Virus record (IMG/VR): IMGVR_UViG_3300032332_001507
Span: 1-64,000 of that record
From: a virus
Taxonomy: Duplodnaviria > Caudoviricetes
DNA length: 64,000 nt
Strand: one strand, 5' to 3'
Part shown: piece by piece, positions 1 through 64,000 of the stretch
Layout: every line of letters starts with the position of its first letter
How positions within the stretch are numbered: the stretch's first letter is position 1
Made by a program: the position numbers and the translations under genes
The notes under the pieces: generated by a model
What the model saw: only the letters and a program-made list of their open reading frames with translations
Told to the model about the DNA's origin: nothing
The model's database searches: none

Positions 1-1
1 A

Positions 2-430
2 GAAAAGACACCTATAGTATTAATATGTGTATTAAATGGTGGTTTTATGTTTTATAGTAAATTAGTTGAAAAATTATCTTTAATTGACCCAAAATGTGAT
101 TTTATTAAAGTAAAATCATATGAGGGTCAAGAACGAGGTAAATTAGAAGTTAAACTTCGAGAGTCAATTGATATAGAAAATCACCATGTTTATATTATAG
201 ATGATATTTATGACACTGGAGTTACAATGGATTCTTTAAGAAAACATTTTATTTACGAAGGTGCAGCATCAGTTCAAATAGTTACCCTAATTAAAAGAGC
301 AATCAATGAAATAGATTTACCATCAGGTTCAATTTATGGATTTGAAATTACTGATGAGTGGGTAGTTGGTTATGGTATGGATGATGAACATTACCAAAAA
401 AGAAGTTTGCCATATATTTTGGCAGTTTAA
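2..430 (+). CDS. hpt: Hypoxanthine/guanine phosphoribosyltransferase-like protein (5'-truncated by window edge)
   Basis: Frame is open from position 2 (EKTPIVLICVLNGGFMF, typical HPRT); PRPP-binding VYIIDDIYDTGVT and C-terminal WVVGYGMD...RSLPYI motifs. Confidence 0.85.
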   Translation, partial: EKTPIVLICVLNGGFMFYSKLVEKLSLIDPKCDFIKVKSYEGQERGKLEVKLRESIDIENHHVYIIDDIYDTGVTMDSLRKHFIYEGAASVQIVTLIKRAINEIDLPSGSIYGFEITDEWVVGYGMDDEHYQKRSLPYILAV

Positions 431-449
431 TTAAGTTTTAATATATTAG
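418..449 (+). promoter_or_regulatory. Class A (putative early, host-sigma-type) promoter upstream of folE
   Basis: TTTGG at 418 and AATATATTAG at 440; same 22-nt offset as other copies. Confidence 0.5.
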
Positions 450-454
450 GTTAT

Positions 455-1141
455 ATGGAAAATAATAGAAAAAAATTTCACAATGATATCGAATGCGTCC
501 AAAATGGATTAGCAAACGGTTCTGCTTTAGATCGTCCATTAACAGATGAAGAAAAGCAACAAATGATTGAAGAAGCTACTGAACATTTTGGTAACTTCTT
601 AACAGCATTAAAATGTGATTGGAAAAATGATCCTAACTCTGCTGATACACCTCGCCGTGTAGCTAAAGCATATGTTAATGATTTATGGGCTGGTCGTTAT
701 AATGGATTTACTGATATCACTTCATTCCCATCAGATGGTTATGATGGAGTAATTATTGAGCGTAATATCCAATTAACTTCAATGTGTTCACATCATCACC
801 AAACAATTAGGGGTGTAGTTCATATTGGTTACATTGCAGGTGCTAAAGGTCGAGTAATTGGTTTATCTAAACTAAATCGTATTGTAGAGCATTTTGGTCG
901 TAGAGGTGCTATTCAAGAACAATTAACAGCAGCTATTCATCAAGCAGTAAATAAAGTTTGTGAAGGTAATTTAGGTGTTATTGTTACTGTAGTTGCCACA
1001 CACTCATGTGTTTCATGTCGTGGTATTAAACATCAAGGAGCATCTATGGTTACTACTAAAGCATCAGGTGTGTTTATGGAGAATGACAATTTAGCACGCA
1101 AAGAATTCTTTGATTCAATAAAAATTAATACTTCTATATAA
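455..1141 (+). CDS. folE: GTP cyclohydrolase I
   Basis: DTPRRVAK, SMCSHH, GLSKLNRIV, QEQLT, HSCVSCRG motifs. Confidence 0.95.
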   Translation: MENNRKKFHNDIECVQNGLANGSALDRPLTDEEKQQMIEEATEHFGNFLTALKCDWKNDPNSADTPRRVAKAYVNDLWAGRYNGFTDITSFPSDGYDGVIIERNIQLTSMCSHHHQTIRGVVHIGYIAGAKGRVIGLSKLNRIVEHFGRRGAIQEQLTAAIHQAVNKVCEGNLGVIVTVVATHSCVSCRGIKHQGASMVTTKASGVFMENDNLARKEFFDSIKINTSI

Positions 1142-1145
1142 GTAC

Positions 1146-1166
1146 TGTGTCTCTACAAGAGACACA
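1146..1166 (+). terminator. Hairpin (9-bp stem) between folE and the homing endonuclease
   Basis: TGTGTCTCT-ACA-AGAGACACA perfect inverted repeat. Confidence 0.5.
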
Positions 1167-1175
1167 ATATTTATA
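1166..1175 (+). promoter_or_regulatory. Class B motif (putative late promoter)
   Basis: AATATTTATA 4 nt before ATG 1180. Confidence 0.6.
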
Positions 1176-1179
1176 ATAA

Positions 1180-1821
1180 ATGGTAGGAATCTATAAAATA
1201 ACAAACCCAAAAGGAAAAGTTTATATTGGTTTATCTAAAAATATAGAACAACGATGGAAATCGTATAGCTGGAAAAATAAATCAAATAAACAACAAACTA
1301 AATTATGGTTTTCTCTTAAAAAATATGGAATTGAAAAACATAAGTTTGAAGTTTTAGAAGAATGTTCTATCGAAGAATTAATTGATAAAGAAATTTATTA
1401 TATTGAAAAATATAATAGTATAAATAAAGGATTAAATGTATCTCGGGGTGGTTATTATTTTCATGAAGTGAATAAAGGAAAAAAACATAGTAAAGAGACT
1501 ATTCAAAAAATGAATAAGTGGTGGGAAGAGAATTCTAAACCTCGCTCTCAAGAAACTATTCAAAAGATAACTCAAACTAAAAAGAATAATCCTCGAGTCA
1601 CTACTGATGAAATGATCCAAAACTACCGTAAAACGGCTCCTAATAAAAAATCAATTTCTCAATATGATTTAGAAAATACTCATATAAAAGATTTTGAAAG
1701 TATAAATGAAGCAGCTAGAAATACAAGTATAGGAAAAGACAGTATATCCGCCTGTTGTAGAAATAAACAAAAAACAGCAGGTGGATTTATCTGGAGATAC
1801 AAAAATAGTTTGGCTTCTTAA
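1180..1821 (+). CDS. Free-standing GIY-YIG homing endonuclease with NUMOD3/NUMOD1-type DNA-binding domains
   Basis: GIYKITN...VYIG N-terminus, GKKHSKETIQKM repeats, C-terminal QYDL...FESINEAAR...ISACC...TAGGFIWRY. Confidence 0.9.
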   Translation: MVGIYKITNPKGKVYIGLSKNIEQRWKSYSWKNKSNKQQTKLWFSLKKYGIEKHKFEVLEECSIEELIDKEIYYIEKYNSINKGLNVSRGGYYFHEVNKGKKHSKETIQKMNKWWEENSKPRSQETIQKITQTKKNNPRVTTDEMIQNYRKTAPNKKSISQYDLENTHIKDFESINEAARNTSIGKDSISACCRNKQKTAGGFIWRYKNSLAS

Positions 1822-1840
1822 AATTTTGATCGTATATTTA
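1809..1840 (+). promoter_or_regulatory. Class A promoter
   Basis: TTTGG(1809)...CGTATATTTA(1831-1840). Confidence 0.75.
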
Positions 1841-1874
1841 CAATATAAATAAAAACAATTAAAAACAAGTAATT

Positions 1875-2087
1875 ATGTTTTGCAGAGAAAAAAGAATCAT
1901 TAAAAGAACCTATGCCGACGGCTCAGTACGTTATATAGGTCAAAGTAAAAACTTTTGGGGTAGATGGGAAGATGGTGATGGAGATGAGTTCAGAAATGGA
2001 AGTCATAGAACCTATGAGGAAGCACTCGAATGGTATGGCGGAGGTCGTAACTCAACAAAAGATGAAGTAATTTTAGGTGAGAAGTAA
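1875..2087 (+). CDS. Hypothetical protein
   Basis: ORF directly downstream of class A promoter. Confidence 0.6.
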   Translation: MFCREKRIIKRTYADGSVRYIGQSKNFWGRWEDGDGDEFRNGSHRTYEEALEWYGGGRNSTKDEVILGEK

Positions 2088-2097
2088 AATAAGAACT

Positions 2098-2358
2098 ATG
2101 AAAAAGTTTAAAGAAGCTTTACTACTGTTTTGCATTCAGATTATCAGCTACTCTTTGTTATGTATAAACTTTAGAGCAGTAGCTGCAACTGACTACCATG
2201 AAGCTGCTATCACAGATTTTATGTTAGCATCTCTATCATTCTTTGTCATTAGGAAAATTGCTCGTAGTGAGGATGCTGTACACCAATGGCTGGGGTATGT
2301 TGCAGGATCAGTTACAGGCAGTTACCTAGGAATTTATTTATCTTCAGTACTTAACTAA
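2098..2358 (+). CDS. Small membrane protein (about 3 TM)
   Basis: Hydrophobic segments; ATG 2098 preferred over GTG 2077. Confidence 0.6.
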   Translation: MKKFKEALLLFCIQIISYSLLCINFRAVAATDYHEAAITDFMLASLSFFVIRKIARSEDAVHQWLGYVAGSVTGSYLGIYLSSVLN

Positions 2359-2369
2359 AAACAAAAACT

Positions 2370-2987
2370 ATGAAAAAATTATTATCAATTGCTCTATTGA
2401 GCTTAACAACCTTAATCGGTTATTCACAAGTCGATACTATCTATTGTAACGCAAATTTACCTTTACCTCAACCTGATTCTTTAGGATTCAATGCTAAAGT
2501 GATAATTAGACGACCAGCACCTAATAGCCCTACATTTGAGTGTGGTGTCCCTAACATTACGTTAGAATCAGATATTACACCTATAGCTATTGCTATTTAT
2601 CAAGACACTAATACCACACAGTGGTTAAGTACTCAATTCTTGTTTAATTTACCTTATAATGATTCTTTACGTTTACATTTCTGTGTAGCATACCAAGAGG
2701 ATTGTTATTGTGCTTTAGACCATTTTTATGATACAAATAGAGATGGTATTGTATGTGATTCTATATGGAACTCAGCTGGTAATATTCCAAATACTATAGT
2801 AACATATGCTATTTTATCATTAGAATGTACTACAGACCCACTTGGTGTTAAGGAACTATCAACTACTAAAAAATTAATCAGAGTAATTGATGAAACAGGA
2901 AGAGACGCTATTCCTACTCCAAATGGAGTTTTCATCTATGTGTATGATGATGGTTCTAGGGAAAAGAAGGTGATTGTTAAAGAATAA
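2370..2987 (+). CDS. Secreted protein with signal peptide and T9SS-type C-terminal sorting domain-like tail
   Basis: MKKLLSIALLSLTTLIGYSQ signal peptide; C-term LGVKELSTTKKLIRVIDETGR...GVFIYVYDDGSREKKVIVKE resembles flavobacterial CTDs. Confidence 0.65.
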   Translation: MKKLLSIALLSLTTLIGYSQVDTIYCNANLPLPQPDSLGFNAKVIIRRPAPNSPTFECGVPNITLESDITPIAIAIYQDTNTTQWLSTQFLFNLPYNDSLRLHFCVAYQEDCYCALDHFYDTNRDGIVCDSIWNSAGNIPNTIVTYAILSLECTTDPLGVKELSTTKKLIRVIDETGRDAIPTPNGVFIYVYDDGSREKKVIVKE

Positions 2988-3001
2988 CTACAAAATAAAT
3001 A

Positions 3002-3496
3002 ATGGTCATGTCTCAATCTAAAGAAAATTATGTCCCATTTGTTAGCGAAGTCGAAACATTTAACGCTACAATGGGTAAACCAAATAACTATGAACCAACA
3101 ATCCCAGCTCGTAAAGAATGGGAATTTGTTTATAATTTTATATTAGAAGAACTAGAAGAATATAAACACGCATGCGAAACAGGAAACATCGTAGAAATTT
3201 TAGACGCTTTATGCGATATAACTTACGTCTCATTAGGAAACGGCGCTATGCTCCACGGATTAAAAGACAAAATTCTACCCGCCTACTCCGAGGTCCAGGC
3301 AAGTAATATGTCTAAAGCTTGTAAAGACGAAGCTGAAGCTAAAGCGACAGTTAAAGTACGTGCTGAAGAACAAGGTGAACAATGTCATTATGAAAAAGTA
3401 GGTGACTATTGGATTGTCTATAGAACTAGAGATCGTAAAGTAATGAAAAACATAAATTACTTTCGTCCTAATCTAAAGCAATTCTTTGATAAATAA
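3002..3496 (+). CDS. MazG-like / PRA-PH family NTP pyrophosphohydrolase
   Basis: EELEEY...EILDALCDITYV...EVQASNMSK, D.KVMK..NYFRPNL motifs. Confidence 0.85.
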   Translation: MVMSQSKENYVPFVSEVETFNATMGKPNNYEPTIPARKEWEFVYNFILEELEEYKHACETGNIVEILDALCDITYVSLGNGAMLHGLKDKILPAYSEVQASNMSKACKDEAEAKATVKVRAEEQGEQCHYEKVGDYWIVYRTRDRKVMKNINYFRPNLKQFFDK

Positions 3497-3504
3497 ATAT
3501 TTAT
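3496..3504 (+). promoter_or_regulatory. Class B motif (putative late promoter)
   Basis: AATATTTAT upstream of ATG 3516. Confidence 0.55.
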
Positions 3505-3515
3505 CAATAAAATAA

Positions 3516-3896
3516 ATGGCATCATTTGGGGATAGATATAAAAAATTAATAGATAGTAATCCTAATAAAAAATCTATCCTCAATAATGATCCTGGTGCAA
3601 TACAAGGATTAAATGTTAATAAAAACCCATATCAAAACTTAATAGCCTCAGGATCTAATCAAAAATCATTATTTAATGATGATCCAGGAATAGTATTCGC
3701 TAACCCAACTTTTAAAAATCCATATAAAGACTTACTACATAAATGGGACTGGATTAAACCAGCAGTAAGTGCTCCATTTATTGGTAGAAGAACTCGTACT
3801 GAATTAATAGATCTATATTATGTTGTAGATGGATATGTTGAAATGGATTATGTCGCTGTAGAACAAGGAGAAGTGACATATCCACTTTATACCTAA
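3516..3896 (+). CDS. Hypothetical protein with internal repeat (possible virion protein)
   Basis: Repeats YKKLI..N.KSILNNDPG / YQNLI..NQKSLFNDDPG; class B motif upstream. Confidence 0.55.
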   Translation: MASFGDRYKKLIDSNPNKKSILNNDPGAIQGLNVNKNPYQNLIASGSNQKSLFNDDPGIVFANPTFKNPYKDLLHKWDWIKPAVSAPFIGRRTRTELIDLYYVVDGYVEMDYVAVEQGEVTYPLYT

Positions 3897-3898
3897 AA

Positions 3899-3930
3899 TT
3901 TGGCTCCCATCAATTTTATTATTATATTAA
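3899..3930 (+). promoter_or_regulatory. Class A promoter
   Basis: TTTGG(3899)...ATTATATTAA(3921-3930), then GGTTATG. Confidence 0.65.
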
Positions 3931-3934
3931 GGTT

Positions 3935-6520
3935 ATGTATCAAAGTATTTATTACGATTTTTCAACTTACACATATTATTTACGAGACGATAAGCAAGGC
4001 TGGCTAGAATTTCAATACCAGCCTACTTATTGGAAACGAGTAAATTCATATCAGGAAGGCGCTCAACCAGTTCTAACTGGTGGTTGGGCTATACCAACTA
4101 AAAAATTAGATAAAAACGATCCTGATTTATTAGAAAAAGATATTGATAAGAAATTATTAGTGCTTCGAGAATTATATTACAAAGAAGAAGACACTGTCCC
4201 TTCATGGCATAATATAGTTTATATAGATATTGAGATTGAAATGGGTGGTGCATTAACACCTTACTATATACAACAAGCACCTATGCCTATTACGTCTATT
4301 GCTTTGATAGATGTGACTACTAAACAGAAAATATGTTTTGTTGTTGACCCATCTGGTCAAATTCAAGAAACAAATCAGGACAGTAAACTTATTATACCTT
4401 GTAAAAACGAACGTGAGTTAATAGGTAAGTTTTTATCTAAATTTGAAGAATTAGACCCAACAATATTAGTCGGTTATAACTCAGATTACTTCGATATACC
4501 TTACATTTATCATCGTTTAATACAAGTTGTGGGTGAGGATGAAGTTAGACGTTTATCCCCAATCAGAAAAGTAGATCAACGAGAATTTAATGGTGAATCA
4601 CAAATCACTATTGGAGGTGTTAATTGTCTAGACTATATGTTACTTCATAAGAAGTACATCATGAAAGAAGAACCATCATATAAATTAGGTGACATCGGAA
4701 CCAAATATGTTGGTTTAGGCAAGATTGAATATGAAGGTAACTTAAACACATTATTTAGAGATGATATAGATACTTTTATTGATTATAACTTACGAGACGT
4801 TGAAATCATTGAAGCGTTAGAAGATAAACTTAAATTTATCAACTTAACAATTATGATCTCTCACATTTGTAACATTCCATATGAATCAATTTATTGGAAC
4901 ACAGTTATGAATGAAGGAGCTATTCTAAAGCATTTACGACGTGAAGGTATTGTCTCACCTAATAAACCAACAACTCATAATCAAGCATTAAAATCATTTA
5001 AAGAAACATATGCTGGTGGTTATCTATTAGAACCAATACCTGGTTTATACTTTGATGTTATTGACTTAGACTTCACCTCACTATATCCTTCAATTATTAA
5101 ATCACTTAATTTAGGTATTGAAACATTAGTTGGTAGAATTAAAGTAGATGATAGACCAACTTATGAACAAAACCATAGTTTAGAAAAACTTAAAGAACGT
5201 GATCCAAATGAAGTTATCACTATTGAAAAGGTAAATAAGAAAAATTATACTACATCTATAACTAAAGTTACTATTGAACAATTAATAGGAATTATTGAGG
5301 AAAGCAATTTAACCATAGCCGCATCAGGTGCTATGTTTAGAACAGATAAAAAAAGTGTTTGTAGTACAATTCTTGAAGGTTGGTTTAATAAACGAGAACA
5401 TTATAGAGGTCTAAAGAAAAAAGCAGGTAAAGAAGAAGATTGGGCTAACTATAAGTTATATGATTTGTTCCAACATGCATTTAAGATCTTACAGAACGCT
5501 ATGTATGGTACTTATGCTAAATCAGGATGGAGATATACTGATGGTCAATTAATTTGCAGTGCTGCTATAACAAACAGCGGACAGAGGCTCACACAGGAGA
5601 GTATTATATTCACTAATCACAAATTAAACACTGAATTAAAATCAGATAAACAATACATTTGTATTAGTGATACTGACTCTATGTATATTGAATTAGGTGA
5701 CTTATTAAGACATAGGTATCCTAACGCCACTAAAGAAGAGAAAGATAAGTACATATTAGAAATGGCACTTGAAATCCAAGATGAAGCAAATAATAATCTT
5801 AACACAATGTGTAAAGAATTATTTAACATTGATGCTTCTAAACATTACTTCCAGTTAAAACAAGAAGTAATCGCTACTGGTATCTTAGTTACTGGTAAAA
5901 GAAGATATGCAATGTATGTCACTAATAAGGAAGGTGTGGCTGTTGAAGAGCTAGATATGAAAGGTCTAGAGTTGATGAAGTCTAATATGAATAAGCGATT
6001 CAAAGGATTTGGTGAACAATTTATTAAAGACATTTTATTTGGTAAACCAAAACATGAATTAGATAATTCAATTGTTAACTTCTATAAACTAGTTAAGACA
6101 TTAGATCCTAGAGAATTAGGTAAACCAACAGGAGTAAAACAAATTGCTTCATACATCCAACCAGCTCGCTCAGGTGAAATGTTTAGTTCATTTAGATTAA
6201 AAGCACCTGCTAATACTAAAGCAGCTGTTCGATATAATGATTTACTTAAATTTAAGAGATTAGATAAACAGTATGAATCGATTATTGAAGGTGATAAAAT
6301 CTTTATTATTAACTTAAAAGCTAATCCTTATAAATTAGAAACAGTTGGATTACCAAACGCTAAAGTTCCTGATGAAATAGAAGCGTTTGTTAAGACATAC
6401 ATTGATGTAGATGAGATTTTTGAATCATTACTATTAAATAAATTAAAGGAACTTTATAAAGACCTCAAATGGGAATTCCCAGCTCTTAATCCTAATGTTG
6501 CAAAATTCTTTGCTTTTTAA
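3935..6520 (+). CDS. polB: Family B DNA polymerase
   Basis: Exo DIEIE, GYNSDYFDIPY, YNLRDV; pol DLDFTSLYPSII, KILQNAMYG, SDTDS, KRRY. Confidence 0.97.
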   Translation: MYQSIYYDFSTYTYYLRDDKQGWLEFQYQPTYWKRVNSYQEGAQPVLTGGWAIPTKKLDKNDPDLLEKDIDKKLLVLRELYYKEEDTVPSWHNIVYIDIEIEMGGALTPYYIQQAPMPITSIALIDVTTKQKICFVVDPSGQIQETNQDSKLIIPCKNERELIGKFLSKFEELDPTILVGYNSDYFDIPYIYHRLIQVVGEDEVRRLSPIRKVDQREFNGESQITIGGVNCLDYMLLHKKYIMKEEPSYKLGDIGTKYVGLGKIEYEGNLNTLFRDDIDTFIDYNLRDVEIIEALEDKLKFINLTIMISHICNIPYESIYWNTVMNEGAILKHLRREGIVSPNKPTTHNQALKSFKETYAGGYLLEPIPGLYFDVIDLDFTSLYPSIIKSLNLGIETLVGRIKVDDRPTYEQNHSLEKLKERDPNEVITIEKVNKKNYTTSITKVTIEQLIGIIEESNLTIAASGAMFRTDKKSVCSTILEGWFNKREHYRGLKKKAGKEEDWANYKLYDLFQHAFKILQNAMYGTYAKSGWRYTDGQLICSAAITNSGQRLTQESIIFTNHKLNTELKSDKQYICISDTDSMYIELGDLLRHRYPNATKEEKDKYILEMALEIQDEANNNLNTMCKELFNIDASKHYFQLKQEVIATGILVTGKRRYAMYVTNKEGVAVEELDMKGLELMKSNMNKRFKGFGEQFIKDILFGKPKHELDNSIVNFYKLVKTLDPRELGKPTGVKQIASYIQPARSGEMFSSFRLKAPANTKAAVRYNDLLKFKRLDKQYESIIEGDKIFIINLKANPYKLETVGLPNAKVPDEIEAFVKTYIDVDEIFESLLLNKLKELYKDLKWEFPALNPNVAKFFAF

Positions 6521-6544
6521 AAAATATTTATTATATTACAATAT

Positions 6545-7270
6545 ATGATATCAAAACTAGAATTACAATCAGTCATTGAAAAATACCACTTAAACGGCTT
6601 AGTTGAAAGTGTTAAATGGTCAATTAATAAAAACAAACAACTGACTATTAATTTTACAGCCCCGTCTCGTGAATTAATAGGAACAGTTGTTCATAATAAC
6701 TTTCCATTACCTGAATCTGAGATAGGAATTAATGATACTACTCAATTAGATAAATTAATCTCAATTACAAGTGGTGATTTAGTATTAGATTATGTTAAAG
6801 ACAGAACGATACTTACTAAACTACTTATATCAGATAATCAATATAACCTAAATTATTCACTATCAGATATCTTTATTATACCTAAGTCAGGTACATACAA
6901 TGGTCCTGAAGAATATGATGTTGAAACAACATTAACAGATGAAGTAGTAACAGCATTAATCAAAGCTAAAAACGCACTATCAAATAGCGAAAGCGTTGTT
7001 ATAACACCGGGTTTACTCGGTTTAGAGTTTGTTTTTGGGGGTGATGTTGAATATGCTAATAAAGTAAGTTACTCCATTCAAAATTTAGAAAACAACAGCG
7101 GAACTCGATTTGAATTAGTTTATAATTCGGTTCTATTAAAAGAAGTATTAGTAGCTAATAAAGATATGGAAAACGGAAGCATTCATGTAAATTCAAATGG
7201 TTTAATGAAATTATCATTTAATCATAAAACTTTTACAAGTTGCTACTATCTTGTAGCAAAAGAACAATAA
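6545..7270 (+). CDS. Putative DNA polymerase sliding clamp (gp45/PCNA-like)
   Basis: 241 aa, follows polB, clamp-like C-terminus (GLMKLSF...YYLVAK); clamp loader nearby. Confidence 0.65.
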   Translation: MISKLELQSVIEKYHLNGLVESVKWSINKNKQLTINFTAPSRELIGTVVHNNFPLPESEIGINDTTQLDKLISITSGDLVLDYVKDRTILTKLLISDNQYNLNYSLSDIFIIPKSGTYNGPEEYDVETTLTDEVVTALIKAKNALSNSESVVITPGLLGLEFVFGGDVEYANKVSYSIQNLENNSGTRFELVYNSVLLKEVLVANKDMENGSIHVNSNGLMKLSFNHKTFTSCYYLVAKEQ

Positions 7271-7292
7271 TTATTATATTTATAATAAAATA

Positions 7293-7324
7293 TTTGGTTT
7301 TTTAAAAAAAAGATCGTATATTTA
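7293..7324 (+). promoter_or_regulatory. Class A promoter
   Basis: TTTGG(7293)...CGTATATTTA(7315-7324). Confidence 0.75.
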
Positions 7325-7334
7325 AATAAAAGTT

Positions 7335-7649
7335 ATGAGTGAAAATCAACTGCCGTCTTCAATGACGATGATTAAGGATCCAGTCCTTGAGCCCTATTTT
7401 ATTGGTAAAGATAGTAACAGTTATACTGTCTATCAATTAGTATTACCTGGTACCAATACAGGTAGAGGTCGTAAAACCCGAGAAAAAGAAAGCATTAAAA
7501 CACTATCATTCCACAATGATGTATCTTCAGCTTTAAATTCTATCGCAAAATTAAAAGTAGAACAACGCCCAGTATTTAATTCTATTAGAGAGTATATTGA
7601 TGCTTGGGAATCAGTAAGAAACGAAATCAAACAAATGGTAAATATATGA
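7335..7649 (+). CDS. Hypothetical protein
   Basis: ORF after promoter, overlapping groES start. Confidence 0.6.
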   Translation: MSENQLPSSMTMIKDPVLEPYFIGKDSNSYTVYQLVLPGTNTGRGRKTREKESIKTLSFHNDVSSALNSIAKLKVEQRPVFNSIREYIDAWESVRNEIKQMVNI

Positions 7650-7957
7650 AACAGTTAAAAGCAACATTTAACGCGGTTATAGTTAAACCCCGTGAAGAAG
7701 AAGAAACGATGTATGGAGGGATCATCGTACCAGATTTAGGTAAAGAAAAAGCCCTCATTGGTACAGTTGTATCTGTAGGACCAGGTCAACCATCACTTAC
7801 AGGTGAACTTATTCCTACATCTTTAAAAGAAGGCATGGAAGTAATGCTCCCATCACTAGGTCCTACTAAAATTGAACTAGAAGGTCAAGAGTATTGGGTA
7901 TGCCCAGAAAATCAAGTTTTAGCAATTATAACAGAAACAACAGAAGAATATGAGTAA
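7646..7957 (+). CDS. groES: Co-chaperonin GroES
   Basis: GGIIVPD, GTVVSVGPG, ENQVLAII; start at ATG 7646. Confidence 0.9.
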   Translation: MKQLKATFNAVIVKPREEEETMYGGIIVPDLGKEKALIGTVVSVGPGQPSLTGELIPTSLKEGMEVMLPSLGPTKIELEGQEYWVCPENQVLAIITETTEEYE

Positions 7958-9566
7958 AATTATCGAATTCGGTCCTGAAGCAAGGAAAAAACTTGTAACT
8001 GGTATTGACAAATTAGCAAACGCAGTTACGTCTACATTAGGCCCAAATGGTCGTAATGTGGTTATAGCAAATCAAGGTGGTTACCCACAATCAACAAAAG
8101 ATGGAGTAACAGTAGCAAAAAGTATCTCACTTGAAGATCCAATTGAAGAATTGGGTGTACAAATGGTTAAACAAGCAGCTATTAAAACTGCTGATGGAGC
8201 AGGTGATGGTACAACTACTTCTACATTGTTGGCTCAAAACATGGTTAAAGAAGGTTTAACATCATTAAATAATGGAGTCAACGCTGTAACTATTAAGCGT
8301 GAGATTGATGCCGCAGTCAAAGATGTAGTAACAGAATTACGCAAAGGTATCTCACAAGACATCAGCTCTGAAGATCAATTAGAACAAGTAGCTACTATCT
8401 CAGCAAACAACGATCCTGAAGTAGGAAAGTTAATTGCAACTGCAATGCAGAAAGTAGGTCGTGAGGGAGTAGTTTATATTGAAGAATCAAAATCAGGTGA
8501 TACTTATCTTGAAACAGTAGAAGGTATGCAGTTTGATCGTGGTTATAAATCCCACTTCTTTGTTACAGACAACAATACAATGTCTTGTACTTTGGATAAT
8601 CCATTTATCCTTATTGCTGATAAGAAATTTACTTCAATTAAGGAATTGTTACCATTGTTAGAAGCAGTATCATCTCAAGGTCGCCCATTGTTTATTATTG
8701 CTGAGGACATTGATGGTGAAGCATTAGCTACATTGATTGTAAATAAAATGAGAGGTACACTTAAAGTAGCAGCAGTTAAAGCTCCTGACTTTGGTGATCG
8801 TAGAAAATTGATTTTAGAAGATATCGCACTTTTAACAGGTGGTGAGGTATTTAGTACTGATAAGGGTATGAAATTAGATCGTTTTGACTCAAAATGGTTT
8901 GGTGAAGCCCGAGTTATAACAGTAACAAAAGACCAAACAACCATTATTGATGGAAAAGGACAACCTGAAAGAATTGAAACACGTATTGAAGAGCTACAGC
9001 AACAAATCGAAAAAGCAAATTCACCCTTTGAAAAAGAAAAACTCCAAGAAAGATTGGCGAAATTCATCGGAGGAGTAGCAATCATCCACGTAGGTGGAAA
9101 TACCGAAACAGAAGTTAAAGAAAAGAAAGACCGCGTTGATGATGCACTTCAAGCAACTAAAGCTGCAATTGAAGAAGGTATTGTTCCAGGTGGTGGTGCT
9201 GCTTTAATTTATGCTAGGGAAGCAATTGTAAATCGTCATACAACAGGTGGAAACATTGTTTATAAAGCATGTGCATCACCATTTATGAAGATTTTATCTA
9301 ATGCTGGTTACACTGACCAAGAGTCATTTGGGTTAATTAATAAATTAACAGGTAAAGACAATTGGAAAGGGTACAATATCACTTCTGATAAAATGGTAAA
9401 CATGAAAGAAGCTGGTATTATTGATCCAACGAAAGTCACGAGGACCGCGATTGAAAACGCCGCCTCAGTAGCAGGAACTATTTTATTAACAGAATGCACA
9501 GTTGTGGATAAGCCTGAAGATAAAAAACAGGATGACATGATGGGCGGAATGCAAGGAATGTTTTAA
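7950..9566 (+). CDS. groEL: Chaperonin GroEL
   Basis: TLGPNGRNV, TKDGVTVAK, GDGTTT, EGMQFDRGY, GGM-like tail. Confidence 0.97.
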   Translation: MSKIIEFGPEARKKLVTGIDKLANAVTSTLGPNGRNVVIANQGGYPQSTKDGVTVAKSISLEDPIEELGVQMVKQAAIKTADGAGDGTTTSTLLAQNMVKEGLTSLNNGVNAVTIKREIDAAVKDVVTELRKGISQDISSEDQLEQVATISANNDPEVGKLIATAMQKVGREGVVYIEESKSGDTYLETVEGMQFDRGYKSHFFVTDNNTMSCTLDNPFILIADKKFTSIKELLPLLEAVSSQGRPLFIIAEDIDGEALATLIVNKMRGTLKVAAVKAPDFGDRRKLILEDIALLTGGEVFSTDKGMKLDRFDSKWFGEARVITVTKDQTTIIDGKGQPERIETRIEELQQQIEKANSPFEKEKLQERLAKFIGGVAIIHVGGNTETEVKEKKDRVDDALQATKAAIEEGIVPGGGAALIYAREAIVNRHTTGGNIVYKACASPFMKILSNAGYTDQESFGLINKLTGKDNWKGYNITSDKMVNMKEAGIIDPTKVTRTAIENAASVAGTILLTECTVVDKPEDKKQDDMMGGMQGMF

Positions 9567-9826
9567 TGGCTACTGAAGTAAAGGAAGAAGTCGTGTTGAT
9601 CGCTAAGCGACGCCCACCGGGAGACCAGTGGGTGTTGCTTCTCGATCCTAATCACATATATCCATCATTAACTGATGCGTTAGAAGGTTATTTCCAAGAA
9701 GTTGGACAACCATGTGATTTTAGATTATCACCTATTAAAGGTGAATTATATGCTATTGGTAGTGTAGTGGTTGAAAAAGCCCCACCTCCACCACCAAAGA
9801 AATTTAACATGTACGGTGATTACTGA
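9566..9826 (+). CDS. Hypothetical protein
   Basis: ORF translationally coupled to groEL. Confidence 0.6.
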   Translation: MATEVKEEVVLIAKRRPPGDQWVLLLDPNHIYPSLTDALEGYFQEVGQPCDFRLSPIKGELYAIGSVVVEKAPPPPPKKFNMYGDY

Positions 9827-9833
9827 TATGTAT
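9826..9833 (+). promoter_or_regulatory. Class B motif variant (ATATGTAT)
   Basis: One mismatch to ATATTTAT, 4 nt before ATG 9838. Confidence 0.45.
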
Positions 9834-9837
9834 TATC

Positions 9838-10251
9838 ATGATTAAACTAACTAGCTTATTAAATGAAATCAGGGTTCTTAATCCGAATTCATATCAACGT
9901 GTCTTAGTGCGATACATAGATCACCATAATAAACCCGAGGATTGGGCTGACGATGGGGGAGCTTTAGCATATTTAGAATCACTTAAATCCTACCCTAAAG
10001 TAGGAACAGTAGAACAACTAGCATCCGCTATTAAAGAAATAGATGATACATTAACTGAATTTGCAGGCGAAGACCCAGGAATGTTCTTTCATGAAGCAGT
10101 AGTAACAGCATTAGAAGAAATAGTTTCTGATGACCCATCATTAAAACCAGCAGTAGATGAAGTATTAGTTGAATTACGTGAGTTATATGATGAGGAGGAA
10201 GACGAAGATGATGACGAATTTGGTTGGGCACATGATTATGACGAATATTAA
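9838..10251 (+). CDS. Hypothetical acidic protein with MIKL..LLNE leader
   Basis: N-terminal MIKLTSLLNEIRV; acidic C-terminus. Confidence 0.6.
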   Translation: MIKLTSLLNEIRVLNPNSYQRVLVRYIDHHNKPEDWADDGGALAYLESLKSYPKVGTVEQLASAIKEIDDTLTEFAGEDPGMFFHEAVVTALEEIVSDDPSLKPAVDEVLVELRELYDEEEDEDDDEFGWAHDYDEY

Positions 10252-10256
10252 AGACA

Positions 10257-10658
10257 ATGATTAAATTAACTAACATACTAAAAGAAATTACAGTAAATAG
10301 ACCATCAGCACCTACTGTATATAAACCTATACCTGAAAATGATTTATATAAAGTAAAAAATTTTCCTTCTGTTAACACAAAAGGGGATATTTTATCAAAC
10401 CCATATATCGTTGAAATACTTAATAAAATTATAGAAAGTACATATAATGAATCATTAGATCAATATCTGAACCACGTTAACCCAGAATACCAAACGAGAC
10501 AACTAGCATCTAAGATTTCTAAACTTAGACCATTCAAAACAGTATATATCTATCTTAGTGGAGACGGTACAATGTATTTTGTTAATTCTTTAGAAGAATT
10601 TTCAGCTGGGTATCAAACAGAAGAGGGTTGGGGAATTACAGGTTGGGAGCAAATATAA
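10257..10658 (+). CDS. Hypothetical protein with MIKL..ILKE leader
   Basis: N-terminal MIKLTNILKEITV, similar to preceding gene only in the leader. Confidence 0.6.
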   Translation: MIKLTNILKEITVNRPSAPTVYKPIPENDLYKVKNFPSVNTKGDILSNPYIVEILNKIIESTYNESLDQYLNHVNPEYQTRQLASKISKLRPFKTVYIYLSGDGTMYFVNSLEEFSAGYQTEEGWGITGWEQI

Positions 10659-10672
10659 ATTTATTTTAAATT

Positions 10673-10698
10673 AGGCTTGGGAAACTAAGCCTTTTTTT
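10673..10698 (+). terminator. Rho-independent terminator overlapping class A promoter
   Basis: AGGCTTGG-GAAA-CTAAGCCT followed by T-run. Confidence 0.75.
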
Positions 10699-10707
10699 GT
10701 ATATTCA
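10676..10707 (+). promoter_or_regulatory. Class A promoter
   Basis: CTTGG(10676)...TGTATATTCA(10698-10707). Confidence 0.6.
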
Positions 10708-10712
10708 CATAT

Positions 10713-11633
10713 ATGAAAGAAAATAGTTTATTTGTTGAGAAATACAGATCTAAAACATTAGATGAATATGTTGGTAATGAACAATTAAAACAAATTGTTG
10801 CTAAATATATTGCTAACAATGACTTACAAAACTTACTATTGTATGGTACACCTGGTACAGGTAAAACAACATTAGCTAAGTTAATTGTAAATAATTTTGA
10901 TTGTGACTACTTATATATAAACGCAAGTGATGAAAGGGGGATCGATACAATTAGAGATAAAGTTCAAGGATTCGCTTCAAGTGCTTCATTCAAACCTATT
11001 AAGATTGTTATTTTAGATGAAGCAGATTTTTTAACTATTCAAGCCCAAGCCTCATTACGAAATATTATTGAGACATACTCTCGTACTACTAGATTTATTT
11101 TAACATGTAATTACCTTGAACGTATCATCGATCCCCTTCAATCACGTTGTCAAGTATTAAAAATTACTCCTCCATCTAAAAAAGAAGTAGCAATGCATGT
11201 TGCTAGTATTTTAGATAAAGAAGAAATTAACTATGAACTATCTGATTTAGGGTTAGTAGTTAATAAACATTATCCGGATGTTAGAAAAATACTTAACACT
11301 TGCCAAGTAAATAATGTTGAAGGTACTCTTAAAATAGATAATACTGTTTTAACAGGTGGTTATAAAGATGCTCTATTAAAAGAACTTAAGTCACCATCTA
11401 AAACTAGTTTTAAAAACATCAGACAAATACTTGCTGATAGTAATTTGGATGATTTTGAAGACGTTTATAGATTCCTATATGATAGTTTAGACGAATATGG
11501 TAATAATGATCTAGCAAAAGCAATGATTGTCATTGAAATAGAAAGTTATATGTACCATGCTAACTTCAGAATCGATAAAGAAATCAATGTAATGGCTTTA
11601 TTAGCCTCAATTTTAAAAATTATAAACCAATAA
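10713..11633 (+). CDS. Clamp loader AAA+ subunit (RFC small / gp44-like)
   Basis: FVEKYR, GTPGTGKTT, INASDERGID, ILDEAD, SRC motifs. Confidence 0.93.
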   Translation: MKENSLFVEKYRSKTLDEYVGNEQLKQIVAKYIANNDLQNLLLYGTPGTGKTTLAKLIVNNFDCDYLYINASDERGIDTIRDKVQGFASSASFKPIKIVILDEADFLTIQAQASLRNIIETYSRTTRFILTCNYLERIIDPLQSRCQVLKITPPSKKEVAMHVASILDKEEINYELSDLGLVVNKHYPDVRKILNTCQVNNVEGTLKIDNTVLTGGYKDALLKELKSPSKTSFKNIRQILADSNLDDFEDVYRFLYDSLDEYGNNDLAKAMIVIEIESYMYHANFRIDKEINVMALLASILKIINQ

Positions 11634-11635
11634 AT

Positions 11636-11878
11636 ATGGAACAAACCCAACAACAGCTCAACGTTAAAGTTGATCCAAGCCAAACAGTGGCTATCACATC
11701 ACCAGAAGGTAATCATATCTTTGCTGAAGGTGTTATTTTGCGAAAGGTATCTAAGTTCTTAGCTGGTACAGCTGAAGACGCTATTATGCCAATCCCATGT
11801 TTTTATGATGTAAAAACATGTAAGGTATTAGTAGAAATGTTACCTAAAGAGTTTAGAAGTGAGTATGAAAATCTTTGA
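11636..11878 (+). CDS. Hypothetical protein
   Basis: ORF in replication operon. Confidence 0.6.
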   Translation: MEQTQQQLNVKVDPSQTVAITSPEGNHIFAEGVILRKVSKFLAGTAEDAIMPIPCFYDVKTCKVLVEMLPKEFRSEYENL

Positions 11879-12275
11879 TTGGCTCAATCAGATTACTTAC
11901 GATAAACAACCCTGGAATTCATTTACTGAGGAAGACAAGAAATCATTTGAACCATATATGATTCATCGCTTCCTCAGTATGAATCCTGAGTACATTGAAT
12001 TTGTAAATTTAGTACAGACTTTTCCATACACTGATAAAGAGAAAATATATAATATATATTTATATATGATACCTAGGGAAAAAATGTTTCTAAAATACAT
12101 TAAATCATCTTTAAAGAAAAAGCAAGAAAAATTGCTTGGGTATATAGCTTCTTATTATGAATGTTCTTTAGGAGAAGCAAATGAATATATTGATATTTTA
12201 AGAGAAAATGGTGTTAAAGACATTCTAAACAAAATGGGTGTTGATGAAAAAGAACAAAAAAAGTTATTAAAATGA
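11865..12275 (+). CDS. Putative clamp loader small subunit (gp62-like)
   Basis: IFDWLNQI, PYMIHRFLS, YYECSLGEA.EY pattern; next to gp44-like gene. Confidence 0.7.
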   Translation: MKIFDWLNQITYDKQPWNSFTEEDKKSFEPYMIHRFLSMNPEYIEFVNLVQTFPYTDKEKIYNIYLYMIPREKMFLKYIKSSLKKKQEKLLGYIASYYECSLGEANEYIDILRENGVKDILNKMGVDEKEQKKLLK

Positions 12276-12949
12276 AATTACTAAAAGTATTATTAGAAAT
12301 TTATAAAGAAGAATATGAATTAAATCTTAAAGAAGGTTTAATTAAAACTACTAATATAGGAAAAACTTTAAATATTTTAGAAAAAAAATATTCATCTAAA
12401 TTTATATTTACTAAAAGTAAAAATTCATTCTACATTAAAACATTTAGTACAGATATTAATACTTTATTAAACGGTATTATTAATGATGCAAATACTTTAG
12501 GATGGTTTCCTTCATTTATGGAAACTGAAGAGTATACTGGGAAATGGGATAAAAAATATTTTAAAAAAGGCGAAATTAAATTAAGATTTGAAGCTAAATT
12601 TGATGAAGAAGTAATTGAAAGAACACCTAAAATTCTTTACCATATTACTCCTACACAAAACGCTAATAAGATTTTAAATATAGGATTAGTACCTAAGTCA
12701 AGATCAAAAGCATCTTACCATCCAGATAGAGTTTATCTATCTAAAGATTTAGAAGATATAGAAAATTTAGGTGAAATGTTTTATCAAAAAACAGGAGTAA
12801 AAGATTGGTCTATATTAAAAATAGAAACAGATATGATTCCCGGGGATTATCTAAAATTATACACTGACCCAAATTATATTAATGGTTACTACACTCTAAA
12901 TAATATTCCTTCACACGCTATAGAAAAAGTAAAAGACATAAAATATTAA
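12272..12949 (+). CDS. ADP-ribosyltransferase-fold (Tpt1/KptA-like) protein with N-terminal leader
   Basis: LYHITP...ILNIGLVP...RVYLS...ILKI...NIP pattern; leader MKLLKVLLE...LKE. Confidence 0.55.
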   Translation: MKLLKVLLEIYKEEYELNLKEGLIKTTNIGKTLNILEKKYSSKFIFTKSKNSFYIKTFSTDINTLLNGIINDANTLGWFPSFMETEEYTGKWDKKYFKKGEIKLRFEAKFDEEVIERTPKILYHITPTQNANKILNIGLVPKSRSKASYHPDRVYLSKDLEDIENLGEMFYQKTGVKDWSILKIETDMIPGDYLKLYTDPNYINGYYTLNNIPSHAIEKVKDIKY

Positions 12950-12953
12950 AATA

Positions 12954-13151
12954 ATGGACAGTATTGTAAAATCAGTTATAAAACAATTTGAAGAACGTAG
13001 CATTAAAGGTAAAGAAAAGTATGGTACTGATTTAGATAGAACTGATCTATCTTTAGTAGAATGGATTGAACATGCTAAACAAGAGCATATGGATGCTATA
13101 TTGTATCTAGAAAAAATCAAATGGACAATCCTTCAAGAAGAACAACAATAG
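12954..13151 (+). CDS. Conserved-looking small phage protein (helical)
   Basis: GKEKYGTDLDR.DL...WIEHAKQEHMDAILY. Confidence 0.55.
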   Translation: MDSIVKSVIKQFEERSIKGKEKYGTDLDRTDLSLVEWIEHAKQEHMDAILYLEKIKWTILQEEQQ

Positions 13152-13154
13152 ATT

Positions 13155-14087
13155 GTGAGTAAAAGAACACCGTTCATAGTAAGAACGATCAGGAATCATA
13201 CTCCTCAAGAAATTAACTATGCGAGTCAAAAAACGATTTCGTATAGCCAATTTTCTATCTATAATGAATGTCCTCATAAGTGGAAATTATTATACAAAGA
13301 TGGATTACAAGAATATCAACCTACAATCCATACTGTATTTGGAACCGCTATGCATAATAGTATCCAACGTTATATTACTATGATGTATGAAGAAAGTACT
13401 GCATCTGCTGATAGATTTGATTTAGAAGGTTTATTTGAAGAAGAATTTGGTAAGACTTATAGAGAAGAATACGCTAAAAACAAAAAGACCCATTTTAGTG
13501 ATCCGGTTGAAATGAGAGAGTTTTATGATGACGGAATTAACATTATAAACTACTTTAAAAAAAATAAAGGTAAATATTTTAGTAAACGAGGATGGCACTT
13601 AATAGGATGTGAGTTACCAATTGTTTTAAACCCAAATCCACAATATCCAAGTATATTGTATAAAGGTTATCTTGACTTAGTCTTGTATAATGAAGACACA
13701 GATAGGCACAAGATAATCGATTTTAAAACATCTACTAGAGGTTGGAATGCGGATACTAAAAAAGATGAAAGTAAGCAATTTCAATTGCTGTTCTATAAAG
13801 AATATTATAGCAAACAATATAACATTGATAAAGATAATATTGATGTTGAATTTGTTATTTTAAAACGAAAAATTTGGGAAGAAAGTGAATTTAAACAAAG
13901 TCGAATTCAAGAGTTTGCCCCACCAGATGGAAAAATTAAAATGAATAGAGCTATGAACTCAATGGCTAACTTTATAGACCAATGTTTTAATAGTGATGGT
14001 ACATTTAAAGACACTAACCATCCTATAGTACCAAATAAAAATTGTCAATGGTGTCCGTTTAATAATACTGAATTTTGTAACAAGTAG
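13155..14087 (+). CDS. PD-(D/E)XK exonuclease, Cas4/AddB-like with Fe-S cysteines
   Basis: ISYSQ...CPHKW, FGTAMH, GYLDLV, IIDFKTS, QLLFY, CQWCPF...C. Confidence 0.85.
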   Translation: MSKRTPFIVRTIRNHTPQEINYASQKTISYSQFSIYNECPHKWKLLYKDGLQEYQPTIHTVFGTAMHNSIQRYITMMYEESTASADRFDLEGLFEEEFGKTYREEYAKNKKTHFSDPVEMREFYDDGINIINYFKKNKGKYFSKRGWHLIGCELPIVLNPNPQYPSILYKGYLDLVLYNEDTDRHKIIDFKTSTRGWNADTKKDESKQFQLLFYKEYYSKQYNIDKDNIDVEFVILKRKIWEESEFKQSRIQEFAPPDGKIKMNRAMNSMANFIDQCFNSDGTFKDTNHPIVPNKNCQWCPFNNTEFCNK

Positions 14088-14097
14088 TTCTTTGTAT

Positions 14098-14106
14098 ATA
14101 TTTATA
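14098..14106 (+). promoter_or_regulatory. Class B motif heading the glycan operon
   Basis: ATATTTATA upstream of ATG 14121. Confidence 0.55.
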
Positions 14107-14120
14107 TATAAATAAAAGCT

Positions 14121-14306
14121 ATGAATAAAAAGGATATGACACTAACAAGTGTAAAAGTGCAGACCGATTTGTTCGAAGACTTCAAGTTAGAATGTGTAAA
14201 ACAAAAATTCTCTTTACAGAAACTTGTAGACCGAACAATTCATTTGTATCTTACAGACAATGAATTTAAAAAATCAATTCACAATCACAATAATTTAAAT
14301 CGATAA
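14121..14306 (+). CDS. Ribbon-helix-helix-like small DNA-binding protein
   Basis: LTSVKV strand followed by two helices (DLFEDFK..., SLQKLVDRTIHLYL). Confidence 0.55.
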   Translation: MNKKDMTLTSVKVQTDLFEDFKLECVKQKFSLQKLVDRTIHLYLTDNEFKKSIHNHNNLNR

Positions 14307-14316
14307 AAAAAGTTTT

Positions 14317-15753
14317 ATGAATCAAAGTTTTGGTTACCTTCCTCAAAATGAACGGAAGAAGATCTTACTAATCTGTGATGACATTAGAGTACACTCAGGT
14401 GTAGCAACTGTCGCTCGAGAATTAGTAGTAAACACAGCTCAACATTTTAACTGGGTAAATGTTGGAGGAGCAATCAATCACCCAGAAGTAGGTAAACGTT
14501 TAGATTTAAGCGCAGATACTAACACTAATACTGGATTAACTGATAGTTCGATCATTCTATACCCAAGTAACGGATATGGGGATGCTAGCATGATTAGACA
14601 ACTAATCCAAATAGAAAAACCTGATGCTATTTTCTTAATTACTGATCCAAGATATTTTATTTGGTTATTCCAAATTGAAAATGAGATTAGAAGAAAAATG
14701 CCTATTATCTATCTAAATATTTGGGATGATTACCCAGCTCCAATGTATAACAGACCATATTATGAGTCATGTGATGCTTTGTTAGCTATTTCAAAACAAA
14801 CTAAAAATATCAATGAATTGGTATTGGGTGATAAAGCTAAAGGTAAAATTATTGAATATGTACCCCATGGTTTAAATGAAAATATTTTTAAACCACTTGA
14901 TCAAAATGATGAACAATTAAAGTCGTTTAAAAAAGGTTTATTTAAAGGTAAAGAATATGATTTTGCTCTATTTTTTAATTCAAGAAATATTCGTCGTAAA
15001 CAAATTCCTGACGCAATGTTTGCTTATAAAATCTTTATTGATTCATTAACTGAGGAACAAGCTAAAAAATGTGTTTTTGTTTTACATACTCAAGTAGTAG
15101 ACGATAATGGAACGGATTTAGCAGCAGTACAAGAAATGCTATTTGGTAGTGATAATAAATATAATATTATTTACTCTGACAAAACATTAGATCCAAACGG
15201 AATGAATATGTTGTATAACAGTACTGATGCTCAAATTTTATTAACTAATAATGAAGGTTGGGGATTAAGTTTAACTGAGGCAATTTTAGCAGGTAACCCA
15301 ATTATTGCAAACGTAACTGGGGGAATGCAAGATCAAATGCGTTTTAGTAAAAAAGGTAAATGGATTGATTTTGATGCTGAGTTTCCTTCCAACCATACTG
15401 GTAAAATCAAAGAACATGGTGAATGGGCGTTCCCAGTATATCCAACTAATAGATCAATTCAAGGTTCTCCATTAACACCATATATTTGGGATGACAGATG
15501 TAATGCTGAAGACGCAGCTGAACAAATTATGAATGTTTATAAATTGTCTAAAGAAGAAAGAAAAGCACTAGGCCTTAAAGGACGCGAATGGGCTTTATCA
15601 GATGAAGCTGGTTTTACAAGTGTAAATATGGGTAAAAAAGTAATTACTACCTTAGATAAATTATTTAAAACTTGGAAACCAAGACAAAAGTATGAACTTA
15701 TAAATACAAATGAAGTTAAAGATAAAACAGCACCTCACAAATTAGTATACTAA
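14317..15753 (+). CDS. GT-B glycosyltransferase (GT4-like)
   Basis: RNIRRKQ, NEGWGLSLTEA..AG.PIIA motifs. Confidence 0.85.
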   Translation: MNQSFGYLPQNERKKILLICDDIRVHSGVATVARELVVNTAQHFNWVNVGGAINHPEVGKRLDLSADTNTNTGLTDSSIILYPSNGYGDASMIRQLIQIEKPDAIFLITDPRYFIWLFQIENEIRRKMPIIYLNIWDDYPAPMYNRPYYESCDALLAISKQTKNINELVLGDKAKGKIIEYVPHGLNENIFKPLDQNDEQLKSFKKGLFKGKEYDFALFFNSRNIRRKQIPDAMFAYKIFIDSLTEEQAKKCVFVLHTQVVDDNGTDLAAVQEMLFGSDNKYNIIYSDKTLDPNGMNMLYNSTDAQILLTNNEGWGLSLTEAILAGNPIIANVTGGMQDQMRFSKKGKWIDFDAEFPSNHTGKIKEHGEWAFPVYPTNRSIQGSPLTPYIWDDRCNAEDAAEQIMNVYKLSKEERKALGLKGREWALSDEAGFTSVNMGKKVITTLDKLFKTWKPRQKYELINTNEVKDKTAPHKLVY

Positions 15754-15759
15754 ACAGTT

Positions 15760-17070
15760 ATGGAAAACAAACCGTTATTTTTTATCTCCTGCCCTATTGA
15801 TACTTATAGTGGTTACGGAGCACGCTCACGAGATTTAGTTAGAGCAATTATCCAATTGGATAAATATGATGTAAAGATTTTACCACAGATGTGGGGTAAT
15901 ACACCTTGGGGATTTATTAATGATAATCCTGAATGGGAATTTTTAAATAAACATATTTGGCTTCAACAACAATTACCTAAACAACCTGAAATTTGGATGC
16001 AAATTACAATTCCTAATGAGTTCCAACCAGTAGGAAAATGCAACATTGGTGTAACTGCTGGTATCGAAACAACAATTGTACCAGGAGATTGGATTGAAGG
16101 GCTTAATAAGATGAATTTAACATTAACTTCTTCTGAACACTCTAAAAAAATATTTCTAGACACAGTTATGCAAAAGGTAGATCAACGTACTAATCAAGTT
16201 ATTAGTGAAATTAAAGTTGAAAAACCAATTGAAGTATTGTTTGAAGGTGCCGATACTGAAATTTATAAAGTATTGGATAAAGTAGATTCATTTTCTGAAT
16301 TAAATGACATTAAAGAAAAATTTGCATTTTTATTTGTTGGACACTGGATTAACGGTGATTTAGGTGAAGATAGAAAAAATGTTGGGTTATTAATTAAAAT
16401 GTTCTTTGAAATATTCAAAAATAAAAAAGACAAACCAGCATTGGTTTTAAAAACATCCCAGATGGGTTCATCATATGTTGATAGAGAAGATATTTTAAAG
16501 AAAATTAAAGCTATTAAAAAAACAATTAATAGCAGTGATTTGCCAAATGTTTATTTGTTACATGGTGAATTTACAGATGTAGAAATGAATGAGTTATATA
16601 ATCATCCTAAAATTAAAGCGATGGTTAATTTAACTAAAGGTGAAGGGTTTGGTAGACCATTACTTGAATTTAGTTTAACTAAAAAACCAATTATAACAAC
16701 TAATTGGAGTGGCCATACCGATTTTTTAAATCCTGGATTTACAACTATGTTACCTGGGCAATTAACAGATGTTCACCCAAGTGCAGCAAATCAATGGTTA
16801 TTAAAAGAATCACAATGGTTTTCGGTTGATGTGGGATATGCTGGTACTACTATTAAGGATATATTTGAAGATTATAAAAAATATACTGATGGTGCTAAAC
16901 GTCAAGCATATAGAAGTAAAACTGAGTTTAGTTGGGATAAAATGAAAGATAAAACAGATGAATTATTTAATAAGTATATTCCTGAGTTCCCAAAAGAAGT
17001 TAAGTTACAATTACCTAAATTAAAGAAAATTGAATTACCTAAATTACAAAAAGTAGAAAGTAATGGATAA
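15760..17070 (+). CDS. GT-B glycosyltransferase (GT4-like)
   Basis: SGYG, DRKNV, GEGFGRPLLEF...PIITTNWSGH. Confidence 0.85.
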   Translation: MENKPLFFISCPIDTYSGYGARSRDLVRAIIQLDKYDVKILPQMWGNTPWGFINDNPEWEFLNKHIWLQQQLPKQPEIWMQITIPNEFQPVGKCNIGVTAGIETTIVPGDWIEGLNKMNLTLTSSEHSKKIFLDTVMQKVDQRTNQVISEIKVEKPIEVLFEGADTEIYKVLDKVDSFSELNDIKEKFAFLFVGHWINGDLGEDRKNVGLLIKMFFEIFKNKKDKPALVLKTSQMGSSYVDREDILKKIKAIKKTINSSDLPNVYLLHGEFTDVEMNELYNHPKIKAMVNLTKGEGFGRPLLEFSLTKKPIITTNWSGHTDFLNPGFTTMLPGQLTDVHPSAANQWLLKESQWFSVDVGYAGTTIKDIFEDYKKYTDGAKRQAYRSKTEFSWDKMKDKTDELFNKYIPEFPKEVKLQLPKLKKIELPKLQKVESNG

Positions 17071-17518
17071 AATTATAATGTGCCCTAAATCAGGAGGTGA
17101 CTTGTGTTATGAAACACAGGTCACACCTGAAATTACGAATTGGATGTCTTTATCTTGTGGATATTGGACTAATAGTTTGATGAAAGAAGGAAGTGAATTT
17201 TACAATGAGCAAATGTCTGTACTTCCGGAGTTATATAAAGATTTAGCTTGGAAAGATAAATCAACAGAACTAGTATGGTTACCCCAAACTATTAATGAAC
17301 CCCAAAAAGGAATGGTGTTTGCTAATGGAGTAAACACTCATGAATGGAAATGGTCAGCAGTAAAAGCAGTCCCAGTAACCGAAGAAGAAAAATTTAAATA
17401 TCCGATTCCAAAACAACCAGGTAAATTTTACGAATATAGGATGGATATGAATACAATTCAACACTTTGATGAAAGAGAATTTATCGATGCTTTAGAATAC
17501 ATTGGTTTAATAGGATAA
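17063..17518 (+). CDS. Hypothetical protein
   Basis: ORF in glycan operon, N-terminal Cys residues. Confidence 0.6.
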   Translation: MDKIIMCPKSGGDLCYETQVTPEITNWMSLSCGYWTNSLMKEGSEFYNEQMSVLPELYKDLAWKDKSTELVWLPQTINEPQKGMVFANGVNTHEWKWSAVKAVPVTEEEKFKYPIPKQPGKFYEYRMDMNTIQHFDEREFIDALEYIGLIG

Positions 17519-17520
17519 AT

Positions 17521-18384
17521 ATGAATATATTAGTAACAGGAGGAGCGGGATTCATAGGATCTAACCTAATACTTAAACTTAAAGATAAACATCCCGAATC
17601 TAATATCACAGTATTAGATAACTATTTTACAGGAAAAATAGAAAATCACATATCTGGTGTTGAATATGTACGTGGAAATACATGGGATGCCGAGGAATTA
17701 TTAGGTGATTATAAATTTGATGTTGTATATCACTTTGGTGAATACTCTCGAATAGTTAAATCATTTGACGATATTGATTATGTAGTTAAAACTATACTAC
17801 ATGGTACTCCTATTATTTTAAAACTATGTTTAAAATGGAATGCTAAATTAATATATTCTGCTTCTTCATCTAAGTTTGGAAACAATGGTAAGGATGAAAA
17901 TTTATCTCCATATGCTTGGTGTAAAGCTAAAATAGTAGAATTAATAAAAAATTATTCAAAATGGTTTGGCCTTAAATACGAAATATGTTACTTTTACAAC
18001 GTATATGGACCCAAGCAGATAACTGAGGGAGATTACGCTACTGTAATAGGAATATTTGAAAAACAATATAAAGAAAATAAACCTTTAACTGTAGTTGAAC
18101 CTGGTACTCAAAGTAGAGACTTCACTCATATAGAAGATATAGTAGATGGCTTAATACAGGTTATAAAATGTGACTCACAACATGAATGGCATCTTAGATC
18201 AGGACGCAATGTGCCTATTTTAGAAATAGTAAAAATGTTTAATCACGAATGGAAATTTATTCCTGAAAGAAAGGGTGAAAGATTTAATAGTGAAGAGTTT
18301 TATTCTGATACTAAAGAAAAATTAAATTGGGAACCCAAACATACTTTAGAAAACTGGATAAATAAAATAAAAAATGAAAATTAG
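17521..18384 (+). CDS. NAD-dependent nucleotide-sugar epimerase/dehydratase (extended SDR)
   Basis: TGGAGFIG, YAWCK (YxxxK), YNVYGP, RDFTHIEDI. Confidence 0.9.
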   Translation: MNILVTGGAGFIGSNLILKLKDKHPESNITVLDNYFTGKIENHISGVEYVRGNTWDAEELLGDYKFDVVYHFGEYSRIVKSFDDIDYVVKTILHGTPIILKLCLKWNAKLIYSASSSKFGNNGKDENLSPYAWCKAKIVELIKNYSKWFGLKYEICYFYNVYGPKQITEGDYATVIGIFEKQYKENKPLTVVEPGTQSRDFTHIEDIVDGLIQVIKCDSQHEWHLRSGRNVPILEIVKMFNHEWKFIPERKGERFNSEEFYSDTKEKLNWEPKHTLENWINKIKNEN

Positions 18385-18994
18385 TTATGCAATCACAGTC
18401 TGTAACGAGTTAGAAGAAGTAAGTCGTTTACTCAATTTTCTCCATCAACATAAACGCCCTAAAGATGAAATATGTGTTTTATTAGATAAACCAAAAGCAT
18501 CACCACAATTATTAGCTGAGCTTTATTATTGGACATCTAAAAATATTATCATCTTAAAAGAAAGTGCGTTTCAAGGACATTTTGCTGATTGGAAAAATGA
18601 ATTAAATAAAATGTGTTCGGGTGATTACATCTTCCAAATTGATGCAGATGAATTACCCAATGAAGAATTGCTAGAATCACTCCCAGATATACTATCTAAT
18701 TCAGAATCTGATGTTGTTTTGACTCCCAGAATTAATATTGTAGAAGGCATTACACCTCAACATTTACAAATGTGGGGTTGGAAACAAAATGATAAAGGAT
18801 GGGTCCAATGGCCTGACTATCAGTGGAGAATATTTAAAAATACTTCAAGTATTAATTGGAAAAATAAAATACATGAGATATTAGATGGGTATAAGACATA
18901 CGCATTTTTACCTGAGTTTGAAGAATATTCTTTATATCATTATAAACATATATCAAGACAAGAATCGCAAAATAATTTTTATAATAAGTTATGA
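18374..18994 (+). CDS. GT2 glycosyltransferase
   Basis: ISYAITVCNE, FQIDADE, WKNKIHE. Confidence 0.85.
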   Translation: MKISYAITVCNELEEVSRLLNFLHQHKRPKDEICVLLDKPKASPQLLAELYYWTSKNIIILKESAFQGHFADWKNELNKMCSGDYIFQIDADELPNEELLESLPDILSNSESDVVLTPRINIVEGITPQHLQMWGWKQNDKGWVQWPDYQWRIFKNTSSINWKNKIHEILDGYKTYAFLPEFEEYSLYHYKHISRQESQNNFYNKL

Positions 18995-20046
18995 GAAAAC
19001 AAGATATTAAAAAAACAGCCTTAGTATTAGGTGGAGGTGGATTCATTGGTGGACACCTTGCAAAACGACTTAAAAATGAAGGATTTTGGGTCCGTATTGT
19101 AGATATTAAAGAAAAACATGAATACTGGAAACATGAAGACATATGTCATGAGTATATTCAGGGTGATTTAAGAGATCCAATGTTAGTTAGTAAAATAATA
19201 TTTGCCCCAAACCAAATATCTGAATCTGATAAAGTAAATTCATTTGATGAAGTTTATCAACTAGCAGCAGATATGGGTGGAGCAGGTTACATCTTTACAG
19301 GTGAAAATGACGCCAATGTAATGCATAACTCAGCTTTAATTAACCTGAATGTGGCATATGAAGCGTCTAAAAAATCAGTTAAACGAGTATTTTATAGTTC
19401 ATCAGCTTGTATGTACCCAGAACATAACCAATTAGATCCTAATAATCCTAATTGTAAAGAATCAAGTGCATACCCAGCAAATCCAGACTCAGAATATGGA
19501 TGGGAAAAGTTATTTAGTGAACGTTTATTTTTAGCATTTAATCGTAATTATAAATTAGATGTTCGAGTAGCTAGATTCCATAATATATTTGGACCTATGG
19601 GAACATGGAATGGAGGTAAGGAAAAGGCACCAGCAGCTATGTGTCGTAAAGTAGCTGAGTCGTTAATGGATGGTGAAATTGAAGTATGGGGTGATGGACA
19701 ACAAACCCGTTCATTTCTTTATATAGATGAGTGCATTGAAATGGTACTCCGTTTTATGAGACAAGACGAATTCCTAGGCCCAGTCAATATTGGATCAGAA
19801 GAAATGGTTACTATTAATCAATTAGCAGAAATGGCTATTGAAGTAGCTAATAAAAGAGCATATGTTAAAAATATTGCTGGTGAAGAATTTAAAGCTAAGT
19901 ATGGTTTCAAATGCCCTGTAGGTGTTAGAGGCAGAAACTCAGATAATAAATTATATAAAGAAAAAGTAGGATGGGAGCCAACCCAGCCGTTAATTGACGG
20001 TATGAGAAAAACATACCAGTGGATAAATAAACAATTACATAAATAA
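18991..20046 (+). CDS. GDP-mannose 3,5-epimerase-like SDR
   Basis: LAADMGGAGYI, SSSACMYPE, YGWEKL, RFHNIFGP, EKAPAAMCRK, GVRGRNSDN. Confidence 0.85.
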   Translation: MRKQDIKKTALVLGGGGFIGGHLAKRLKNEGFWVRIVDIKEKHEYWKHEDICHEYIQGDLRDPMLVSKIIFAPNQISESDKVNSFDEVYQLAADMGGAGYIFTGENDANVMHNSALINLNVAYEASKKSVKRVFYSSSACMYPEHNQLDPNNPNCKESSAYPANPDSEYGWEKLFSERLFLAFNRNYKLDVRVARFHNIFGPMGTWNGGKEKAPAAMCRKVAESLMDGEIEVWGDGQQTRSFLYIDECIEMVLRFMRQDEFLGPVNIGSEEMVTINQLAEMAIEVANKRAYVKNIAGEEFKAKYGFKCPVGVRGRNSDNKLYKEKVGWEPTQPLIDGMRKTYQWINKQLHK

Positions 20047-20047
20047 T

Positions 20048-20611
20048 ATGATATACAATACTCACAGTCAAATAACTGTCAAAGGAGAAAAAGGACTAAC
20101 ACCTTTTGAACTATTCGAAAAATATAAATTTAATCATAATATCTTTTTTGAAACAGGAACTCACCATGGAGACGGTGTAATGAAAGCTTTAGAACTTGGT
20201 TTCAATAAAGTACTCTCAGTAGAAATAGACCAAAATTATTTTTTAGAATGTTATGATAAATTTACAGAAGAAATAATTCAAGGTAAAGTTCATTTATTTT
20301 TTGGAGATTCTAATGCTTGGATGACCCATATGTTAAAACTAATAAAAGAACCAACTCTATTTTGGCTAGATGGCCACCCAGATGGAATCAGTGGGAATCC
20401 GCTATGGGGAGAATTAGAATCTATAAAACACCATAGTATTAAAAACCATACAATTTTAATAGATGATATTCCTATTTATTTTAATCCTAAAGAGGTAGAG
20501 AGCAAATTATTAGAAATAAATCCTAATTATACTTTTACATATGAAAATGCTCTTAATAAAAGTAATGGAGATGTATATAAAGATTACCATCTAGCAGCGT
20601 ATATAAAATAA
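20048..20611 (+). CDS. Class I SAM-dependent methyltransferase-like
   Basis: FETGT..GD, SVEID, GDS, FWLDGH, ILIDD. Confidence 0.7.
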   Translation: MIYNTHSQITVKGEKGLTPFELFEKYKFNHNIFFETGTHHGDGVMKALELGFNKVLSVEIDQNYFLECYDKFTEEIIQGKVHLFFGDSNAWMTHMLKLIKEPTLFWLDGHPDGISGNPLWGELESIKHHSIKNHTILIDDIPIYFNPKEVESKLLEINPNYTFTYENALNKSNGDVYKDYHLAAYIK

Positions 20612-20615
20612 AATT

Positions 20616-20960
20616 ATGAATTATAAAGAAACAAGACCTTGGGGAACATTTGAAAATTTACTAGATACAGACTATTGTAAAGTAAAAACCATCACTATTA
20701 AACCAGGACAGGCTCCTAGTTATCAATACCATTATAAAAGAAGTGAAGTATATGTTATTGTTAAAGGAAAAGCACTAATTAAATTAGATGATGTTGAAAA
20801 AGAATACAATGTGGGAGACACAATCATAATCCCAGTATTAACTAAACATCGTGTTACTAATATAGGAAATGAAGATTTAATTTTTATTGAAGTACAACAT
20901 GGTGAATATTTTGGAGAAGATGATATTGTTAGAATAGAAGATAATTATGACAGAATATAA
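20616..20960 (+). CDS. Cupin (type II mannose-6-phosphate isomerase C-terminal-like)
   Basis: RPWG, SYQYH.KRSE, HR..N, IEVQ.GEY.GEDDIVR. Confidence 0.85.
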   Translation: MNYKETRPWGTFENLLDTDYCKVKTITIKPGQAPSYQYHYKRSEVYVIVKGKALIKLDDVEKEYNVGDTIIIPVLTKHRVTNIGNEDLIFIEVQHGEYFGEDDIVRIEDNYDRI

Positions 20961-22485
20961 AGTATTAATAACAACAAGTGGTTTAGGTAGCAGATTAGGA
21001 GAATTAACTGATTATACTAATAAATGTTTAGTTCGAATCACAGATAAACCAGCTATATCTCACATAGTAGAAGGATACCCAGTTGACACTAAATTTGTAA
21101 TCACATTAGGACATTTTGGTTCGCATGTAAAGCAATTCCTTCAATTAGCTTACCCAGACCGAAATTTTACATTTGTGGAAGTAGATAAATATAAAGGAAA
21201 AGGTTCTAGTTTAGGTTATTCAATATTAAAATGTAAACAAGAACTTCAATGTCCATTTATATTTCATGCCTCTGATACTATATTAGAAAAATATACTCCT
21301 GAGCCTATTGATAACAATTATATAGTATGTGCCCATAAAATTGATTCTTCACAGTATCGAACTGTACATCTCAGTAATGGTAAACTAGTTAAAATTAATG
21401 AAAAAGGAGCTTTAGGTTTTGATTTTTCATATATTGGAGTAGCAGGAATAAAAGATTTTAAATTATTTTTCAATAAACTAGAATCTCTTATTAATAACGA
21501 ACATGTAGACACTTCTGACGTTCATGCTATTAATTTAATGCTACCTGATACTGATTTCAAATCCATATGGGTACAAGGTGAAAATTGGTTTGATATAGGT
21601 AATACAACTGAGTTAATTAAAACTAGAAAATCATTTAAATCAAGTATAGAAGTTTTAGATAAAAAAGATGAGTCTATATTTTTCTTTAATGATTTTGTAA
21701 TTAAATTTTTCTCTAATTCTAAAATAAACAAAAGTAGAGTTATACGAGCTCAATATTTAAAAGGATTAGTTCCTGAAGTTATAGACTCAACTGAGAATTT
21801 TTATAAATATAAAAAGGCAGAAGGAAAATTATTCTCTAAATCAGTTAAGAAAAAAACATTTTTAGATTTTTTAAAATGGTCTAAAACAAATTTATGGGTA
21901 TCTAAACAAGATAATGATTTTAAAACTAAATGTTTTAATTTTTACATTAATAAAACTAAAAGTAGAATAGCAGAATATCTTAAAAACAATATTGAAGCAG
22001 ATTATATTAATGGAGAAAATATTCCTGATGTCTATGATCTAATAGAATGTATTGATAGCGAATGGCTATCAGATGGATTACCCAGTCAATTCCATGGTGA
22101 TTTTATTTTAGATAATATTATTGAAACAGAAGATGGATTTTGTTTAATAGATTGGAGACAAGATTTTGCTGGTGATTTAGAGGTAGGTGATATATATTAC
22201 GATTTAGCTAAATTAAATCATAATCTAACCGTAAATCATGATATTGTAGGGAAAAATTTATTTAACCCATCACCTGATAACTGTTATATATTAACTAATA
22301 GTACATTAAATGAATGTAGAGAAGAATTACATTCTTTTATTAAAGATAATTTGTATGATATTAAAAAAGTTAATATATTAACATCGTTAATATGGATTAA
22401 TATGGCTCCACTCCATGAGTACCCATTTAATAATTTTTTATTTAATTTCGGAAAATATAATTTATATCAAAATTTGAAGTCATGA
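20947..22485 (+). CDS. Bifunctional sugar nucleotidyltransferase / APH-like phosphotransferase
   Basis: N-term GLGSRL...NKCLV, WFDIGN; C-term HGDFILDNII, LIDWRQ, YYDLAKL. Confidence 0.8.
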   Translation: MTEYKVLITTSGLGSRLGELTDYTNKCLVRITDKPAISHIVEGYPVDTKFVITLGHFGSHVKQFLQLAYPDRNFTFVEVDKYKGKGSSLGYSILKCKQELQCPFIFHASDTILEKYTPEPIDNNYIVCAHKIDSSQYRTVHLSNGKLVKINEKGALGFDFSYIGVAGIKDFKLFFNKLESLINNEHVDTSDVHAINLMLPDTDFKSIWVQGENWFDIGNTTELIKTRKSFKSSIEVLDKKDESIFFFNDFVIKFFSNSKINKSRVIRAQYLKGLVPEVIDSTENFYKYKKAEGKLFSKSVKKKTFLDFLKWSKTNLWVSKQDNDFKTKCFNFYINKTKSRIAEYLKNNIEADYINGENIPDVYDLIECIDSEWLSDGLPSQFHGDFILDNIIETEDGFCLIDWRQDFAGDLEVGDIYYDLAKLNHNLTVNHDIVGKNLFNPSPDNCYILTNSTLNECREELHSFIKDNLYDIKKVNILTSLIWINMAPLHEYPFNNFLFNFGKYNLYQNLKS

Positions 22486-23051
22486 GTCCAACATTACAAA
22501 ACGCAATAAATGTAGCTTTACTAATAGGCGATAATTCTTTAATAGATGTAACGGAATTTGGGGTATTTAAAGGCTCTACAGTCTCACAATTAAGAAATAG
22601 TTTTACACACCCAACTCCAGTTTATGGATTTGATACATTTACTGGTCTTCCTGAAGATTGGGAAGGAACAGATGTTAAAAAAGGAGATTTTAATTTAGAA
22701 GGCAATATCCCAAATATACTTGGGGTTACATTCTATAAAGGAATATTCTCAGATACTATCCCAGAATATTTAAAAGTAGCTAAACCTTTAAAATTACTTC
22801 ATGTTGATTGTGATTTATATTCATCTACACAAGATGTTTTATATTCATTAAATCATCTTATATTACGTGGTACAGTAATATGTTTTGATGAATGGTATTA
22901 TAATGGTGAAGATATTCCTGAGAATAGACAACATGAACAAAAATGTTTTTATGAATGGGTAAAAGATAAAAATAGAGAGTTTATTATATTCAAAGCCAAT
23001 ATTGGTGATAGATATGAATCACAACGTCGTATAATATTAATAACTAAATAA
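22482..23051 (+). CDS. TylF/MycF-family O-methyltransferase
   Basis: EFGVFKG, GFDTF.GLPE, HVDCDLY.ST, FDE. Confidence 0.85.
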   Translation: MSPTLQNAINVALLIGDNSLIDVTEFGVFKGSTVSQLRNSFTHPTPVYGFDTFTGLPEDWEGTDVKKGDFNLEGNIPNILGVTFYKGIFSDTIPEYLKVAKPLKLLHVDCDLYSSTQDVLYSLNHLILRGTVICFDEWYYNGEDIPENRQHEQKCFYEWVKDKNREFIIFKANIGDRYESQRRIILITK

Positions 23052-23052
23052 T

Positions 23053-24030
23053 ATGGAACCTAAATATTTTATAGGACCAATGTCCAAAAATGTAGTAGAT
23101 TCTATTATAGAATTTTGCAACGAAACAAATAATGTTATAGGATTAATTCCATCCCGCCGTCAAGTAGAATGGGATGGAGGATATGTTAATAATTGGACAA
23201 CTAGAGAGTTTGCTAAGTATGTTAAATCTAAAACAGATAAAATATTATTAGTTCGAGATCATTCTGGCCCAAAACAAGGCCAGGTTGATGATAATGGTTA
23301 TTTCTCTTTAAGTGAAGATTGTAAATATTTAGACATTATTCACATTGATCCATGGAAAAAATACCAAACATTCTCAGAAGGTGTAGAAGAAACTATCAAA
23401 ATGATTGAATACTGCTACAATCTAAACCCAGATATCCAATATGAAGTAGGTACTGAAGAAGCAATTAGACGATTTGAACCATATGAATTAAATGATTTAG
23501 TACATCAACTTAAATCTAAATTAAGCCCTGAAGTATTTAATCAAATTCAATATTTAGTAATCCAATCTGGTACATCATTAAAAGGAACAAACCAAACAGG
23601 TAATTACGATTCTGCTAGATTAAAAGAGATGATTAATGTATGTAAACACCATAATCTTATTTCTAAAGAACATAATGGAGATTATATACCTGTTTCTACT
23701 ATTAAAGAAAAATTTGATTTAGGATTAAAGTCAATTAATATTGCTCCTGAATTTGGGTTAATTGAAACATTAACTTATTTAGATAAGATAACTGATCCTA
23801 ATGTGTTTGAAGAGTATTTTCAAATATGTTATGATTCTAAAAAATGGGAAAAATGGGTTAATGAAGACTTCGATCCATTTACTCAAAAGCGAGACTTAAT
23901 AGAAATATGCGGACATTATGTTTTATCAAACCCAGAATTTTTATCTAAAGTAAAATCTCATTTTTTAGATATCGACATTAAAATTAAATCTAGTATCAAA
24001 AATAAATTAAATGAATTATATGGATACTAG
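23053..24030 (+). CDS. GatZ/KbaZ-like TIM-barrel (ketose-phosphate aldolase/epimerase-like)
   Basis: SRRQV...GGY, DH.GP, IHIDP, YEVGTEE, EHNGDY, INIAPEFG. Confidence 0.65.
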   Translation: MEPKYFIGPMSKNVVDSIIEFCNETNNVIGLIPSRRQVEWDGGYVNNWTTREFAKYVKSKTDKILLVRDHSGPKQGQVDDNGYFSLSEDCKYLDIIHIDPWKKYQTFSEGVEETIKMIEYCYNLNPDIQYEVGTEEAIRRFEPYELNDLVHQLKSKLSPEVFNQIQYLVIQSGTSLKGTNQTGNYDSARLKEMINVCKHHNLISKEHNGDYIPVSTIKEKFDLGLKSINIAPEFGLIETLTYLDKITDPNVFEEYFQICYDSKKWEKWVNEDFDPFTQKRDLIEICGHYVLSNPEFLSKVKSHFLDIDIKIKSSIKNKLNELYGY

Positions 24031-24379
24031 GCCTAAAACTATTATTTGTGATATTGATGGTACCTTAGTACGACACTACGATCCTCATACTGTAAGTAAA
24101 TCTACATACAAAATGGAATTATTAGAAGGTACTATTGAAAAATTACTAGAATGGGAAAGAAAAGGATATAATATTATTCTTTTAACTGGTAGAAAAGAAT
24201 CAATGAGAAAAGTTACTGAGCAACAATTATCTAATGCCGGAGTATTTTACGACCAATTAATAATGGGTGTTGGAGGAGGTCCTCGATACTTAATTAACGA
24301 CTATAAACCAGATGGAACGGAGTCGGCATTTTCAATCAATGTGGAAAGAAATAGTGGGATTAAAGAATTAGATATATGA
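24020..24379 (+). CDS. HAD-superfamily phosphatase
   Basis: CDIDGTL, LTGR, LIND. Confidence 0.8.
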   Translation: MDTRPKTIICDIDGTLVRHYDPHTVSKSTYKMELLEGTIEKLLEWERKGYNIILLTGRKESMRKVTEQQLSNAGVFYDQLIMGVGGGPRYLINDYKPDGTESAFSINVERNSGIKELDI

Positions 24380-25485
24380 TTTTATTTTGTAATACATTTA
24401 TAACAGAAACAAAACCAACAGTTGGAAAAGGATATGTATTTAGAGAAAATTTAAAATCGTTTTCTAACTTTGATATTTTTAAATATTCATTAGCTAGTTT
24501 AGCTGTTGCTTATCCTTGGAGTAAAGTTATTCTTAAAATAACATTAGATGATATATATAAATCTCGTCAACAAGAATTAGAAGATTTTATTAAAAGTGAA
24601 TTTAAAAAATTTGATTTAATCTTAGAATGGCAAAGAAATGAATATCAAAATGATTGGATACAAGATTACAAATTATTAAATGATGATTTAATATGGTTTT
24701 ATTGCAATCACGACCATATATTTTTTGATTCTAATACCCAACATTTAGGAGAACTAGTAAATGAAATGAGAAATGAAAATTTATGCTCATTACAATTTTC
24801 CCACTGGCCCGAAAATATCAGAATGGCTAAACTTGGAGGCTCAGATATTACTAGAAATCCATCAACATATTGTATCCATAACAACTCTATTTCAATTATA
24901 TCAACTAATTTTGATAGCATCCAGATCATAACTAAAGATCTATATTATAGTTGGTGGTGTGAGGGAGAATTCAATCATGTTAGATTACCACGTCCTGACT
25001 TTTTTGGAATAGGGTTAGTAGAGATTAAACCAATCCCACATCATAAAGTTATAATCCCATTAAAAGAAATATGTAGGCATTTTGATGGATACCAACATGT
25101 TTATCCTCAAATAACCAACAACCAATGTCCTGCTATAGATATACCTTATGGATTTTTTGAAAACGATATCAAGATAAGATATGGTTATAATGATTATAAA
25201 GAAGGATGGATTAATATAAATCCTATAAATCCTAATTACTATGCATATGATAAGACAGGTGTTGATTATAAATTTACTTTAGAAGATTTACCTTTAGTTT
25301 GGAAAAATAGAATTTCTACTATAGATTCAAATCCAGATATAGATGAAGAAGAAATGCTTCAGTACCGTTTAAAATCAGTTTTAGAAATGATATATACTTC
25401 TGACATGTTTATTATTGATAAAGAAGTAGAAACCAAAATATTAAACAATTATTTAAAACCTTTCAATTACAATTTAGATGCTTAA
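24376..25485 (+). CDS. Hypothetical, possible GT-A glycosyltransferase
   Basis: NHDHIF and CRHFDGY motifs; location in glycan operon. Confidence 0.45.
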   Translation: MILFCNTFITETKPTVGKGYVFRENLKSFSNFDIFKYSLASLAVAYPWSKVILKITLDDIYKSRQQELEDFIKSEFKKFDLILEWQRNEYQNDWIQDYKLLNDDLIWFYCNHDHIFFDSNTQHLGELVNEMRNENLCSLQFSHWPENIRMAKLGGSDITRNPSTYCIHNNSISIISTNFDSIQIITKDLYYSWWCEGEFNHVRLPRPDFFGIGLVEIKPIPHHKVIIPLKEICRHFDGYQHVYPQITNNQCPAIDIPYGFFENDIKIRYGYNDYKEGWININPINPNYYAYDKTGVDYKFTLEDLPLVWKNRISTIDSNPDIDEEEMLQYRLKSVLEMIYTSDMFIIDKEVETKILNNYLKPFNYNLDA

Positions 25486-26338
25486 AATATTCTCTAATTT
25501 TATAGGAGCAAATGAATTTGAATCAGCACTTACAGATGATTTAAAATCTAAACCAATAACTGTATTTAATGATTATCCCATTACTTCTTTAGAAGAACTA
25601 AAAATTAATCCATATAACATATTAATAGTCTCAGAACCAAATCAATTATTTGGAATCCATGATTGGGTAGTAAATAATTATCATTTTTTTGATATAATAT
25701 TAGCCTGGGGGCAAGATATATTAGATAAATGTCCTAATGCTTTATTTTTTCCATTTGGAATAAGTTGGTTAGATAAAGAATATATTGATGGTATAGATAG
25801 CATTGATAAAAAATTTGAAGTATCATTTTTATGTGGTGCTAAACAAAGAATTGAAGGTCACCATCTAAGACACAGATTATATAAAAGACATAACGAAATT
25901 ACTATTCCTACACAATGGTATTACACATTAGAAGATTACCAATATAATAACGGTAACCACACTATTGTTAAATATGAAGACAAATCACCAGGATATGAAA
26001 AGAAAAAATTATGGAATAGTATGTTTTCAATTTGTATAGAAAATTCTTCAAATAGAGGATATCATACTGAGAAAGTGATAGATGCTTTTTTATCTAAAAC
26101 TATTCCTATATATTGGGGATGTCCAAATTTAGAAGAATTAGGATATAATCCTGATGGGTTTATATATTGTCAAAATGAGGATGAAATTATTACTGTTGTA
26201 AATAAACTAACTCCTGAGTATTACTATAATAAAAAAGAAGCTATAGATTATAATTTTAAATTAGCTAAGCATTATGCTAATATATTTGGCAGATTTAAAG
26301 ATACTTTAGAAGAAATTGTTGAATTTAATAATTTATAA
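25478..26338 (+). CDS. GT10 (alpha-1,3-fucosyltransferase-like) glycosyltransferase
   Basis: FSICIENS...YHTEKVIDAF..KTIPIYWG. Confidence 0.8.
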   Translation: MLKIFSNFIGANEFESALTDDLKSKPITVFNDYPITSLEELKINPYNILIVSEPNQLFGIHDWVVNNYHFFDIILAWGQDILDKCPNALFFPFGISWLDKEYIDGIDSIDKKFEVSFLCGAKQRIEGHHLRHRLYKRHNEITIPTQWYYTLEDYQYNNGNHTIVKYEDKSPGYEKKKLWNSMFSICIENSSNRGYHTEKVIDAFLSKTIPIYWGCPNLEELGYNPDGFIYCQNEDEIITVVNKLTPEYYYNKKEAIDYNFKLAKHYANIFGRFKDTLEEIVEFNNL

Positions 26339-26340
26339 TC

Positions 26341-27447
26341 ATGTACGATTACATAATAGTAGGATCAGGATTTTTTGGTTCAATATGTGCATATGAATTA
26401 AATAAAAAAGGTTATAAGTGTTTAGTTTTAGAAAAACGAAACCACATTGGTGGAAATTGTTATACTGAAAATAAAGATGGAGTAAATCTCCATACTTATG
26501 GACCTCATATCTTTCATACATCTAATCATAATGTATGGGAATGGATAAACCAATTTGTATCATTTAATGATTTTACTCTTAGACCAGTAGCAAATTATAA
26601 AGGAGAAATATACTCTTTACCATTTAATATGTGGACCTTTTCTAAATTATGGAACATAACCCACCCAGACCAGGCTAAAAGAATAATTGAAGAGCAAAGT
26701 AAAGAAATAAATGAACCTGTTAATTTAGAAGAACAAGCGATCAAATTAGTTGGTAAAGATGTTTATGAAAAATTAATTAAAGGATACACATCTAAACAAT
26801 GGAGAAAAGATCCTAAAGAACTACCTAAGGAAATAATAAAACGCCTCCCAGTTCGATTTAATTACGATAACAACTATTTTAACGATAAATACCAGGGTAT
26901 TCCTATTGGGGGATACACTCAGATTTTTGATAAACTATTAGATGGAATTGAAGTAAAATTTAATATTGATTATTTGCAAGATAAAGAATATTGGAATGCT
27001 CAAGCTAAAAAAGTAATATATACCGGACCTATAGATGCCTACTTTAACTATCAATTTGGAGAATTAGAATACAAAACAACCAGATTTGACCATGTTAAAT
27101 TAAATATAGATAATTTTCAAGGTACGGCTATGATGAATTATACTGATGAAGATACTCCACATACTAGATGTATTGAACATAAACATTTTGAGAATACACA
27201 GTCACCAATAACCTGGATAACATGGGAATATCCGATTGAATATAAAGCTAAAGAAACTGAGCCATATTATCCTGTAAATGATAGTGAAAATAATTTTAAA
27301 TATTCTCAATATAAAAATTTGGCAAGTAACGAAAAAAATATTATATTTGGTGGCAGATTAGCAGAATATAAATACTATGACATGCATCAGGTAATTGAAT
27401 CCGCTTTAGAATTTATTAAAAACGAAATAAATAAAATATATAAATGA
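26341..27447 (+). CDS. glf: UDP-galactopyranose mutase
   Basis: IVGSG..G, HIGGNCY, YGPHIFH, YFND.YQGIP, EPYYP, GRLAEYKYYDM. Confidence 0.95.
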   Translation: MYDYIIVGSGFFGSICAYELNKKGYKCLVLEKRNHIGGNCYTENKDGVNLHTYGPHIFHTSNHNVWEWINQFVSFNDFTLRPVANYKGEIYSLPFNMWTFSKLWNITHPDQAKRIIEEQSKEINEPVNLEEQAIKLVGKDVYEKLIKGYTSKQWRKDPKELPKEIIKRLPVRFNYDNNYFNDKYQGIPIGGYTQIFDKLLDGIEVKFNIDYLQDKEYWNAQAKKVIYTGPIDAYFNYQFGELEYKTTRFDHVKLNIDNFQGTAMMNYTDEDTPHTRCIEHKHFENTQSPITWITWEYPIEYKAKETEPYYPVNDSENNFKYSQYKNLASNEKNIIFGGRLAEYKYYDMHQVIESALEFIKNEINKIYK

Positions 27448-28388
27448 AAACAATAGCAGTATTTAGTAATGTAACTACAGGTAAATTCCTACAACACACT
27501 CAGATGATAGATAAATACACTGAGTTAGAACAAATGCACGGGAATGATCAATCACGATATAATGAATATGTAGATTGCTGCCTAAAAAGTTTTAAAAAAT
27601 GGCACCCAGATATTGAAATGGTTTATGTCAATGATGATAATTTAGAAGAATACCTTAATTTATTTGGAAATCCAAAACTAATAAATAGTAGTGTAGCTCA
27701 GAAATTTGTTATAGCATATGAAGTAATGAAATATTGCAAAGCGGATAAATTAATAGTTTTAGATATTGATACTATTACTTGCGCTAGATTTACTGAGATG
27801 TTAGATGATAATGAGCATGATATTTTAGCTAGTTTAAACTATAATATACAAGATCGAACAGAATATTTTGAAACCCCTTTCTACACATTAGAATTTGAAG
27901 ATGGAACTGTAATTCAAGACAGCGCAAACCTAAACTCAGGAGTAATATGTTTTAATAATATAAAAGCTTTAGAAAGATGTGTTGAGTTGATGATAATCCA
28001 TCCTAGTGTATTTGGAGAACAAGGAGCGTTTAACGAATTAATATGGACAGAACAAACATTTTCTACTCGTATTTTAGATGGACCATATCTTACTAGTGAG
28101 GTAGTATATAATGTCAGATCTAAAGGAGTTAATTATACTAATCACATTTTTGATTTAGCATTAAATAATTTGTATCAATCTCCTATTTTTAACTATTATG
28201 TTAAAGATAATAAATTATTTACTCATGATCACAAACACATTAAAGTATGGCATATAGCAGAAGGATTACATGGAAGACCGTTAGAAGATTTTAACCGTTT
28301 AACACATCTTTATAAAACAAAATTATTCAATCAAGATACTATAAAGTTCTTTAAAGAAGAATGTGGATGCAATGAATTTTTTAATTAA
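27444..28388 (+). CDS. GT-A glycosyltransferase (GT8-like)
   Basis: LDIDT (DxD), LNSGV, EQGAFN. Confidence 0.6.
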   Translation: MKTIAVFSNVTTGKFLQHTQMIDKYTELEQMHGNDQSRYNEYVDCCLKSFKKWHPDIEMVYVNDDNLEEYLNLFGNPKLINSSVAQKFVIAYEVMKYCKADKLIVLDIDTITCARFTEMLDDNEHDILASLNYNIQDRTEYFETPFYTLEFEDGTVIQDSANLNSGVICFNNIKALERCVELMIIHPSVFGEQGAFNELIWTEQTFSTRILDGPYLTSEVVYNVRSKGVNYTNHIFDLALNNLYQSPIFNYYVKDNKLFTHDHKHIKVWHIAEGLHGRPLEDFNRLTHLYKTKLFNQDTIKFFKEECGCNEFFN

Positions 28389-28398
28389 TTTATAAATT

Positions 28399-29550
28399 AT
28401 GAAACAAGAAAAAAAAGTATGGTATGCTCCGTATAAGTTTGAATCTTACGGAGAAGAAGAAATTAAAGCTGTAGAAGCATGTCTTCGTGACGGCTGGTTG
28501 GGAGGATTTGGTCCTCGCTCAGTTGAATTTGAAGAAAAGATTGCAAAGCGTTTTGGTAAAAAGTATGGTGTATTTGTTAACTCAGGATCATCAGCTTGCT
28601 TATTAGCATTAGCAGCATTAGATCTTCCAAAAGGATGCAAAATTATTACTCCTGCTTGCACATTTAGTACTACGTTAGCCCCAATTATTCAATTAGGTTT
28701 CAAACCAGTATTTGTAGATGTAGGATTACTTACATATGTTCCTACAATTGAAGATATCATTGCTGTAATTGATAGTGATGTAAAAGCAATTATGGTACCT
28801 AATTTAATTGGTAATAAACCAGATTGGAAAACATTACGCTCTGAATTGAAACGTATTGGGAGAGAAGATATTTTAGTTATTGAAGACTCAGCTGATACGA
28901 TTACTTACACCGAAGAAACAAATGTTGCAACTACTAGCTTTTATGCCAGCCACGTTATTACAGCTGGTGGAACAGGTGGTATGGTGATGTTTAATGATAA
29001 GAAACATGTTGACCGAGCATTACAGTATAGAGATTGGGGTCGTATGGGTGATAATTCTGAAATTATGGATGATCGTTTTAATCACAGTGTAGATGGTATT
29101 CCGTATGATCATAAATTTCTTTACGATGTATTGGGATATAACTTTAAATGTTCTGAAATGAGTGCTGCTTTTGGTTTAGTACAATTAGAGCGTTTTAAAA
29201 AGTTTGAAGATATTCGTAGAGCTAATTTTGAGCGCTATTTAGAAAATCTTAAAGATGTAAGTGAAATTACACTCCCAGATGATAGTATTAAACCAAATTG
29301 GTTAGCTATTCCACTTCAAACAGAAAAACGTTTAGAATTATTAACATTTTTAGAGAATAACAATATTCAAACTCGAGTAACATTTGCTGGTAATGTAACA
29401 CGCCACCCAGTTTACAGAGAGTACTTGCAACCATTTGAGAATTCCGATGCAATTATGAAAAACGGATTCTTATTAGGAGCTCATCATGGGATGTCTATTG
29501 AAGACGTTGATTACGTTTGTGATAAAATTAAAGAATTTTTTAATAAATGA
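28399..29550 (+). CDS. DegT/DnrJ-family PLP enzyme, probably sugar C3-dehydratase (ColD/RfbH-like)
   Basis: VNSGSSA, SFYASHVITAGG with His in place of the catalytic Lys, GYN.K, FAGN..RHP. Confidence 0.8.
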   Translation: MKQEKKVWYAPYKFESYGEEEIKAVEACLRDGWLGGFGPRSVEFEEKIAKRFGKKYGVFVNSGSSACLLALAALDLPKGCKIITPACTFSTTLAPIIQLGFKPVFVDVGLLTYVPTIEDIIAVIDSDVKAIMVPNLIGNKPDWKTLRSELKRIGREDILVIEDSADTITYTEETNVATTSFYASHVITAGGTGGMVMFNDKKHVDRALQYRDWGRMGDNSEIMDDRFNHSVDGIPYDHKFLYDVLGYNFKCSEMSAAFGLVQLERFKKFEDIRRANFERYLENLKDVSEITLPDDSIKPNWLAIPLQTEKRLELLTFLENNNIQTRVTFAGNVTRHPVYREYLQPFENSDAIMKNGFLLGAHHGMSIEDVDYVCDKIKEFFNK

Positions 29551-30506
29551 AAGTAGTATATGTAACAGGCTGCTTGGGTTTTATAGGTTCCTATGTTACC
29601 CGAGCTTGCCTTAAAAAAGGATGGTATGTTAAAGGCGTAGATAAAGTAACGTACGCCGCTAATAAAGATTTATTAGATGAATTTAATAAATTTAAAAATT
29701 TTTCATTTGTAAATTGTGATATAAATGATTTAAAATTTCTATATGATTGTGATTTTATAATCAATACTGCTGCTGAGACTCACGTAGGTAATAGTATCGC
29801 TAGTAGCCAAGAATTTGTTAGATCAAATATTGATGGTGTTCATAATTTATTAGAATTAATTAAAAATCATAGAGGTGAAAACTCAACTAAACCAGTACTG
29901 CTTCATTTTAGTACAGATGAAGTATATGGAGATATTGATGAAGGAGAACACACTGAAGATCATTTACTAAAACCAAGTAACCCATACTCAGCAACTAAAG
30001 CTGCTGCTGACATGTTAATTATGGCTTGGGGTAGAACACATAATGTGCCTTATATGATTATTAGACCAACTAATAATTATGGAGTTGGACAGTATGTTGA
30101 AAAATTGATACCTAAAGCAATTAAATGTTTAAATTTAGGTCGCAAAATACCACTACATAATAATGGTACACCTTATAGAAACTGGTTATATGCTGGTGAT
30201 ACTGCTAATGCTGTTATCACTTTAATTGAAAAAGGACAAATAGGTGAAATATACAATGTAGCAGGTGGATTTGAACAGCAAAATATTGATACTATTTCTA
30301 CAATAATTGAAACATATTATAGAGCACAATTGCCCTATGAAATTATAGAAGAACATATAGACTTCACCTACAACAGACCAGGAATGGATGTTAGATATGC
30401 TTTAGATGATTCTAAAATTAAAGCGCTAGGTTGGAAGCCTAAAGCAGATTTTAATTACGTTATTATAGAAATGGTTAATTATTATAAAAATAAATTTATA
30501 TGGTAA
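29547..30506 (+). CDS. rfbB: dTDP-glucose 4,6-dehydratase
   Basis: AAETHV, STDEVYG, NPYSATKA, NNYG, EKLIP, RPG.D.RYA. Confidence 0.88.
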   Translation: MKVVYVTGCLGFIGSYVTRACLKKGWYVKGVDKVTYAANKDLLDEFNKFKNFSFVNCDINDLKFLYDCDFIINTAAETHVGNSIASSQEFVRSNIDGVHNLLELIKNHRGENSTKPVLLHFSTDEVYGDIDEGEHTEDHLLKPSNPYSATKAAADMLIMAWGRTHNVPYMIIRPTNNYGVGQYVEKLIPKAIKCLNLGRKIPLHNNGTPYRNWLYAGDTANAVITLIEKGQIGEIYNVAGGFEQQNIDTISTIIETYYRAQLPYEIIEEHIDFTYNRPGMDVRYALDDSKIKALGWKPKADFNYVIIEMVNYYKNKFIW

Positions 30507-31117
30507 ATCTAAAAAAACGAATAGTTGAAATAGCTTATAAAAATAAATTAGGACATTTAGGAAGCTATCTCTCTAGTGTAGATATTGTAGATGAAATTTA
30601 TTCTAAAATGGATAAAGACGATATTTTTATCTTATCATCAGGACATGCTTCATTAGCAATGTATGTTTGTATAGAAAAATATTTTGGTATTGACGCTGAA
30701 ATGTTATTTCTAAAACATGGAGGCCACCCCCACCGTGATGAAGAAAATAAAATACACTGCTCTACAGGTAGTTTAGGCTTAGGTTTACCTATAGCACTAG
30801 GTAGAGCCTTAGCTAATCCAAATAAAAAAGTGTGGGTATTAATTAGTGATGGTGAAGCAGCTGAAGGAAGTATTTGGGAATCACTTAAAACCATTCAAGA
30901 ATTAAATATTAATAATATTGAGGTTTTTGTTAATATAAATGGTTTATGCGCATACAAAGAAGTAGACATGGATTATATGACAACTAGACTTAAAGCATTT
31001 TTACCTCGAATTGAATTAAGATATACAACTGTAGAACAGTACCCATTTTTAAAAGGACTTAATGCCCACTACCATGTAATGTCAGAAGAAAATTATAAAC
31101 AAGCAATGGAATCATGA
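30500..31117 (+). CDS. Transketolase-like, N-terminal ThDP-binding subunit
   Basis: GHLGS.LS, LSSGH, TGSLG.GL, SDGEAAEGSIWE. Confidence 0.88.
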   Translation: MVNLKKRIVEIAYKNKLGHLGSYLSSVDIVDEIYSKMDKDDIFILSSGHASLAMYVCIEKYFGIDAEMLFLKHGGHPHRDEENKIHCSTGSLGLGLPIALGRALANPNKKVWVLISDGEAAEGSIWESLKTIQELNINNIEVFVNINGLCAYKEVDMDYMTTRLKAFLPRIELRYTTVEQYPFLKGLNAHYHVMSEENYKQAMES

Positions 31118-31590
31118 GAAAACTATTTGCACAATTATTGCACTCTGAAATGCAGAATAACCCAGATGTATATTTAATCACGGGTGATTTAGGATATGGA
31201 TTATGGGATAAAATTCGTGATAATTTTCCAACCCGATTCTACAATGTAGGATCTTCTGAAATGGCTATGATGGGAGCGGGTATAGGTTTAGCTATGGAAG
31301 GGAAAATACCTTATGTTTATTCTATCACTCCATTTGCTATTTATAGACCATTTGAAATGATCCGTAACTATGTAGATCATGAAAAATTACCAGTAAATAT
31401 TATTGGTGGGGGTAGAGACAGAGAATACGGATATTTAGGTTTCTCTCATTGGTCAGATGATGATAAACGTATTATGGGAGTATTTGATAATATTAAAACA
31501 TATCATCCCGAAACTGAAGAAGAACTACAAAACTTTTTTAAATATACTACTCAAAGGAATTATCCAATTTATTTAAATCTAAAACGATGA
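31114..31590 (+). CDS. Transketolase-like pyrimidine-binding subunit (no C-terminal domain)
   Basis: TGDLG, NVGSSEMAMMG...GLA, RPFEMIR, G.SH. Confidence 0.85.
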   Translation: MRKLFAQLLHSEMQNNPDVYLITGDLGYGLWDKIRDNFPTRFYNVGSSEMAMMGAGIGLAMEGKIPYVYSITPFAIYRPFEMIRNYVDHEKLPVNIIGGGRDREYGYLGFSHWSDDDKRIMGVFDNIKTYHPETEEELQNFFKYTTQRNYPIYLNLKR

Positions 31591-32357
31591 AAATATTAAT
31601 TACCGGGGGTAACGGTTATATAGCTAAAAGTTTATATAACGCATTTAAGGATAAATATGAAGTAACATCTATCACAAGACAAGATTTTGATTTAATCAAC
31701 CAATTTGAAACAGCAAAGTATTTTTCAGATAAATATTTTGATGTGGTTATTCACTGTGCTGTAAGTGGTGGGAGTAGACTTAAACAAGAGACTTGGAAGG
31801 ATATGGATAATAATCTTAAAATGTATTATAATCTATTAAATTGTAAAAATAAATTTGGAAAATTAATACACTTTGGATCAGGAGCAGAAACAAATGCTCC
31901 TGAAACTCCATATGGTTTAAGTAAAAAAGTCATAGCAAATTCTATTTCTGAGATAGATAACTTTTATAATATTAAAATATTTGGAGTATTTGATGAGAAT
32001 GAATTAGATACTCGTTTTATTAAAGGAAATATTAAACGTTATATAAATAAAGAATCCATGATTATTCATCAGGATAAGTTTATGGACTTTTTCTATATGA
32101 AAGATTTGATTTCTTTAGTAGATTATTATATTACTAATAATATGCCTAAACAAATAGATTGCTCATATACAGGTTTATATAAATTATCTGAAATAGCTAA
32201 TATAATCAATGAATTAGATGATTATGAAGTAGACATTCAAATTAAAGAAGAAGGAATGTCTATGTCGTATTATGGAGTAGCTAATGTATTAATAGAATAT
32301 ATAGATTTAAAAGAGGGAATTAAAGAAGTTTATAATAAATTAAAAAATGAATATTAA
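31587..32357 (+). CDS. NAD-dependent epimerase/reductase (SDR)
   Basis: TGGNGYIA, GSGAE, YGLSK. Confidence 0.85.
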   Translation: MKILITGGNGYIAKSLYNAFKDKYEVTSITRQDFDLINQFETAKYFSDKYFDVVIHCAVSGGSRLKQETWKDMDNNLKMYYNLLNCKNKFGKLIHFGSGAETNAPETPYGLSKKVIANSISEIDNFYNIKIFGVFDENELDTRFIKGNIKRYINKESMIIHQDKFMDFFYMKDLISLVDYYITNNMPKQIDCSYTGLYKLSEIANIINELDDYEVDIQIKEEGMSMSYYGVANVLIEYIDLKEGIKEVYNKLKNEY

Positions 32358-33279
32358 GATTACTTATCATATAATGCCTTGGGAAATAGATTATGCATTA
32401 CTCACATTCACTCAGCTAAAAAAATCTAAATATTATTTACCATCAGATGTAAACATCACTATAGATAGTGCTTTAAACTTATCATCTTATTTAATCAATT
32501 GGGAAGAAAGTAAATTACCAAAAGAATATTTTATAGAAAAATATAAACAGTTATCTTTATTATTAAAAGATTATAATCATAATCCTAAAATATATGATGG
32601 TAATGAATTATACGGTCATTTAGATTTACAAAGAGATTGCATCTCTCCCGAAATAGATTATTATATGGGCATATGCCCAGACATGTATTTTAGTGAGCAT
32701 TTATTATCTTATTTAATGCAAGCTGCTCAATCAATACCTAATAAATATTTTATATTGACTACCCAAATCGGAAGATTATGGGATGCGTCTTGGGATGTGT
32801 TAACACATGAAAAATTTAATGACTATAACTATGAAAATTGGGAAACCAGTTTAGATATATTTGATATAGATAATTATTTACATACTACTCAAGAAAACAT
32901 TAGTGTATCTCCAATTAATCAATTTAAATGGGCAGGGTGGTTTGATTTATATAATAAGGCATTTTTTGAAGAAATCGCCCCCGTTCCTCAAGATTGGAAA
33001 GGATATGGAGGTTGGGATTTATATTCCATGCATTCATCTTATTTTCTTAAAGAAAATTTAAATCAAGATGTCCAGCAGTATGTTTTAAATAATCAAATAG
33101 TATTTCCTTACGGAGTAGGTCCATTAAGAGTAGAAAATTTAGATGGGTTTATGGTAGATTATTATAGAAAGTTAATGGTAAAAAATGATTTAAAATACAC
33201 TCAAAGTAAAGAATTCAACCAAAAAGTACCTTTATTTATCCAACAAAATATAGATAATTTAATTTCTAAATTCAAATGA
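32347..33279 (+). CDS. Putative glycosyltransferase (GT-A-like)
   Basis: CPDMYF, GYGGWD; glycan operon context. Confidence 0.45.
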   Translation: MNIKITYHIMPWEIDYALLTFTQLKKSKYYLPSDVNITIDSALNLSSYLINWEESKLPKEYFIEKYKQLSLLLKDYNHNPKIYDGNELYGHLDLQRDCISPEIDYYMGICPDMYFSEHLLSYLMQAAQSIPNKYFILTTQIGRLWDASWDVLTHEKFNDYNYENWETSLDIFDIDNYLHTTQENISVSPINQFKWAGWFDLYNKAFFEEIAPVPQDWKGYGGWDLYSMHSSYFLKENLNQDVQQYVLNNQIVFPYGVGPLRVENLDGFMVDYYRKLMVKNDLKYTQSKEFNQKVPLFIQQNIDNLISKFK

Positions 33280-34211
33280 AAATTTTATATTTAACAGACA
33301 TAAACTATAATGGTGTGACGTCTGGTTTCCAAATGGGTCCTAGACCTCCTATGAGTTGGATATCAGGACTAAATTCATATCATTGTAGTTATTCAAATAT
33401 AGATAATATTCCATATGATAATTTTGACATAACAATATTGGGATGTCTTCATGAAAATGTAGACATACTAAATATAGATATAATAAATAAAGTTAAAAAG
33501 ATATCTAAAAAACTACTATTTCAGCATGATAGTGATCACAGATATTTTTATAAAAATAATAACATATTGCGTAGTTATATGTTAAATTTTATTATTATAA
33601 ATGTAGATGGAATATTAACTCACAATGATTTAGATAAAAAATATTACGAAAATTTATATAGAAAACCATGTTTTCATCATAAGCAACTACTATTAGACAT
33701 TTACAATCAGTTAGAACTACCTAATGTGAAAGAAGGTTTTGTATTGGGAGGGGTAGAAGATAGATATGGAACACTAGATGGTTATATGTTACTTCAAGAT
33801 TATCCACTAGAAAAAATATACCATTTTGGAAATACAAACACACAAATTCCTAATCTAAATGTAATTCCAAATGACTTTGACTATAAAAACTTCAGCCAAT
33901 CTTTAACTAAATTTAAAATAGCCCTTAATCTAACTCCTTTAGCAATAGGAGGTTCATTCCCACTACAGTGTGCTATGGTAAAAACTCCATGCATTGGATG
34001 GGATAATTCAAATCCCCATAAAGAATGTTTTCCTGACTTAGTTGTTGAATATGGTAATTTTGAAGAATTAAGGTCAATTCTAAACAAACTGACAAGTGAT
34101 TCTGAGTTCTATAATCATGTAGTTGAAAACGCTCGTGATACATTTATCAAAAATTTCTCTTCAGTAGAAAAATATAAAGAAGATATGATTAAAATTTTTA
34201 ACCAAATTTAA
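33276..34211 (+). CDS. Putative GT-B glycosyltransferase
   Basis: GSFPLQCAMVKTPCIG C-terminal GT-B-like motif. Confidence 0.5.
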   Translation: MKILYLTDINYNGVTSGFQMGPRPPMSWISGLNSYHCSYSNIDNIPYDNFDITILGCLHENVDILNIDIINKVKKISKKLLFQHDSDHRYFYKNNNILRSYMLNFIIINVDGILTHNDLDKKYYENLYRKPCFHHKQLLLDIYNQLELPNVKEGFVLGGVEDRYGTLDGYMLLQDYPLEKIYHFGNTNTQIPNLNVIPNDFDYKNFSQSLTKFKIALNLTPLAIGGSFPLQCAMVKTPCIGWDNSNPHKECFPDLVVEYGNFEELRSILNKLTSDSEFYNHVVENARDTFIKNFSSVEKYKEDMIKIFNQI

Positions 34212-34217
34212 AAACAA

Positions 34218-35036
34218 ATGGATGATATTTCAATATTTGGTGGAACAGGATTTGTAGGATCAGTATTTCATAAAAGATACCCAAACTCAATTGTTATGGG
34301 TAGAGATGAAACAAATCCTATTACTAACAATGTTTTGTATTTAATAAGTACTGTTGACAACTACAATGTATTAACTAATCCTCACATTGATATAGAAACC
34401 AATTTAGTCCACCTAATGAAGGTACTTGAGAACTGTAAAGATAGAGATATCACATTCACATTTGTCAGTTCATGGTTTGTGTATGGTAAAACAGAACTAC
34501 CAGCAAACGAAAATTCAATATGTAATCCTAAAGGATTTTATTCTATAACTAAACATACCGCTGAACAACTGTTAGAATCATATTGTAAAACATTTGGAAT
34601 TAAGTACAAAATTATTAGATTAGGAAATGTAGTAGGAAAAAGTGATAATAAAGTATCTAAAAAGAAAAATGCACTTCAATTCTTATTAAATGAAATAAAA
34701 GAAAATAATAAAATAAATTTATATAATAAAGGTCAATTTTACAGAGATTATATAGACGTTGAAGATGTAGCAGATGGTATTAAATTCATTATAGATAATG
34801 GCAAAAACAACGAGATATATAACCTGGCATCTGGGTTACCAATACTATTTAAAGATATTATTGACTATGCTTATGCTCAATTAAACTCAACAAGTGAAGT
34901 AGGAGTAATGGAACCAACTGATTTTCATAAATTAGTTCAAGTTGAGTCTATGTATCTTGATACTACAAAATTAAATAATTTAGGTTTTAAACCTTCTAAA
35001 AATATTTACCAAATAATAGATAATTTAATAAAATGA
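34218..35036 (+). CDS. NAD-dependent epimerase/dehydratase (SDR)
   Basis: GGTGFVG, SSWFVYG, YSITK, RDYIDVEDV. Confidence 0.85.
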   Translation: MDDISIFGGTGFVGSVFHKRYPNSIVMGRDETNPITNNVLYLISTVDNYNVLTNPHIDIETNLVHLMKVLENCKDRDITFTFVSSWFVYGKTELPANENSICNPKGFYSITKHTAEQLLESYCKTFGIKYKIIRLGNVVGKSDNKVSKKKNALQFLLNEIKENNKINLYNKGQFYRDYIDVEDVADGIKFIIDNGKNNEIYNLASGLPILFKDIIDYAYAQLNSTSEVGVMEPTDFHKLVQVESMYLDTTKLNNLGFKPSKNIYQIIDNLIK

Positions 35037-35947
35037 TATCATTAGTTATACCTACTATAAGTAGAACTCGAGAGTATACTGACGCTCTTATTAAAAATAT
35101 TAGAGAAATTTATCCCAATGAAAGTGAAGTAGAGATTATTGTTGAAGAAAATGACAATGTAACTATGGGAGTAAATTACAACAATGCTGTGGCTAAGGCT
35201 AATGGTGAAAAAATTATCCTACTCCATAACGATATGATTCTCAAACCAGGATTTATTGAAACTATGGATAAGCACATTGTTAAAAATAGAATAGTAACTT
35301 ATACCAGAGTTGAACCACCCATCTACACTGATACCTATCCAGGTAAAGTGTTACTCGATTGTGGTAGAGATTTAAATTCTCTTGATAAAGAAAAATTTTA
35401 TAATTTACCATTAGGAGAAGAATTACAAGATGGAGGTTCTCAATTATTTTTTGGATGTTACAAAGAAGACTACATTGGGATTGATGGATATACTTTTAAA
35501 TTATTCTGTGAAGATGATGACTTTCATCTTAGATGTGATGTAGCTGGGTTAGAGAGAAAAGTAAGTCCGGCTCAAGTATATCATTTTGTAAGTAAAACAT
35601 CTCGTACTACTACTGATTACCAACAAATAGAACAACAGTCAAATGTAAATTTTGTTAAAAAATGGGGTTTTAGAAATTCTATGTATAAGGTTGTTTATAA
35701 AAAATCTGTAGTGATACACAATTCAAATCCCCAACTAGAGCAAATTCTAGAACCATGGTTTAATGGAGGAAAAGACATAATTATTGAAGTAAATGGAAAT
35801 ATGTTTACTCAAGATGATTTTAACATTATCCAACAACTAAATGATATTGTTAAACAGAATGGAGAAATAGGAACATTTGAATTAAATAATTTAAAAATCA
35901 CTATTAATTCAATGGACGAATATCAAGATTCTCTTATTAAAATTTAA
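35033..35947 (+). CDS. GT2 glycosyltransferase
   Basis: ISLVIP, LHNDM, CEDDD, YHFVSKTSR. Confidence 0.8.
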   Translation: MISLVIPTISRTREYTDALIKNIREIYPNESEVEIIVEENDNVTMGVNYNNAVAKANGEKIILLHNDMILKPGFIETMDKHIVKNRIVTYTRVEPPIYTDTYPGKVLLDCGRDLNSLDKEKFYNLPLGEELQDGGSQLFFGCYKEDYIGIDGYTFKLFCEDDDFHLRCDVAGLERKVSPAQVYHFVSKTSRTTTDYQQIEQQSNVNFVKKWGFRNSMYKVVYKKSVVIHNSNPQLEQILEPWFNGGKDIIIEVNGNMFTQDDFNIIQQLNDIVKQNGEIGTFELNNLKITINSMDEYQDSLIKI

Positions 35948-35979
35948 TTTGGTTTTTTAATTTTTTAACCGTATATTTA
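35948..35979 (+). promoter_or_regulatory. Class A promoter
   Basis: TTTGG(35948)...CGTATATTTA(35970-35979). Confidence 0.75.
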
Positions 35980-35984
35980 CAAAC

Positions 35985-36158
35985 ATGGATTACGAATATA
36001 AAGACTATTATTTTTATGCCAACAACGACGCATTTAGAGAGCCAATTGGGACTTGTGCTGCGGGTACACTAGGTATAGCTGTAACTCACTTCGCTTCAAT
36101 GAAAGCATTAAGTACAGAAGAATTTTTAAAAATTTATTCAGTAGGTATCAAAAAATGA
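35985..36158 (+). CDS. Small hypothetical protein (57 aa, not in ORF track)
   Basis: MDYEYKDYYFYANND...; directly after promoter, ATGA overlap with next gene. Confidence 0.6.
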   Translation: MDYEYKDYYFYANNDAFREPIGTCAAGTLGIAVTHFASMKALSTEEFLKIYSVGIKK

Positions 36159-36538
36159 GTTTAAGTAATTTTGGTAAACTAAAGATTAGTAAACGAAATC
36201 GATCTCAAGGTAAGGATACGTTTATTGAAACAGTAATCTTATTAGAACACTGTTGGTTAAGAACTAATTTTTTACATGAGGAAGTAAAAATTGATTTATG
36301 GAATTATGAAGAAAGTTACTATAAAGTAATCGAGAATTTAATCTTTATGCACTATTCAGAAGAGGTAGCTAATCTAATTCTATGGTATGTATATGATAGA
36401 TTCGACGCAGATGGTAAAATCTTAGGGTTAGACATAACATTCCCAGGTAAAGAGTCAAAGCGTTTTATCCTTAAATCACCAACTGACCTTTGGAATCTAG
36501 TAGAAAAAATAAATAAATCAAATAGTAAAGAAAAATGA
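36155..36538 (+). CDS. Hypothetical protein
   Basis: Start re-assigned to ATG 36155 (MSLSNFGK). Confidence 0.6.
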   Translation: MSLSNFGKLKISKRNRSQGKDTFIETVILLEHCWLRTNFLHEEVKIDLWNYEESYYKVIENLIFMHYSEEVANLILWYVYDRFDADGKILGLDITFPGKESKRFILKSPTDLWNLVEKINKSNSKEK

Positions 36539-36906
36539 GTAGACAATGTAAAACATGTGGGATTGATATTGACCCAAGAAGAATTGCGATTTTACCTCAT
36601 ACACAAACCTGTACCCAACATTCAGTAGCTGAAAAGAAAGTAGCTATGACTGTTCAAATGGGTGAAGGTGATCATACGTGGATTGAAACATATGCTATAG
36701 ATAGAGATGTGTATGATCAGATTCAGTCAATAGAGAAAAAATATAAAGAACCAATCACCCCAGAAGACAAACCTGAGGTAGTTCATATAGATGAAGATGA
36801 TTTTACAGTATGGGATGAAACATTACTAGACGGACTAGACGAGGATGAATTCCCAGATGTAGAAGAATTGTTGAATAACGATGATTACACAGAAGATGAA
36901 GACTAA
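36535..36906 (+). CDS. DksA/TraR-like zinc finger protein with acidic tail
   Basis: CKTCGIDIDPRRIAILPHTQTCTQH. Confidence 0.65.
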   Translation: MSRQCKTCGIDIDPRRIAILPHTQTCTQHSVAEKKVAMTVQMGEGDHTWIETYAIDRDVYDQIQSIEKKYKEPITPEDKPEVVHIDEDDFTVWDETLLDGLDEDEFPDVEELLNNDDYTEDED

Positions 36907-37547
36907 TGTCTAGAGCTAAATCAATAACTAAAGAAATGGTCCTCAGCGCAATGGATAAAACAAAATCCGTTCGCGCTGCGGCTCGTTACTTAAATTGCTC
37001 TTATCAACATCTTAAAAAGTACATGAAAATGTATAAAGATGAAAATGGAGTTTCGTTATTTGAGGTACATAAGAATCAATGTGGAAAAGGCATCCCTAAA
37101 TTTTTATCTAATTCCCAATTTAGCAAAAACGACCCAGCTATACTTGATGTTATTGAAGGTAGAGTAGATGCATCTCACTTTAACCCTCAGAAGTTAAAGT
37201 ATAGGATGATAACAGATGGTTACTTAAAGGAAGAATGTGCTAATTGCGGCTTCCATGAAAGACGAGTTTCTGATTATAAAACCCCACTAATAATGCACTT
37301 CAAAGACGGTAATAAACAACATTATGGTCTTAACAATATTGAAATGCTTTGTTATAATTGTTATTACTTAATGGTTGGGGACGTATTTGATAATAAACAA
37401 CTCGATGGGTTGGAAGACCATAAACCAACATATAGTAGCCAAGTTGATTGGGAGTTAGATGATTATACCAAACAAAGATTAATAGAATTAGGACTTGAAA
37501 AACCAAAACCAATAGAAGATGGATCTGAGTTTATTAGTAGACTTTAA
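36906..37547 (+). CDS. HTH + HNH endonuclease-like protein
   Basis: SVRAAARYLNCSY HTH; CANCG...HFKDGN...NIEMLCYNC. Confidence 0.7.
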   Translation: MSRAKSITKEMVLSAMDKTKSVRAAARYLNCSYQHLKKYMKMYKDENGVSLFEVHKNQCGKGIPKFLSNSQFSKNDPAILDVIEGRVDASHFNPQKLKYRMITDGYLKEECANCGFHERRVSDYKTPLIMHFKDGNKQHYGLNNIEMLCYNCYYLMVGDVFDNKQLDGLEDHKPTYSSQVDWELDDYTKQRLIELGLEKPKPIEDGSEFISRL

Positions 37548-37549
37548 TC

Positions 37550-37559
37550 AATATTTATA
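37550..37559 (+). promoter_or_regulatory. Class B motif
   Basis: AATATTTATA before ATG 37567. Confidence 0.55.
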
Positions 37560-37566
37560 AATAAAA

Positions 37567-37725
37567 ATGAAGAGGAGTAAGAGACATCAAGACGTAGTGA
37601 ATGATTACGATGTGATCAAATCAAAACATCTTGATAAGTTAGCTACAAAAATGTTAGCTAATGACGAGAAAATGAGTAAATTAAAGGAGAAAGAAATTGA
37701 TCCTAAATTTTTAAATTTATTTTAA
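37567..37725 (+). CDS. Small hypothetical protein (52 aa, not in ORF track)
   Basis: MKRSKRHQDVVNDY...KFLNLF; TAATG coupling to next gene. Confidence 0.6.
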   Translation: MKRSKRHQDVVNDYDVIKSKHLDKLATKMLANDEKMSKLKEKEIDPKFLNLF

Positions 37726-38075
37726 TGATGGCAACAGAAATCAATTTAAATAGCAGTGAGGAATTTCAGGAAATGATTGACCGAAAAGATTTCACAATTG
37801 CCAAAGCGGTTGTAGAATCAATTTTATCTAATTTAAATGGCCGTAAAAAACATGTTCATGTCCTATCAGTTAACTGTTTAGAAGAGGCATCAACATTTGA
37901 TATTACTTTAGATAGAAAGTATTTCGCTGAAACACTACAAGAGAACCTTAAATACTATGTGGAACAAGAGTTATATGAAGATTGTTCTAAAATAGTAGAA
38001 GCTATAAACACACTAAAAGAAAAAGAAACACATGGCAGCAAAAGCAAAGACAAACACAACAAAAGCGTTTACTAA
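37725..38075 (+). CDS. Hypothetical protein (UVR-like C-terminal helix pair)
   Basis: YVEQELYEDCSKI. Confidence 0.55.
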   Translation: MMATEINLNSSEEFQEMIDRKDFTIAKAVVESILSNLNGRKKHVHVLSVNCLEEASTFDITLDRKYFAETLQENLKYYVEQELYEDCSKIVEAINTLKEKETHGSKSKDKHNKSVY

Positions 38076-38175
38076 AAAATCAAGAAAAAAAAGACCTGGA
38101 GTACATTCAAAATGTAAATACAGCAAATTAAAATCAAGTAAGTTATATAAAAAAATAAATCGAGGACAAGGTTAA
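38032..38175 (+). CDS. Small highly basic protein ending RGQG (47 aa, not in ORF track)
   Basis: MAAKAKTNTTKAFTKKSRKKRPGVHSKCKYSKLKSSKLYKKINRGQG. Confidence 0.65.
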   Translation: MAAKAKTNTTKAFTKKSRKKRPGVHSKCKYSKLKSSKLYKKINRGQG

Positions 38176-38189
38176 TTAAATTAAAAGTT

Positions 38190-38351
38190 ATGAGTAAAAA
38201 CAGTGTACAACAAAACTACAACAGCCTAAAAGATTATATTCTAGCAGCTGAAAACGGACGTAAAAGAAAACAACGCCCCGTTAAAAAAGAAAAATTCATC
38301 AAAACAGCAAACCACCCAGCTTTGCGTTATGAAGATGAAAACGAAGGATAA
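38190..38351 (+). CDS. Small hypothetical protein (53 aa)
   Basis: AAAGTTATG start context typical of this genome. Confidence 0.5.
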   Translation: MSKNSVQQNYNSLKDYILAAENGRKRKQRPVKKEKFIKTANHPALRYEDENEG

Positions 38352-38508
38352 TATATGGGAATATTTTGAGTCTATACCCGATAAATACTTAGTTTTATTA
38401 GCTGAGTTAGATTGGGAAGGGTTAAAAACATTCTGTATGTTATTAACATTAGACAAACAAATACAAGCCGAAGCAGAGCAAAAAAGAGAGAGTCAAATTC
38501 CTAGTTAA
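38329..38508 (+). CDS. Small hypothetical protein (59 aa)
   Basis: MKMKTKDNIWEYFESIPDKYL...; fills gap before next promoter. Confidence 0.5.
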   Translation: MKMKTKDNIWEYFESIPDKYLVLLAELDWEGLKTFCMLLTLDKQIQAEAEQKRESQIPS

Positions 38509-38511
38509 GGA

Positions 38512-38543
38512 TTTGGCTCTTAATTTTTTTAGTCGTATATTTA
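38512..38543 (+). promoter_or_regulatory. Class A promoter
   Basis: TTTGG(38512)...CGTATATTTA(38534-38543). Confidence 0.75.
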
Positions 38544-38560
38544 TCTCATAAATGAAGGTT

Positions 38561-38809
38561 ATGAGAAAAATAGGACAAATGACAAATGCTTGGAAAATAG
38601 CATTAGAATTAATTAAGCAAAACAAGACTGATGAAGCTGTAGAGGCTTTAGATAAATGCTTATTAATAGCCGCTATGGCTGACGAGCGAGGAGAAACTTA
38701 CTTAGATGGAAAGTCCCTCGACTTATGGAAAATGAGAGTCTGGGTTAAAATCGAAGACTTAGGAGTACTACCAGAAGGAAATGAATGGTATGAGATCCAA
38801 GAAGCGTGA
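38561..38809 (+). CDS. Hypothetical protein
   Basis: ORF after promoter. Confidence 0.55.
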   Translation: MRKIGQMTNAWKIALELIKQNKTDEAVEALDKCLLIAAMADERGETYLDGKSLDLWKMRVWVKIEDLGVLPEGNEWYEIQEA

Positions 38810-39002
38810 TTATGGGGTTGAGCTCCCTCCCCCATTTATAATAATGAATCAACAATGTCAAGTATGGACTGGTCTTCGAGATGGAGGAAAACGAGCAGTA
38901 TTTTCAAATAATTTAGACGAAGCTAAACCCCTGCACTATGATATTCAATTTAATAAAGTGCAGGGGGTAGTATATGAAAATTTAGAAAAAATTTATTTAT
39001 GA
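38790..39002 (+). CDS. Hypothetical protein
   Basis: Overlapping ORF chain. Confidence 0.5.
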   Translation: MRSKKRDYGVELPPPFIIMNQQCQVWTGLRDGGKRAVFSNNLDEAKPLHYDIQFNKVQGVVYENLEKIYL

Positions 39003-39337
39003 ATTTAATAATAGGAATGCTGCTCGGAATGACAGCTCAGTTTTTAACATTTATCCAATTACAAGGTAGATGGAAGTTTGATTGGATGAAAGAAAATCCA
39101 TGGTGGATGGTTTTATTAGGATTACCTATCTCATATCTATTTATGGGCTCAGTAAAGCATATGGTTGAGTACTTTGATGGACAATTATGGCCATCTAGAT
39201 TAATAGGATTTGCAATTGGAACTATTGTGTTCACATTCATGTCAGTACTTTGGTTTAATGAACCAATTAATACTAAAACAGGAGTTTGCATATGTTTAAG
39301 TATTTTAATTTTATTGATACAATTATTCTGGAAATAG
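38999..39337 (+). CDS. Small 4-TM membrane protein (DMT/EamA-like)
   Basis: Four hydrophobic helices, F.E.I..K..V C-terminal pattern. Confidence 0.6.
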   Translation: MNLIIGMLLGMTAQFLTFIQLQGRWKFDWMKENPWWMVLLGLPISYLFMGSVKHMVEYFDGQLWPSRLIGFAIGTIVFTFMSVLWFNEPINTKTGVCICLSILILLIQLFWK

Positions 39338-39350
39338 GGTATGTATATAC

Positions 39351-39566
39351 ATGCAGGAGTTATTTCAAAGTCATATATCCAAAATAAACAAGATTATTAA
39401 TTCTTGCACCACAGTCGAACATATAGAGTCAGCTAAACAGGTTATAAAAAACTTTATTGATTATTGGAAAATAAAAAACATAAGTGTTAAAACATTAAGA
39501 CATTATTTACACCATTTTAATACATTAATATATTTTAAATTAAGAGTAATTAACTACAATGAGTAA
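39351..39566 (+). CDS. Hypothetical protein
   Basis: KIINSCTTVEHIESAKQVI; TATGTATA class B variant upstream. Confidence 0.5.
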   Translation: MQELFQSHISKINKIINSCTTVEHIESAKQVIKNFIDYWKIKNISVKTLRHYLHHFNTLIYFKLRVINYNE

Positions 39567-39729
39567 CGAAGAACGAATAGAAGAAATACTTTATCAAGCT
39601 CACGCCGCAGGGGATGTAGAAGAATTTTATAATTTGGTAAATGAATATCAATCTAAAAATCAAGACCGATCAAAACGACTAATTGATTTTTATGAAATGG
39701 CTCATTTTAGATTAAAATTTAATAGGTAA
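39559..39729 (+). CDS. Small hypothetical protein (56 aa)
   Basis: MSNEERIEEILYQAHAAG... Confidence 0.55.
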   Translation: MSNEERIEEILYQAHAAGDVEEFYNLVNEYQSKNQDRSKRLIDFYEMAHFRLKFNR

Positions 39730-39748
39730 TAAAATCTTCATTTAAATA

Positions 39749-39780
39749 GTTGGATTTCCATATTTTTAATCGTATATTTA
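39749..39780 (+). promoter_or_regulatory. Class A promoter
   Basis: GTTGG(39749)...CGTATATTTA(39771-39780). Confidence 0.75.
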
Positions 39781-39797
39781 TAGCATAATTAAAACAC

Positions 39798-39929
39798 ATG
39801 GAAAAGAAAACATTAAACGGATTAAGTGAGCGACACGTGGCCCAAATCATCAGACGAAAGATGATACAAAGATGCAAACCATCAGCTAAAACTTATAAAC
39901 GCGAAAAATACAAATATGGCGAAGAATAA
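39798..39929 (+). CDS. Small basic protein (43 aa)
   Basis: MEKKTLNGLSERHVAQIIRRKMIQRCKPSAKTYKR... Confidence 0.55.
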   Translation: MEKKTLNGLSERHVAQIIRRKMIQRCKPSAKTYKREKYKYGEE

Positions 39930-40068
39930 AATGTTTTGGGTCCGTTTTCCAAATGAAAGTGAATATCAAGAAATTAAACTTGATATAGATAAATTTGAAA
40001 GGAGAAGTGAGTGTGATAATGAGGTGTTTGGATGGTATGATGGAACTTATATTAATGTTAAAAAATGA
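39916..40068 (+). CDS. Small hypothetical protein (50 aa)
   Basis: Overlapping chain, ATGA coupling to 40065. Confidence 0.5.
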   Translation: MAKNKMFWVRFPNESEYQEIKLDIDKFERRSECDNEVFGWYDGTYINVKK

Positions 40069-40307
40069 AACAGTTATATTTTTACAATGGTGAAGTATAT
40101 GTTATATTAAGAGCACTTAATGCTAGCTATCTTTATAATAAAGCTGGGGAGTTTAGAAGAGACTTATTACATTTGTGGAAAGAGGGAGTAGGTGCAGATC
40201 ATGTTTTAAAAACTGAGTCTCATTTTCTATTATGTGAAACAATTAAAGAACCCGAATGGGAGGAAATTCATGAACAAGAAGAGAGTATATCGGAATCTAG
40301 TTCTTAG
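40065..40307 (+). CDS. Hypothetical protein
   Basis: ORF track. Confidence 0.55.
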   Translation: MKQLYFYNGEVYVILRALNASYLYNKAGEFRRDLLHLWKEGVGADHVLKTESHFLLCETIKEPEWEEIHEQEESISESSS

Positions 40308-40800
40308 TGGAGAGATAAGTGAAGAGTCAGCTCAAAATATCATTCAACATATAAGTGATATTAATGAAGATGATTTTGGAAAAGAAGAACGTTTACCCAT
40401 CCAATTAAAAATTAACAGTATAGGTGGTTCAATGTATGATGGTTTTGCAATTATAGGAGCTATCGAATCATCAGAGACTCCAGTTTATACCTACGGTTAC
40501 GGCGCTATTATGTCAATGGCTCTACCAATTTTGGTATCAGGTGTTAAACGATTTGCTCACCCACTAACAACATTTATGTACCATGAGTGTTTAGATACGT
40601 TTGGACATTATGAAAAGGTATCTGTATTAAAAGAGAATTTAGAGGAAACAGAACGTGTAATGGATATGTATGATGATTATATTTTTAAAAAAACATCGCT
40701 CACTAAAAAACAATTAGATAAAGTTAAAAAAGGAAAGTATGATTGGTATTTTGATATTAATGATGCTCTTGAATATAAAGTAATAGATCAAGTAATATGA
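40270..40800 (+). CDS. clpP: ClpP-family protease
   Basis: INSIGGSMYDGFAI, AIMSMA (Ser), FMYHE (His), DWYF..DALEYKVIDQV. Confidence 0.85.
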   Translation: MNKKRVYRNLVLSGEISEESAQNIIQHISDINEDDFGKEERLPIQLKINSIGGSMYDGFAIIGAIESSETPVYTYGYGAIMSMALPILVSGVKRFAHPLTTFMYHECLDTFGHYEKVSVLKENLEETERVMDMYDDYIFKKTSLTKKQLDKVKKGKYDWYFDINDALEYKVIDQVI

Positions 40801-40925
40801 AAAAATCAGATGTAAGCCTACTATTATATATTGTAGGATTAGTAACAGCTTTAGTATTGATGAATGGATGTGTAGCTAAACATCCCAAATGCGCAGCTTA
40901 CGATAAAATTAAAACAGTGAAGTAA
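40797..40925 (+). CDS. Small putative lipoprotein (42 aa)
   Basis: MKKSDVSLLLYIVGLVTALVLMNG-C lipobox, then KCAAY. Confidence 0.5.
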   Translation: MKKSDVSLLLYIVGLVTALVLMNGCVAKHPKCAAYDKIKTVK

Positions 40926-41275
40926 TGAAAAAAATAATGGTTATGTTAATGTGTTTGTTAGCACTGTCTAGTCAAGCACAAACAAGACAGCAACGTGGTG
41001 CTGCTTTTGATCGAATGAATTCATCTATGAGAGGCAATTATGTTTCAGATGCTGATGTCATGCGACAAGGAGGAATTGCAGCTGTAATAGCAGGAACAGC
41101 AATTATTATTGCTCATCAATTTGAGGGAAATGAGGCTTGGAAATACGCTAAACAGGGCCAATCAGGTTGGTTTTATAAACCTTACATGAAACAAGGTACT
41201 CGTCCATTTATGATTCCAATTGGAGTAACATTTATAATTGGTGGAACCACAACAATAATAAGAAATATAGAATAA
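40925..41275 (+). CDS. Secreted/membrane protein
   Basis: Signal peptide plus two hydrophobic segments. Confidence 0.55.
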   Translation: MKKIMVMLMCLLALSSQAQTRQQRGAAFDRMNSSMRGNYVSDADVMRQGGIAAVIAGTAIIIAHQFEGNEAWKYAKQGQSGWFYKPYMKQGTRPFMIPIGVTFIIGGTTTIIRNIE

Positions 41276-41278
41276 GTT

Positions 41279-41767
41279 ATGTATAGAATTAGAATATTTT
41301 TTAGACAGTGCCATAATGTGTTAAGATGGCTTCCTATTATTTGGAAAGACAGAGATTGGGATTCTCATTACTTTAATGAGATTCTAATTAAGAAACTAGA
41401 ACATAAACGTGATTTCTTCTTATCAGACAGAGTACATGTCTCTAGAGCTAAAGAAACAGCTGAACAAATTCAAACAGCAATTGATATGCTTCACAAAACT
41501 AAAGACTCTTGGGAATTTTATGAATGTGTACACATGAGAAAAATGGATGCTAAGTGGGGTGAGGGTGTTTTAAGATTTGTCCCAATTGAAGGAACAGACA
41601 CTGAAGAAATGTTTATTGATCATGAGGGTGTTAAGACACCTGAAGATGAAAAACAATATCGCGAAGAGTTTAGAGCTGGAATGATTAAAGCTGAAAAACA
41701 ATATAAAAAAGATAAACGAGAAGCTTATAAATACTTAGCTGATCATATTGATTATTGGTGGGATTAA
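41279..41767 (+). CDS. Hypothetical phage protein
   Basis: WLPIIWKDRDWD...HIDYWWD. Confidence 0.6.
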   Translation: MYRIRIFFRQCHNVLRWLPIIWKDRDWDSHYFNEILIKKLEHKRDFFLSDRVHVSRAKETAEQIQTAIDMLHKTKDSWEFYECVHMRKMDAKWGEGVLRFVPIEGTDTEEMFIDHEGVKTPEDEKQYREEFRAGMIKAEKQYKKDKREAYKYLADHIDYWWD

Positions 41768-41770
41768 ATT

Positions 41771-42043
41771 ATGGCAACACTAGAAACACAATATAAAAAC
41801 TTTCTTAAAAGTAACCCAACATCAACTCTTACATTTGAGGAGTGGAAAAAGAAATGGGCTGATGATATTAGACCTATAATCGAGGAATTAAACAACCTAC
41901 CTATTGAATGGAAACTATATGAACAATATGCTGAACATTTTGTTGGATATGAAGATATACCTGATTATGAGTGGTTTAAACATGAATTAAAAAATAATGA
42001 AGCATTTAGAGAACGTTATGGGAAAGATAATACTAGAATTTGA
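41771..42043 (+). CDS. Hypothetical protein
   Basis: ORF track. Confidence 0.55.
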   Translation: MATLETQYKNFLKSNPTSTLTFEEWKKKWADDIRPIIEELNNLPIEWKLYEQYAEHFVGYEDIPDYEWFKHELKNNEAFRERYGKDNTRI

Positions 42044-42263
42044 TAGCTTTGAAGAAAAAGCAGATGCTATAGAAGCATTGAATGGATGGAAGTACAAAGC
42101 ACTACTTTGGGAACTTGATCAAAAGCTTCGTAGTGTACATAAATACGGAGGCTCTCTTGATAGTAATGGAGAAGCAACTGAGGAAGAAAGAGATATATGT
42201 TATAGAGTAAGAGATGTTATCAGACAAATGTTACGAGAAAGTAATTTAGATATAGAATCATGA
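42018..42263 (+). CDS. Hypothetical protein
   Basis: MGKIILEFD...ALNG.KY..LWELDQ.LR. Confidence 0.55.
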   Translation: MGKIILEFDSFEEKADAIEALNGWKYKALLWELDQKLRSVHKYGGSLDSNGEATEEERDICYRVRDVIRQMLRESNLDIES

Positions 42264-43429
42264 ACAACCTAGATAAATCATATCAAGCACTCCTTCAAGA
42301 TATTCTTGACAATGGAGTAACTAAGAAAGATAGAACAGGAACTGGTACTAAGAGTCTTTTTGGTAGGCAGATTCGTCATAATATGAAAGATGGATTTCCA
42401 CTTCTCACAACCAAGAAAATGGCTTGGAAGCAGATTGTAACTGAGTTGCTATGGTTTCTAAGAGGTGATACCAATATCAAATACCTTGTTGATAATGGAT
42501 GTAATATATGGACAGGGGATGCTCATAAGAATTATTTAAAAGAAAAAGATAAGGTTGGATTAATTGGAATGGATATAAGAAATTTTCTTATTAACATTGC
42601 TAGAGATGATAAGTTTGCTAAGAAGTGGGGTGAGTTAGGTCCTGTGTATGGTAGACAGTGGAGAAACTGGAATGCTATATTTGATGGTGGTGTAGACCAA
42701 ATCGCAAACCTAATCCGTGACCTTAAAACAAACCCAGACTCAAGACGTTTGATGGTTAATGCCTGGAATGTAGGTGAGATAGACAAAATGGTTCTTCCAC
42801 CTTGTCATTATGGATTTCAAGTTTATACAAGAGAGTTGGATATTTCTGAAAGATTAGACTTAGCATATAAAACATACTCTGTATTTGAACCGAGTGATTT
42901 TATTGAGGTTACTCACCAAGAGATTGATAAGTTGTATCCTGTACCTAGTAGAGCAATCTCTTTAATGTGGAATCAAAGGTCGGTAGATACATTCTTAGGT
43001 TTACCATTCAACATTGCAAGTTATGGATTGTTACTTGAAATCATTGCTAAGGAAGTGAATATGATACCTGATGAATTAATTGGTAACTTAGGTGATGTTC
43101 ATTTATATAACAACCACATTGAGCAAGCAAAAGAACAAATTGGTAGATTAACATTAGAAGAGAGAAGGGCGATGGTAACTCAAGAACAGTTTGATAAGAT
43201 TTACACAGCGGGAAGTCCTGATAGTTTATCTCATTCTGAAATTGATCAGTTTGGCGTTCCTAGAAGTACAAGAGAACCATTTAAGTTACCTAAACTATAC
43301 ATCAATAGTGAGTTTTGGAATCATGAATATCAAACAATAGATGGATGGATTAAAAGTATGGAGATAGGAGATTTTACTTTAGATGGATACCAATCACACC
43401 CAACAATTAAAGCACCTTTATCGAATTGA
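42260..43429 (+). CDS. thyA: Thymidylate synthase (with two insertions)
   Basis: DRTGTGT, FPLLTTKK, LGPVYG.QWR, SRR, LPPCH, QRSVD.FLGLPFNIASY, HLY.NH. Confidence 0.95.
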   Translation: MNNLDKSYQALLQDILDNGVTKKDRTGTGTKSLFGRQIRHNMKDGFPLLTTKKMAWKQIVTELLWFLRGDTNIKYLVDNGCNIWTGDAHKNYLKEKDKVGLIGMDIRNFLINIARDDKFAKKWGELGPVYGRQWRNWNAIFDGGVDQIANLIRDLKTNPDSRRLMVNAWNVGEIDKMVLPPCHYGFQVYTRELDISERLDLAYKTYSVFEPSDFIEVTHQEIDKLYPVPSRAISLMWNQRSVDTFLGLPFNIASYGLLLEIIAKEVNMIPDELIGNLGDVHLYNNHIEQAKEQIGRLTLEERRAMVTQEQFDKIYTAGSPDSLSHSEIDQFGVPRSTREPFKLPKLYINSEFWNHEYQTIDGWIKSMEIGDFTLDGYQSHPTIKAPLSN

Positions 43430-43447
43430 TCAATATTTATTAGTATG
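43396..43447 (+). repeat. 52-bp direct repeat, copy 1 (thyA 3' end + class B motif + ATG)
   Basis: ACACCCAACAATTAAAGCACCTTTATCGAATTGATCAATATTTATTAGTATG; 49/52 identical to 44833-44884. Confidence 0.9.
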
Positions 43448-44152
43448 ATACATAAATTGGTTACAATAGTGATACCTTGTAAGAATGAAGAATTATACAT
43501 TGGTGAAACTTTAAAATCTATATCCAATCAAATTGGAGTTAATAAATTAAGAGTTATTATAGCAGATGCTAAATCAACTGATAACACTAGACAAGTAATT
43601 ACTAAGTGTCAAAAACAATTATCAAATTTAAGAATTGAAATAATTGATGGAGGACCTGTAGCAGTTGGAAGAAATAGAGGAGCTGAATTAGTAACTACAC
43701 CTTATGTTCTATTCATAGATGCAGACACTGAATTAATAGAACCAGATATATTATTATCAGCTGTTGATAAATTAGATGATTACGAATTAGTGACTTGTAA
43801 AGTCACAAGTTCAGTTAATACCTTTAAATCAAAATTAATATTTAAGTCATTTAATATTATAAGAAAATACTTTATGACTAAACCCTTTTGTACAGGAGTA
43901 TTTTTCTTAACCAGCATAGAGTCATTTAAACGATTTGGAAGATTTGATGAGACTGTTACTACTAGTGAAGATTATTTATTAAGTCGACAATATCCTTTAA
44001 AAGAGTTTTGCATATTACCTAAACATGCTACTCAAGATGATAGACGGTTCAAGTATATGGGGTATAGTAAGTTCTTAAAAATGATGTTCACAAATTATCT
44101 TAATAGAAACAATATTGAATATTTCCGTAGAGATATAAATTACTGGAAATGA
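43445..44152 (+). CDS. GT2 glycosyltransferase
   Basis: IVIPCKNEE, IADAKSTD, GRNRGA, FIDAD, FDE...SED. Confidence 0.88.
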   Translation: MIHKLVTIVIPCKNEELYIGETLKSISNQIGVNKLRVIIADAKSTDNTRQVITKCQKQLSNLRIEIIDGGPVAVGRNRGAELVTTPYVLFIDADTELIEPDILLSAVDKLDDYELVTCKVTSSVNTFKSKLIFKSFNIIRKYFMTKPFCTGVFFLTSIESFKRFGRFDETVTTSEDYLLSRQYPLKEFCILPKHATQDDRRFKYMGYSKFLKMMFTNYLNRNNIEYFRRDINYWK

Positions 44153-44847
44153 AGAAAATTGAAGCTATATTCATATCTGATGTTCATCTAGGATCAAAAG
44201 GAAGCAATGCTGATGAATTATTGGAGGTATTAAAACAATATGAACCAAAATATCTTTTTATTGTTGGTGATTTTATTGATGGATGGTTATTAAAAAAACG
44301 ACATTACTGGTCTCAAGACTTTACTAATGTAATTCGTAAAATTTTGTCTTATAGTAAAAATGGAACTAAAGTAGTTTATGTGACTGGTAACCATGATGAC
44401 TTCTTACGCCATTACACCCCAATGTCATTCTCAGAAAACATACAAATAGTTGATGAATATATTTGGAATGATTATTATATAGTACATGGTGATCAATTTG
44501 ATGGTATTGTAAAAATGAAATGGTTGGGTGTGTTAGGATCATGGGGATATGAAGCTGCTATTTGGATTGATAATTTATTTAAACGTTTTGGATATAAAAA
44601 ATCATTGAGTAAATTTCTAAAAAAGAATGTAAAAAACGCTATTAAGTTTATTACAGATTTTGAAAAACAAGCAGCGTACCAAGCCAAAATACGTAATTGT
44701 CATGGTGTGATAGTAGGACATATCCATACACCTGTTGATATTCATATTAATGATATACATTATTTAAATTGTGGTGATTGGATTGAAAATAATAGTTATA
44801 TAATATATAAAAATAACAAGTTTAAAATAATTACACCCAACAATTAA
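44149..44847 (+). CDS. Calcineurin-like metallophosphoesterase, UDP-2,3-diacylglucosamine diphosphatase (LpxH-like) family
   Basis: SDVHLG, VGDFIDGW, GNHD, HGDQFD, GHIH, NCGDWIE. Confidence 0.85.
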   Translation: MKKIEAIFISDVHLGSKGSNADELLEVLKQYEPKYLFIVGDFIDGWLLKKRHYWSQDFTNVIRKILSYSKNGTKVVYVTGNHDDFLRHYTPMSFSENIQIVDEYIWNDYYIVHGDQFDGIVKMKWLGVLGSWGYEAAIWIDNLFKRFGYKKSLSKFLKKNVKNAIKFITDFEKQAAYQAKIRNCHGVIVGHIHTPVDIHINDIHYLNCGDWIENNSYIIYKNNKFKIITPNN

Positions 44848-44884
44848 AGCACCTTTATCTAATTGATCCATATTTATTAATATG
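44833..44884 (+). repeat. 52-bp direct repeat, copy 2
   Basis: ACACCCAACAATTAAAGCACCTTTATCTAATTGATCCATATTTATTAATATG. Confidence 0.9.
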
Positions 44885-45160
44885 GAAAATGAAACTAAAG
44901 TAAGTAGTTATGGTGAAACATTCTTAAGTAAACTTAAAGAACAGTCATTTACTATTATTATTTTAGTTGGTATAATGTACTATCAAAACACTCTGTTTAA
45001 TAAGCAGATGGATGAATATAGACAAATGATTAAGGAAAAAGAGGAGTTAGTGCTAAAACTAACTGATGAGGAACGTACTCGATTAGTTGAACGTGAGAAG
45101 TATTTAATTGGACAACGAGATATGTTTATAGAAGACCTTAAAGAAAGAGCAAACAAATAA
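44882..45160 (+). CDS. Single-TM coiled-coil protein (holin-like)
   Basis: FTIIILVGIMYY TM then charged coiled coil; class B motif upstream. Confidence 0.5.
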   Translation: MENETKVSSYGETFLSKLKEQSFTIIILVGIMYYQNTLFNKQMDEYRQMIKEKEELVLKLTDEERTRLVEREKYLIGQRDMFIEDLKERANK

Positions 45161-45167
45161 TATTTAT
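45159..45167 (+). promoter_or_regulatory. Class B motif
   Basis: AATATTTATTAGTATGA, identical 17-mer at 43432 and 51910. Confidence 0.65.
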
Positions 45168-45171
45168 TAGT

Positions 45172-45420
45172 ATGAAAAAATCTGAACTAAAACAATTAAT
45201 TAAAGAGGCTATTGTTGAAATAGCTAGCCATGATATTGATATGGCTTTAAAATTCATCCAAAATGAATTACCTGGACTCGGTGCTAAAAAAGAAGATAAC
45301 TTTATTATTCTTAGATCCAAACCAGATATAGCTCAATTAAAAGTATTAGCTAAACTTATTAGTGGTAGAAAAATAGGACCCCACCCAGAAAAACCAGGGG
45401 TAACTAGTATAAAATTTTAA
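45172..45420 (+). CDS. Hypothetical protein with MKKSELKQLIKE leader
   Basis: Leader nearly identical to 51923 (MKLDKLKQLIKEEI). Confidence 0.6.
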   Translation: MKKSELKQLIKEAIVEIASHDIDMALKFIQNELPGLGAKKEDNFIILRSKPDIAQLKVLAKLISGRKIGPHPEKPGVTSIKF

Positions 45421-45425
45421 AATAG

Positions 45426-45457
45426 ATAGGTCTTAGGACCTATTTTTATTATATTAT
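45426..45457 (+). terminator. Terminator hairpin overlapping class A promoter variant
   Basis: ATAGGTC-TTAG-GACCTAT-TTTT; ATTATATTAT at 45448. Confidence 0.6.
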
Positions 45458-45461
45458 AGTT

Positions 45462-45665
45462 ATGGCAATAGATGAGTATTCATCAATATATAGAAACTTA
45501 TTCAAATCAGTTATGAAAGGAAATTACCAAGTTAGAAACAAACAAACACATGAACTAATCTGTACATGTGAATCACTACACAATGCTAACCTAATCAAGC
45601 ATAGCCTTGAAGATCACCGACCATCCCTAGACTTAGAAATTGTTGATTGTACAATTAGTCTGTAA
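45462..45665 (+). CDS. Hypothetical protein
   Basis: ORF track. Confidence 0.5.
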   Translation: MAIDEYSSIYRNLFKSVMKGNYQVRNKQTHELICTCESLHNANLIKHSLEDHRPSLDLEIVDCTISL

Positions 45666-46135
45666 TGGAATTAATCACAACTTACATCTGTAAGAAAGGA
45701 GACATTGGTGTTCATGACAACATGTTTGGTGGTACCATTATGTCTTTGATTGATGACGCGGCTGCGGCTTATGTAGCTCAAATCTGTGACACACAACGAG
45801 TTGTAACTCTAAAAATTGATGAATTAGTTTTTAAAAAACCAGTCAAAGTAGGAGCTATTCTTAAAATATATGGTAGTGTAGTTGAGTTCGGAAATACCTC
45901 AGTTACAGTGGAGATAGACGTCAGAAAACATAATGTGTATACAGGCGCCCAAGAAACAGTTACCCACACTAAAATCGTCTTTGTTCGCATTGATGATGAA
46001 GGTAAACCATTACCAATACATCAATTTGTTAAAGAGAGGTATTGGGAGCGAATGAAAATACACGGTAAGGGACTACTCGATGCTAAGGAGAAAGGTACAG
46101 ATATTTATAATAAAAAACAACTACTCAATGGCTAA
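45665..46135 (+). CDS. Hotdog-fold acyl-CoA thioesterase (YciA-like)
   Basis: NMFGG..MSLIDDAA, VVT, FKKPVKVG, GNTS, VFVRIDDEGKP. Confidence 0.85.
   Translation: MELITTYICKKGDIGVHDNMFGGTIMSLIDDAAAAYVAQICDTQRVVTLKIDELVFKKPVKVGAILKIYGSVVEFGNTSVTVEIDVRKHNVYTGAQETVTHTKIVFVRIDDEGKPLPIHQFVKERYWERMKIHGKGLLDAKEKGTDIYNKKQLLNG
46101..46109 (+). promoter_or_regulatory. Class B motif
   Basis: ATATTTATA within 3' end of thioesterase, before ATG 46128. Confidence 0.55.
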
Positions 46136-46805
46136 AGACTTTAATGTATATAAATGGCGTCGTAATTATTTAAACGAAAACGAAGACTTAGAATCACTTA
46201 AAAAACTTCCTTTTGACCAAGCTCTTAAAGCGTACTATGGTGAATCAGAACCAACCACAATGGAAAAAGGAATATTTTTTGATTTATACTACGGTGCTCC
46301 TGGTTTAAATGAAGATAGTAATCTTCCTGCTGGTGCTGAAGGTGATCCTAACATATTTGGGGGTAATGAGCCTAGAATGCAGAAAGGTAAAGTAGCCTTA
46401 GGTAATGTAACTCCGGTTGTTCAACACAGTGGAGAATATTTACTTTTTGATGAAAGTACTAAACATTACATATACACTTTAGATGATGCATTTAATAGTA
46501 TACTTGATACTCTTGAAGATTATCTAGATGTAGCACAAGAAAGATATGAAGACGAAGACGGACCATATTCTTCAGCATCTGAAGACTGGAGAGATTATAT
46601 TAGTGGTGGAGATGTTTTAAAAGCATTAGCTAGCTACATTAATGATGATAAGGCTGATATAGCTTGGAATTTAGATGAATTTGAAAGTGGAGAGTATCCA
46701 TTTTTGTTAATCACTAAAGAAAATATGGAAGAAGTAAAACCAGCTGTTCCTTCAAAATTCATTGAAGTAATCCAACGACTAAATAATCTACAAGAAGGTA
46801 GATAA
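46128..46805 (+). CDS. Hypothetical acidic protein with N-terminal ...YLNE leader
   Basis: Start re-assigned to MAKDFNVYKWRRNYLNE; further LNE/LQE sites. Confidence 0.6.
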   Translation: MAKDFNVYKWRRNYLNENEDLESLKKLPFDQALKAYYGESEPTTMEKGIFFDLYYGAPGLNEDSNLPAGAEGDPNIFGGNEPRMQKGKVALGNVTPVVQHSGEYLLFDESTKHYIYTLDDAFNSILDTLEDYLDVAQERYEDEDGPYSSASEDWRDYISGGDVLKALASYINDDKADIAWNLDEFESGEYPFLLITKENMEEVKPAVPSKFIEVIQRLNNLQEGR

Positions 46806-46807
46806 TA

Positions 46808-46839
46808 TTTGGCTTCTTAATTTCTTAGTCGTATCTTTA
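46808..46839 (+). promoter_or_regulatory. Class A promoter
   Basis: TTTGG(46808)...CGTATCTTTA(46830-46839). Confidence 0.75.
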
Positions 46840-46843
46840 CAGC

Positions 46844-47314
46844 ATGAATATTTTCTATATACATGCTGATCCAATTATAGCTGCTCAACAGTTAGCTGAT
46901 GATCACATTCGCAAAATGCAAATCGAATCAGCTCAAATGTGTTGCACAACACATTGGGAGACCGGCTCTGAAGCACCATATAAGCGTGCTCACAAAAACC
47001 ATCCATCAACAATTTGGACTAGACAATCAATCCAACATTATGATTGGTTAGTCGAACACGGTTTAGAAATTTGTCGTGAGTTTGAATTACGTTATGGTAA
47101 AACACATGCCACACAAAAAGTATTAGAGTGGTGTAGAGATAATAGACCAAATTTACCTGACAACGGCTTTACTACTCCACCAGAGTGTATGCCTGATGAA
47201 TTCAAAGTAGGAGATACTATTGAATCGTATAAAAATTTTTATATTAATGATAAGGTCAAAATTAAAAAATTAGACTGGAAGAAAATACCAACCCGTAAAC
47301 CTGATTGGATATGA
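46844..47314 (+). CDS. Pyrimidine-dimer DNA glycosylase/DenV-like protein
   Basis: MNIFY...D.HIRKM.IESAQM, YK.AH.NHPSTIW.R, P.CMPD, Y..FY. Confidence 0.75.
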   Translation: MNIFYIHADPIIAAQQLADDHIRKMQIESAQMCCTTHWETGSEAPYKRAHKNHPSTIWTRQSIQHYDWLVEHGLEICREFELRYGKTHATQKVLEWCRDNRPNLPDNGFTTPPECMPDEFKVGDTIESYKNFYINDKVKIKKLDWKKIPTRKPDWI

Positions 47315-47814
47315 AAAAATTATTAATTATAGCTGGTTGTTTAGTACTATTAAGTGGTACAGTATACAAATCAGTTGAAAAACCAAGTCACGCTCTTAGA
47401 ATGTATAGAGCAATTATGTTATATTCGGGGATGTATCAAGTACCCAGACATGTAGCATTTAATATTGCTCATTTAGAAACAACATATCGAGGACCCCAAG
47501 ATTCAACTTATAATCCATCTCGAGTATCAAAAATGGGAGCAATGGGCCCAATGCAAATTAGATATAAATATGCTTCTTATTTTGCAGAACGTAAGGTTAC
47601 TAAAGATGAATTAAGGGATAGTATTGAGTTTAATGTTAATTTGAGTATGAAAATACTTGCTCAAAACTATAAACGATATAAAAGTTGGGCCAAAGCAGCA
47701 GGTGCTTACAATACTGGTAGGCCAATTATAAATCATTATGCTAAAGAAGCAGTTAAGAAAAACTATAAAAGAAATTGGTTATCTAAAGAAGAAATCGTAT
47801 ATTCACAAAAATAA
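47311..47814 (+). CDS. Lytic transglycosylase (SLT) with signal/anchor
   Basis: HLET (catalytic Glu), GAMGPMQI, AYNTG. Confidence 0.8.
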   Translation: MKKLLIIAGCLVLLSGTVYKSVEKPSHALRMYRAIMLYSGMYQVPRHVAFNIAHLETTYRGPQDSTYNPSRVSKMGAMGPMQIRYKYASYFAERKVTKDELRDSIEFNVNLSMKILAQNYKRYKSWAKAAGAYNTGRPIINHYAKEAVKKNYKRNWLSKEEIVYSQK

Positions 47815-47819
47815 AAGTT

Positions 47820-48017
47820 ATGAATGATTATTATCTAGAAAAAGCAAAAGACACAGTCTTAAAAAGTACCATCAGTGAAATTACTGAATTAATTGAGGAT
47901 TTAGTAAGGGAAATTGAAAAATTAGAGTACGAAAATGAAAAATTCGAAAATCGAATTATTGAGCTTGAAGGAGAACTCATGGAAAAGGATGAAATGTTGG
48001 AAAATTTAAATAAATAA
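47820..48017 (+). CDS. Coiled-coil hypothetical protein
   Basis: Heptad-rich sequence. Confidence 0.55.
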   Translation: MNDYYLEKAKDTVLKSTISEITELIEDLVREIEKLEYENEKFENRIIELEGELMEKDEMLENLNK

Positions 48018-48020
48018 ATT

Positions 48021-48272
48021 ATGGCAGATTTTAGTAAACAATGGGTCGAGTTAAATGACTCGGAAATGGGATGGGATTTTGATATTGAAGCGATTGCCGC
48101 TGACATGAAACCCGGAACAATCAATCCTTATTACATTTGTGAAGGCTTCGGCTCAGTAGCAATTGGTAAGGATGAAAATGGACAAGTACATTTAGCAATA
48201 GCAACAGGTGTATTTGGAGATGAGGGACATGAAGTAAATTGGAAAACATTAGAGGAGGTACTACATGGATGA
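48021..48272 (+). CDS. Hypothetical protein
   Basis: MADFSKQW...ICEGFG. Confidence 0.55.
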   Translation: MADFSKQWVELNDSEMGWDFDIEAIAADMKPGTINPYYICEGFGSVAIGKDENGQVHLAIATGVFGDEGHEVNWKTLEEVLHG

Positions 48273-48480
48273 TACATTAATGTCATTATATGATTACTTA
48301 GGTAAAGCAGCTGGATTAAAATTAGGTGAGGAAGTAAATAAAGCAGCTCAATTAAGAGATATACCTCCTTATTTACGTCAAGTAAGTAATCCAAAATATG
48401 AGGGTAAAGTAATGTTATATCCAAAATGGTTTTTAGATGAATTCTTTAAAAAAGAAGATGACGATGAATTACCATTCTAA
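48265..48480 (+). CDS. Hypothetical protein with SSB-like acidic DELPF tail
   Basis: SLYDYLGKAAG...EDDDELPF. Confidence 0.55.
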   Translation: MDDTLMSLYDYLGKAAGLKLGEEVNKAAQLRDIPPYLRQVSNPKYEGKVMLYPKWFLDEFFKKEDDDELPF

Positions 48481-48488
48481 TATTTATA
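48479..48488 (+). promoter_or_regulatory. Class B motif
   Basis: AATATTTATA before 48513. Confidence 0.6.
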
Positions 48489-48512
48489 GGTAAATTATCT
48501 ATAGATTAAGAG

Positions 48513-49124
48513 ATGACAGATACAATTTGGGTTGCTGTAATAGGGGGTATAATTGGCCCTATTATAGTTCTAACAAGTAAGTGGTACCTAGACAATAAGT
48601 TAGGTAAGAAAAAGAGAGATATGGTTACTGATGCCTTAGAAGTAGGTGAGCAAGTAACAACTAAGTTAGACCAAATAAGAGAAGATTATGAGGCCGACCG
48701 TGTATGGATTAGTCAATTCCATAACGGCGGCCACTTTTATCCTACAGGAAAAAGTATAGCTAAGTTCTCTATATTCTATGAAACAGTAACCCCAAGTGCT
48801 TCATCACTTCAGTTAACACTTAAAAATATTCCTGTAGCTTTGTTTTCAAAAAGCTTTAATGAATTATCAAGTGAAGGAGCAATTGCTATTTCTGATTTTG
48901 AAGACGAGACTATAGCAACATTTGGATTAAAATATTTTGCAGCCGAGTATGGAACTAAATCTCAATACTTATTTGCTATTAAAAACTTTGAAGGTAAATT
49001 TATAGCTATTATGGGTGTTGATTACACAACTGAAAAGCATAGATTGAAAGCTAAAGAAATTGAAGACCTTGTTCACACTTCCATCGCTCTAGGTGGAGTA
49101 TTATCTAATCACTTAAAATCATAA
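48513..49124 (+). CDS. N-terminal TM + GAF-like domain protein (putative holin)
   Basis: TM 5-22; ADRVWISQFHNG...SIFYE...FIAIMGVDY GAF-like pattern; precedes putative endolysin. Confidence 0.55.
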   Translation: MTDTIWVAVIGGIIGPIIVLTSKWYLDNKLGKKKRDMVTDALEVGEQVTTKLDQIREDYEADRVWISQFHNGGHFYPTGKSIAKFSIFYETVTPSASSLQLTLKNIPVALFSKSFNELSSEGAIAISDFEDETIATFGLKYFAAEYGTKSQYLFAIKNFEGKFIAIMGVDYTTEKHRLKAKEIEDLVHTSIALGGVLSNHLKS

Positions 49125-49129
49125 AACAC

Positions 49130-49720
49130 ATGAATTATTCAAAAGACAAAATTGAATCAGCAGTTAAAGCCAAAGGTTATGTTTGGTTTGAAGGCGCAAA
49201 AGACTTTGACGTTAACATCGTTGGAGTAAGAAACTCAGATACTGGTAATGCAGTTACAAATGTATTTGATGATCGCATCACAGTATCGTATAAAGAAAAT
49301 GGTAACTGGGTTTACAACGAGTGGATCATCACTACTGACCCAGGTAAAAAAGGTGTTATGGAATACCATAACGCAGCGGGTGTTGCTCGTTTAGTAGAAG
49401 GCCAATATCGTGGTTCACACATGTTAGGTTTACATCAAGGTAAATATGAAGCATTAAGACAAAAAGATAATGTTAAAGTTTATCGTGATGCAAATCGTGA
49501 TATGAAATATGATGAAAACAAAATCCAAGAAGGTGTATTTGGAATTAACATCCACAAAGCAGGTGAAGATTCAACTTATGTTGAAAACTGGTCTGAAGGA
49601 TGTCAAGTGTTCAAACGTGCTAAAGATTTTAACGCGTTTATGGAAATCATGAGAAAAGCAGCTGCTGTTCATGGTAACTCATTTACTTACACTTTGATTG
49701 AAAGTGCTGATATAAAATAA
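49130..49720 (+). CDS. Putative endolysin, L,D-transpeptidase (YkuD)-like peptidase
   Basis: FGINIHKAG...WSEGCQV (His...SxGC catalytic motif), NIVGVR, FDD, TTDPG. Confidence 0.65.
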   Translation: MNYSKDKIESAVKAKGYVWFEGAKDFDVNIVGVRNSDTGNAVTNVFDDRITVSYKENGNWVYNEWIITTDPGKKGVMEYHNAAGVARLVEGQYRGSHMLGLHQGKYEALRQKDNVKVYRDANRDMKYDENKIQEGVFGINIHKAGEDSTYVENWSEGCQVFKRAKDFNAFMEIMRKAAAVHGNSFTYTLIESADIK

Positions 49721-49747
49721 ATTATTTTTAAATATTTTAGTAGAAAG

Positions 49748-49779
49748 TTGGGTCTTCGGACCCTTCTTTCGTATATTTA
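49748..49779 (+). promoter_or_regulatory. Class A promoter with embedded terminator hairpin
   Basis: TTGGG(49748); GGGTC-TTCG-GACCC hairpin 49750-49763; CGTATATTTA 49770-49779. Confidence 0.75.
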
Positions 49780-49803
49780 CGGCATAATAATAAAATTAAA
49801 GTT

Positions 49804-50154
49804 ATGATTGAAAAATTGAAATTACACAACGAAACAGAGTTATGGCTTGAACCAGACGTTGCAACTCAAACTGTAGATGTTTTTCTATATGATATATATA
49901 ATGAAACTAAAACACGTTTAGTAACGTGGCAAGGCAATAAAGGTATCCCAGGTGGTGCTTGGACCAGTAATCATTTTGGTCATAAAAATACATTTTTTAA
50001 CATTGTAAAAGAGTATAAAAATAAATTTACTCGTAGTTTTAACAAATGTAAAGAATTTAATAACACTAATGGTGAGACTAAGGATGGACTATTATTACAA
50101 TGGAATTGCTTGAAACGTAGAGTGAATATCAAAATTCATAAATTAACACGATGA
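49804..50154 (+). CDS. Hypothetical protein
   Basis: ORF track. Confidence 0.55.
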   Translation: MIEKLKLHNETELWLEPDVATQTVDVFLYDIYNETKTRLVTWQGNKGIPGGAWTSNHFGHKNTFFNIVKEYKNKFTRSFNKCKEFNNTNGETKDGLLLQWNCLKRRVNIKIHKLTR

Positions 50155-50387
50155 AAAAATTAATATTATTATTAAGTTTATGTTCATTTACTTTAGCACA
50201 ACCAAATGAACCTAGAACAGCTAAAGCAGTAGCAATGGTTCAAGTAGCACCTGATCAAGACCCATATGTTAAAGTATACTTTGCTTGGATTGATAGTTTA
50301 ACAGATCCAAATGAACATTTAGATACATCAATAACATATCATCAAGATTCACTTCCTAAAATAGGAGATATAATTCAAATAAAATGA
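50151..50387 (+). CDS. Small secreted protein
   Basis: MKKLILLLSLCSFTLA signal peptide. Confidence 0.55.
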   Translation: MKKLILLLSLCSFTLAQPNEPRTAKAVAMVQVAPDQDPYVKVYFAWIDSLTDPNEHLDTSITYHQDSLPKIGDIIQIK

Positions 50388-50764
50388 AAACATTAATATT
50401 ATTAAGAGGATTACCTGGAGCAGGTAAGTCAACATTCGCTAAGACGTTGGGAGGTATCCATATCGAAGCTGACCATTATTTTATGAAGGATGGTGAATAT
50501 AAGTTTGATGCTTCTAAACTAAAACAAGCACATGAACACTGTAGAACCAGTACTGAAGGCTGGATGATGGAAGGATATAATATAGTAGTATCCAACACAT
50601 TTACTCAGGAATGGGAAATGGATGCTTATTATGAGTTGGCTAAAAAGTACGGATATCGAGTATATTCGATTATTGTAGAGAATAGACACGGTGGAGTGAA
50701 TGAGCATGGTGTACCTGCAGATAAGTTAGAACAAATGAAAAATAGATTTGAAATAAAGTTGTAA
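50384..50764 (+). CDS. P-loop kinase (AAA_33, polynucleotide kinase-like)
   Basis: LRGLPGAGKST, EADHYF, VSNTF, HGVP. Confidence 0.85.
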   Translation: MKTLILLRGLPGAGKSTFAKTLGGIHIEADHYFMKDGEYKFDASKLKQAHEHCRTSTEGWMMEGYNIVVSNTFTQEWEMDAYYELAKKYGYRVYSIIVENRHGGVNEHGVPADKLEQMKNRFEIKL

Positions 50765-50765
50765 T

Positions 50766-51911
50766 ATGGAAAATAATAACTCAGTGTGCTACGTAGCACG
50801 TATAAACGAAATTAAAGAAATACTAGGAGCAGATAATATCGAACAAGCTGTTGTCGGAGGATGGAATTGTATTATCCAAAAAGGACAATACGCTGAAGGA
50901 GGACTAGTTGTAATAGCAACTACAGATGCAGTCATACCACAAGACCTGTCAGATGCCATGAATGTGACTAATTACTTACGTAAAGGCCAGCGTGTACGTA
51001 CTGTTAAGTTGAGAGGAGTGTATTCTGAGTGTTTGATTATTCCACTCAACATAGCATCAAAGGTGACTGGGTATGCTAATACAAAATGGGATGAAGGAGA
51101 GGACATGATGGACGTGTTGAAGATCTTTAAATATGAACCACCTGCAGTACAAATACAATTATCTTCAGGTCGTAAGATTAGATATCATCAAAATCCAAAC
51201 TTCACAGTGTACCACAAGTTTCCTAACTTGAAGAACGTAGCTGGATTGTTTACTGAGGAAGACAACGTACAGATCACTCGTAAGTTACATGGAACCAATG
51301 CTCGCTATGGTATTGTTAAGAAGTCAAAGCTGTCCTTATGGGATAAGGTTAGGAAGTTCTTTACTGGTGATCCATGGATTGAATATGAGTACGTATATGG
51401 ATCGCATAACGTAGAGAAAGGTTCAGACTCACAAGGTTTCTACTCAACAGACGTTTGGAGAGAAGTAGCTGATAAGTATGATCTTAAAGAGAAGATGTGG
51501 CATTTGGCTAAGGTAGTGCACTCGATTGAGTACATAGGATCCGGTATCGTACTATATGGTGAGATATACGGTCCTGGTATCCAAAAGAACTACGACTACG
51601 GAATGAAGGAGTTGGAGTTTGCTGGATTTGATATTACCCTTGATGGTGAATACCAAAACGTATTCAGAACAAGGCACCTTATTGAAAGCGCAACATTGCT
51701 ATTACGTCATGTACCTGAGTTGTATGTTGGTCTATGGTCTCAAGAGATCCAAGACAAGTTTACATTCTACAACTTCATTGAAGGAACCAAAGTACCACAT
51801 GAAGGTATTGTAATCAAACACGTAAGTGGAAAGAGGGAGAAGGTAGCTAAAGTAATTAACCCGGATTATCTTATCTACGGAGAGAAACATGATGTAGGGG
51901 ATTCACACTAA
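50766..51911 (+). CDS. RNA ligase, DRB0094/Rnl2 family
   Basis: GADNIE N-domain, RTVKLRGVYSE, KLHGTN (motif I), YGEIYG.GIQKN, FDI, HEGIV, KVINP.YL. Confidence 0.88.
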   Translation: MENNNSVCYVARINEIKEILGADNIEQAVVGGWNCIIQKGQYAEGGLVVIATTDAVIPQDLSDAMNVTNYLRKGQRVRTVKLRGVYSECLIIPLNIASKVTGYANTKWDEGEDMMDVLKIFKYEPPAVQIQLSSGRKIRYHQNPNFTVYHKFPNLKNVAGLFTEEDNVQITRKLHGTNARYGIVKKSKLSLWDKVRKFFTGDPWIEYEYVYGSHNVEKGSDSQGFYSTDVWREVADKYDLKEKMWHLAKVVHSIEYIGSGIVLYGEIYGPGIQKNYDYGMKELEFAGFDITLDGEYQNVFRTRHLIESATLLLRHVPELYVGLWSQEIQDKFTFYNFIEGTKVPHEGIVIKHVSGKREKVAKVINPDYLIYGEKHDVGDSH

Positions 51912-51918
51912 TATTTAT
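51910..51918 (+). promoter_or_regulatory. Class B motif
   Basis: AATATTTAT(TAGTATG). Confidence 0.65.
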
Positions 51919-51922
51919 TAGT

Positions 51923-53173
51923 ATGAAATTAGACAAACTAAAGCAACTAATAAAAGAGGAAATTGATAATACTTTCCTAAATGAAAAAGTAGGTGTTCCT
52001 GATAATATCACTACTGTAGCATCTCAGGTATTTCAAGGATATATGGATTTTCTCCAATCATATCCTGATGATATGGATATTACCGATATAAATGGTGGTC
52101 CAACAATCGATAACTCAGGTAAAGGATTTGATATAGCAGATTTACATTTAAATAGCATTTACATTGGTACAGAACTTATACCTCATAGTGAATTAGCATT
52201 TGGTGGGATGGCTGTTCCTAGTGTTCAAAAATTTGCTCCTAATTCTAATTTAAGAATGCTTCCTCCTAAAGACTTAAGCCAATTTGAAGATGTAAGCATT
52301 AGATTAATTATAGCTACTCCTCCTGTAGTTCCAATTGAAGAATTAATGCTTTTCTTATTATCCGAAAAACCAGAAATTGTTAGCTCATTCGCTCATGAGT
52401 TAAAACATTGGTATGATGGATATAAAAATATAGGAGGTTCTAAAGCAAAAGATCGAGCCCAATACCATATGTCTACCCGTGCTAGTTTTGGAGAAATAAC
52501 CCCAATAAATGATTTCTTCTTTGCTTTATACTTTATTTCAGGAATAGAATCATTAGTAAGACCATCTGAGTTAGCAAGTGAGATGGAAATTAAAGGAGTA
52601 ACTAGAAAAGAATTTTACGATTTTTTAACTCAAAGTAAAGTATTTACTAAATTAAAAAGTATTAGAGATTGGACATATGATGGATTTAGAGCTGAGCTTA
52701 AAAACTATATTCCTCAAATCAAAAGTATATTAAGATTTGCAAGTGTGCCTATAAGAGGAAAAAATGAAGATCAACTTATAGATGACATTCTTACATTAGT
52801 ATTAGTAAATGCTGTTAACTGGCACTCTAGTGAGTTAGCTCAAATAGTCTCTAATCCTCAAAGTCTCAGAGACATGTTAGATTCACTGCTTGGGAAGCCT
52901 ACTGTGTCAGATGAAGATACAAAGGCATTTAATAAACAAATAGATAATATTCAAAGATTTGGGAAGGATTATGAAAAATATTTTAAGTATAATGAAAAAC
53001 TATTTCGTATGTTAGCTGATGATACTATAAAGAGAATATCTAAAACATATTCTTTAATTCCAAGTGATGAAGAATTAACTGAGGTTAAAATAGCTAATCG
53101 TGAAGCATGGTATAAAGCGTATGGGTACAAGGGAAAGTTAGACACCAAGCTGAAACGCCCTAAATTAAAATAA
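51923..53173 (+). CDS. Putative zincin metalloprotease with MKL..LKQLIKEEI leader
   Basis: FAHELKHWYD (HExxH) with downstream Glu; leader family. Confidence 0.55.
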   Translation: MKLDKLKQLIKEEIDNTFLNEKVGVPDNITTVASQVFQGYMDFLQSYPDDMDITDINGGPTIDNSGKGFDIADLHLNSIYIGTELIPHSELAFGGMAVPSVQKFAPNSNLRMLPPKDLSQFEDVSIRLIIATPPVVPIEELMLFLLSEKPEIVSSFAHELKHWYDGYKNIGGSKAKDRAQYHMSTRASFGEITPINDFFFALYFISGIESLVRPSELASEMEIKGVTRKEFYDFLTQSKVFTKLKSIRDWTYDGFRAELKNYIPQIKSILRFASVPIRGKNEDQLIDDILTLVLVNAVNWHSSELAQIVSNPQSLRDMLDSLLGKPTVSDEDTKAFNKQIDNIQRFGKDYEKYFKYNEKLFRMLADDTIKRISKTYSLIPSDEELTEVKIANREAWYKAYGYKGKLDTKLKRPKLK

Positions 53174-53180
53174 TTAAACA

Positions 53181-53216
53181 AAGGCTTGGGAAACCAAGCC
53201 TTCTTTCATATGTTTA
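53181..53216 (+). terminator. Terminator hairpin overlapping class A promoter
   Basis: AAGGCTTGG-GAAA-CCAAGCCTT (near-identical to 10673); CATATGTTTA at 53207. Confidence 0.75.
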
Positions 53217-53222
53217 CAGTAT

Positions 53223-53882
53223 ATGAAGATAGAATTAAATAAAGGTCAAAGGTTATGGTTTACAAGTGACACTCACTACAACCACGCTAACATATGTAAA
53301 GCAACTACTAATTGGACTGGAGCTGATAATTTAACTCGTGACTTTAGTTCATTAGATAGAATGAATGATGAGTTAGTGTATTGGATAAATGGCTATGTTG
53401 GACAAGATGATATTTTGATTCACTTAGGTGACTGGTCATTTGGTGGATTTGAGAGTATTAAAGCATTTAGAGATAGAATTGTATGTAAGAATGTACATTT
53501 GGTTTTAGGTAACCACGACCATCATATCCAACGAAACAAGGACAATGTGCAAAGCTTATTCAGCTCAGTACATGAGTATTTATACTTGGAAGTTAAACGC
53601 CCCGGTAGGTCTAAGAAAGAGGCTATAGATCGATTTACTTTTGTTTGTATGCACTATCCAATTGCTAGTTGGATCAATATGAACAATGGAGTCATTCACT
53701 TACATGGACACGTTCACTTACCTATTCACCTTAGGGTAGCCGATGGTAAAGCAATGGATGTAGGAGTGGATGGAAATTGTATGGCACCTATTAGTATGGA
53801 AGACGTATTAAAAATAATGGACAAACAACCAATTGCTAAATTAACATTACCAAAAGATCATCACGAAAAAAGATTAATATGA
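53223..53882 (+). CDS. Calcineurin-like metallophosphoesterase
   Basis: TSDTHYNH, HLGD, GNHD, HYP, HLHGHVH, DVGVD. Confidence 0.88.
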   Translation: MKIELNKGQRLWFTSDTHYNHANICKATTNWTGADNLTRDFSSLDRMNDELVYWINGYVGQDDILIHLGDWSFGGFESIKAFRDRIVCKNVHLVLGNHDHHIQRNKDNVQSLFSSVHEYLYLEVKRPGRSKKEAIDRFTFVCMHYPIASWINMNNGVIHLHGHVHLPIHLRVADGKAMDVGVDGNCMAPISMEDVLKIMDKQPIAKLTLPKDHHEKRLI

Positions 53883-54598
53883 GAACAATATTTTTAGGCG
53901 ACACACATGGTCGCGCAACATGGAAAGACATTATTACTAAAGAAAACCCAGACCGAGTTGTCTTTATAGGAGATTATTTTGATAGCTTTGATATTGGACC
54001 AGCTGAACAGATGTTCAACTTTAAAGAGATCATTGAGTTTAAAAAGCAAGCTAAGGATATAGAAGTTATCTTATTAGTTGGTAATCACGATTTTCATTAT
54101 TACCCCGGTGGTGAAACATACTCAGGTTACAAAGCTGGGTCAGCACCTGCTATTAGACAACTATTAGAGGAAAATAAAGATCATTTACAAATGTGTTATC
54201 AATTAGATAATATCCTATGTTCACATGCTGGTATAGGTCATAATTGGTTAGTTGAACAAGAAAAATATGATCGAGAAACAGATCCAGGTACAATAGCTGA
54301 TTATGTAAATGCTATTTGGAATCACCAACCTAATCACTTTATGTTTTATGGTTGGGATCCATATGGTGATTCAAAAACACAAACACCAATTTGGATTCGT
54401 CCTATGAGTTTAATGGCAGGTAATAAAGAAACATTCCTTAAAAAGGATTATATTCAAATTGTAGGCCATACTGGAGTTAAAATGATTGATATTAAAGGTA
54501 AAGCAACTGGTGGTAGATATTATCTTATCGATGCTATTGATCAACAACAGTATTTAATTTATGAGGGTGGAAAATTTGAACTAGGGCAATTACATTAA
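53879..54598 (+). CDS. Calcineurin-like metallophosphoesterase (phosphatase-like)
   Basis: GDTHG, GDYFD, GNHD, SHAG, PIWIR, QIVGHT. Confidence 0.88.
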   Translation: MRTIFLGDTHGRATWKDIITKENPDRVVFIGDYFDSFDIGPAEQMFNFKEIIEFKKQAKDIEVILLVGNHDFHYYPGGETYSGYKAGSAPAIRQLLEENKDHLQMCYQLDNILCSHAGIGHNWLVEQEKYDRETDPGTIADYVNAIWNHQPNHFMFYGWDPYGDSKTQTPIWIRPMSLMAGNKETFLKKDYIQIVGHTGVKMIDIKGKATGGRYYLIDAIDQQQYLIYEGGKFELGQLH

Positions 54599-54606
54599 TA
54601 TTTATA
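54597..54606 (+). promoter_or_regulatory. Class B motif
   Basis: AATATTTATA before 54620. Confidence 0.55.
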
Positions 54607-54619
54607 ACAAAACAAATAT

Positions 54620-54844
54620 ATGATTAATTTATTTTTAATATTATTTTTATTAGGATTAGGATTAGCATTTTGGATTTTACTTAAACGTGATTCAAAAATT
54701 GAGACACCAACAATAACAGTTGAAGACACTCCAAAAACAGAAATCTATTATGAGAGAATGAATCGTAAATTAGATGAAGTAGAATTAGTGGCTAAAATGT
54801 CTCCAGCTAAAAAACCAAGAAAACCTAAGCAGAATAAAAAATAA
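54620..54844 (+). CDS. Small membrane-anchored protein with basic tail
   Basis: N-terminal TM; PAKKPRKPKQNKK. Confidence 0.55.
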   Translation: MINLFLILFLLGLGLAFWILLKRDSKIETPTITVEDTPKTEIYYERMNRKLDEVELVAKMSPAKKPRKPKQNKK

Positions 54845-55881
54845 TGATTTCGAATCATCCAGGTCCTTGGCAGCAATATCATTTTCGTTCTGATAATAAA
54901 GGTTTGTCAATTATGGAATTGAAATCAAAATACCTTCATGAACAATATTTGTTTGAAGCTGAGTTATTTAATTTACAACAACAACATCAACAAAATGTGT
55001 TTATGAATGGAGGTGGGGGTGGACCTACATCTTCCTCTTCTACACCTACTTACACAACAGCATTACAATTATCATTTAATAACGATTTACAAACTATAGA
55101 AAGTGATTTTGGATTTGATCCTAGGAATGTATCTAATTGGAATAGTAGATTTGTAAATGGAGGATTTGAAACATTAACTATTGATACAACAAATACATAT
55201 GCTCCTATCATTACCCTTAAAGGGAATGATACTAATATAGAAATTGATGCAGATGCATTTCAAGCAAAAACAACTCTACTTTCACTTATAGATTTATATG
55301 ATAATTGTATCAATGAAATAGGACCTAATTGTTTTGAAAATAACAGTATTATACAAAATGTTACATTAAATAATGTTACAATTGTAGGAGTGACCACATT
55401 TGCAGGATGTGGTAGTTTAACATCAGTACGTTTTGATTCATTAACAACTATACCTAATGCGGGTGATTTTAATAGTGGTGTATTTGCTAATTGTGATTTA
55501 AGTGGAGATAATCTAGGAACAATGTTTCCAGCTTTAGTAACAATTGGAAATTTTGCTTTTTATAGAACTAATATTCCTACAATTAGTTCATCTACTATCA
55601 CTACTATTGGTTTTAGAGCATTTGATAATTCAACATCATTAACATCAATTAATTTAACAAATTCTGTAACATTTGGGAATGCTAATGGTGGTAGATCATT
55701 TGCTTCTTGTAGTGGATTGAATAGTATAACATTACCTAGTATATGTACATTCTTTGGTAATAATAATAATACTTTTATTGATGTTGCAAATGGAGGAACG
55801 GCAGTTGTTAATAATGCAAATATAAATAATGCTAGTATACTTTATATAAAGAATACTTTAGGTTGGTCTGTTAATCCTTAA
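54844..55881 (+). CDS. BspA/LRR_5-type leucine-rich repeat protein
   Basis: Repeats TIG..AF..C..LTS(I/V).L; GGGG/S-T linker after N-terminal domain. Confidence 0.75.
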   Translation: MISNHPGPWQQYHFRSDNKGLSIMELKSKYLHEQYLFEAELFNLQQQHQQNVFMNGGGGGPTSSSSTPTYTTALQLSFNNDLQTIESDFGFDPRNVSNWNSRFVNGGFETLTIDTTNTYAPIITLKGNDTNIEIDADAFQAKTTLLSLIDLYDNCINEIGPNCFENNSIIQNVTLNNVTIVGVTTFAGCGSLTSVRFDSLTTIPNAGDFNSGVFANCDLSGDNLGTMFPALVTIGNFAFYRTNIPTISSSTITTIGFRAFDNSTSLTSINLTNSVTFGNANGGRSFASCSGLNSITLPSICTFFGNNNNTFIDVANGGTAVVNNANINNASILYIKNTLGWSVNP

Positions 55882-55905
55882 TCTCATAAAAAATATAATT
55901 AAAAG

Positions 55906-55937
55906 TTGGGCTCTCGAGCCCTTCTTTCGTATATTTA
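55906..55937 (+). promoter_or_regulatory. Class A promoter with embedded terminator hairpin
   Basis: TTGGG(55906); GGGCT-CTCG-AGCCC; CGTATATTTA 55928-55937; flanks match 49745-49779. Confidence 0.75.
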
Positions 55938-55941
55938 AAGC

Positions 55942-57042
55942 ATGAAATTAAACACATTATTCAAACGCGCTGTAAACGGCAAAGTAAATGAATGGACCGT
56001 TGAAGTAGAAAACAATTGTTTTAGAACAATATCTGGTTATACAGATGGAGTTAAAACAACTTCTGAATGGACCTGCTGCTCAGGTAAAAATGTAGGTAAG
56101 AAAAACGAAACCACACCTGAACAACAAGCATTAGCTGAAGCCCAAGCGATGTGGACTAAGAAAGTGGAATTAGGTAGTTATGAATCAATAGATGATATTG
56201 ACACACCTAAGTTCTTCAATCCAATGTTAGCTCATAAATTTGAAGACTATAAAGATAAAATCGAGTACCCAGTTTACAGCCAACCTAAACTAGATGGTAT
56301 CAGATGTATTGTTAGAGCAGATGGTATGTGGAGTCGAAATGGTAAGAAAATCATCTCAGCACCTCACATTTATAAAGCATTAAAACCATTATTTGAAACC
56401 AACCCAGATTTGATTTTTGATGGTGAGTTGTATGCTGATAAGTTCGCAAATGACTTCAATGCTATTTGTTCATTGGTTAAGAAAACCAAACCAACAAGTG
56501 ATGATTTAGATAAAAGTAAAGAATCAATTCAATATCACATTTATGATTTACCTAGTCATGATGATGTGTTTAGTGAGCGATATAGTACTTTAAATAAAAT
56601 GTCTTTACCTGAGTGTTGTGTATTGGTAAGAACAAGTCATGTCCACGATGCTGAGTGGGTTGATAAGTGGTATGCTGACTATGTTAGTGAGGGATATGAG
56701 GGTTTGATGGTTCGTTTAAATAAAAAATATGAATCAAAACGCTCTAAGTCATTGCTCAAATACAAATCATTCATTGATGAAGAGTACACTATTTTAGATG
56801 TAGTTGAGGGTGAGGGTAATAAAACAGGAATGGTAGGCTCGTTTGTATTTGAAAATAAAGATGGAAAACGATTTAATGCCTCACCTAAATTCAATTGGGA
56901 GGAGTGTACTGCGATGTGGATTGACAGAGTTAATTTGATTGGTAAATCAGCAACAGTTAAGTACTTTAACCTAACACCAGGCGATTCACCAGTACCTAGA
57001 TTTCCATATGTAATCAAAATAGATCGAGAGTCTTACGAGTAA
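55942..57042 (+). CDS. ATP-dependent DNA ligase
   Basis: PMLA, QPKLDGIRC (KxDG), DGELY, YDL, EGLMVR, KRS..LLKYK, PRFP. Confidence 0.92.
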   Translation: MKLNTLFKRAVNGKVNEWTVEVENNCFRTISGYTDGVKTTSEWTCCSGKNVGKKNETTPEQQALAEAQAMWTKKVELGSYESIDDIDTPKFFNPMLAHKFEDYKDKIEYPVYSQPKLDGIRCIVRADGMWSRNGKKIISAPHIYKALKPLFETNPDLIFDGELYADKFANDFNAICSLVKKTKPTSDDLDKSKESIQYHIYDLPSHDDVFSERYSTLNKMSLPECCVLVRTSHVHDAEWVDKWYADYVSEGYEGLMVRLNKKYESKRSKSLLKYKSFIDEEYTILDVVEGEGNKTGMVGSFVFENKDGKRFNASPKFNWEECTAMWIDRVNLIGKSATVKYFNLTPGDSPVPRFPYVIKIDRESYE

Positions 57043-57043
57043 G

Positions 57044-57075
57044 CGTGCTTCCTGGGAAGTACGTTCGTATATTTA
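57044..57075 (+). promoter_or_regulatory. Class A promoter (CGTG variant) with hairpin
   Basis: CGTGCTTCC-TG-GGAAGTACG hairpin; CGTATATTTA 57066-57075. Confidence 0.65.
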
Positions 57076-57104
57076 CAACATAATAATAATAAAAAATAAA
57101 GATT

Positions 57105-57911
57105 ATGCCACTAGATTTAAGCAACACAACATTTCTCGGTAGAGCTGAGATTAAAGAAAGAGCAAGTTCAGTTTACACAACTACAGGTGCTCCAGACACA
57201 AGTGAAAAGTATTCACATATTCCAACAGACCGAATTATCCAGGACATGGAAGCGTTAGGTTGGGGTGTAGTTGATGCTAAACAGGTACGCGCTCGCAAAG
57301 GTGAGGGTTTCCAAAAACACTTAGTAGTGTTCCGTAACAATGATTTGTTCATTGAGGGTGAAGATGGTGATGATGTGTTCCCACAAATCTTATTAACAAA
57401 CAGTCACGATGGTAAGAATTCATTTACATTTACAGCTGGTTTGTTTAGAATGGTTTGTGAGAATGGGTTAGTGATTTCAACTCAAGAGTTTGAAAACATG
57501 AAAATCCGTCACTTTGGTTACGATTTTGGAAAATTACAACAGGTAATCACAGGTATGGTTGAAGCATTGCCGTTAACTGTTGCCTCAATGAATCGTTTCA
57601 AACAAACTCAATTAGGTCAGGAACAAATGCTTGATTTTGCTCAGAAAGCATTAGAGGTTCGTTTTGGAGCTGAGCAGACTCAAAACATTACAATTGATTT
57701 GAGAGAGTTGATTACACCAACACGTGATGAAGATAGAGGTAGTGATTTGTGGAGTGTATTCAATGTAGTTCAAGAGAAATTGATGCATGGGATGTTCAAT
57801 TATCAAACTGGAACTAAAATGAGAAAAGCTCGTAAAATCAAGAACTTTAAGCAAGATATCGAGTTGAATGCTAAGTTGTTTGAGTTGGCTAATGAGTATG
57901 CAGTAAATTAA
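57105..57911 (+). CDS. DUF932/DUF945 family protein
   Basis: KYSHIPT, KHLVVFR, NSHDG, GLFRMVCENGL, R.ED...DLW.VFN.VQE. Confidence 0.85.
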   Translation: MPLDLSNTTFLGRAEIKERASSVYTTTGAPDTSEKYSHIPTDRIIQDMEALGWGVVDAKQVRARKGEGFQKHLVVFRNNDLFIEGEDGDDVFPQILLTNSHDGKNSFTFTAGLFRMVCENGLVISTQEFENMKIRHFGYDFGKLQQVITGMVEALPLTVASMNRFKQTQLGQEQMLDFAQKALEVRFGAEQTQNITIDLRELITPTRDEDRGSDLWSVFNVVQEKLMHGMFNYQTGTKMRKARKIKNFKQDIELNAKLFELANEYAVN

Positions 57912-57937
57912 CACGCCACCCAGATAAATAGAGGATT

Positions 57938-57960
57938 GAGCCGACGTTAGTCGGCTCTTT
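57938..57960 (+). terminator. Rho-independent terminator
   Basis: GAGCCGAC-GTTA-GTCGGCTC-TTT. Confidence 0.75.
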
Positions 57961-57961
57961 C

Positions 57962-57971
57962 TATATTTATA
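57962..57971 (+). promoter_or_regulatory. Class B motif
   Basis: TATATTTATA before 57996. Confidence 0.55.
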
Positions 57972-57995
57972 ACAAACCAATTAAAACACACAATT

Positions 57996-58253
57996 ATGAT
58001 GAATTTCAAACAATGGGTTATTGATTTATTTAAGGACGAGCGTGGTTCAATATCAGTTAAGCCAGTTATCGCTTTATTAGGCGCCTTATTCTTAAGTGTT
58101 ACTATGACTATCAACTCATTCTCTCACTCGGACTTTGCTCCGGCTGATAATTTAGTTGATGCTGTTTTAATTATTACTGCAATTGGTATGGGTGCAGATA
58201 CTTTAGATAAATTCTCTCATAAGAAGAAGTCTGAAGACACACCTGCTGAATAA
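57996..58253 (+). CDS. Two-TM membrane protein (holin-like)
   Basis: KDERGSISVKPVIALLG...TM2...DKFS charged tail. Confidence 0.55.
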   Translation: MMNFKQWVIDLFKDERGSISVKPVIALLGALFLSVTMTINSFSHSDFAPADNLVDAVLIITAIGMGADTLDKFSHKKKSEDTPAE

Positions 58254-58273
58254 AAGTAATTTAGGGATTTATT

Positions 58274-58323
58274 AAAAGAGCCAAGCAAATGCTTGGCTTT
58301 TTGCTTCCTCGTTCGTATCTTTA
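58274..58323 (+). terminator. Terminator overlapping class A promoter
   Basis: AGAGCCAAGCA-AA-TGCTTGGCTTTTT; CTTGG 58292 and CGTATCTTTA 58314. Confidence 0.75.
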
Positions 58324-58327
58324 CGGT

Positions 58328-58570
58328 ATGATTGAAACAACACAACCTAAAAAACGCGGCCGTAAGCCAGCAATTAAACTTGAAGTTGCACCTCAAATAG
58401 TTGAAATTGAAGGTGAAATTGAAGGTACAACAATTGAAAAATTGAAAATGTTAGGTAAACAACTCCAGTTTATGGATATAAAATTGAATGAAGAACCATA
58501 TCGAATGGAGTTGAGAGTAAAACGAGGTGAAATGTTAAATCGAGTTTATCATTTAATAAGCGAATTATGA
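58328..58570 (+). CDS. Hypothetical protein with AT-hook-like KKRGRKP
   Basis: Start re-assigned to ATG 58328 after promoter. Confidence 0.55.
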   Translation: MIETTQPKKRGRKPAIKLEVAPQIVEIEGEIEGTTIEKLKMLGKQLQFMDIKLNEEPYRMELRVKRGEMLNRVYHLISEL

Positions 58571-59532
58571 GTAAAATAGATATATTAAAATACCAAAACC
58601 AACAATTGGATATGTCTTTGATTGATGTAATCGATTTGTTAATGCCTAAAAGTAAATATACTGAAATGGTAGTTAATCTTACTAAATATAACCCAAAAAA
58701 CGCTATGTCAAATGGAGAGTATGAGGATACCATCAAGTATATCAATAATATGTTTGGGACCCCATTAGATAAACTAAGACAGTTGTCTAACCATAAGGTA
58801 TGGGTTATTCAAAACTTAATAGGTATGGTACCTTATAGTTTGAGAGAGAATAATAATTTAAGAAAATTCATTGAGTATAATGAACGAGGTTTGATTGATA
58901 ATAAAGATTTAACTTCATATAAACGTATAGAAGACATTGTAAGACAGATATCAATCGCTGAGGTTAGATTGTTAAATAAGGAGTTAATCAAGCAAGTCCA
59001 TAAAATGTATGAAGATGATGAATGGTTGGTATTACGTCCATTAACTAGGGAGTCATCTGTTAAGTATGGAGCAGGAACTAAGTGGTGTACCGCTAGTACT
59101 AATGAGGAATATCAATTCTACAGATACACAAGACGAGGTATTTTAATTTACACTATCAATAAAAAAACAGGTCAAAAGGTAGCAGCGTTTAAAAATACGG
59201 ATCCATATAATGAGCCTGAATTATCATTTTGGAATGAAATTGATACTCGAATTGATTCATATGAGGCGGAGTTGCCTGAGTTTATTATGAAGTTGATTTT
59301 CAATGAATTTAAAACAACATCCTCTAATTATGATATTACACCTGAGCAGTGGCAAGTAAAAGAAGAGTTAAGTAAAAGTATTAGTTTAGAAGAGCCAATG
59401 GATATGATAGTGGAAGAGCCCACAGTTACGACTTATACAGCGACATTAGAAGCTACTTTACAACAAGCAGTATTAGATTATAATAGTTTTACAAACAGTC
59501 TTATAAACCCAGCACAAAATGAGCAACATTAA
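58567..59532 (+). CDS. Conserved-looking large-phage protein (PcfJ-like domain possible)
   Basis: YEDDEWLVLRPLT.ESS.KYG.GTKWCTA motif. Confidence 0.5.
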   Translation: MSKIDILKYQNQQLDMSLIDVIDLLMPKSKYTEMVVNLTKYNPKNAMSNGEYEDTIKYINNMFGTPLDKLRQLSNHKVWVIQNLIGMVPYSLRENNNLRKFIEYNERGLIDNKDLTSYKRIEDIVRQISIAEVRLLNKELIKQVHKMYEDDEWLVLRPLTRESSVKYGAGTKWCTASTNEEYQFYRYTRRGILIYTINKKTGQKVAAFKNTDPYNEPELSFWNEIDTRIDSYEAELPEFIMKLIFNEFKTTSSNYDITPEQWQVKEELSKSISLEEPMDMIVEEPTVTTYTATLEATLQQAVLDYNSFTNSLINPAQNEQH

Positions 59533-59716
59533 ATTTTATACCAACAGACAAGTAGCCTTACAGATGGCTATTGAAGCAAGAAAAGCAAAATACCCAGGTG
59601 CATTACTTGAAGTAGCAGATGAGTTTTATGATTGGCTTCAAGACGCACCCATGAAAGATGAGGACAATCAATTTTGGTTAGACGGATCAACTAAAACAAA
59701 ACCAAAAGATAAATAA
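59519..59716 (+). CDS. Hypothetical protein
   Basis: ORF track. Confidence 0.5.
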   Translation: MSNIKFYTNRQVALQMAIEARKAKYPGALLEVADEFYDWLQDAPMKDEDNQFWLDGSTKTKPKDK

Positions 59717-59718
59717 CT

Positions 59719-60099
59719 ATGGAAGATAGAATACAAATAAATGGTGTTTGGTATAAACGAGAAAAACCAGAAACACCTAAATATGAAATCAGTGATATTA
59801 ATGTAACTAGTAGTAAATCATATACTTATGAATCTACAGATTTTTGTTTTGAAGCTATTAAGTTAAGTAAAGATGAAGGTGAAACGTTTTTTGATTCAGT
59901 TGATATTGAGTTCACTGACAAACGAGTTAAACCATGGAAAACAGAGCTTTGGGACAATCCAAATTGGTTTAAAGGTATATTAGATAATGACCCTGAAGCG
60001 TTAGATGATGATGAGGGAACAATAGAAAGTATAGGTCCAAATGGATTAGGACAATTAAAAGCATTTTTAACTTATTTAAAAGATAAAAATTGGTTATGA
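59719..60099 (+). CDS. Hypothetical protein
   Basis: MEDRIQINGVWYKRE N-terminus. Confidence 0.55.
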   Translation: MEDRIQINGVWYKREKPETPKYEISDINVTSSKSYTYESTDFCFEAIKLSKDEGETFFDSVDIEFTDKRVKPWKTELWDNPNWFKGILDNDPEALDDDEGTIESIGPNGLGQLKAFLTYLKDKNWL

Positions 60100-60716
60100 A
60101 AAGATCATATATAAGAGTAACATATGTAGCACTATCACACTATGGAAAGCCAATAGTAACCGCTCATACATTTGATGATTTAAAATTAGGTATAGATGAG
60201 TATTTTGGTGCTGGTAAAGATCAACTTGAATGGATACCCTATGAAAGTAAATACCCAGATGATTATGAAGGTTATTTTAAATACGAAGCAGATGATTTCA
60301 ATGGAGGTACAGAGTTAGAAGAAATTAAAGTATATTGTGTAGACTTTTATCCAACAACAAAATATGAAGTGGAAAATGATCGTAATGATACAATCACAGT
60401 ATCCAAGGAATTACAAAAACAGCTCATAATTGAAATGATGGGCCAGGATGAAAAATTAGGTTTATACAAAACAAGAAATTTACATATGATGGACGAACAA
60501 GAAATAAAACAATACGAATACGCTTCTGAATTAAGTAAATATGATAATAAAGAAGAACGCCAACAAATGATTGAACGGATAGAAGTATTGATAAGGTATA
60601 GAGGAGCTATGGCTCAACAAATACTAATTCATAAAGGTGATGATGGGGTGTTAAAAGCAATGAAACACTTGTATACACATTATGATAATCTAATTAAAGA
60701 AAATTTAGGATTATGA
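60096..60716 (+). CDS. Hypothetical protein (mosaic)
   Basis: ORF track; ATG 60096. Confidence 0.5.
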   Translation: MKRSYIRVTYVALSHYGKPIVTAHTFDDLKLGIDEYFGAGKDQLEWIPYESKYPDDYEGYFKYEADDFNGGTELEEIKVYCVDFYPTTKYEVENDRNDTITVSKELQKQLIIEMMGQDEKLGLYKTRNLHMMDEQEIKQYEYASELSKYDNKEERQQMIERIEVLIRYRGAMAQQILIHKGDDGVLKAMKHLYTHYDNLIKENLGL

Positions 60717-60892
60717 ATGAAATAATTGAAAAATACGAAGCAAAATTAGACTACTTAAACAAAGCAGTTGAACAATCAAAACATTTAATGGATAAAGATA
60801 CATTAGATACGATGAATCATATGAAAATTTTGCTTACCGAAGTAGTAACAGATTTTAAAGCTATACGTGCGTTGGGAGGTAACAATGAGTAA
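60713..60892 (+). CDS. Small hypothetical protein (59 aa)
   Basis: MNEIIEKYEAKLDYL...GGNNE. Confidence 0.5.
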   Translation: MNEIIEKYEAKLDYLNKAVEQSKHLMDKDTLDTMNHMKILLTEVVTDFKAIRALGGNNE

Positions 60893-61136
60893 ACAAACAG
60901 CATTACAATGGTATATTCAACAATGTGAAAACATTAAATATAACCCATTAGAAAAAAATGGATACACGATTGCTAAAGAAAAAATTATTAAGCAAGCACT
61001 TGAAATGGAACGTGAGCAGATGATCGAATTTTCACAAGAGGTTTTTGTAAATCGTTATAATCAAGTTTATGAGACATTAAGTAGTGTATCAAATGAGACT
61101 TACAAACAAACATACGGAGGTAACAATGACAATTAA
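60885..61136 (+). CDS. Hypothetical protein (MSKQTA..W...QALEMEREQ...TYGGN type)
   Basis: Start re-assigned to ATG 60885. Confidence 0.55.
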   Translation: MSKQTALQWYIQQCENIKYNPLEKNGYTIAKEKIIKQALEMEREQMIEFSQEVFVNRYNQVYETLSSVSNETYKQTYGGNNDN

Positions 61137-61374
61137 ACAATGGTTACAAAATGTTCATTACGATGACTATGGACAATACTTATGGGCTAATCATGATGAT
61201 GGAAACCAATTGATTGGTGAAGTTAGAGGTTGGGGTGCATTACAACAAGAGTTTAAAACTGAAGCGGAAGCAGGAGTATTTCAAGATGAAGTAGGTAAAT
61301 TCATTGCCGATGCTATCAATGAAAAAGTAAAACGTGATTTTGGAAGTGAAGATGAATGGGGAGACTATAAATAA
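61126..61374 (+). CDS. Hypothetical protein
   Basis: EVRGWG...FQDEVGKFIADAINEK. Confidence 0.55.
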   Translation: MTIKQWLQNVHYDDYGQYLWANHDDGNQLIGEVRGWGALQQEFKTEAEAGVFQDEVGKFIADAINEKVKRDFGSEDEWGDYK

Positions 61375-61426
61375 AATTCCAGTAACGACGACGATAACAA
61401 AAACAACAACGTGGAAGAAAAAAATA

Positions 61427-61450
61427 AAGGCGAGAATAAAATCTCGCCTT
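61427..61450. terminator. Hairpin between convergent genes (bidirectional terminator)
   Basis: AAGGCGAGA...TCTCGCCTT flanked by A-run and T-rich sequence. Confidence 0.65.
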
Positions 61451-61487
61451 CTCGTTTATCTAAATAGATAAATAGATAAAAATAGAA

Positions 61488-61802
61488 TTAAGCAGTCGGT
61501 GTAACGCTTCTCCATCCACTAACGTTAGAAGTTGAACCTGCTGCTCCAAATCCATAAACGAACATCTTAAGGTTAGCTGCGCTACCTGACATAGCGACTG
61601 AACCTGTTACAACGCCCGTTGGAAGTGGATCCATTGGAGTTAAAGTAATTACTGAGCCAAAGTTAGCTACGTTTGATTGGTAAATAGAGCTTGAAGCTAA
61701 ATAGATACCGATTTCGTTTACACGATCTGCTGTTTCGCCTAAACGATCAAGACCGTCTACGAAAAAATAAGGAGTTGCTGCTGCATTGTTTGGAATTGCC
61801 AT
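61488..61802 (-). CDS. Hypothetical protein, probable virion component (only credible minus-strand gene)
   Basis: G/S/T/A-rich (VTGSVAMSGS); class B motif on minus strand upstream. Confidence 0.6.
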   Translation of the reverse strand: MAIPNNAAATPYFFVDGLDRLGETADRVNEIGIYLASSSIYQSNVANFGSVITLTPMDPLPTGVVTGSVAMSGSAANLKMFVYGFGAAGSTSNVSGWRSVTPTA

Positions 61803-61827
61803 TGTGTTTTGTTTTAAGGGTTATACC

Positions 61828-61836
61828 TATAAATAT
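61828..61836 (-). promoter_or_regulatory. Class B motif on minus strand
   Basis: + strand TATAAATAT = ATATTTATA on minus strand, 25 nt before ATG at 61802. Confidence 0.65.
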
Positions 61837-62120
61837 GGGTGTAGGAGGAACAGGTAGAGGGAGCAGAAAGAACAAGCAAAGAGAGCAGATAGAGAGAACA
61901 GAAAGGTTAGCTAAAGAGAACAAGCAGGGTCATACGCAAGTGTGACCCGCTTTATTTACGTATGTGGTCTAGAGAGAACGGCTAGACGGGACAGAATAGT
62001 GTATGTGACAGGGTGTGAGATGTGGGTGTAATGGAGTGGTGGGACAGGGTAACCCCATGCCCCGCCCCTTCCCCCCTCTCTCGTCGACAAAGTATATACG
62101 TTACGAACACCACATATTTT

Positions 62121-62154
62121 CACAAAGGTATGCAAAAGTGCGTGCCTTTTTGTG
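62121..62154. other. Intergenic hairpin
   Basis: CACAAAGGTATGCA-AAAG-TGCGTGCCTTTTTGTG. Confidence 0.5.
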
Positions 62155-62243
62155 TTTTTGTTTGTATATTAAATAAAAAATTAGGTCTTTTGGGCCCGGG
62201 GAGGGGCATTTTTAAAAAAACAGGCAAAAAGAACAAAAATTTA

Positions 62244-62275
62244 TTTGGAAAATTAAAATTTTATTCGTATCGTTA
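62244..62275 (+). promoter_or_regulatory. Class A promoter
   Basis: TTTGG(62244)...CGTATCGTTA(62266-62275). Confidence 0.65.
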
Positions 62276-62293
62276 CCGCATAAATTAAAACAT

Positions 62294-62770
62294 ATGAGCA
62301 CAAAAGAAATCAAAAAAGAAGTAGCAGAGTTAATGGCTACAACAGCCCACAACTGGAAGGCTGTCTATGGAAAAGAAGCAGAAGCAACTCAGGAAGAAAG
62401 AGAAGAATATGCTAATTTCCGGGAGTATGCGGACAAGAGGATCCAAGAATTGATCCCAGACAGCGAAAAACTATCAATCTGTTTATCTGGATGTGCTAAA
62501 GGTGATTTGTCCCATTACGACATGGAAGACACACTTAAGATGTTTTTTAAGCCAGGTGAAGGAGTACAGTACGACAGTGAAAGCGGACAGTTTTGGATGT
62601 ATGTTAAACCAGAACTAGTACACCCAGTGTTAAGAGCTATCGACCACAACTTCCCAGGTCAAATAAAATTGACAGTAGATATAAACCGCTATGCAGACAA
62701 CCCTTGGTTTCAGAATTGGACTCAAGCCGAGAGATATTTAGCTCAGATAAGTGCGGAAACAGGAGAGTAA
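62294..62770 (+). CDS. Hypothetical early protein
   Basis: ORF after promoter. Confidence 0.6.
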   Translation: MSTKEIKKEVAELMATTAHNWKAVYGKEAEATQEEREEYANFREYADKRIQELIPDSEKLSICLSGCAKGDLSHYDMEDTLKMFFKPGEGVQYDSESGQFWMYVKPELVHPVLRAIDHNFPGQIKLTVDINRYADNPWFQNWTQAERYLAQISAETGE

Positions 62771-62794
62771 AACGAGCTCATAATCAAAGTCGAC

Positions 62795-62849
62795 AACCCA
62801 CCTGCTTAAAGAGAGCGGGTGGGTTTACTCAGAGGAGTTCGTATATTTA
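62795..62849 (+). terminator. Terminator hairpin overlapping class A promoter
   Basis: AACCCACCTGCT...AGCGGGTGGGTTT; CGTATATTTA at 62840. Confidence 0.65.
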
Positions 62850-62868
62850 CCTCATAATAATTAAACAC

Positions 62869-63057
62869 ATGAAAAAATTTATCGTTACAGAAACAATACC
62901 AGCAACCATAGAGTATACCTACTATGTTGAGGCTGAGAATGAAGAACAAGCACTAGAAATAGTGATGGATGGTGATGCAGAGGAAACGGCTACAATGAGA
63001 TGGGTTGAAGAAGGTGACGGTGAGTGGGAAGTAGAAGAAGAAAAAGAAGAAAAGTGA
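62869..63057 (+). CDS. Small acidic protein
   Basis: MKKFIVTE...VEAENEEQALE; start re-assigned to ATG 62869. Confidence 0.6.
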   Translation: MKKFIVTETIPATIEYTYYVEAENEEQALEIVMDGDAEETATMRWVEEGDGEWEVEEEKEEK

Positions 63058-63064
63058 GAAAAAA

Positions 63065-63096
63065 CGTGCCTCTAGGAAAAACAGGTCGTATATTTA
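63065..63096 (+). promoter_or_regulatory. Class A promoter (CGTG variant)
   Basis: CGTGC(63065)...CGTATATTTA(63087-63096). Confidence 0.7.
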
Positions 63097-63132
63097 AAGC
63101 ATAATAATTAATAACAAATAAAAATAAAGGTT

Positions 63133-63303
63133 ATGAGCACAGAAAACAAAACAAAAGGACGCCCAGTAGTGGCAGGTAGCGCACGTCAAGCACGTTTAGC
63201 AGCACAAGCAGCTCGAAAAGAAGCAAATGGTGGAGTAGTTAAGCGTGGACGCCCAGCGAAACCAAAAACAGAAACCGTAGAAGATAGTGTAGTGGAAGCC
63301 TAA
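63133..63303 (+). CDS. Small AT-hook protein (56 aa, not in ORF track)
   Basis: MSTENKTKGRPVVAGSARQARLAAQAARKEANGGVVKRGRPAKPK... Confidence 0.65.
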   Translation: MSTENKTKGRPVVAGSARQARLAAQAARKEANGGVVKRGRPAKPKTETVEDSVVEA

Positions 63304-63318
63304 CCGGTAAGGTAACCC

Positions 63319-63348
63319 AGGGGTGGGTGCGACGGCACTCACCCTTTT
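63319..63348 (+). terminator. Hairpin/terminator upstream of tRNA
   Basis: GGGTGGGTGC-GACG-GCACTCACCC-TTTT. Confidence 0.6.
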
Positions 63349-63353
63349 AAAAA

Positions 63354-63439
63354 GCCGAAGTGGTGGAACTGGTAGACACGCAGGACTTAAAATCCTGTTG
63401 CTAGAAACAGCAGTGCGGGTTCGATTCCCGCCTTCGGTA
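63354..63439 (+). tRNA. tRNA-Leu (TAA)
   Basis: Acceptor GCCGAAG/CTTCGGT, D-arm GGTGGAACTGGTAGACAC, anticodon CAGGA-CTTAAAA-TCCTG, long variable arm, GGTTCGATTCC; CCA not encoded. Confidence 0.95.
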
Positions 63440-63443
63440 CAAA

Positions 63444-63511
63444 TGATTAGAGCAGTTAAGGTCATGCCTTAAAGGAATGCAGACAGTGGAGATGAGCGTC
63501 CCACCTAATCA
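63444..63511 (+). ncRNA. Putative structured RNA (three-way junction)
   Basis: TGATTAG/CTAATCA closing stem; TTAAGG/CCTTAA and GTGG/CCAC internal hairpins. Confidence 0.4.
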
Positions 63512-63622
63512 AATATAATGAGGGAGGCCCTTAGGCAAGGCTCTATCTGCCGGAACGTATGCCGGTTAGACTAAATAAAAACTCACTCACGGGATTCAAG
63601 CGATGCAAAGCACCCATTAACT

Positions 63623-63650
63623 AGACCCAGACCTGATCAGTCTGGGTTTT
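63623..63650 (+). terminator. Rho-independent terminator
   Basis: AGACCCAGAC...GTCTGGGTTTT. Confidence 0.75.
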
Positions 63651-63663
63651 ATTTGAAAAATAA

Positions 63664-63694
63664 GTTGGCCTTTAAAATAGGTTTATTATATTGG
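63664..63694 (+). promoter_or_regulatory. Class A promoter variant
   Basis: GTTGG(63664)...ATTATATTGG(63685). Confidence 0.5.
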
Positions 63695-63724
63695 ATATAA
63701 TTAATAATTAAATAAATAAAAGTT

Positions 63725-63928
63725 ATGCGTTTAAATCGTACAGCAAAAATGGCATTTTGGAATGCCCGTAAGCAAAGTGGTGACACCAACCGTATTGCAG
63801 AGATGACAGGCTACTCAGTGAGCCACGTGTCAAACATGACAAACGGACGTCGCACCGTAACAGAAGATGTAGCTAACGCTATGTATTCAATCTCTAGCAA
63901 GCGCAAGAAGCTTAGCAAAATGGCCTAA
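63725..63928 (+). CDS. Small HTH DNA-binding protein
   Basis: RIAEMTGYSVSHVSNMTNGRR. Confidence 0.7.
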   Translation: MRLNRTAKMAFWNARKQSGDTNRIAEMTGYSVSHVSNMTNGRRTVTEDVANAMYSISSKRKKLSKMA

Positions 63929-63954
63929 ATGTAGGTCGAGACCATGTGTGTTTT

Positions 63955-63985
63955 AAGAGCGATTCGAAAGAGTCGCTCTTTTTTT
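63955..63985 (+). terminator. Rho-independent terminator
   Basis: AAGAGCGATTC-GAAA-GAGTCGCTCTT-TTTTT. Confidence 0.8.
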
Positions 63986-64000
63986 GGCGTTAGCAGAATT

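Follow-up and report, generated by a model that had tools for sequence, protein, structure and literature searches.

Short interchangeable N-terminal tags on unrelated proteins of an uncultured T4-like phage: probable counterparts of capsid targeting sequences

Introduction

In T-even phages, the principle of the capsid targeting sequence (CTS) and cleavage after L/I-x-E are already established, and the CTS has been put forward as a device with which evolution can load a variety of proteins (PMC3012670, PMC9026906). [quoted passage not shown] At the polymorphic IP locus of T-even phages the same leader is kept while the genes in one slot differ from phage to phage, according to the citation of Repoila et al. 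(1994) in PMC3012670. In the giant phages phiKZ and SPN3US, many head-internal proteins (inner-body and ejection proteins) are cut after Glu by a gp21-related protease, and their propeptides hold multiple redundant cleavage sites (PMC9026906, PMC5694885).

Here we analyze N-terminal leaders in a contig from an uncultured T4-like phage with Flavobacterium-type bacterial hosts. A first-pass annotation of a 64,000-nt stretch of this contig (the window) had put forward that six otherwise unrelated proteins share one leader containing (L/I)-x-E, by which they would be loaded into the head and delivered at infection. Each of the six ORFs lies at the stated position with the N-terminal sequence given, and similarity does end after the leader, with a limit of 14-21 residues in BLASTP comparisons. 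Our results outline a few short, interchangeable N-terminal tags that are common to many unrelated proteins of this phage.

Methods

The window belongs to a 94-kb contig with 148 ORFs, about 55% complete and with 31% GC. The N-termini (12 residues) of the 148 contig ORFs were compared all against all using ungapped BLOSUM62 scores, with internal segments as control. A looser motif was defined as [LIFM][LIV][KRNQA]E with its end at residues 8-13. HMMs for leader types A and B were derived from the leaders of other phages and used in six-frame scans. For the analysis of modularity, 143 leader-bearing proteins were stripped of their first 22 residues and clustered by BLASTP (1e-4).

Results

Two leader groups alone stand out in the all-against-all comparison of N-termini. 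Type A (consensus MIKLxx[IL]L[KN]E) comprises the genes at 9838 and 10257, which score 37 against each other, and type B (consensus MKxxxLK[QK]LIKE) comprises those at 45172 and 51923 together with a third gene at contig position 76072, just beyond the window and overlooked by the first-pass annotation, with scores of 34-37 within the group. The background has a mean of 1.2 (SD 6.2), the internal-segment control reaches a maximum of 28, and the only other scores this high come from Rossmann GxGxxG N-termini. The N-termini of the genes at 12272 and 46128 have no significant similarity to other leaders within the contig; the latter carries a type C leader (consensus FN[VI]xKWxxx[YF]L[NK]E), seen solely by comparison with relatives, in which a further type, D, also occurs. 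What stands of the single leader proposed for six proteins is thus the pairing of 9838 with 10257 and of 45172 with 51923, within three types instead of one.

Every leader type closes with hydrophobic-hydrophobic-x-Glu, and LLNE, ILKE, LIKE and YLNE are found at residues 7-17 of the leaders as a sequence pattern alone; a bipartite layout, in which about nine residues separate two Glu sites, is frequent. Taken by itself, (L/I)-x-E as a feature common to all six would be poor evidence. The looser motif is strongly enriched at N-termini and occurs at five of this contig (0.93 expected), at 17 in the relative G001 (1.24 expected) and at six in the phage immuto (1.4 expected), and on up to ~8% of the genes of one relative, but it also catches TerL and the gp44 clamp loader, both clearly no cargo.

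The two type A genes lie in tandem, with GroEL/g14 on one side and the gp44 clamp loader on the other. The first (9838..10251, + strand) encodes an acidic protein of 137 aa that has no assigned function and no family in Pfam or PHROG, with the leader MIKLTSLLNE-IRVLNP at the first Met (type A HMM score 20.2). The second (10257..10658, + strand) encodes a 133-aa protein, also of no assigned function, with the leader MIKLTNILKE-ITVNRP (HMM score 20.7); its sole match in the family search is sub-threshold, to PD-(D/E)XK, and BLASTP finds nothing common to the pair past residue 18. The type B gene at 45172..45420 (+ strand) encodes a basic orphan protein of 82 aa without relatives in the IMG/VR search, whose leader, MKKSELKQLIKE-AIVE at the first Met of the ORF, is the top match of the type B HMM (27.6 bits) and whose mature part has a pI of 9.5. 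The type C leader MAKDFNVYKWRRNYLNE, recognized through the leaders of relatives, heads an acidic protein of 225 aa (46128..46805, + strand); its homologues begin at MAKDFNVYKWRR, and the true start of the gene is most likely 46128 rather than 46080.

The other type B gene of the window (51923..53173, + strand) encodes a virus-only protein of 416 aa with the leader MKLDKLKQLIKE-EIDNTFLNE-KVGVP. Comparison of orthologues finds E21, G24-V25-P26 and the HELKH motif (H158-E-L-K-H162) invariant or nearly so down to 28-34% overall identity, while the leader is nearly invariant down to ~33% identity and diverges in the most distant orthologue (28%). In the AF2 model (pLDDT 83.5), residues 2-19 form a detached low-confidence helix and HELKH lies in helix 149-168. 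Neither a zincin fold nor any other convincing fold was matched (best Foldseek E 0.19), VIA-align gave Z values of at most 5.9, to helical bundles, and there was no match in Pfam, PHROG or PDB sequences; in Atlas the protein belongs to viral unnamed clusters only. Its earlier designation as an HExxH protease has the motif alone behind it, without fold or family support.

For the 225-aa protein encoded after the gp62 clamp-loader subunit (12272..12949, + strand), the ADP-ribosyltransferase (ART) fold suggested earlier was confirmed as Tpt1/KptA-like by Foldseek on the AF2 model (pLDDT 81), with matches including 8tg3, 6e3a and 1wfx (E 3e-6 to 4e-5, probability 1.0; ~125 aligned columns, rmsd ~4); a weak PHROG match points to RNA 2'-phosphotransferase (PHROG 5470, E 7e-4). 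The catalytic tetrad of Tpt1 is Arg-His-Arg-Arg. The search found 241 homologues; in this family H124, H150 and R153 show no variation and R144 almost none, and at the N-terminus L3, L7, Y11-E14, L17, N18, E21 and G22 are invariant. The N-terminal helix MKLLKVLLE...NLKE-G is family-specific and highly conserved, and only loosely like type A. We rejected a swapped-on tag for this protein: the gene is widespread and near-core, and its N-terminus belongs to what is conserved in it.

The promoter-like motif ATATTTAT was reported directly in front of four of the leader genes. It is exact at three of them, all on the + strand: at 45160..45167 (12 nt before the start of 45172), at 46101..46108 (27 nt, first base to ATG, before 46128) and at 51911..51918 (12 nt before the start of 51923). 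The gene at 9838 has a one-base variant, ATATGTAT (9826..9833, + strand), ending 4 nt before the start codon. At 45158 and 51909 the motif forms part of an identical 14-mer of promoter and start region, TAATATTTATTAGT, abutting the ATG. A further copy upstream of 12272, at 12056, is present as claimed but sits within the gp62 clamp-loader coding sequence. The expected co-occurrence of leader and motif did not hold up: ATATTTAT is unspecific, standing also before the clamp gene and a glycosyltransferase gene, most genes behind it have no leader, and many leader genes have no such promoter. Only its place before portal, TerL and tail/baseplate genes in relatives suggests that the motif is of a late class.

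In the six-frame scans, the top eight matches of the type B HMM are the first Met of + strand ORFs, with noise scoring below 7, and the top six of the type A HMM are likewise first-Met positions of + strand ORFs. The matches of both HMMs fall at first-Met positions only. In IMG/VR, true ORF starts account for 126 of the type A pattern matches listed (at least 139) and for nearly all of the type B pattern matches listed (at least 122); both types are abundant in viral contigs, where their carriers are dozens of unrelated proteins. In 596 Gb of prokaryote genomes the type B pattern yielded 41 matches, of which six are plausible starts and three of these lie on a single phage-like contig. By this pattern, the tags are close to absent from prokaryote genomes. 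Within the leaders the amino acids are conserved, but the codons used for Leu, Ile, Lys and Glu change freely. Positions left free by the pattern are biased too: of 137 type A leaders among the matches listed, 96 have D/N at position 6.

Once their first 22 residues were removed, the leader-bearing proteins fell into 50 clusters, mostly singletons. In G001, L246 and L241 the GTLYHFT body is headed by leader A, in L073 by leader B (E 1e-17 to 1e-24), and in immuto-like phages the protease-scaffold slot contains five unrelated bodies that all start with a type C leader (M-x-x-N-F-D-I-H-K-W-x3-[FY]-L-K-E). The slot from GroEL/g14 to gp44, occupied by type A genes here, is filled in G001 by another gene, one with a type B leader, and an extended leader (...EITVNKP) is found on three tandem genes of viral contig L196. 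With one body under A or B and type C on five bodies, the proposal of swappable short N-terminal modules on unrelated proteins is borne out. These comparisons show the tags to be real, confined to N-termini, under selection at the amino-acid level, modular and interchangeable.

The contig contains no head genes and no prohead protease, and the protease was therefore located in relatives only. A T4 gp21-type S77 protease is encoded by relatives including G001 and immuto, a cultured Flavobacterium phage, and among the carrier records checked, all those of 57% completeness or more contain Peptidase_S77, as do several smaller fragments. The protease, the scaffolding core and a gp23-type capsid protein are all present in G001 and immuto and in these records of 57% completeness or more, and the capsid proteins of five complete carrier genomes are 54-70% identical to that of G001. 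The protease motif anticipated at the major capsid protein is present in these relatives: in the alignment, the T4 gp23 cut ...LTE65/A (E65/A66) falls on ...LVVE/A of G001 and on ...IVSE/A of immuto, and Glu at this position is kept across the clade. Scaffold N-termini follow M-x(2-5)-[LMF]-[LYFI]-K-E-A-[IV]-A, which is nearly the type B core LIKE-A[IV], and ...LLKE/AIA stands at the scaffold N-terminus in eight relatives; a parallel exists in T4, where the CTS (MKTYQEFIAE/A) can be set beside gp22 (MLKEQLIAE/A) and gp24 (MAKINELLRE/S). The leader genes of G001 and immuto cluster directly upstream of the TerL-portal-protease-scaffold-capsid module. The literature on immuto and Mel-JY01 yielded no proteomic, cleavage or packaging data for the clade.

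Discussion

The best reading of the leaders, and one that we regard as reasonably probable, is that of a capsid-targeting propeptide, the functional counterpart of the T4 CTS. According to this reading, an amphipathic N-terminal helix of 10-21 residues (types A, B and C, with D in relatives) would mimic the N-terminus of the scaffolding protein and dock its protein onto the scaffolding core during prohead assembly. The gp21-type serine protease (Peptidase_S77) would cut after the Glu of hydrophobic-hydrophobic-x-Glu, often with a second cut site about nine residues on and frequently with Gly next, and the mature protein would stay in the head with the DNA. From the resemblances described above we infer core binding, packaging, cleavage, virion retention and injection of the tagged proteins; ejection into the host, together with any anti-defence role, would be the weakest step of the explanation.

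Several observations count against a destination in the capsid. Some tagged bodies resemble cytoplasmic enzymes (P-loop kinases, HAD/NT5C-type nucleotidases) that one would not readily expect in a virion, tagged genes are found in replication modules too, with one of them splitting the G001 DNA polymerase gene, the loose motif is found on TerL and gp44, neither of which is packaged, and the first Glu is often followed by I, E or V, as opposed to the small residues after T4 cuts. The enzyme-like bodies, the gene inside the split polymerase, the similar N-termini of TerL and gp44 and the location of 9838 and 10257 between GroEL and gp44 would all suit leaders that serve as docking helices for some other partner or place, such as a replication/nucleotide-metabolism complex, a membrane-associated assembly site, a chaperone (the phage GroEL) or a timed-degradation tag, the likeness to a protease motif being incidental. 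We consider this unlikely, since it leaves unexplained why the tags copy the scaffold N-terminus, why type C genes occupy the protease-scaffold slot and why the main cluster of tagged genes adjoins the head module, and no tagged protein has a known clamp, membrane or degradation binding motif.

The remaining explanations dispense with a targeting role. An origin of the common 5' ends as joints left by recombination of mobile cassettes, like the PeSL cassettes of T4-type phages, kept for shuffling and without protein function, is very improbable: the identical 14-mer at 45158 and 51909 and the presence of tagged genes in variable slots between conserved genes, or inserted in a polymerase gene, are in its favor, but DNA identity stops at the ATG region and the orthologues of 51923, except the most distant, keep the leader as protein. 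PeSL-type cassettes have at their bounds repeated promoter-stem-loop DNA conserved as nucleotides, whereas the DNA shared here is only a promoter/start string of 14-17 nt and the leader coding sequences, unlike the bounds of such cassettes, differ at synonymous sites. Shuffling may account for the spread of the tags, not for their conservation. Selection of an A-rich, unstructured stretch of 10-12 first codons as RNA, for translation initiation, seems very improbable; it would fit Bacteroidetes-type hosts without Shine-Dalgarno sequences, a promoter-like motif that lies 4-27 nt from the ATG or abuts it with no such sequence visible, and leaders rich in AAA, GAA and TTA codons, yet all six Leu codons of both families are used, Ile, Lys and Glu codons vary under fixed amino acids, it is at the protein level that the hydrophobic spacing and the final Glu are kept, and leader and promoter motif are often found apart. 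Chance likeness among K/E/I/L-rich helical N-termini is contradicted by the controls and is the hardest to credit. A 31% GC composition favors such residues, TerL and gp44 carry similar strings, and 12272 and 46128 are insignificant within this genome; against this, scores lie far above the background and the internal-segment control, and HMM matches fall at N-termini only. If base composition were uniform, we estimate that chance would give about one type B match in the prokaryote genomes, a figure that AT-rich sequence would raise; the 41 observed there are mostly out of context, compared to more than 120 in IMG/VR, nearly all at true starts.

Read as capsid-targeting propeptides, the leaders agree with the T4 system in being short and heading unrelated, poorly conserved proteins, in ending with (L/I)-x-Glu and in resembling the scaffold N-terminus (in T4, MKTYQEFIAE and MLKEQLIAE of gp22). 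Homologues of gp21, gp22 and gp23 are present in the lineage, and an enzyme of the ART fold, Alt, is packaged by T4. The leaders have no significant similarity to the T4 CTS, with which they share only a Met-Lys start and a hydrophobic-I/L-x-E end, and we therefore class them as working like the T4 system rather than as the same tag. Unlike in T4, three or four leader types, if not more, exist side by side, often bipartite, replication modules have tagged genes dispersed among them, several bodies resemble nucleotide-metabolism enzymes, and the system is known from sequence alone. The five unrelated bodies behind type C leaders in the protease-scaffold slot recall the T-even IP locus, but here the leader has another sequence and its slot is part of the head-morphogenesis operon. 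The propeptides of phiKZ and SPN3US, in contrast to the leaders described here, are long and without a short shared tag, and their cleavage motif is S/A/G-x-E, as against hydrophobic-hydrophobic-x-E. Encapsulin cargo-loading peptides are also short and modular and bring diverse enzymes into an HK97-fold shell, but they belong to a non-phage system, are usually C-terminal and bind the shell protein directly, uncleaved and with no scaffold or protease. The tags resemble T4 capsid targeting sequences, and head loading of the tagged proteins would therefore probably be an established mechanism, encountered here in a new lineage of phages.

Methods

The N-termini of the contig's 148 ORFs were compared all-against-all, using internal segments as control. 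IMG/VR was scanned with back-translated leader patterns that permitted all synonymous codons, yielding at least 120 matches each for the type A and type B leaders defined below. An HMM of the type B leader, trained only on leaders of other phages, was run on six-frame translations of the contig and of the relative phage genome G001. For the analysis of modularity, 143 leader-bearing proteins were trimmed of their first 22 residues and clustered with BLASTP at a cut-off of 1e-4.

Results

Genomic context and relatives

The window constitutes the first 64 kb of an IMG/VR contig with about 31% GC and nearly all of its genes on the + strand. T4-type replication genes are present in the window, including an intact family B DNA polymerase (3935-6520), a sliding-clamp gene (6545-7270), the gp44 clamp loader (10713-11633) and the gp62 subunit (11859-12275); a GroEL-like gene (7950-9566) was recognized from its N-terminal sequence and from a chaperonin gene of cultured phages that it matches. 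Genes resembling those of baseplate proteins gp25 and gp6 lie beyond the window, at 76.4-78.7 kb of the contig, and no head genes were found on the 94,177 bp of the contig, which CheckV estimates to be about 55% complete.

Synteny with G001 extends to 51 of the 148 contig ORFs, and the cultured Flavobacterium phage immuto matches 39 contig ORFs (mean identity 48%) and 78 G001 ORFs (mean identity 46%). Microcystis phage Mel-JY01 and Rhodothermus phage RM378 are more distant relatives, and given this set of relatives the host is likely to belong to the Bacteroidota. When 21 kb of the window were compared with cultured phages by megablast, a GroEL fragment was the only match. N-terminal sequences at 86-89 kb of G001 read as QueC/QueD/QueE-like starts, so that G001 seems to encode 7-deazaguanine synthesis genes as immuto does; in immuto DNA, guanine is fully replaced (PMC10516641).

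Distinct leader types

The first-pass annotation had described six otherwise unrelated window proteins, named here by their start coordinates (9838, 10257, 12272, 45172, 46128 and 51923), as sharing one N-terminal leader with an (L/I)-x-E motif. The ORFs and their N-termini were confirmed in every case, but the all-against-all comparison rules out a single leader on all six, since it yields two separate groups and the N-termini of 12272 and 46128 show no significant similarity to others within this genome. Against a background with mean 1.2 and SD 6.2, and an internal-segment control maximum of 28, the N-termini of 9838 and 10257 score 37, and those of 45172, 51923 and a third gene starting at contig position 76072 score 34-37; the only other N-termini standing out among the 148 ORFs are Rossmann GxGxxG starts. 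Within both groups, BLASTP similarity ends by residues 14-21.

The leader of 9838 and 10257 (type A) reads M-I-K-L-x-x-[IL]-L-[KN]-E, and that of 45172, 51923 and the 76072 gene (type B) reads M-K-x3-L-K-[QK]-L-I-K-E. The N-terminus of 46128, MAKDFNVYKWRRNYLNE, belongs to a third type (C), M-x-x-N-F-D-I-H-K-W-x3-[FY]-L-K-E, and its homologues begin at that Met. A fourth recurrent motif (type D), ...F-x-[RK]-M-Q-K-L-A-G-[IL]-x-x-E, occurs in the relative genome G003 (L128), at G001 123350 and at immuto 111675; in G003 it is borne by a 281-aa gene sited between the protease and scaffold genes.

The third type B gene (76072-76440; L004:12072-12440) lies 12 kb past the window end, was overlooked in the first pass and encodes a 122-aa product; the gp25-like baseplate gene follows just downstream. 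About 70% of the type B matches listed from IMG/VR are orthologues of this gene, with the promoter motif described below 4-6 nt ahead of the ATG; their N-terminal part is a long helix containing two LxE sites, the middle is disordered and the C-terminal ...EGSSLPxGxxGLDQIMxLxN is conserved. Viral contig L196 (IMGVR_UViG_3300020727_000079) has three type A genes with the extended leader MIKL..ILNEIT[IV]NKP, as on 10257, and two of them are in tandem, echoing the 9838/10257 pair. In G001 the DNA polymerase is split near residue 570 into 582-aa and 293-aa genes (92383-95701, L134), and between them lies a 213-aa type B leader gene with no assigned function.

Specificity and conservation of the leaders

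Among the matches listed from IMG/VR, nearly all of 122 for type B, and 126 of 139 for type A, coincide with the first ATG of an ORF. The best eight matches of the type B HMM were all start Met residues of + strand ORFs, the remainder falling below 7 bits, and the type A HMM behaved in the same way. In immuto the exact type A DNA pattern does not occur, and the type A HMM finds one degenerate copy. When a consensus leader of 21 residues was compared with cultured phages by tblastn, no hits were obtained, the query being too short or masked, and a search of IMG/VR with the single protein 45172 returned no relatives. As a control, the type B pattern was sought in 596 Gb of prokaryote genomes, giving 41 matches. 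Of these, 35 were internal, out of frame or very short, leaving six plausible starts, three of them from a single phage-like contig that had been binned into a MAG. The all-against-all comparison, the type B HMM scan and this control together led us to reject chance or composition as the source of the leaders, chance resemblance being in our view barely credible.

Leader codons are diverse: Leu alone is encoded by six, drawn from both of its codon families. Position 6, which the pattern leaves free, is Asp or Asn in 96 of 137 type A leaders among the matches listed. Because codons vary while preferences persist at pattern-free positions, selection acts on the leader peptide and not on DNA or RNA. 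This bears on a translation-start constraint as the force shaping the leader, a reading that we consider highly improbable. Comparison of upstream regions, together with the varied codons, also led us to reject a recent DNA duplication of 5' ends. Orthologues of 51923 with overall identities as low as about 33% retain a nearly invariant leader, which diverges only in the most distant one (28%); Glu21 and Gly24-Val25-Pro26 are invariant in all.

The tagged proteins

Pfam and PHROG searches identified essentially no families, either for the six proteins of the window or for ten leader proteins of G001. Protein 12272 belongs to a widespread family with 241 homologues, in which the N-terminal helix (MKLLKILLE...NLKE-G) is conserved as part of the family, so it cannot be taken as the carrier of a swapped-on tag; its proposed ART fold does hold, the fold being that of Tpt1/KptA-like ADP-ribosyltransferases. 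Protein 51923, previously read as an HExxH protease, has an invariant HELKH; no family or fold was detected with Pfam, PHROG, Foldseek, VIA-align, PDB profile search or the ESM Atlas, and a protease activity is a guess from the motif. In its AlphaFold model (pLDDT 83.5), residues 2-19 form a low-confidence helix detached from the folded body. Among the other window proteins, 9838 and 46128 are strongly acidic and 45172 basic. A second HExxH family (...SYAHEMIH...) is found at contig 91356-92183, beyond the window, at G001 14823-15266, with a leader-like start, and at immuto 107131-109854, as part of a 907-aa protein annotated as NadR-like.

The trimmed leader-bearing proteins fall into 50 clusters, mostly singletons, and among the tagged bodies are P-loop kinases, NT5C/HAD nucleotidases and DUF5872 proteins, along with many unknowns. 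Three observations show true swapping of leaders between bodies. A GTLYHFT...SLTRDKN body carries leader A in G001 and in viral contigs L246 and L241 and leader B in L073, the bodies matching at E 1e-17 to 1e-24; type C leaders precede five unrelated bodies of 62-169 residues in immuto-like phages, always in a slot between the prohead protease and scaffold genes; and two type A genes sit between GroEL/g14 and gp44 in the window, where G001 has one type B gene. The GTLYHFT bodies match the Tpt1-like domain of 12272 weakly (E 0.09-0.2), which is only suggestive of homology.

Promoter motif

On the contig, the + strand has 28 copies of the motif ATATTTAT and the - strand 17, and most of them lie 4-40 nt ahead of start codons. 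In relatives the motif lies upstream of TerL, tail and baseplate genes, and in immuto CTATTTAT precedes the portal gene and ATATTTAT precedes TerL; these positions make its reading as a late promoter plausible. The late motif assigned to the leader genes is not specific to them, as ATATTTAT is found ahead of the clamp gene, a glycosyltransferase gene and other genes of the contig as well. Its association with leader genes is modest: it precedes four of five in the contig when the variant is counted (Fisher p 0.003) and 4 of 13 in G001 (Fisher p 0.17). No leader gene lies behind the TATATTTAC motif, which says little when about one is expected. A copy of ATATTTAT at 12056 was rejected as the promoter of 12272 because it falls inside the gp62 coding sequence. 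The string AATATTTATTAGTATG, comprising promoter and start, is found at 43432-43448, 45158-45174 and 51909-51925; it precedes both type B genes of the window and one leaderless glycosyltransferase gene, so the promoter module is not tied to the leader.

Probable link to head maturation

A Peptidase_S77 gene, corresponding to the T4 prohead protease gp21, was found in every checked leader-carrying record at least 57% complete and in several fragments. Five complete carrier genomes (160-299 kb) encode capsid proteins 54-70% identical to that of G001, which makes the tags a trait of one clade. The G001 head module runs TerL, portal, three unassigned genes, S77 protease, putative scaffold and gp23-type capsid protein. 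The putative scaffold starts MATNRDLLKE-AIADAK, with similar starts in seven further relatives (a hydrophobic pair, Lys-Glu, then A-[IV]-A), and its N-terminus is almost identical to the type B core LIKE-A[IV]. In an alignment, the cut established experimentally in T4 gp23 (...LTE65/A66) coincides with ...LVVE/ASSTG in G001 and ...IVSE/ANVTG in immuto, and the Glu at this position is retained throughout the clade. T4 presents the same likeness between tag and scaffold N-terminus: its capsid targeting sequence (CTS) reads MKTYQEFIAE/A, and gp22 and gp24 start MLKEQLIAE/A and MAKINELLRE/S (NC_000866).

The motif [LIFM][LIV][KRNQA]E, ending at residues 8-13, is found at five N-termini of the contig (0.93 expected), 17 of G001 (1.24 expected) and six of immuto (1.4 expected), and is thus enriched there; in G001 and immuto most of these genes are clustered directly upstream of the head module. 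Candidate leader-bearing ORFs of immuto (NC_055915) lie at about 81.5, 102.3, 102.9, 103.4, 109.9, 111.2-112.3, 113.2, 123.4 and 125.2 kb. The N-terminus of TerL, MSQDLKQIIREEYIK... (G001 33326-34897; immuto 119017-120591), resembles type B leaders, which shows that loose motif searches have limited specificity.

Discussion

The reading that best accommodates these results, and which we hold to be reasonably probable, is a T4-like scheme in which the tag would dock its carrier protein onto the scaffolding core, the S77 protease would cut the tag off after Glu and the protein, freed of its tag, would remain in the head. Ejection of the tagged proteins, and any effector role, we regard with less confidence. 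The main weaknesses of the scheme are that some tagged enzymes look metabolic, that replication modules contain tagged genes and that TerL and gp44 bear similar N-terminal strings. The leader might instead be a docking helix for another partner, which seems unlikely, and the shared starts might represent cassette joints, which we deem very unlikely.

Under the T4-like scheme, a few interchangeable N-terminal tags copying the scaffold could mark several percent of the clade's genes for head loading, a broader proposition that we advance tentatively and consider rather doubtful. This large, mostly uncultured clade of T4-like phages (155-300 kb) counts Flavobacterium phage immuto and a Microcystis phage among its members; the genes so marked may include Tpt1-like ADP-ribosyltransferases, HExxH proteins, P-loop kinases and nucleotidases. 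On that view, the injected proteome of these phages could be deduced straight from sequence and would far exceed that of T4 in size and in enzymatic content. Should the tags indeed load the head, candidates for delivery with the DNA could be listed from sequence for an abundant aquatic lineage infecting Flavobacteria and relatives. The Tpt1-like family and the unknowns would become leads for host-takeover or anti-defence functions, and the scaffold-mimicking tag would offer a ready means of packaging reporter proteins into a phage that does not infect E. coli. Our literature search found no virion proteome for immuto or Mel-JY01; the cultured relative vB_FspM_immuto_2-6A, on Flavobacterium sp. 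LMO8, makes the idea directly testable.

The loading principle is already established by work on T4, where the first ten residues of IPIII are enough for packaging and gp21 cleaves after L/I-x-E; reviews describe T-even internal proteins as diverse save for the conserved CTS, which may be a general T4-like means of varying capsid cargo (PMC9026906, PMC3012670). The novelty here lies in the lineage and the tag sequences, in the side-by-side presence of several interchangeable tag types copying the N-terminus of the scaffold and also, apparently, in the number of tagged genes and their enzymatic character.
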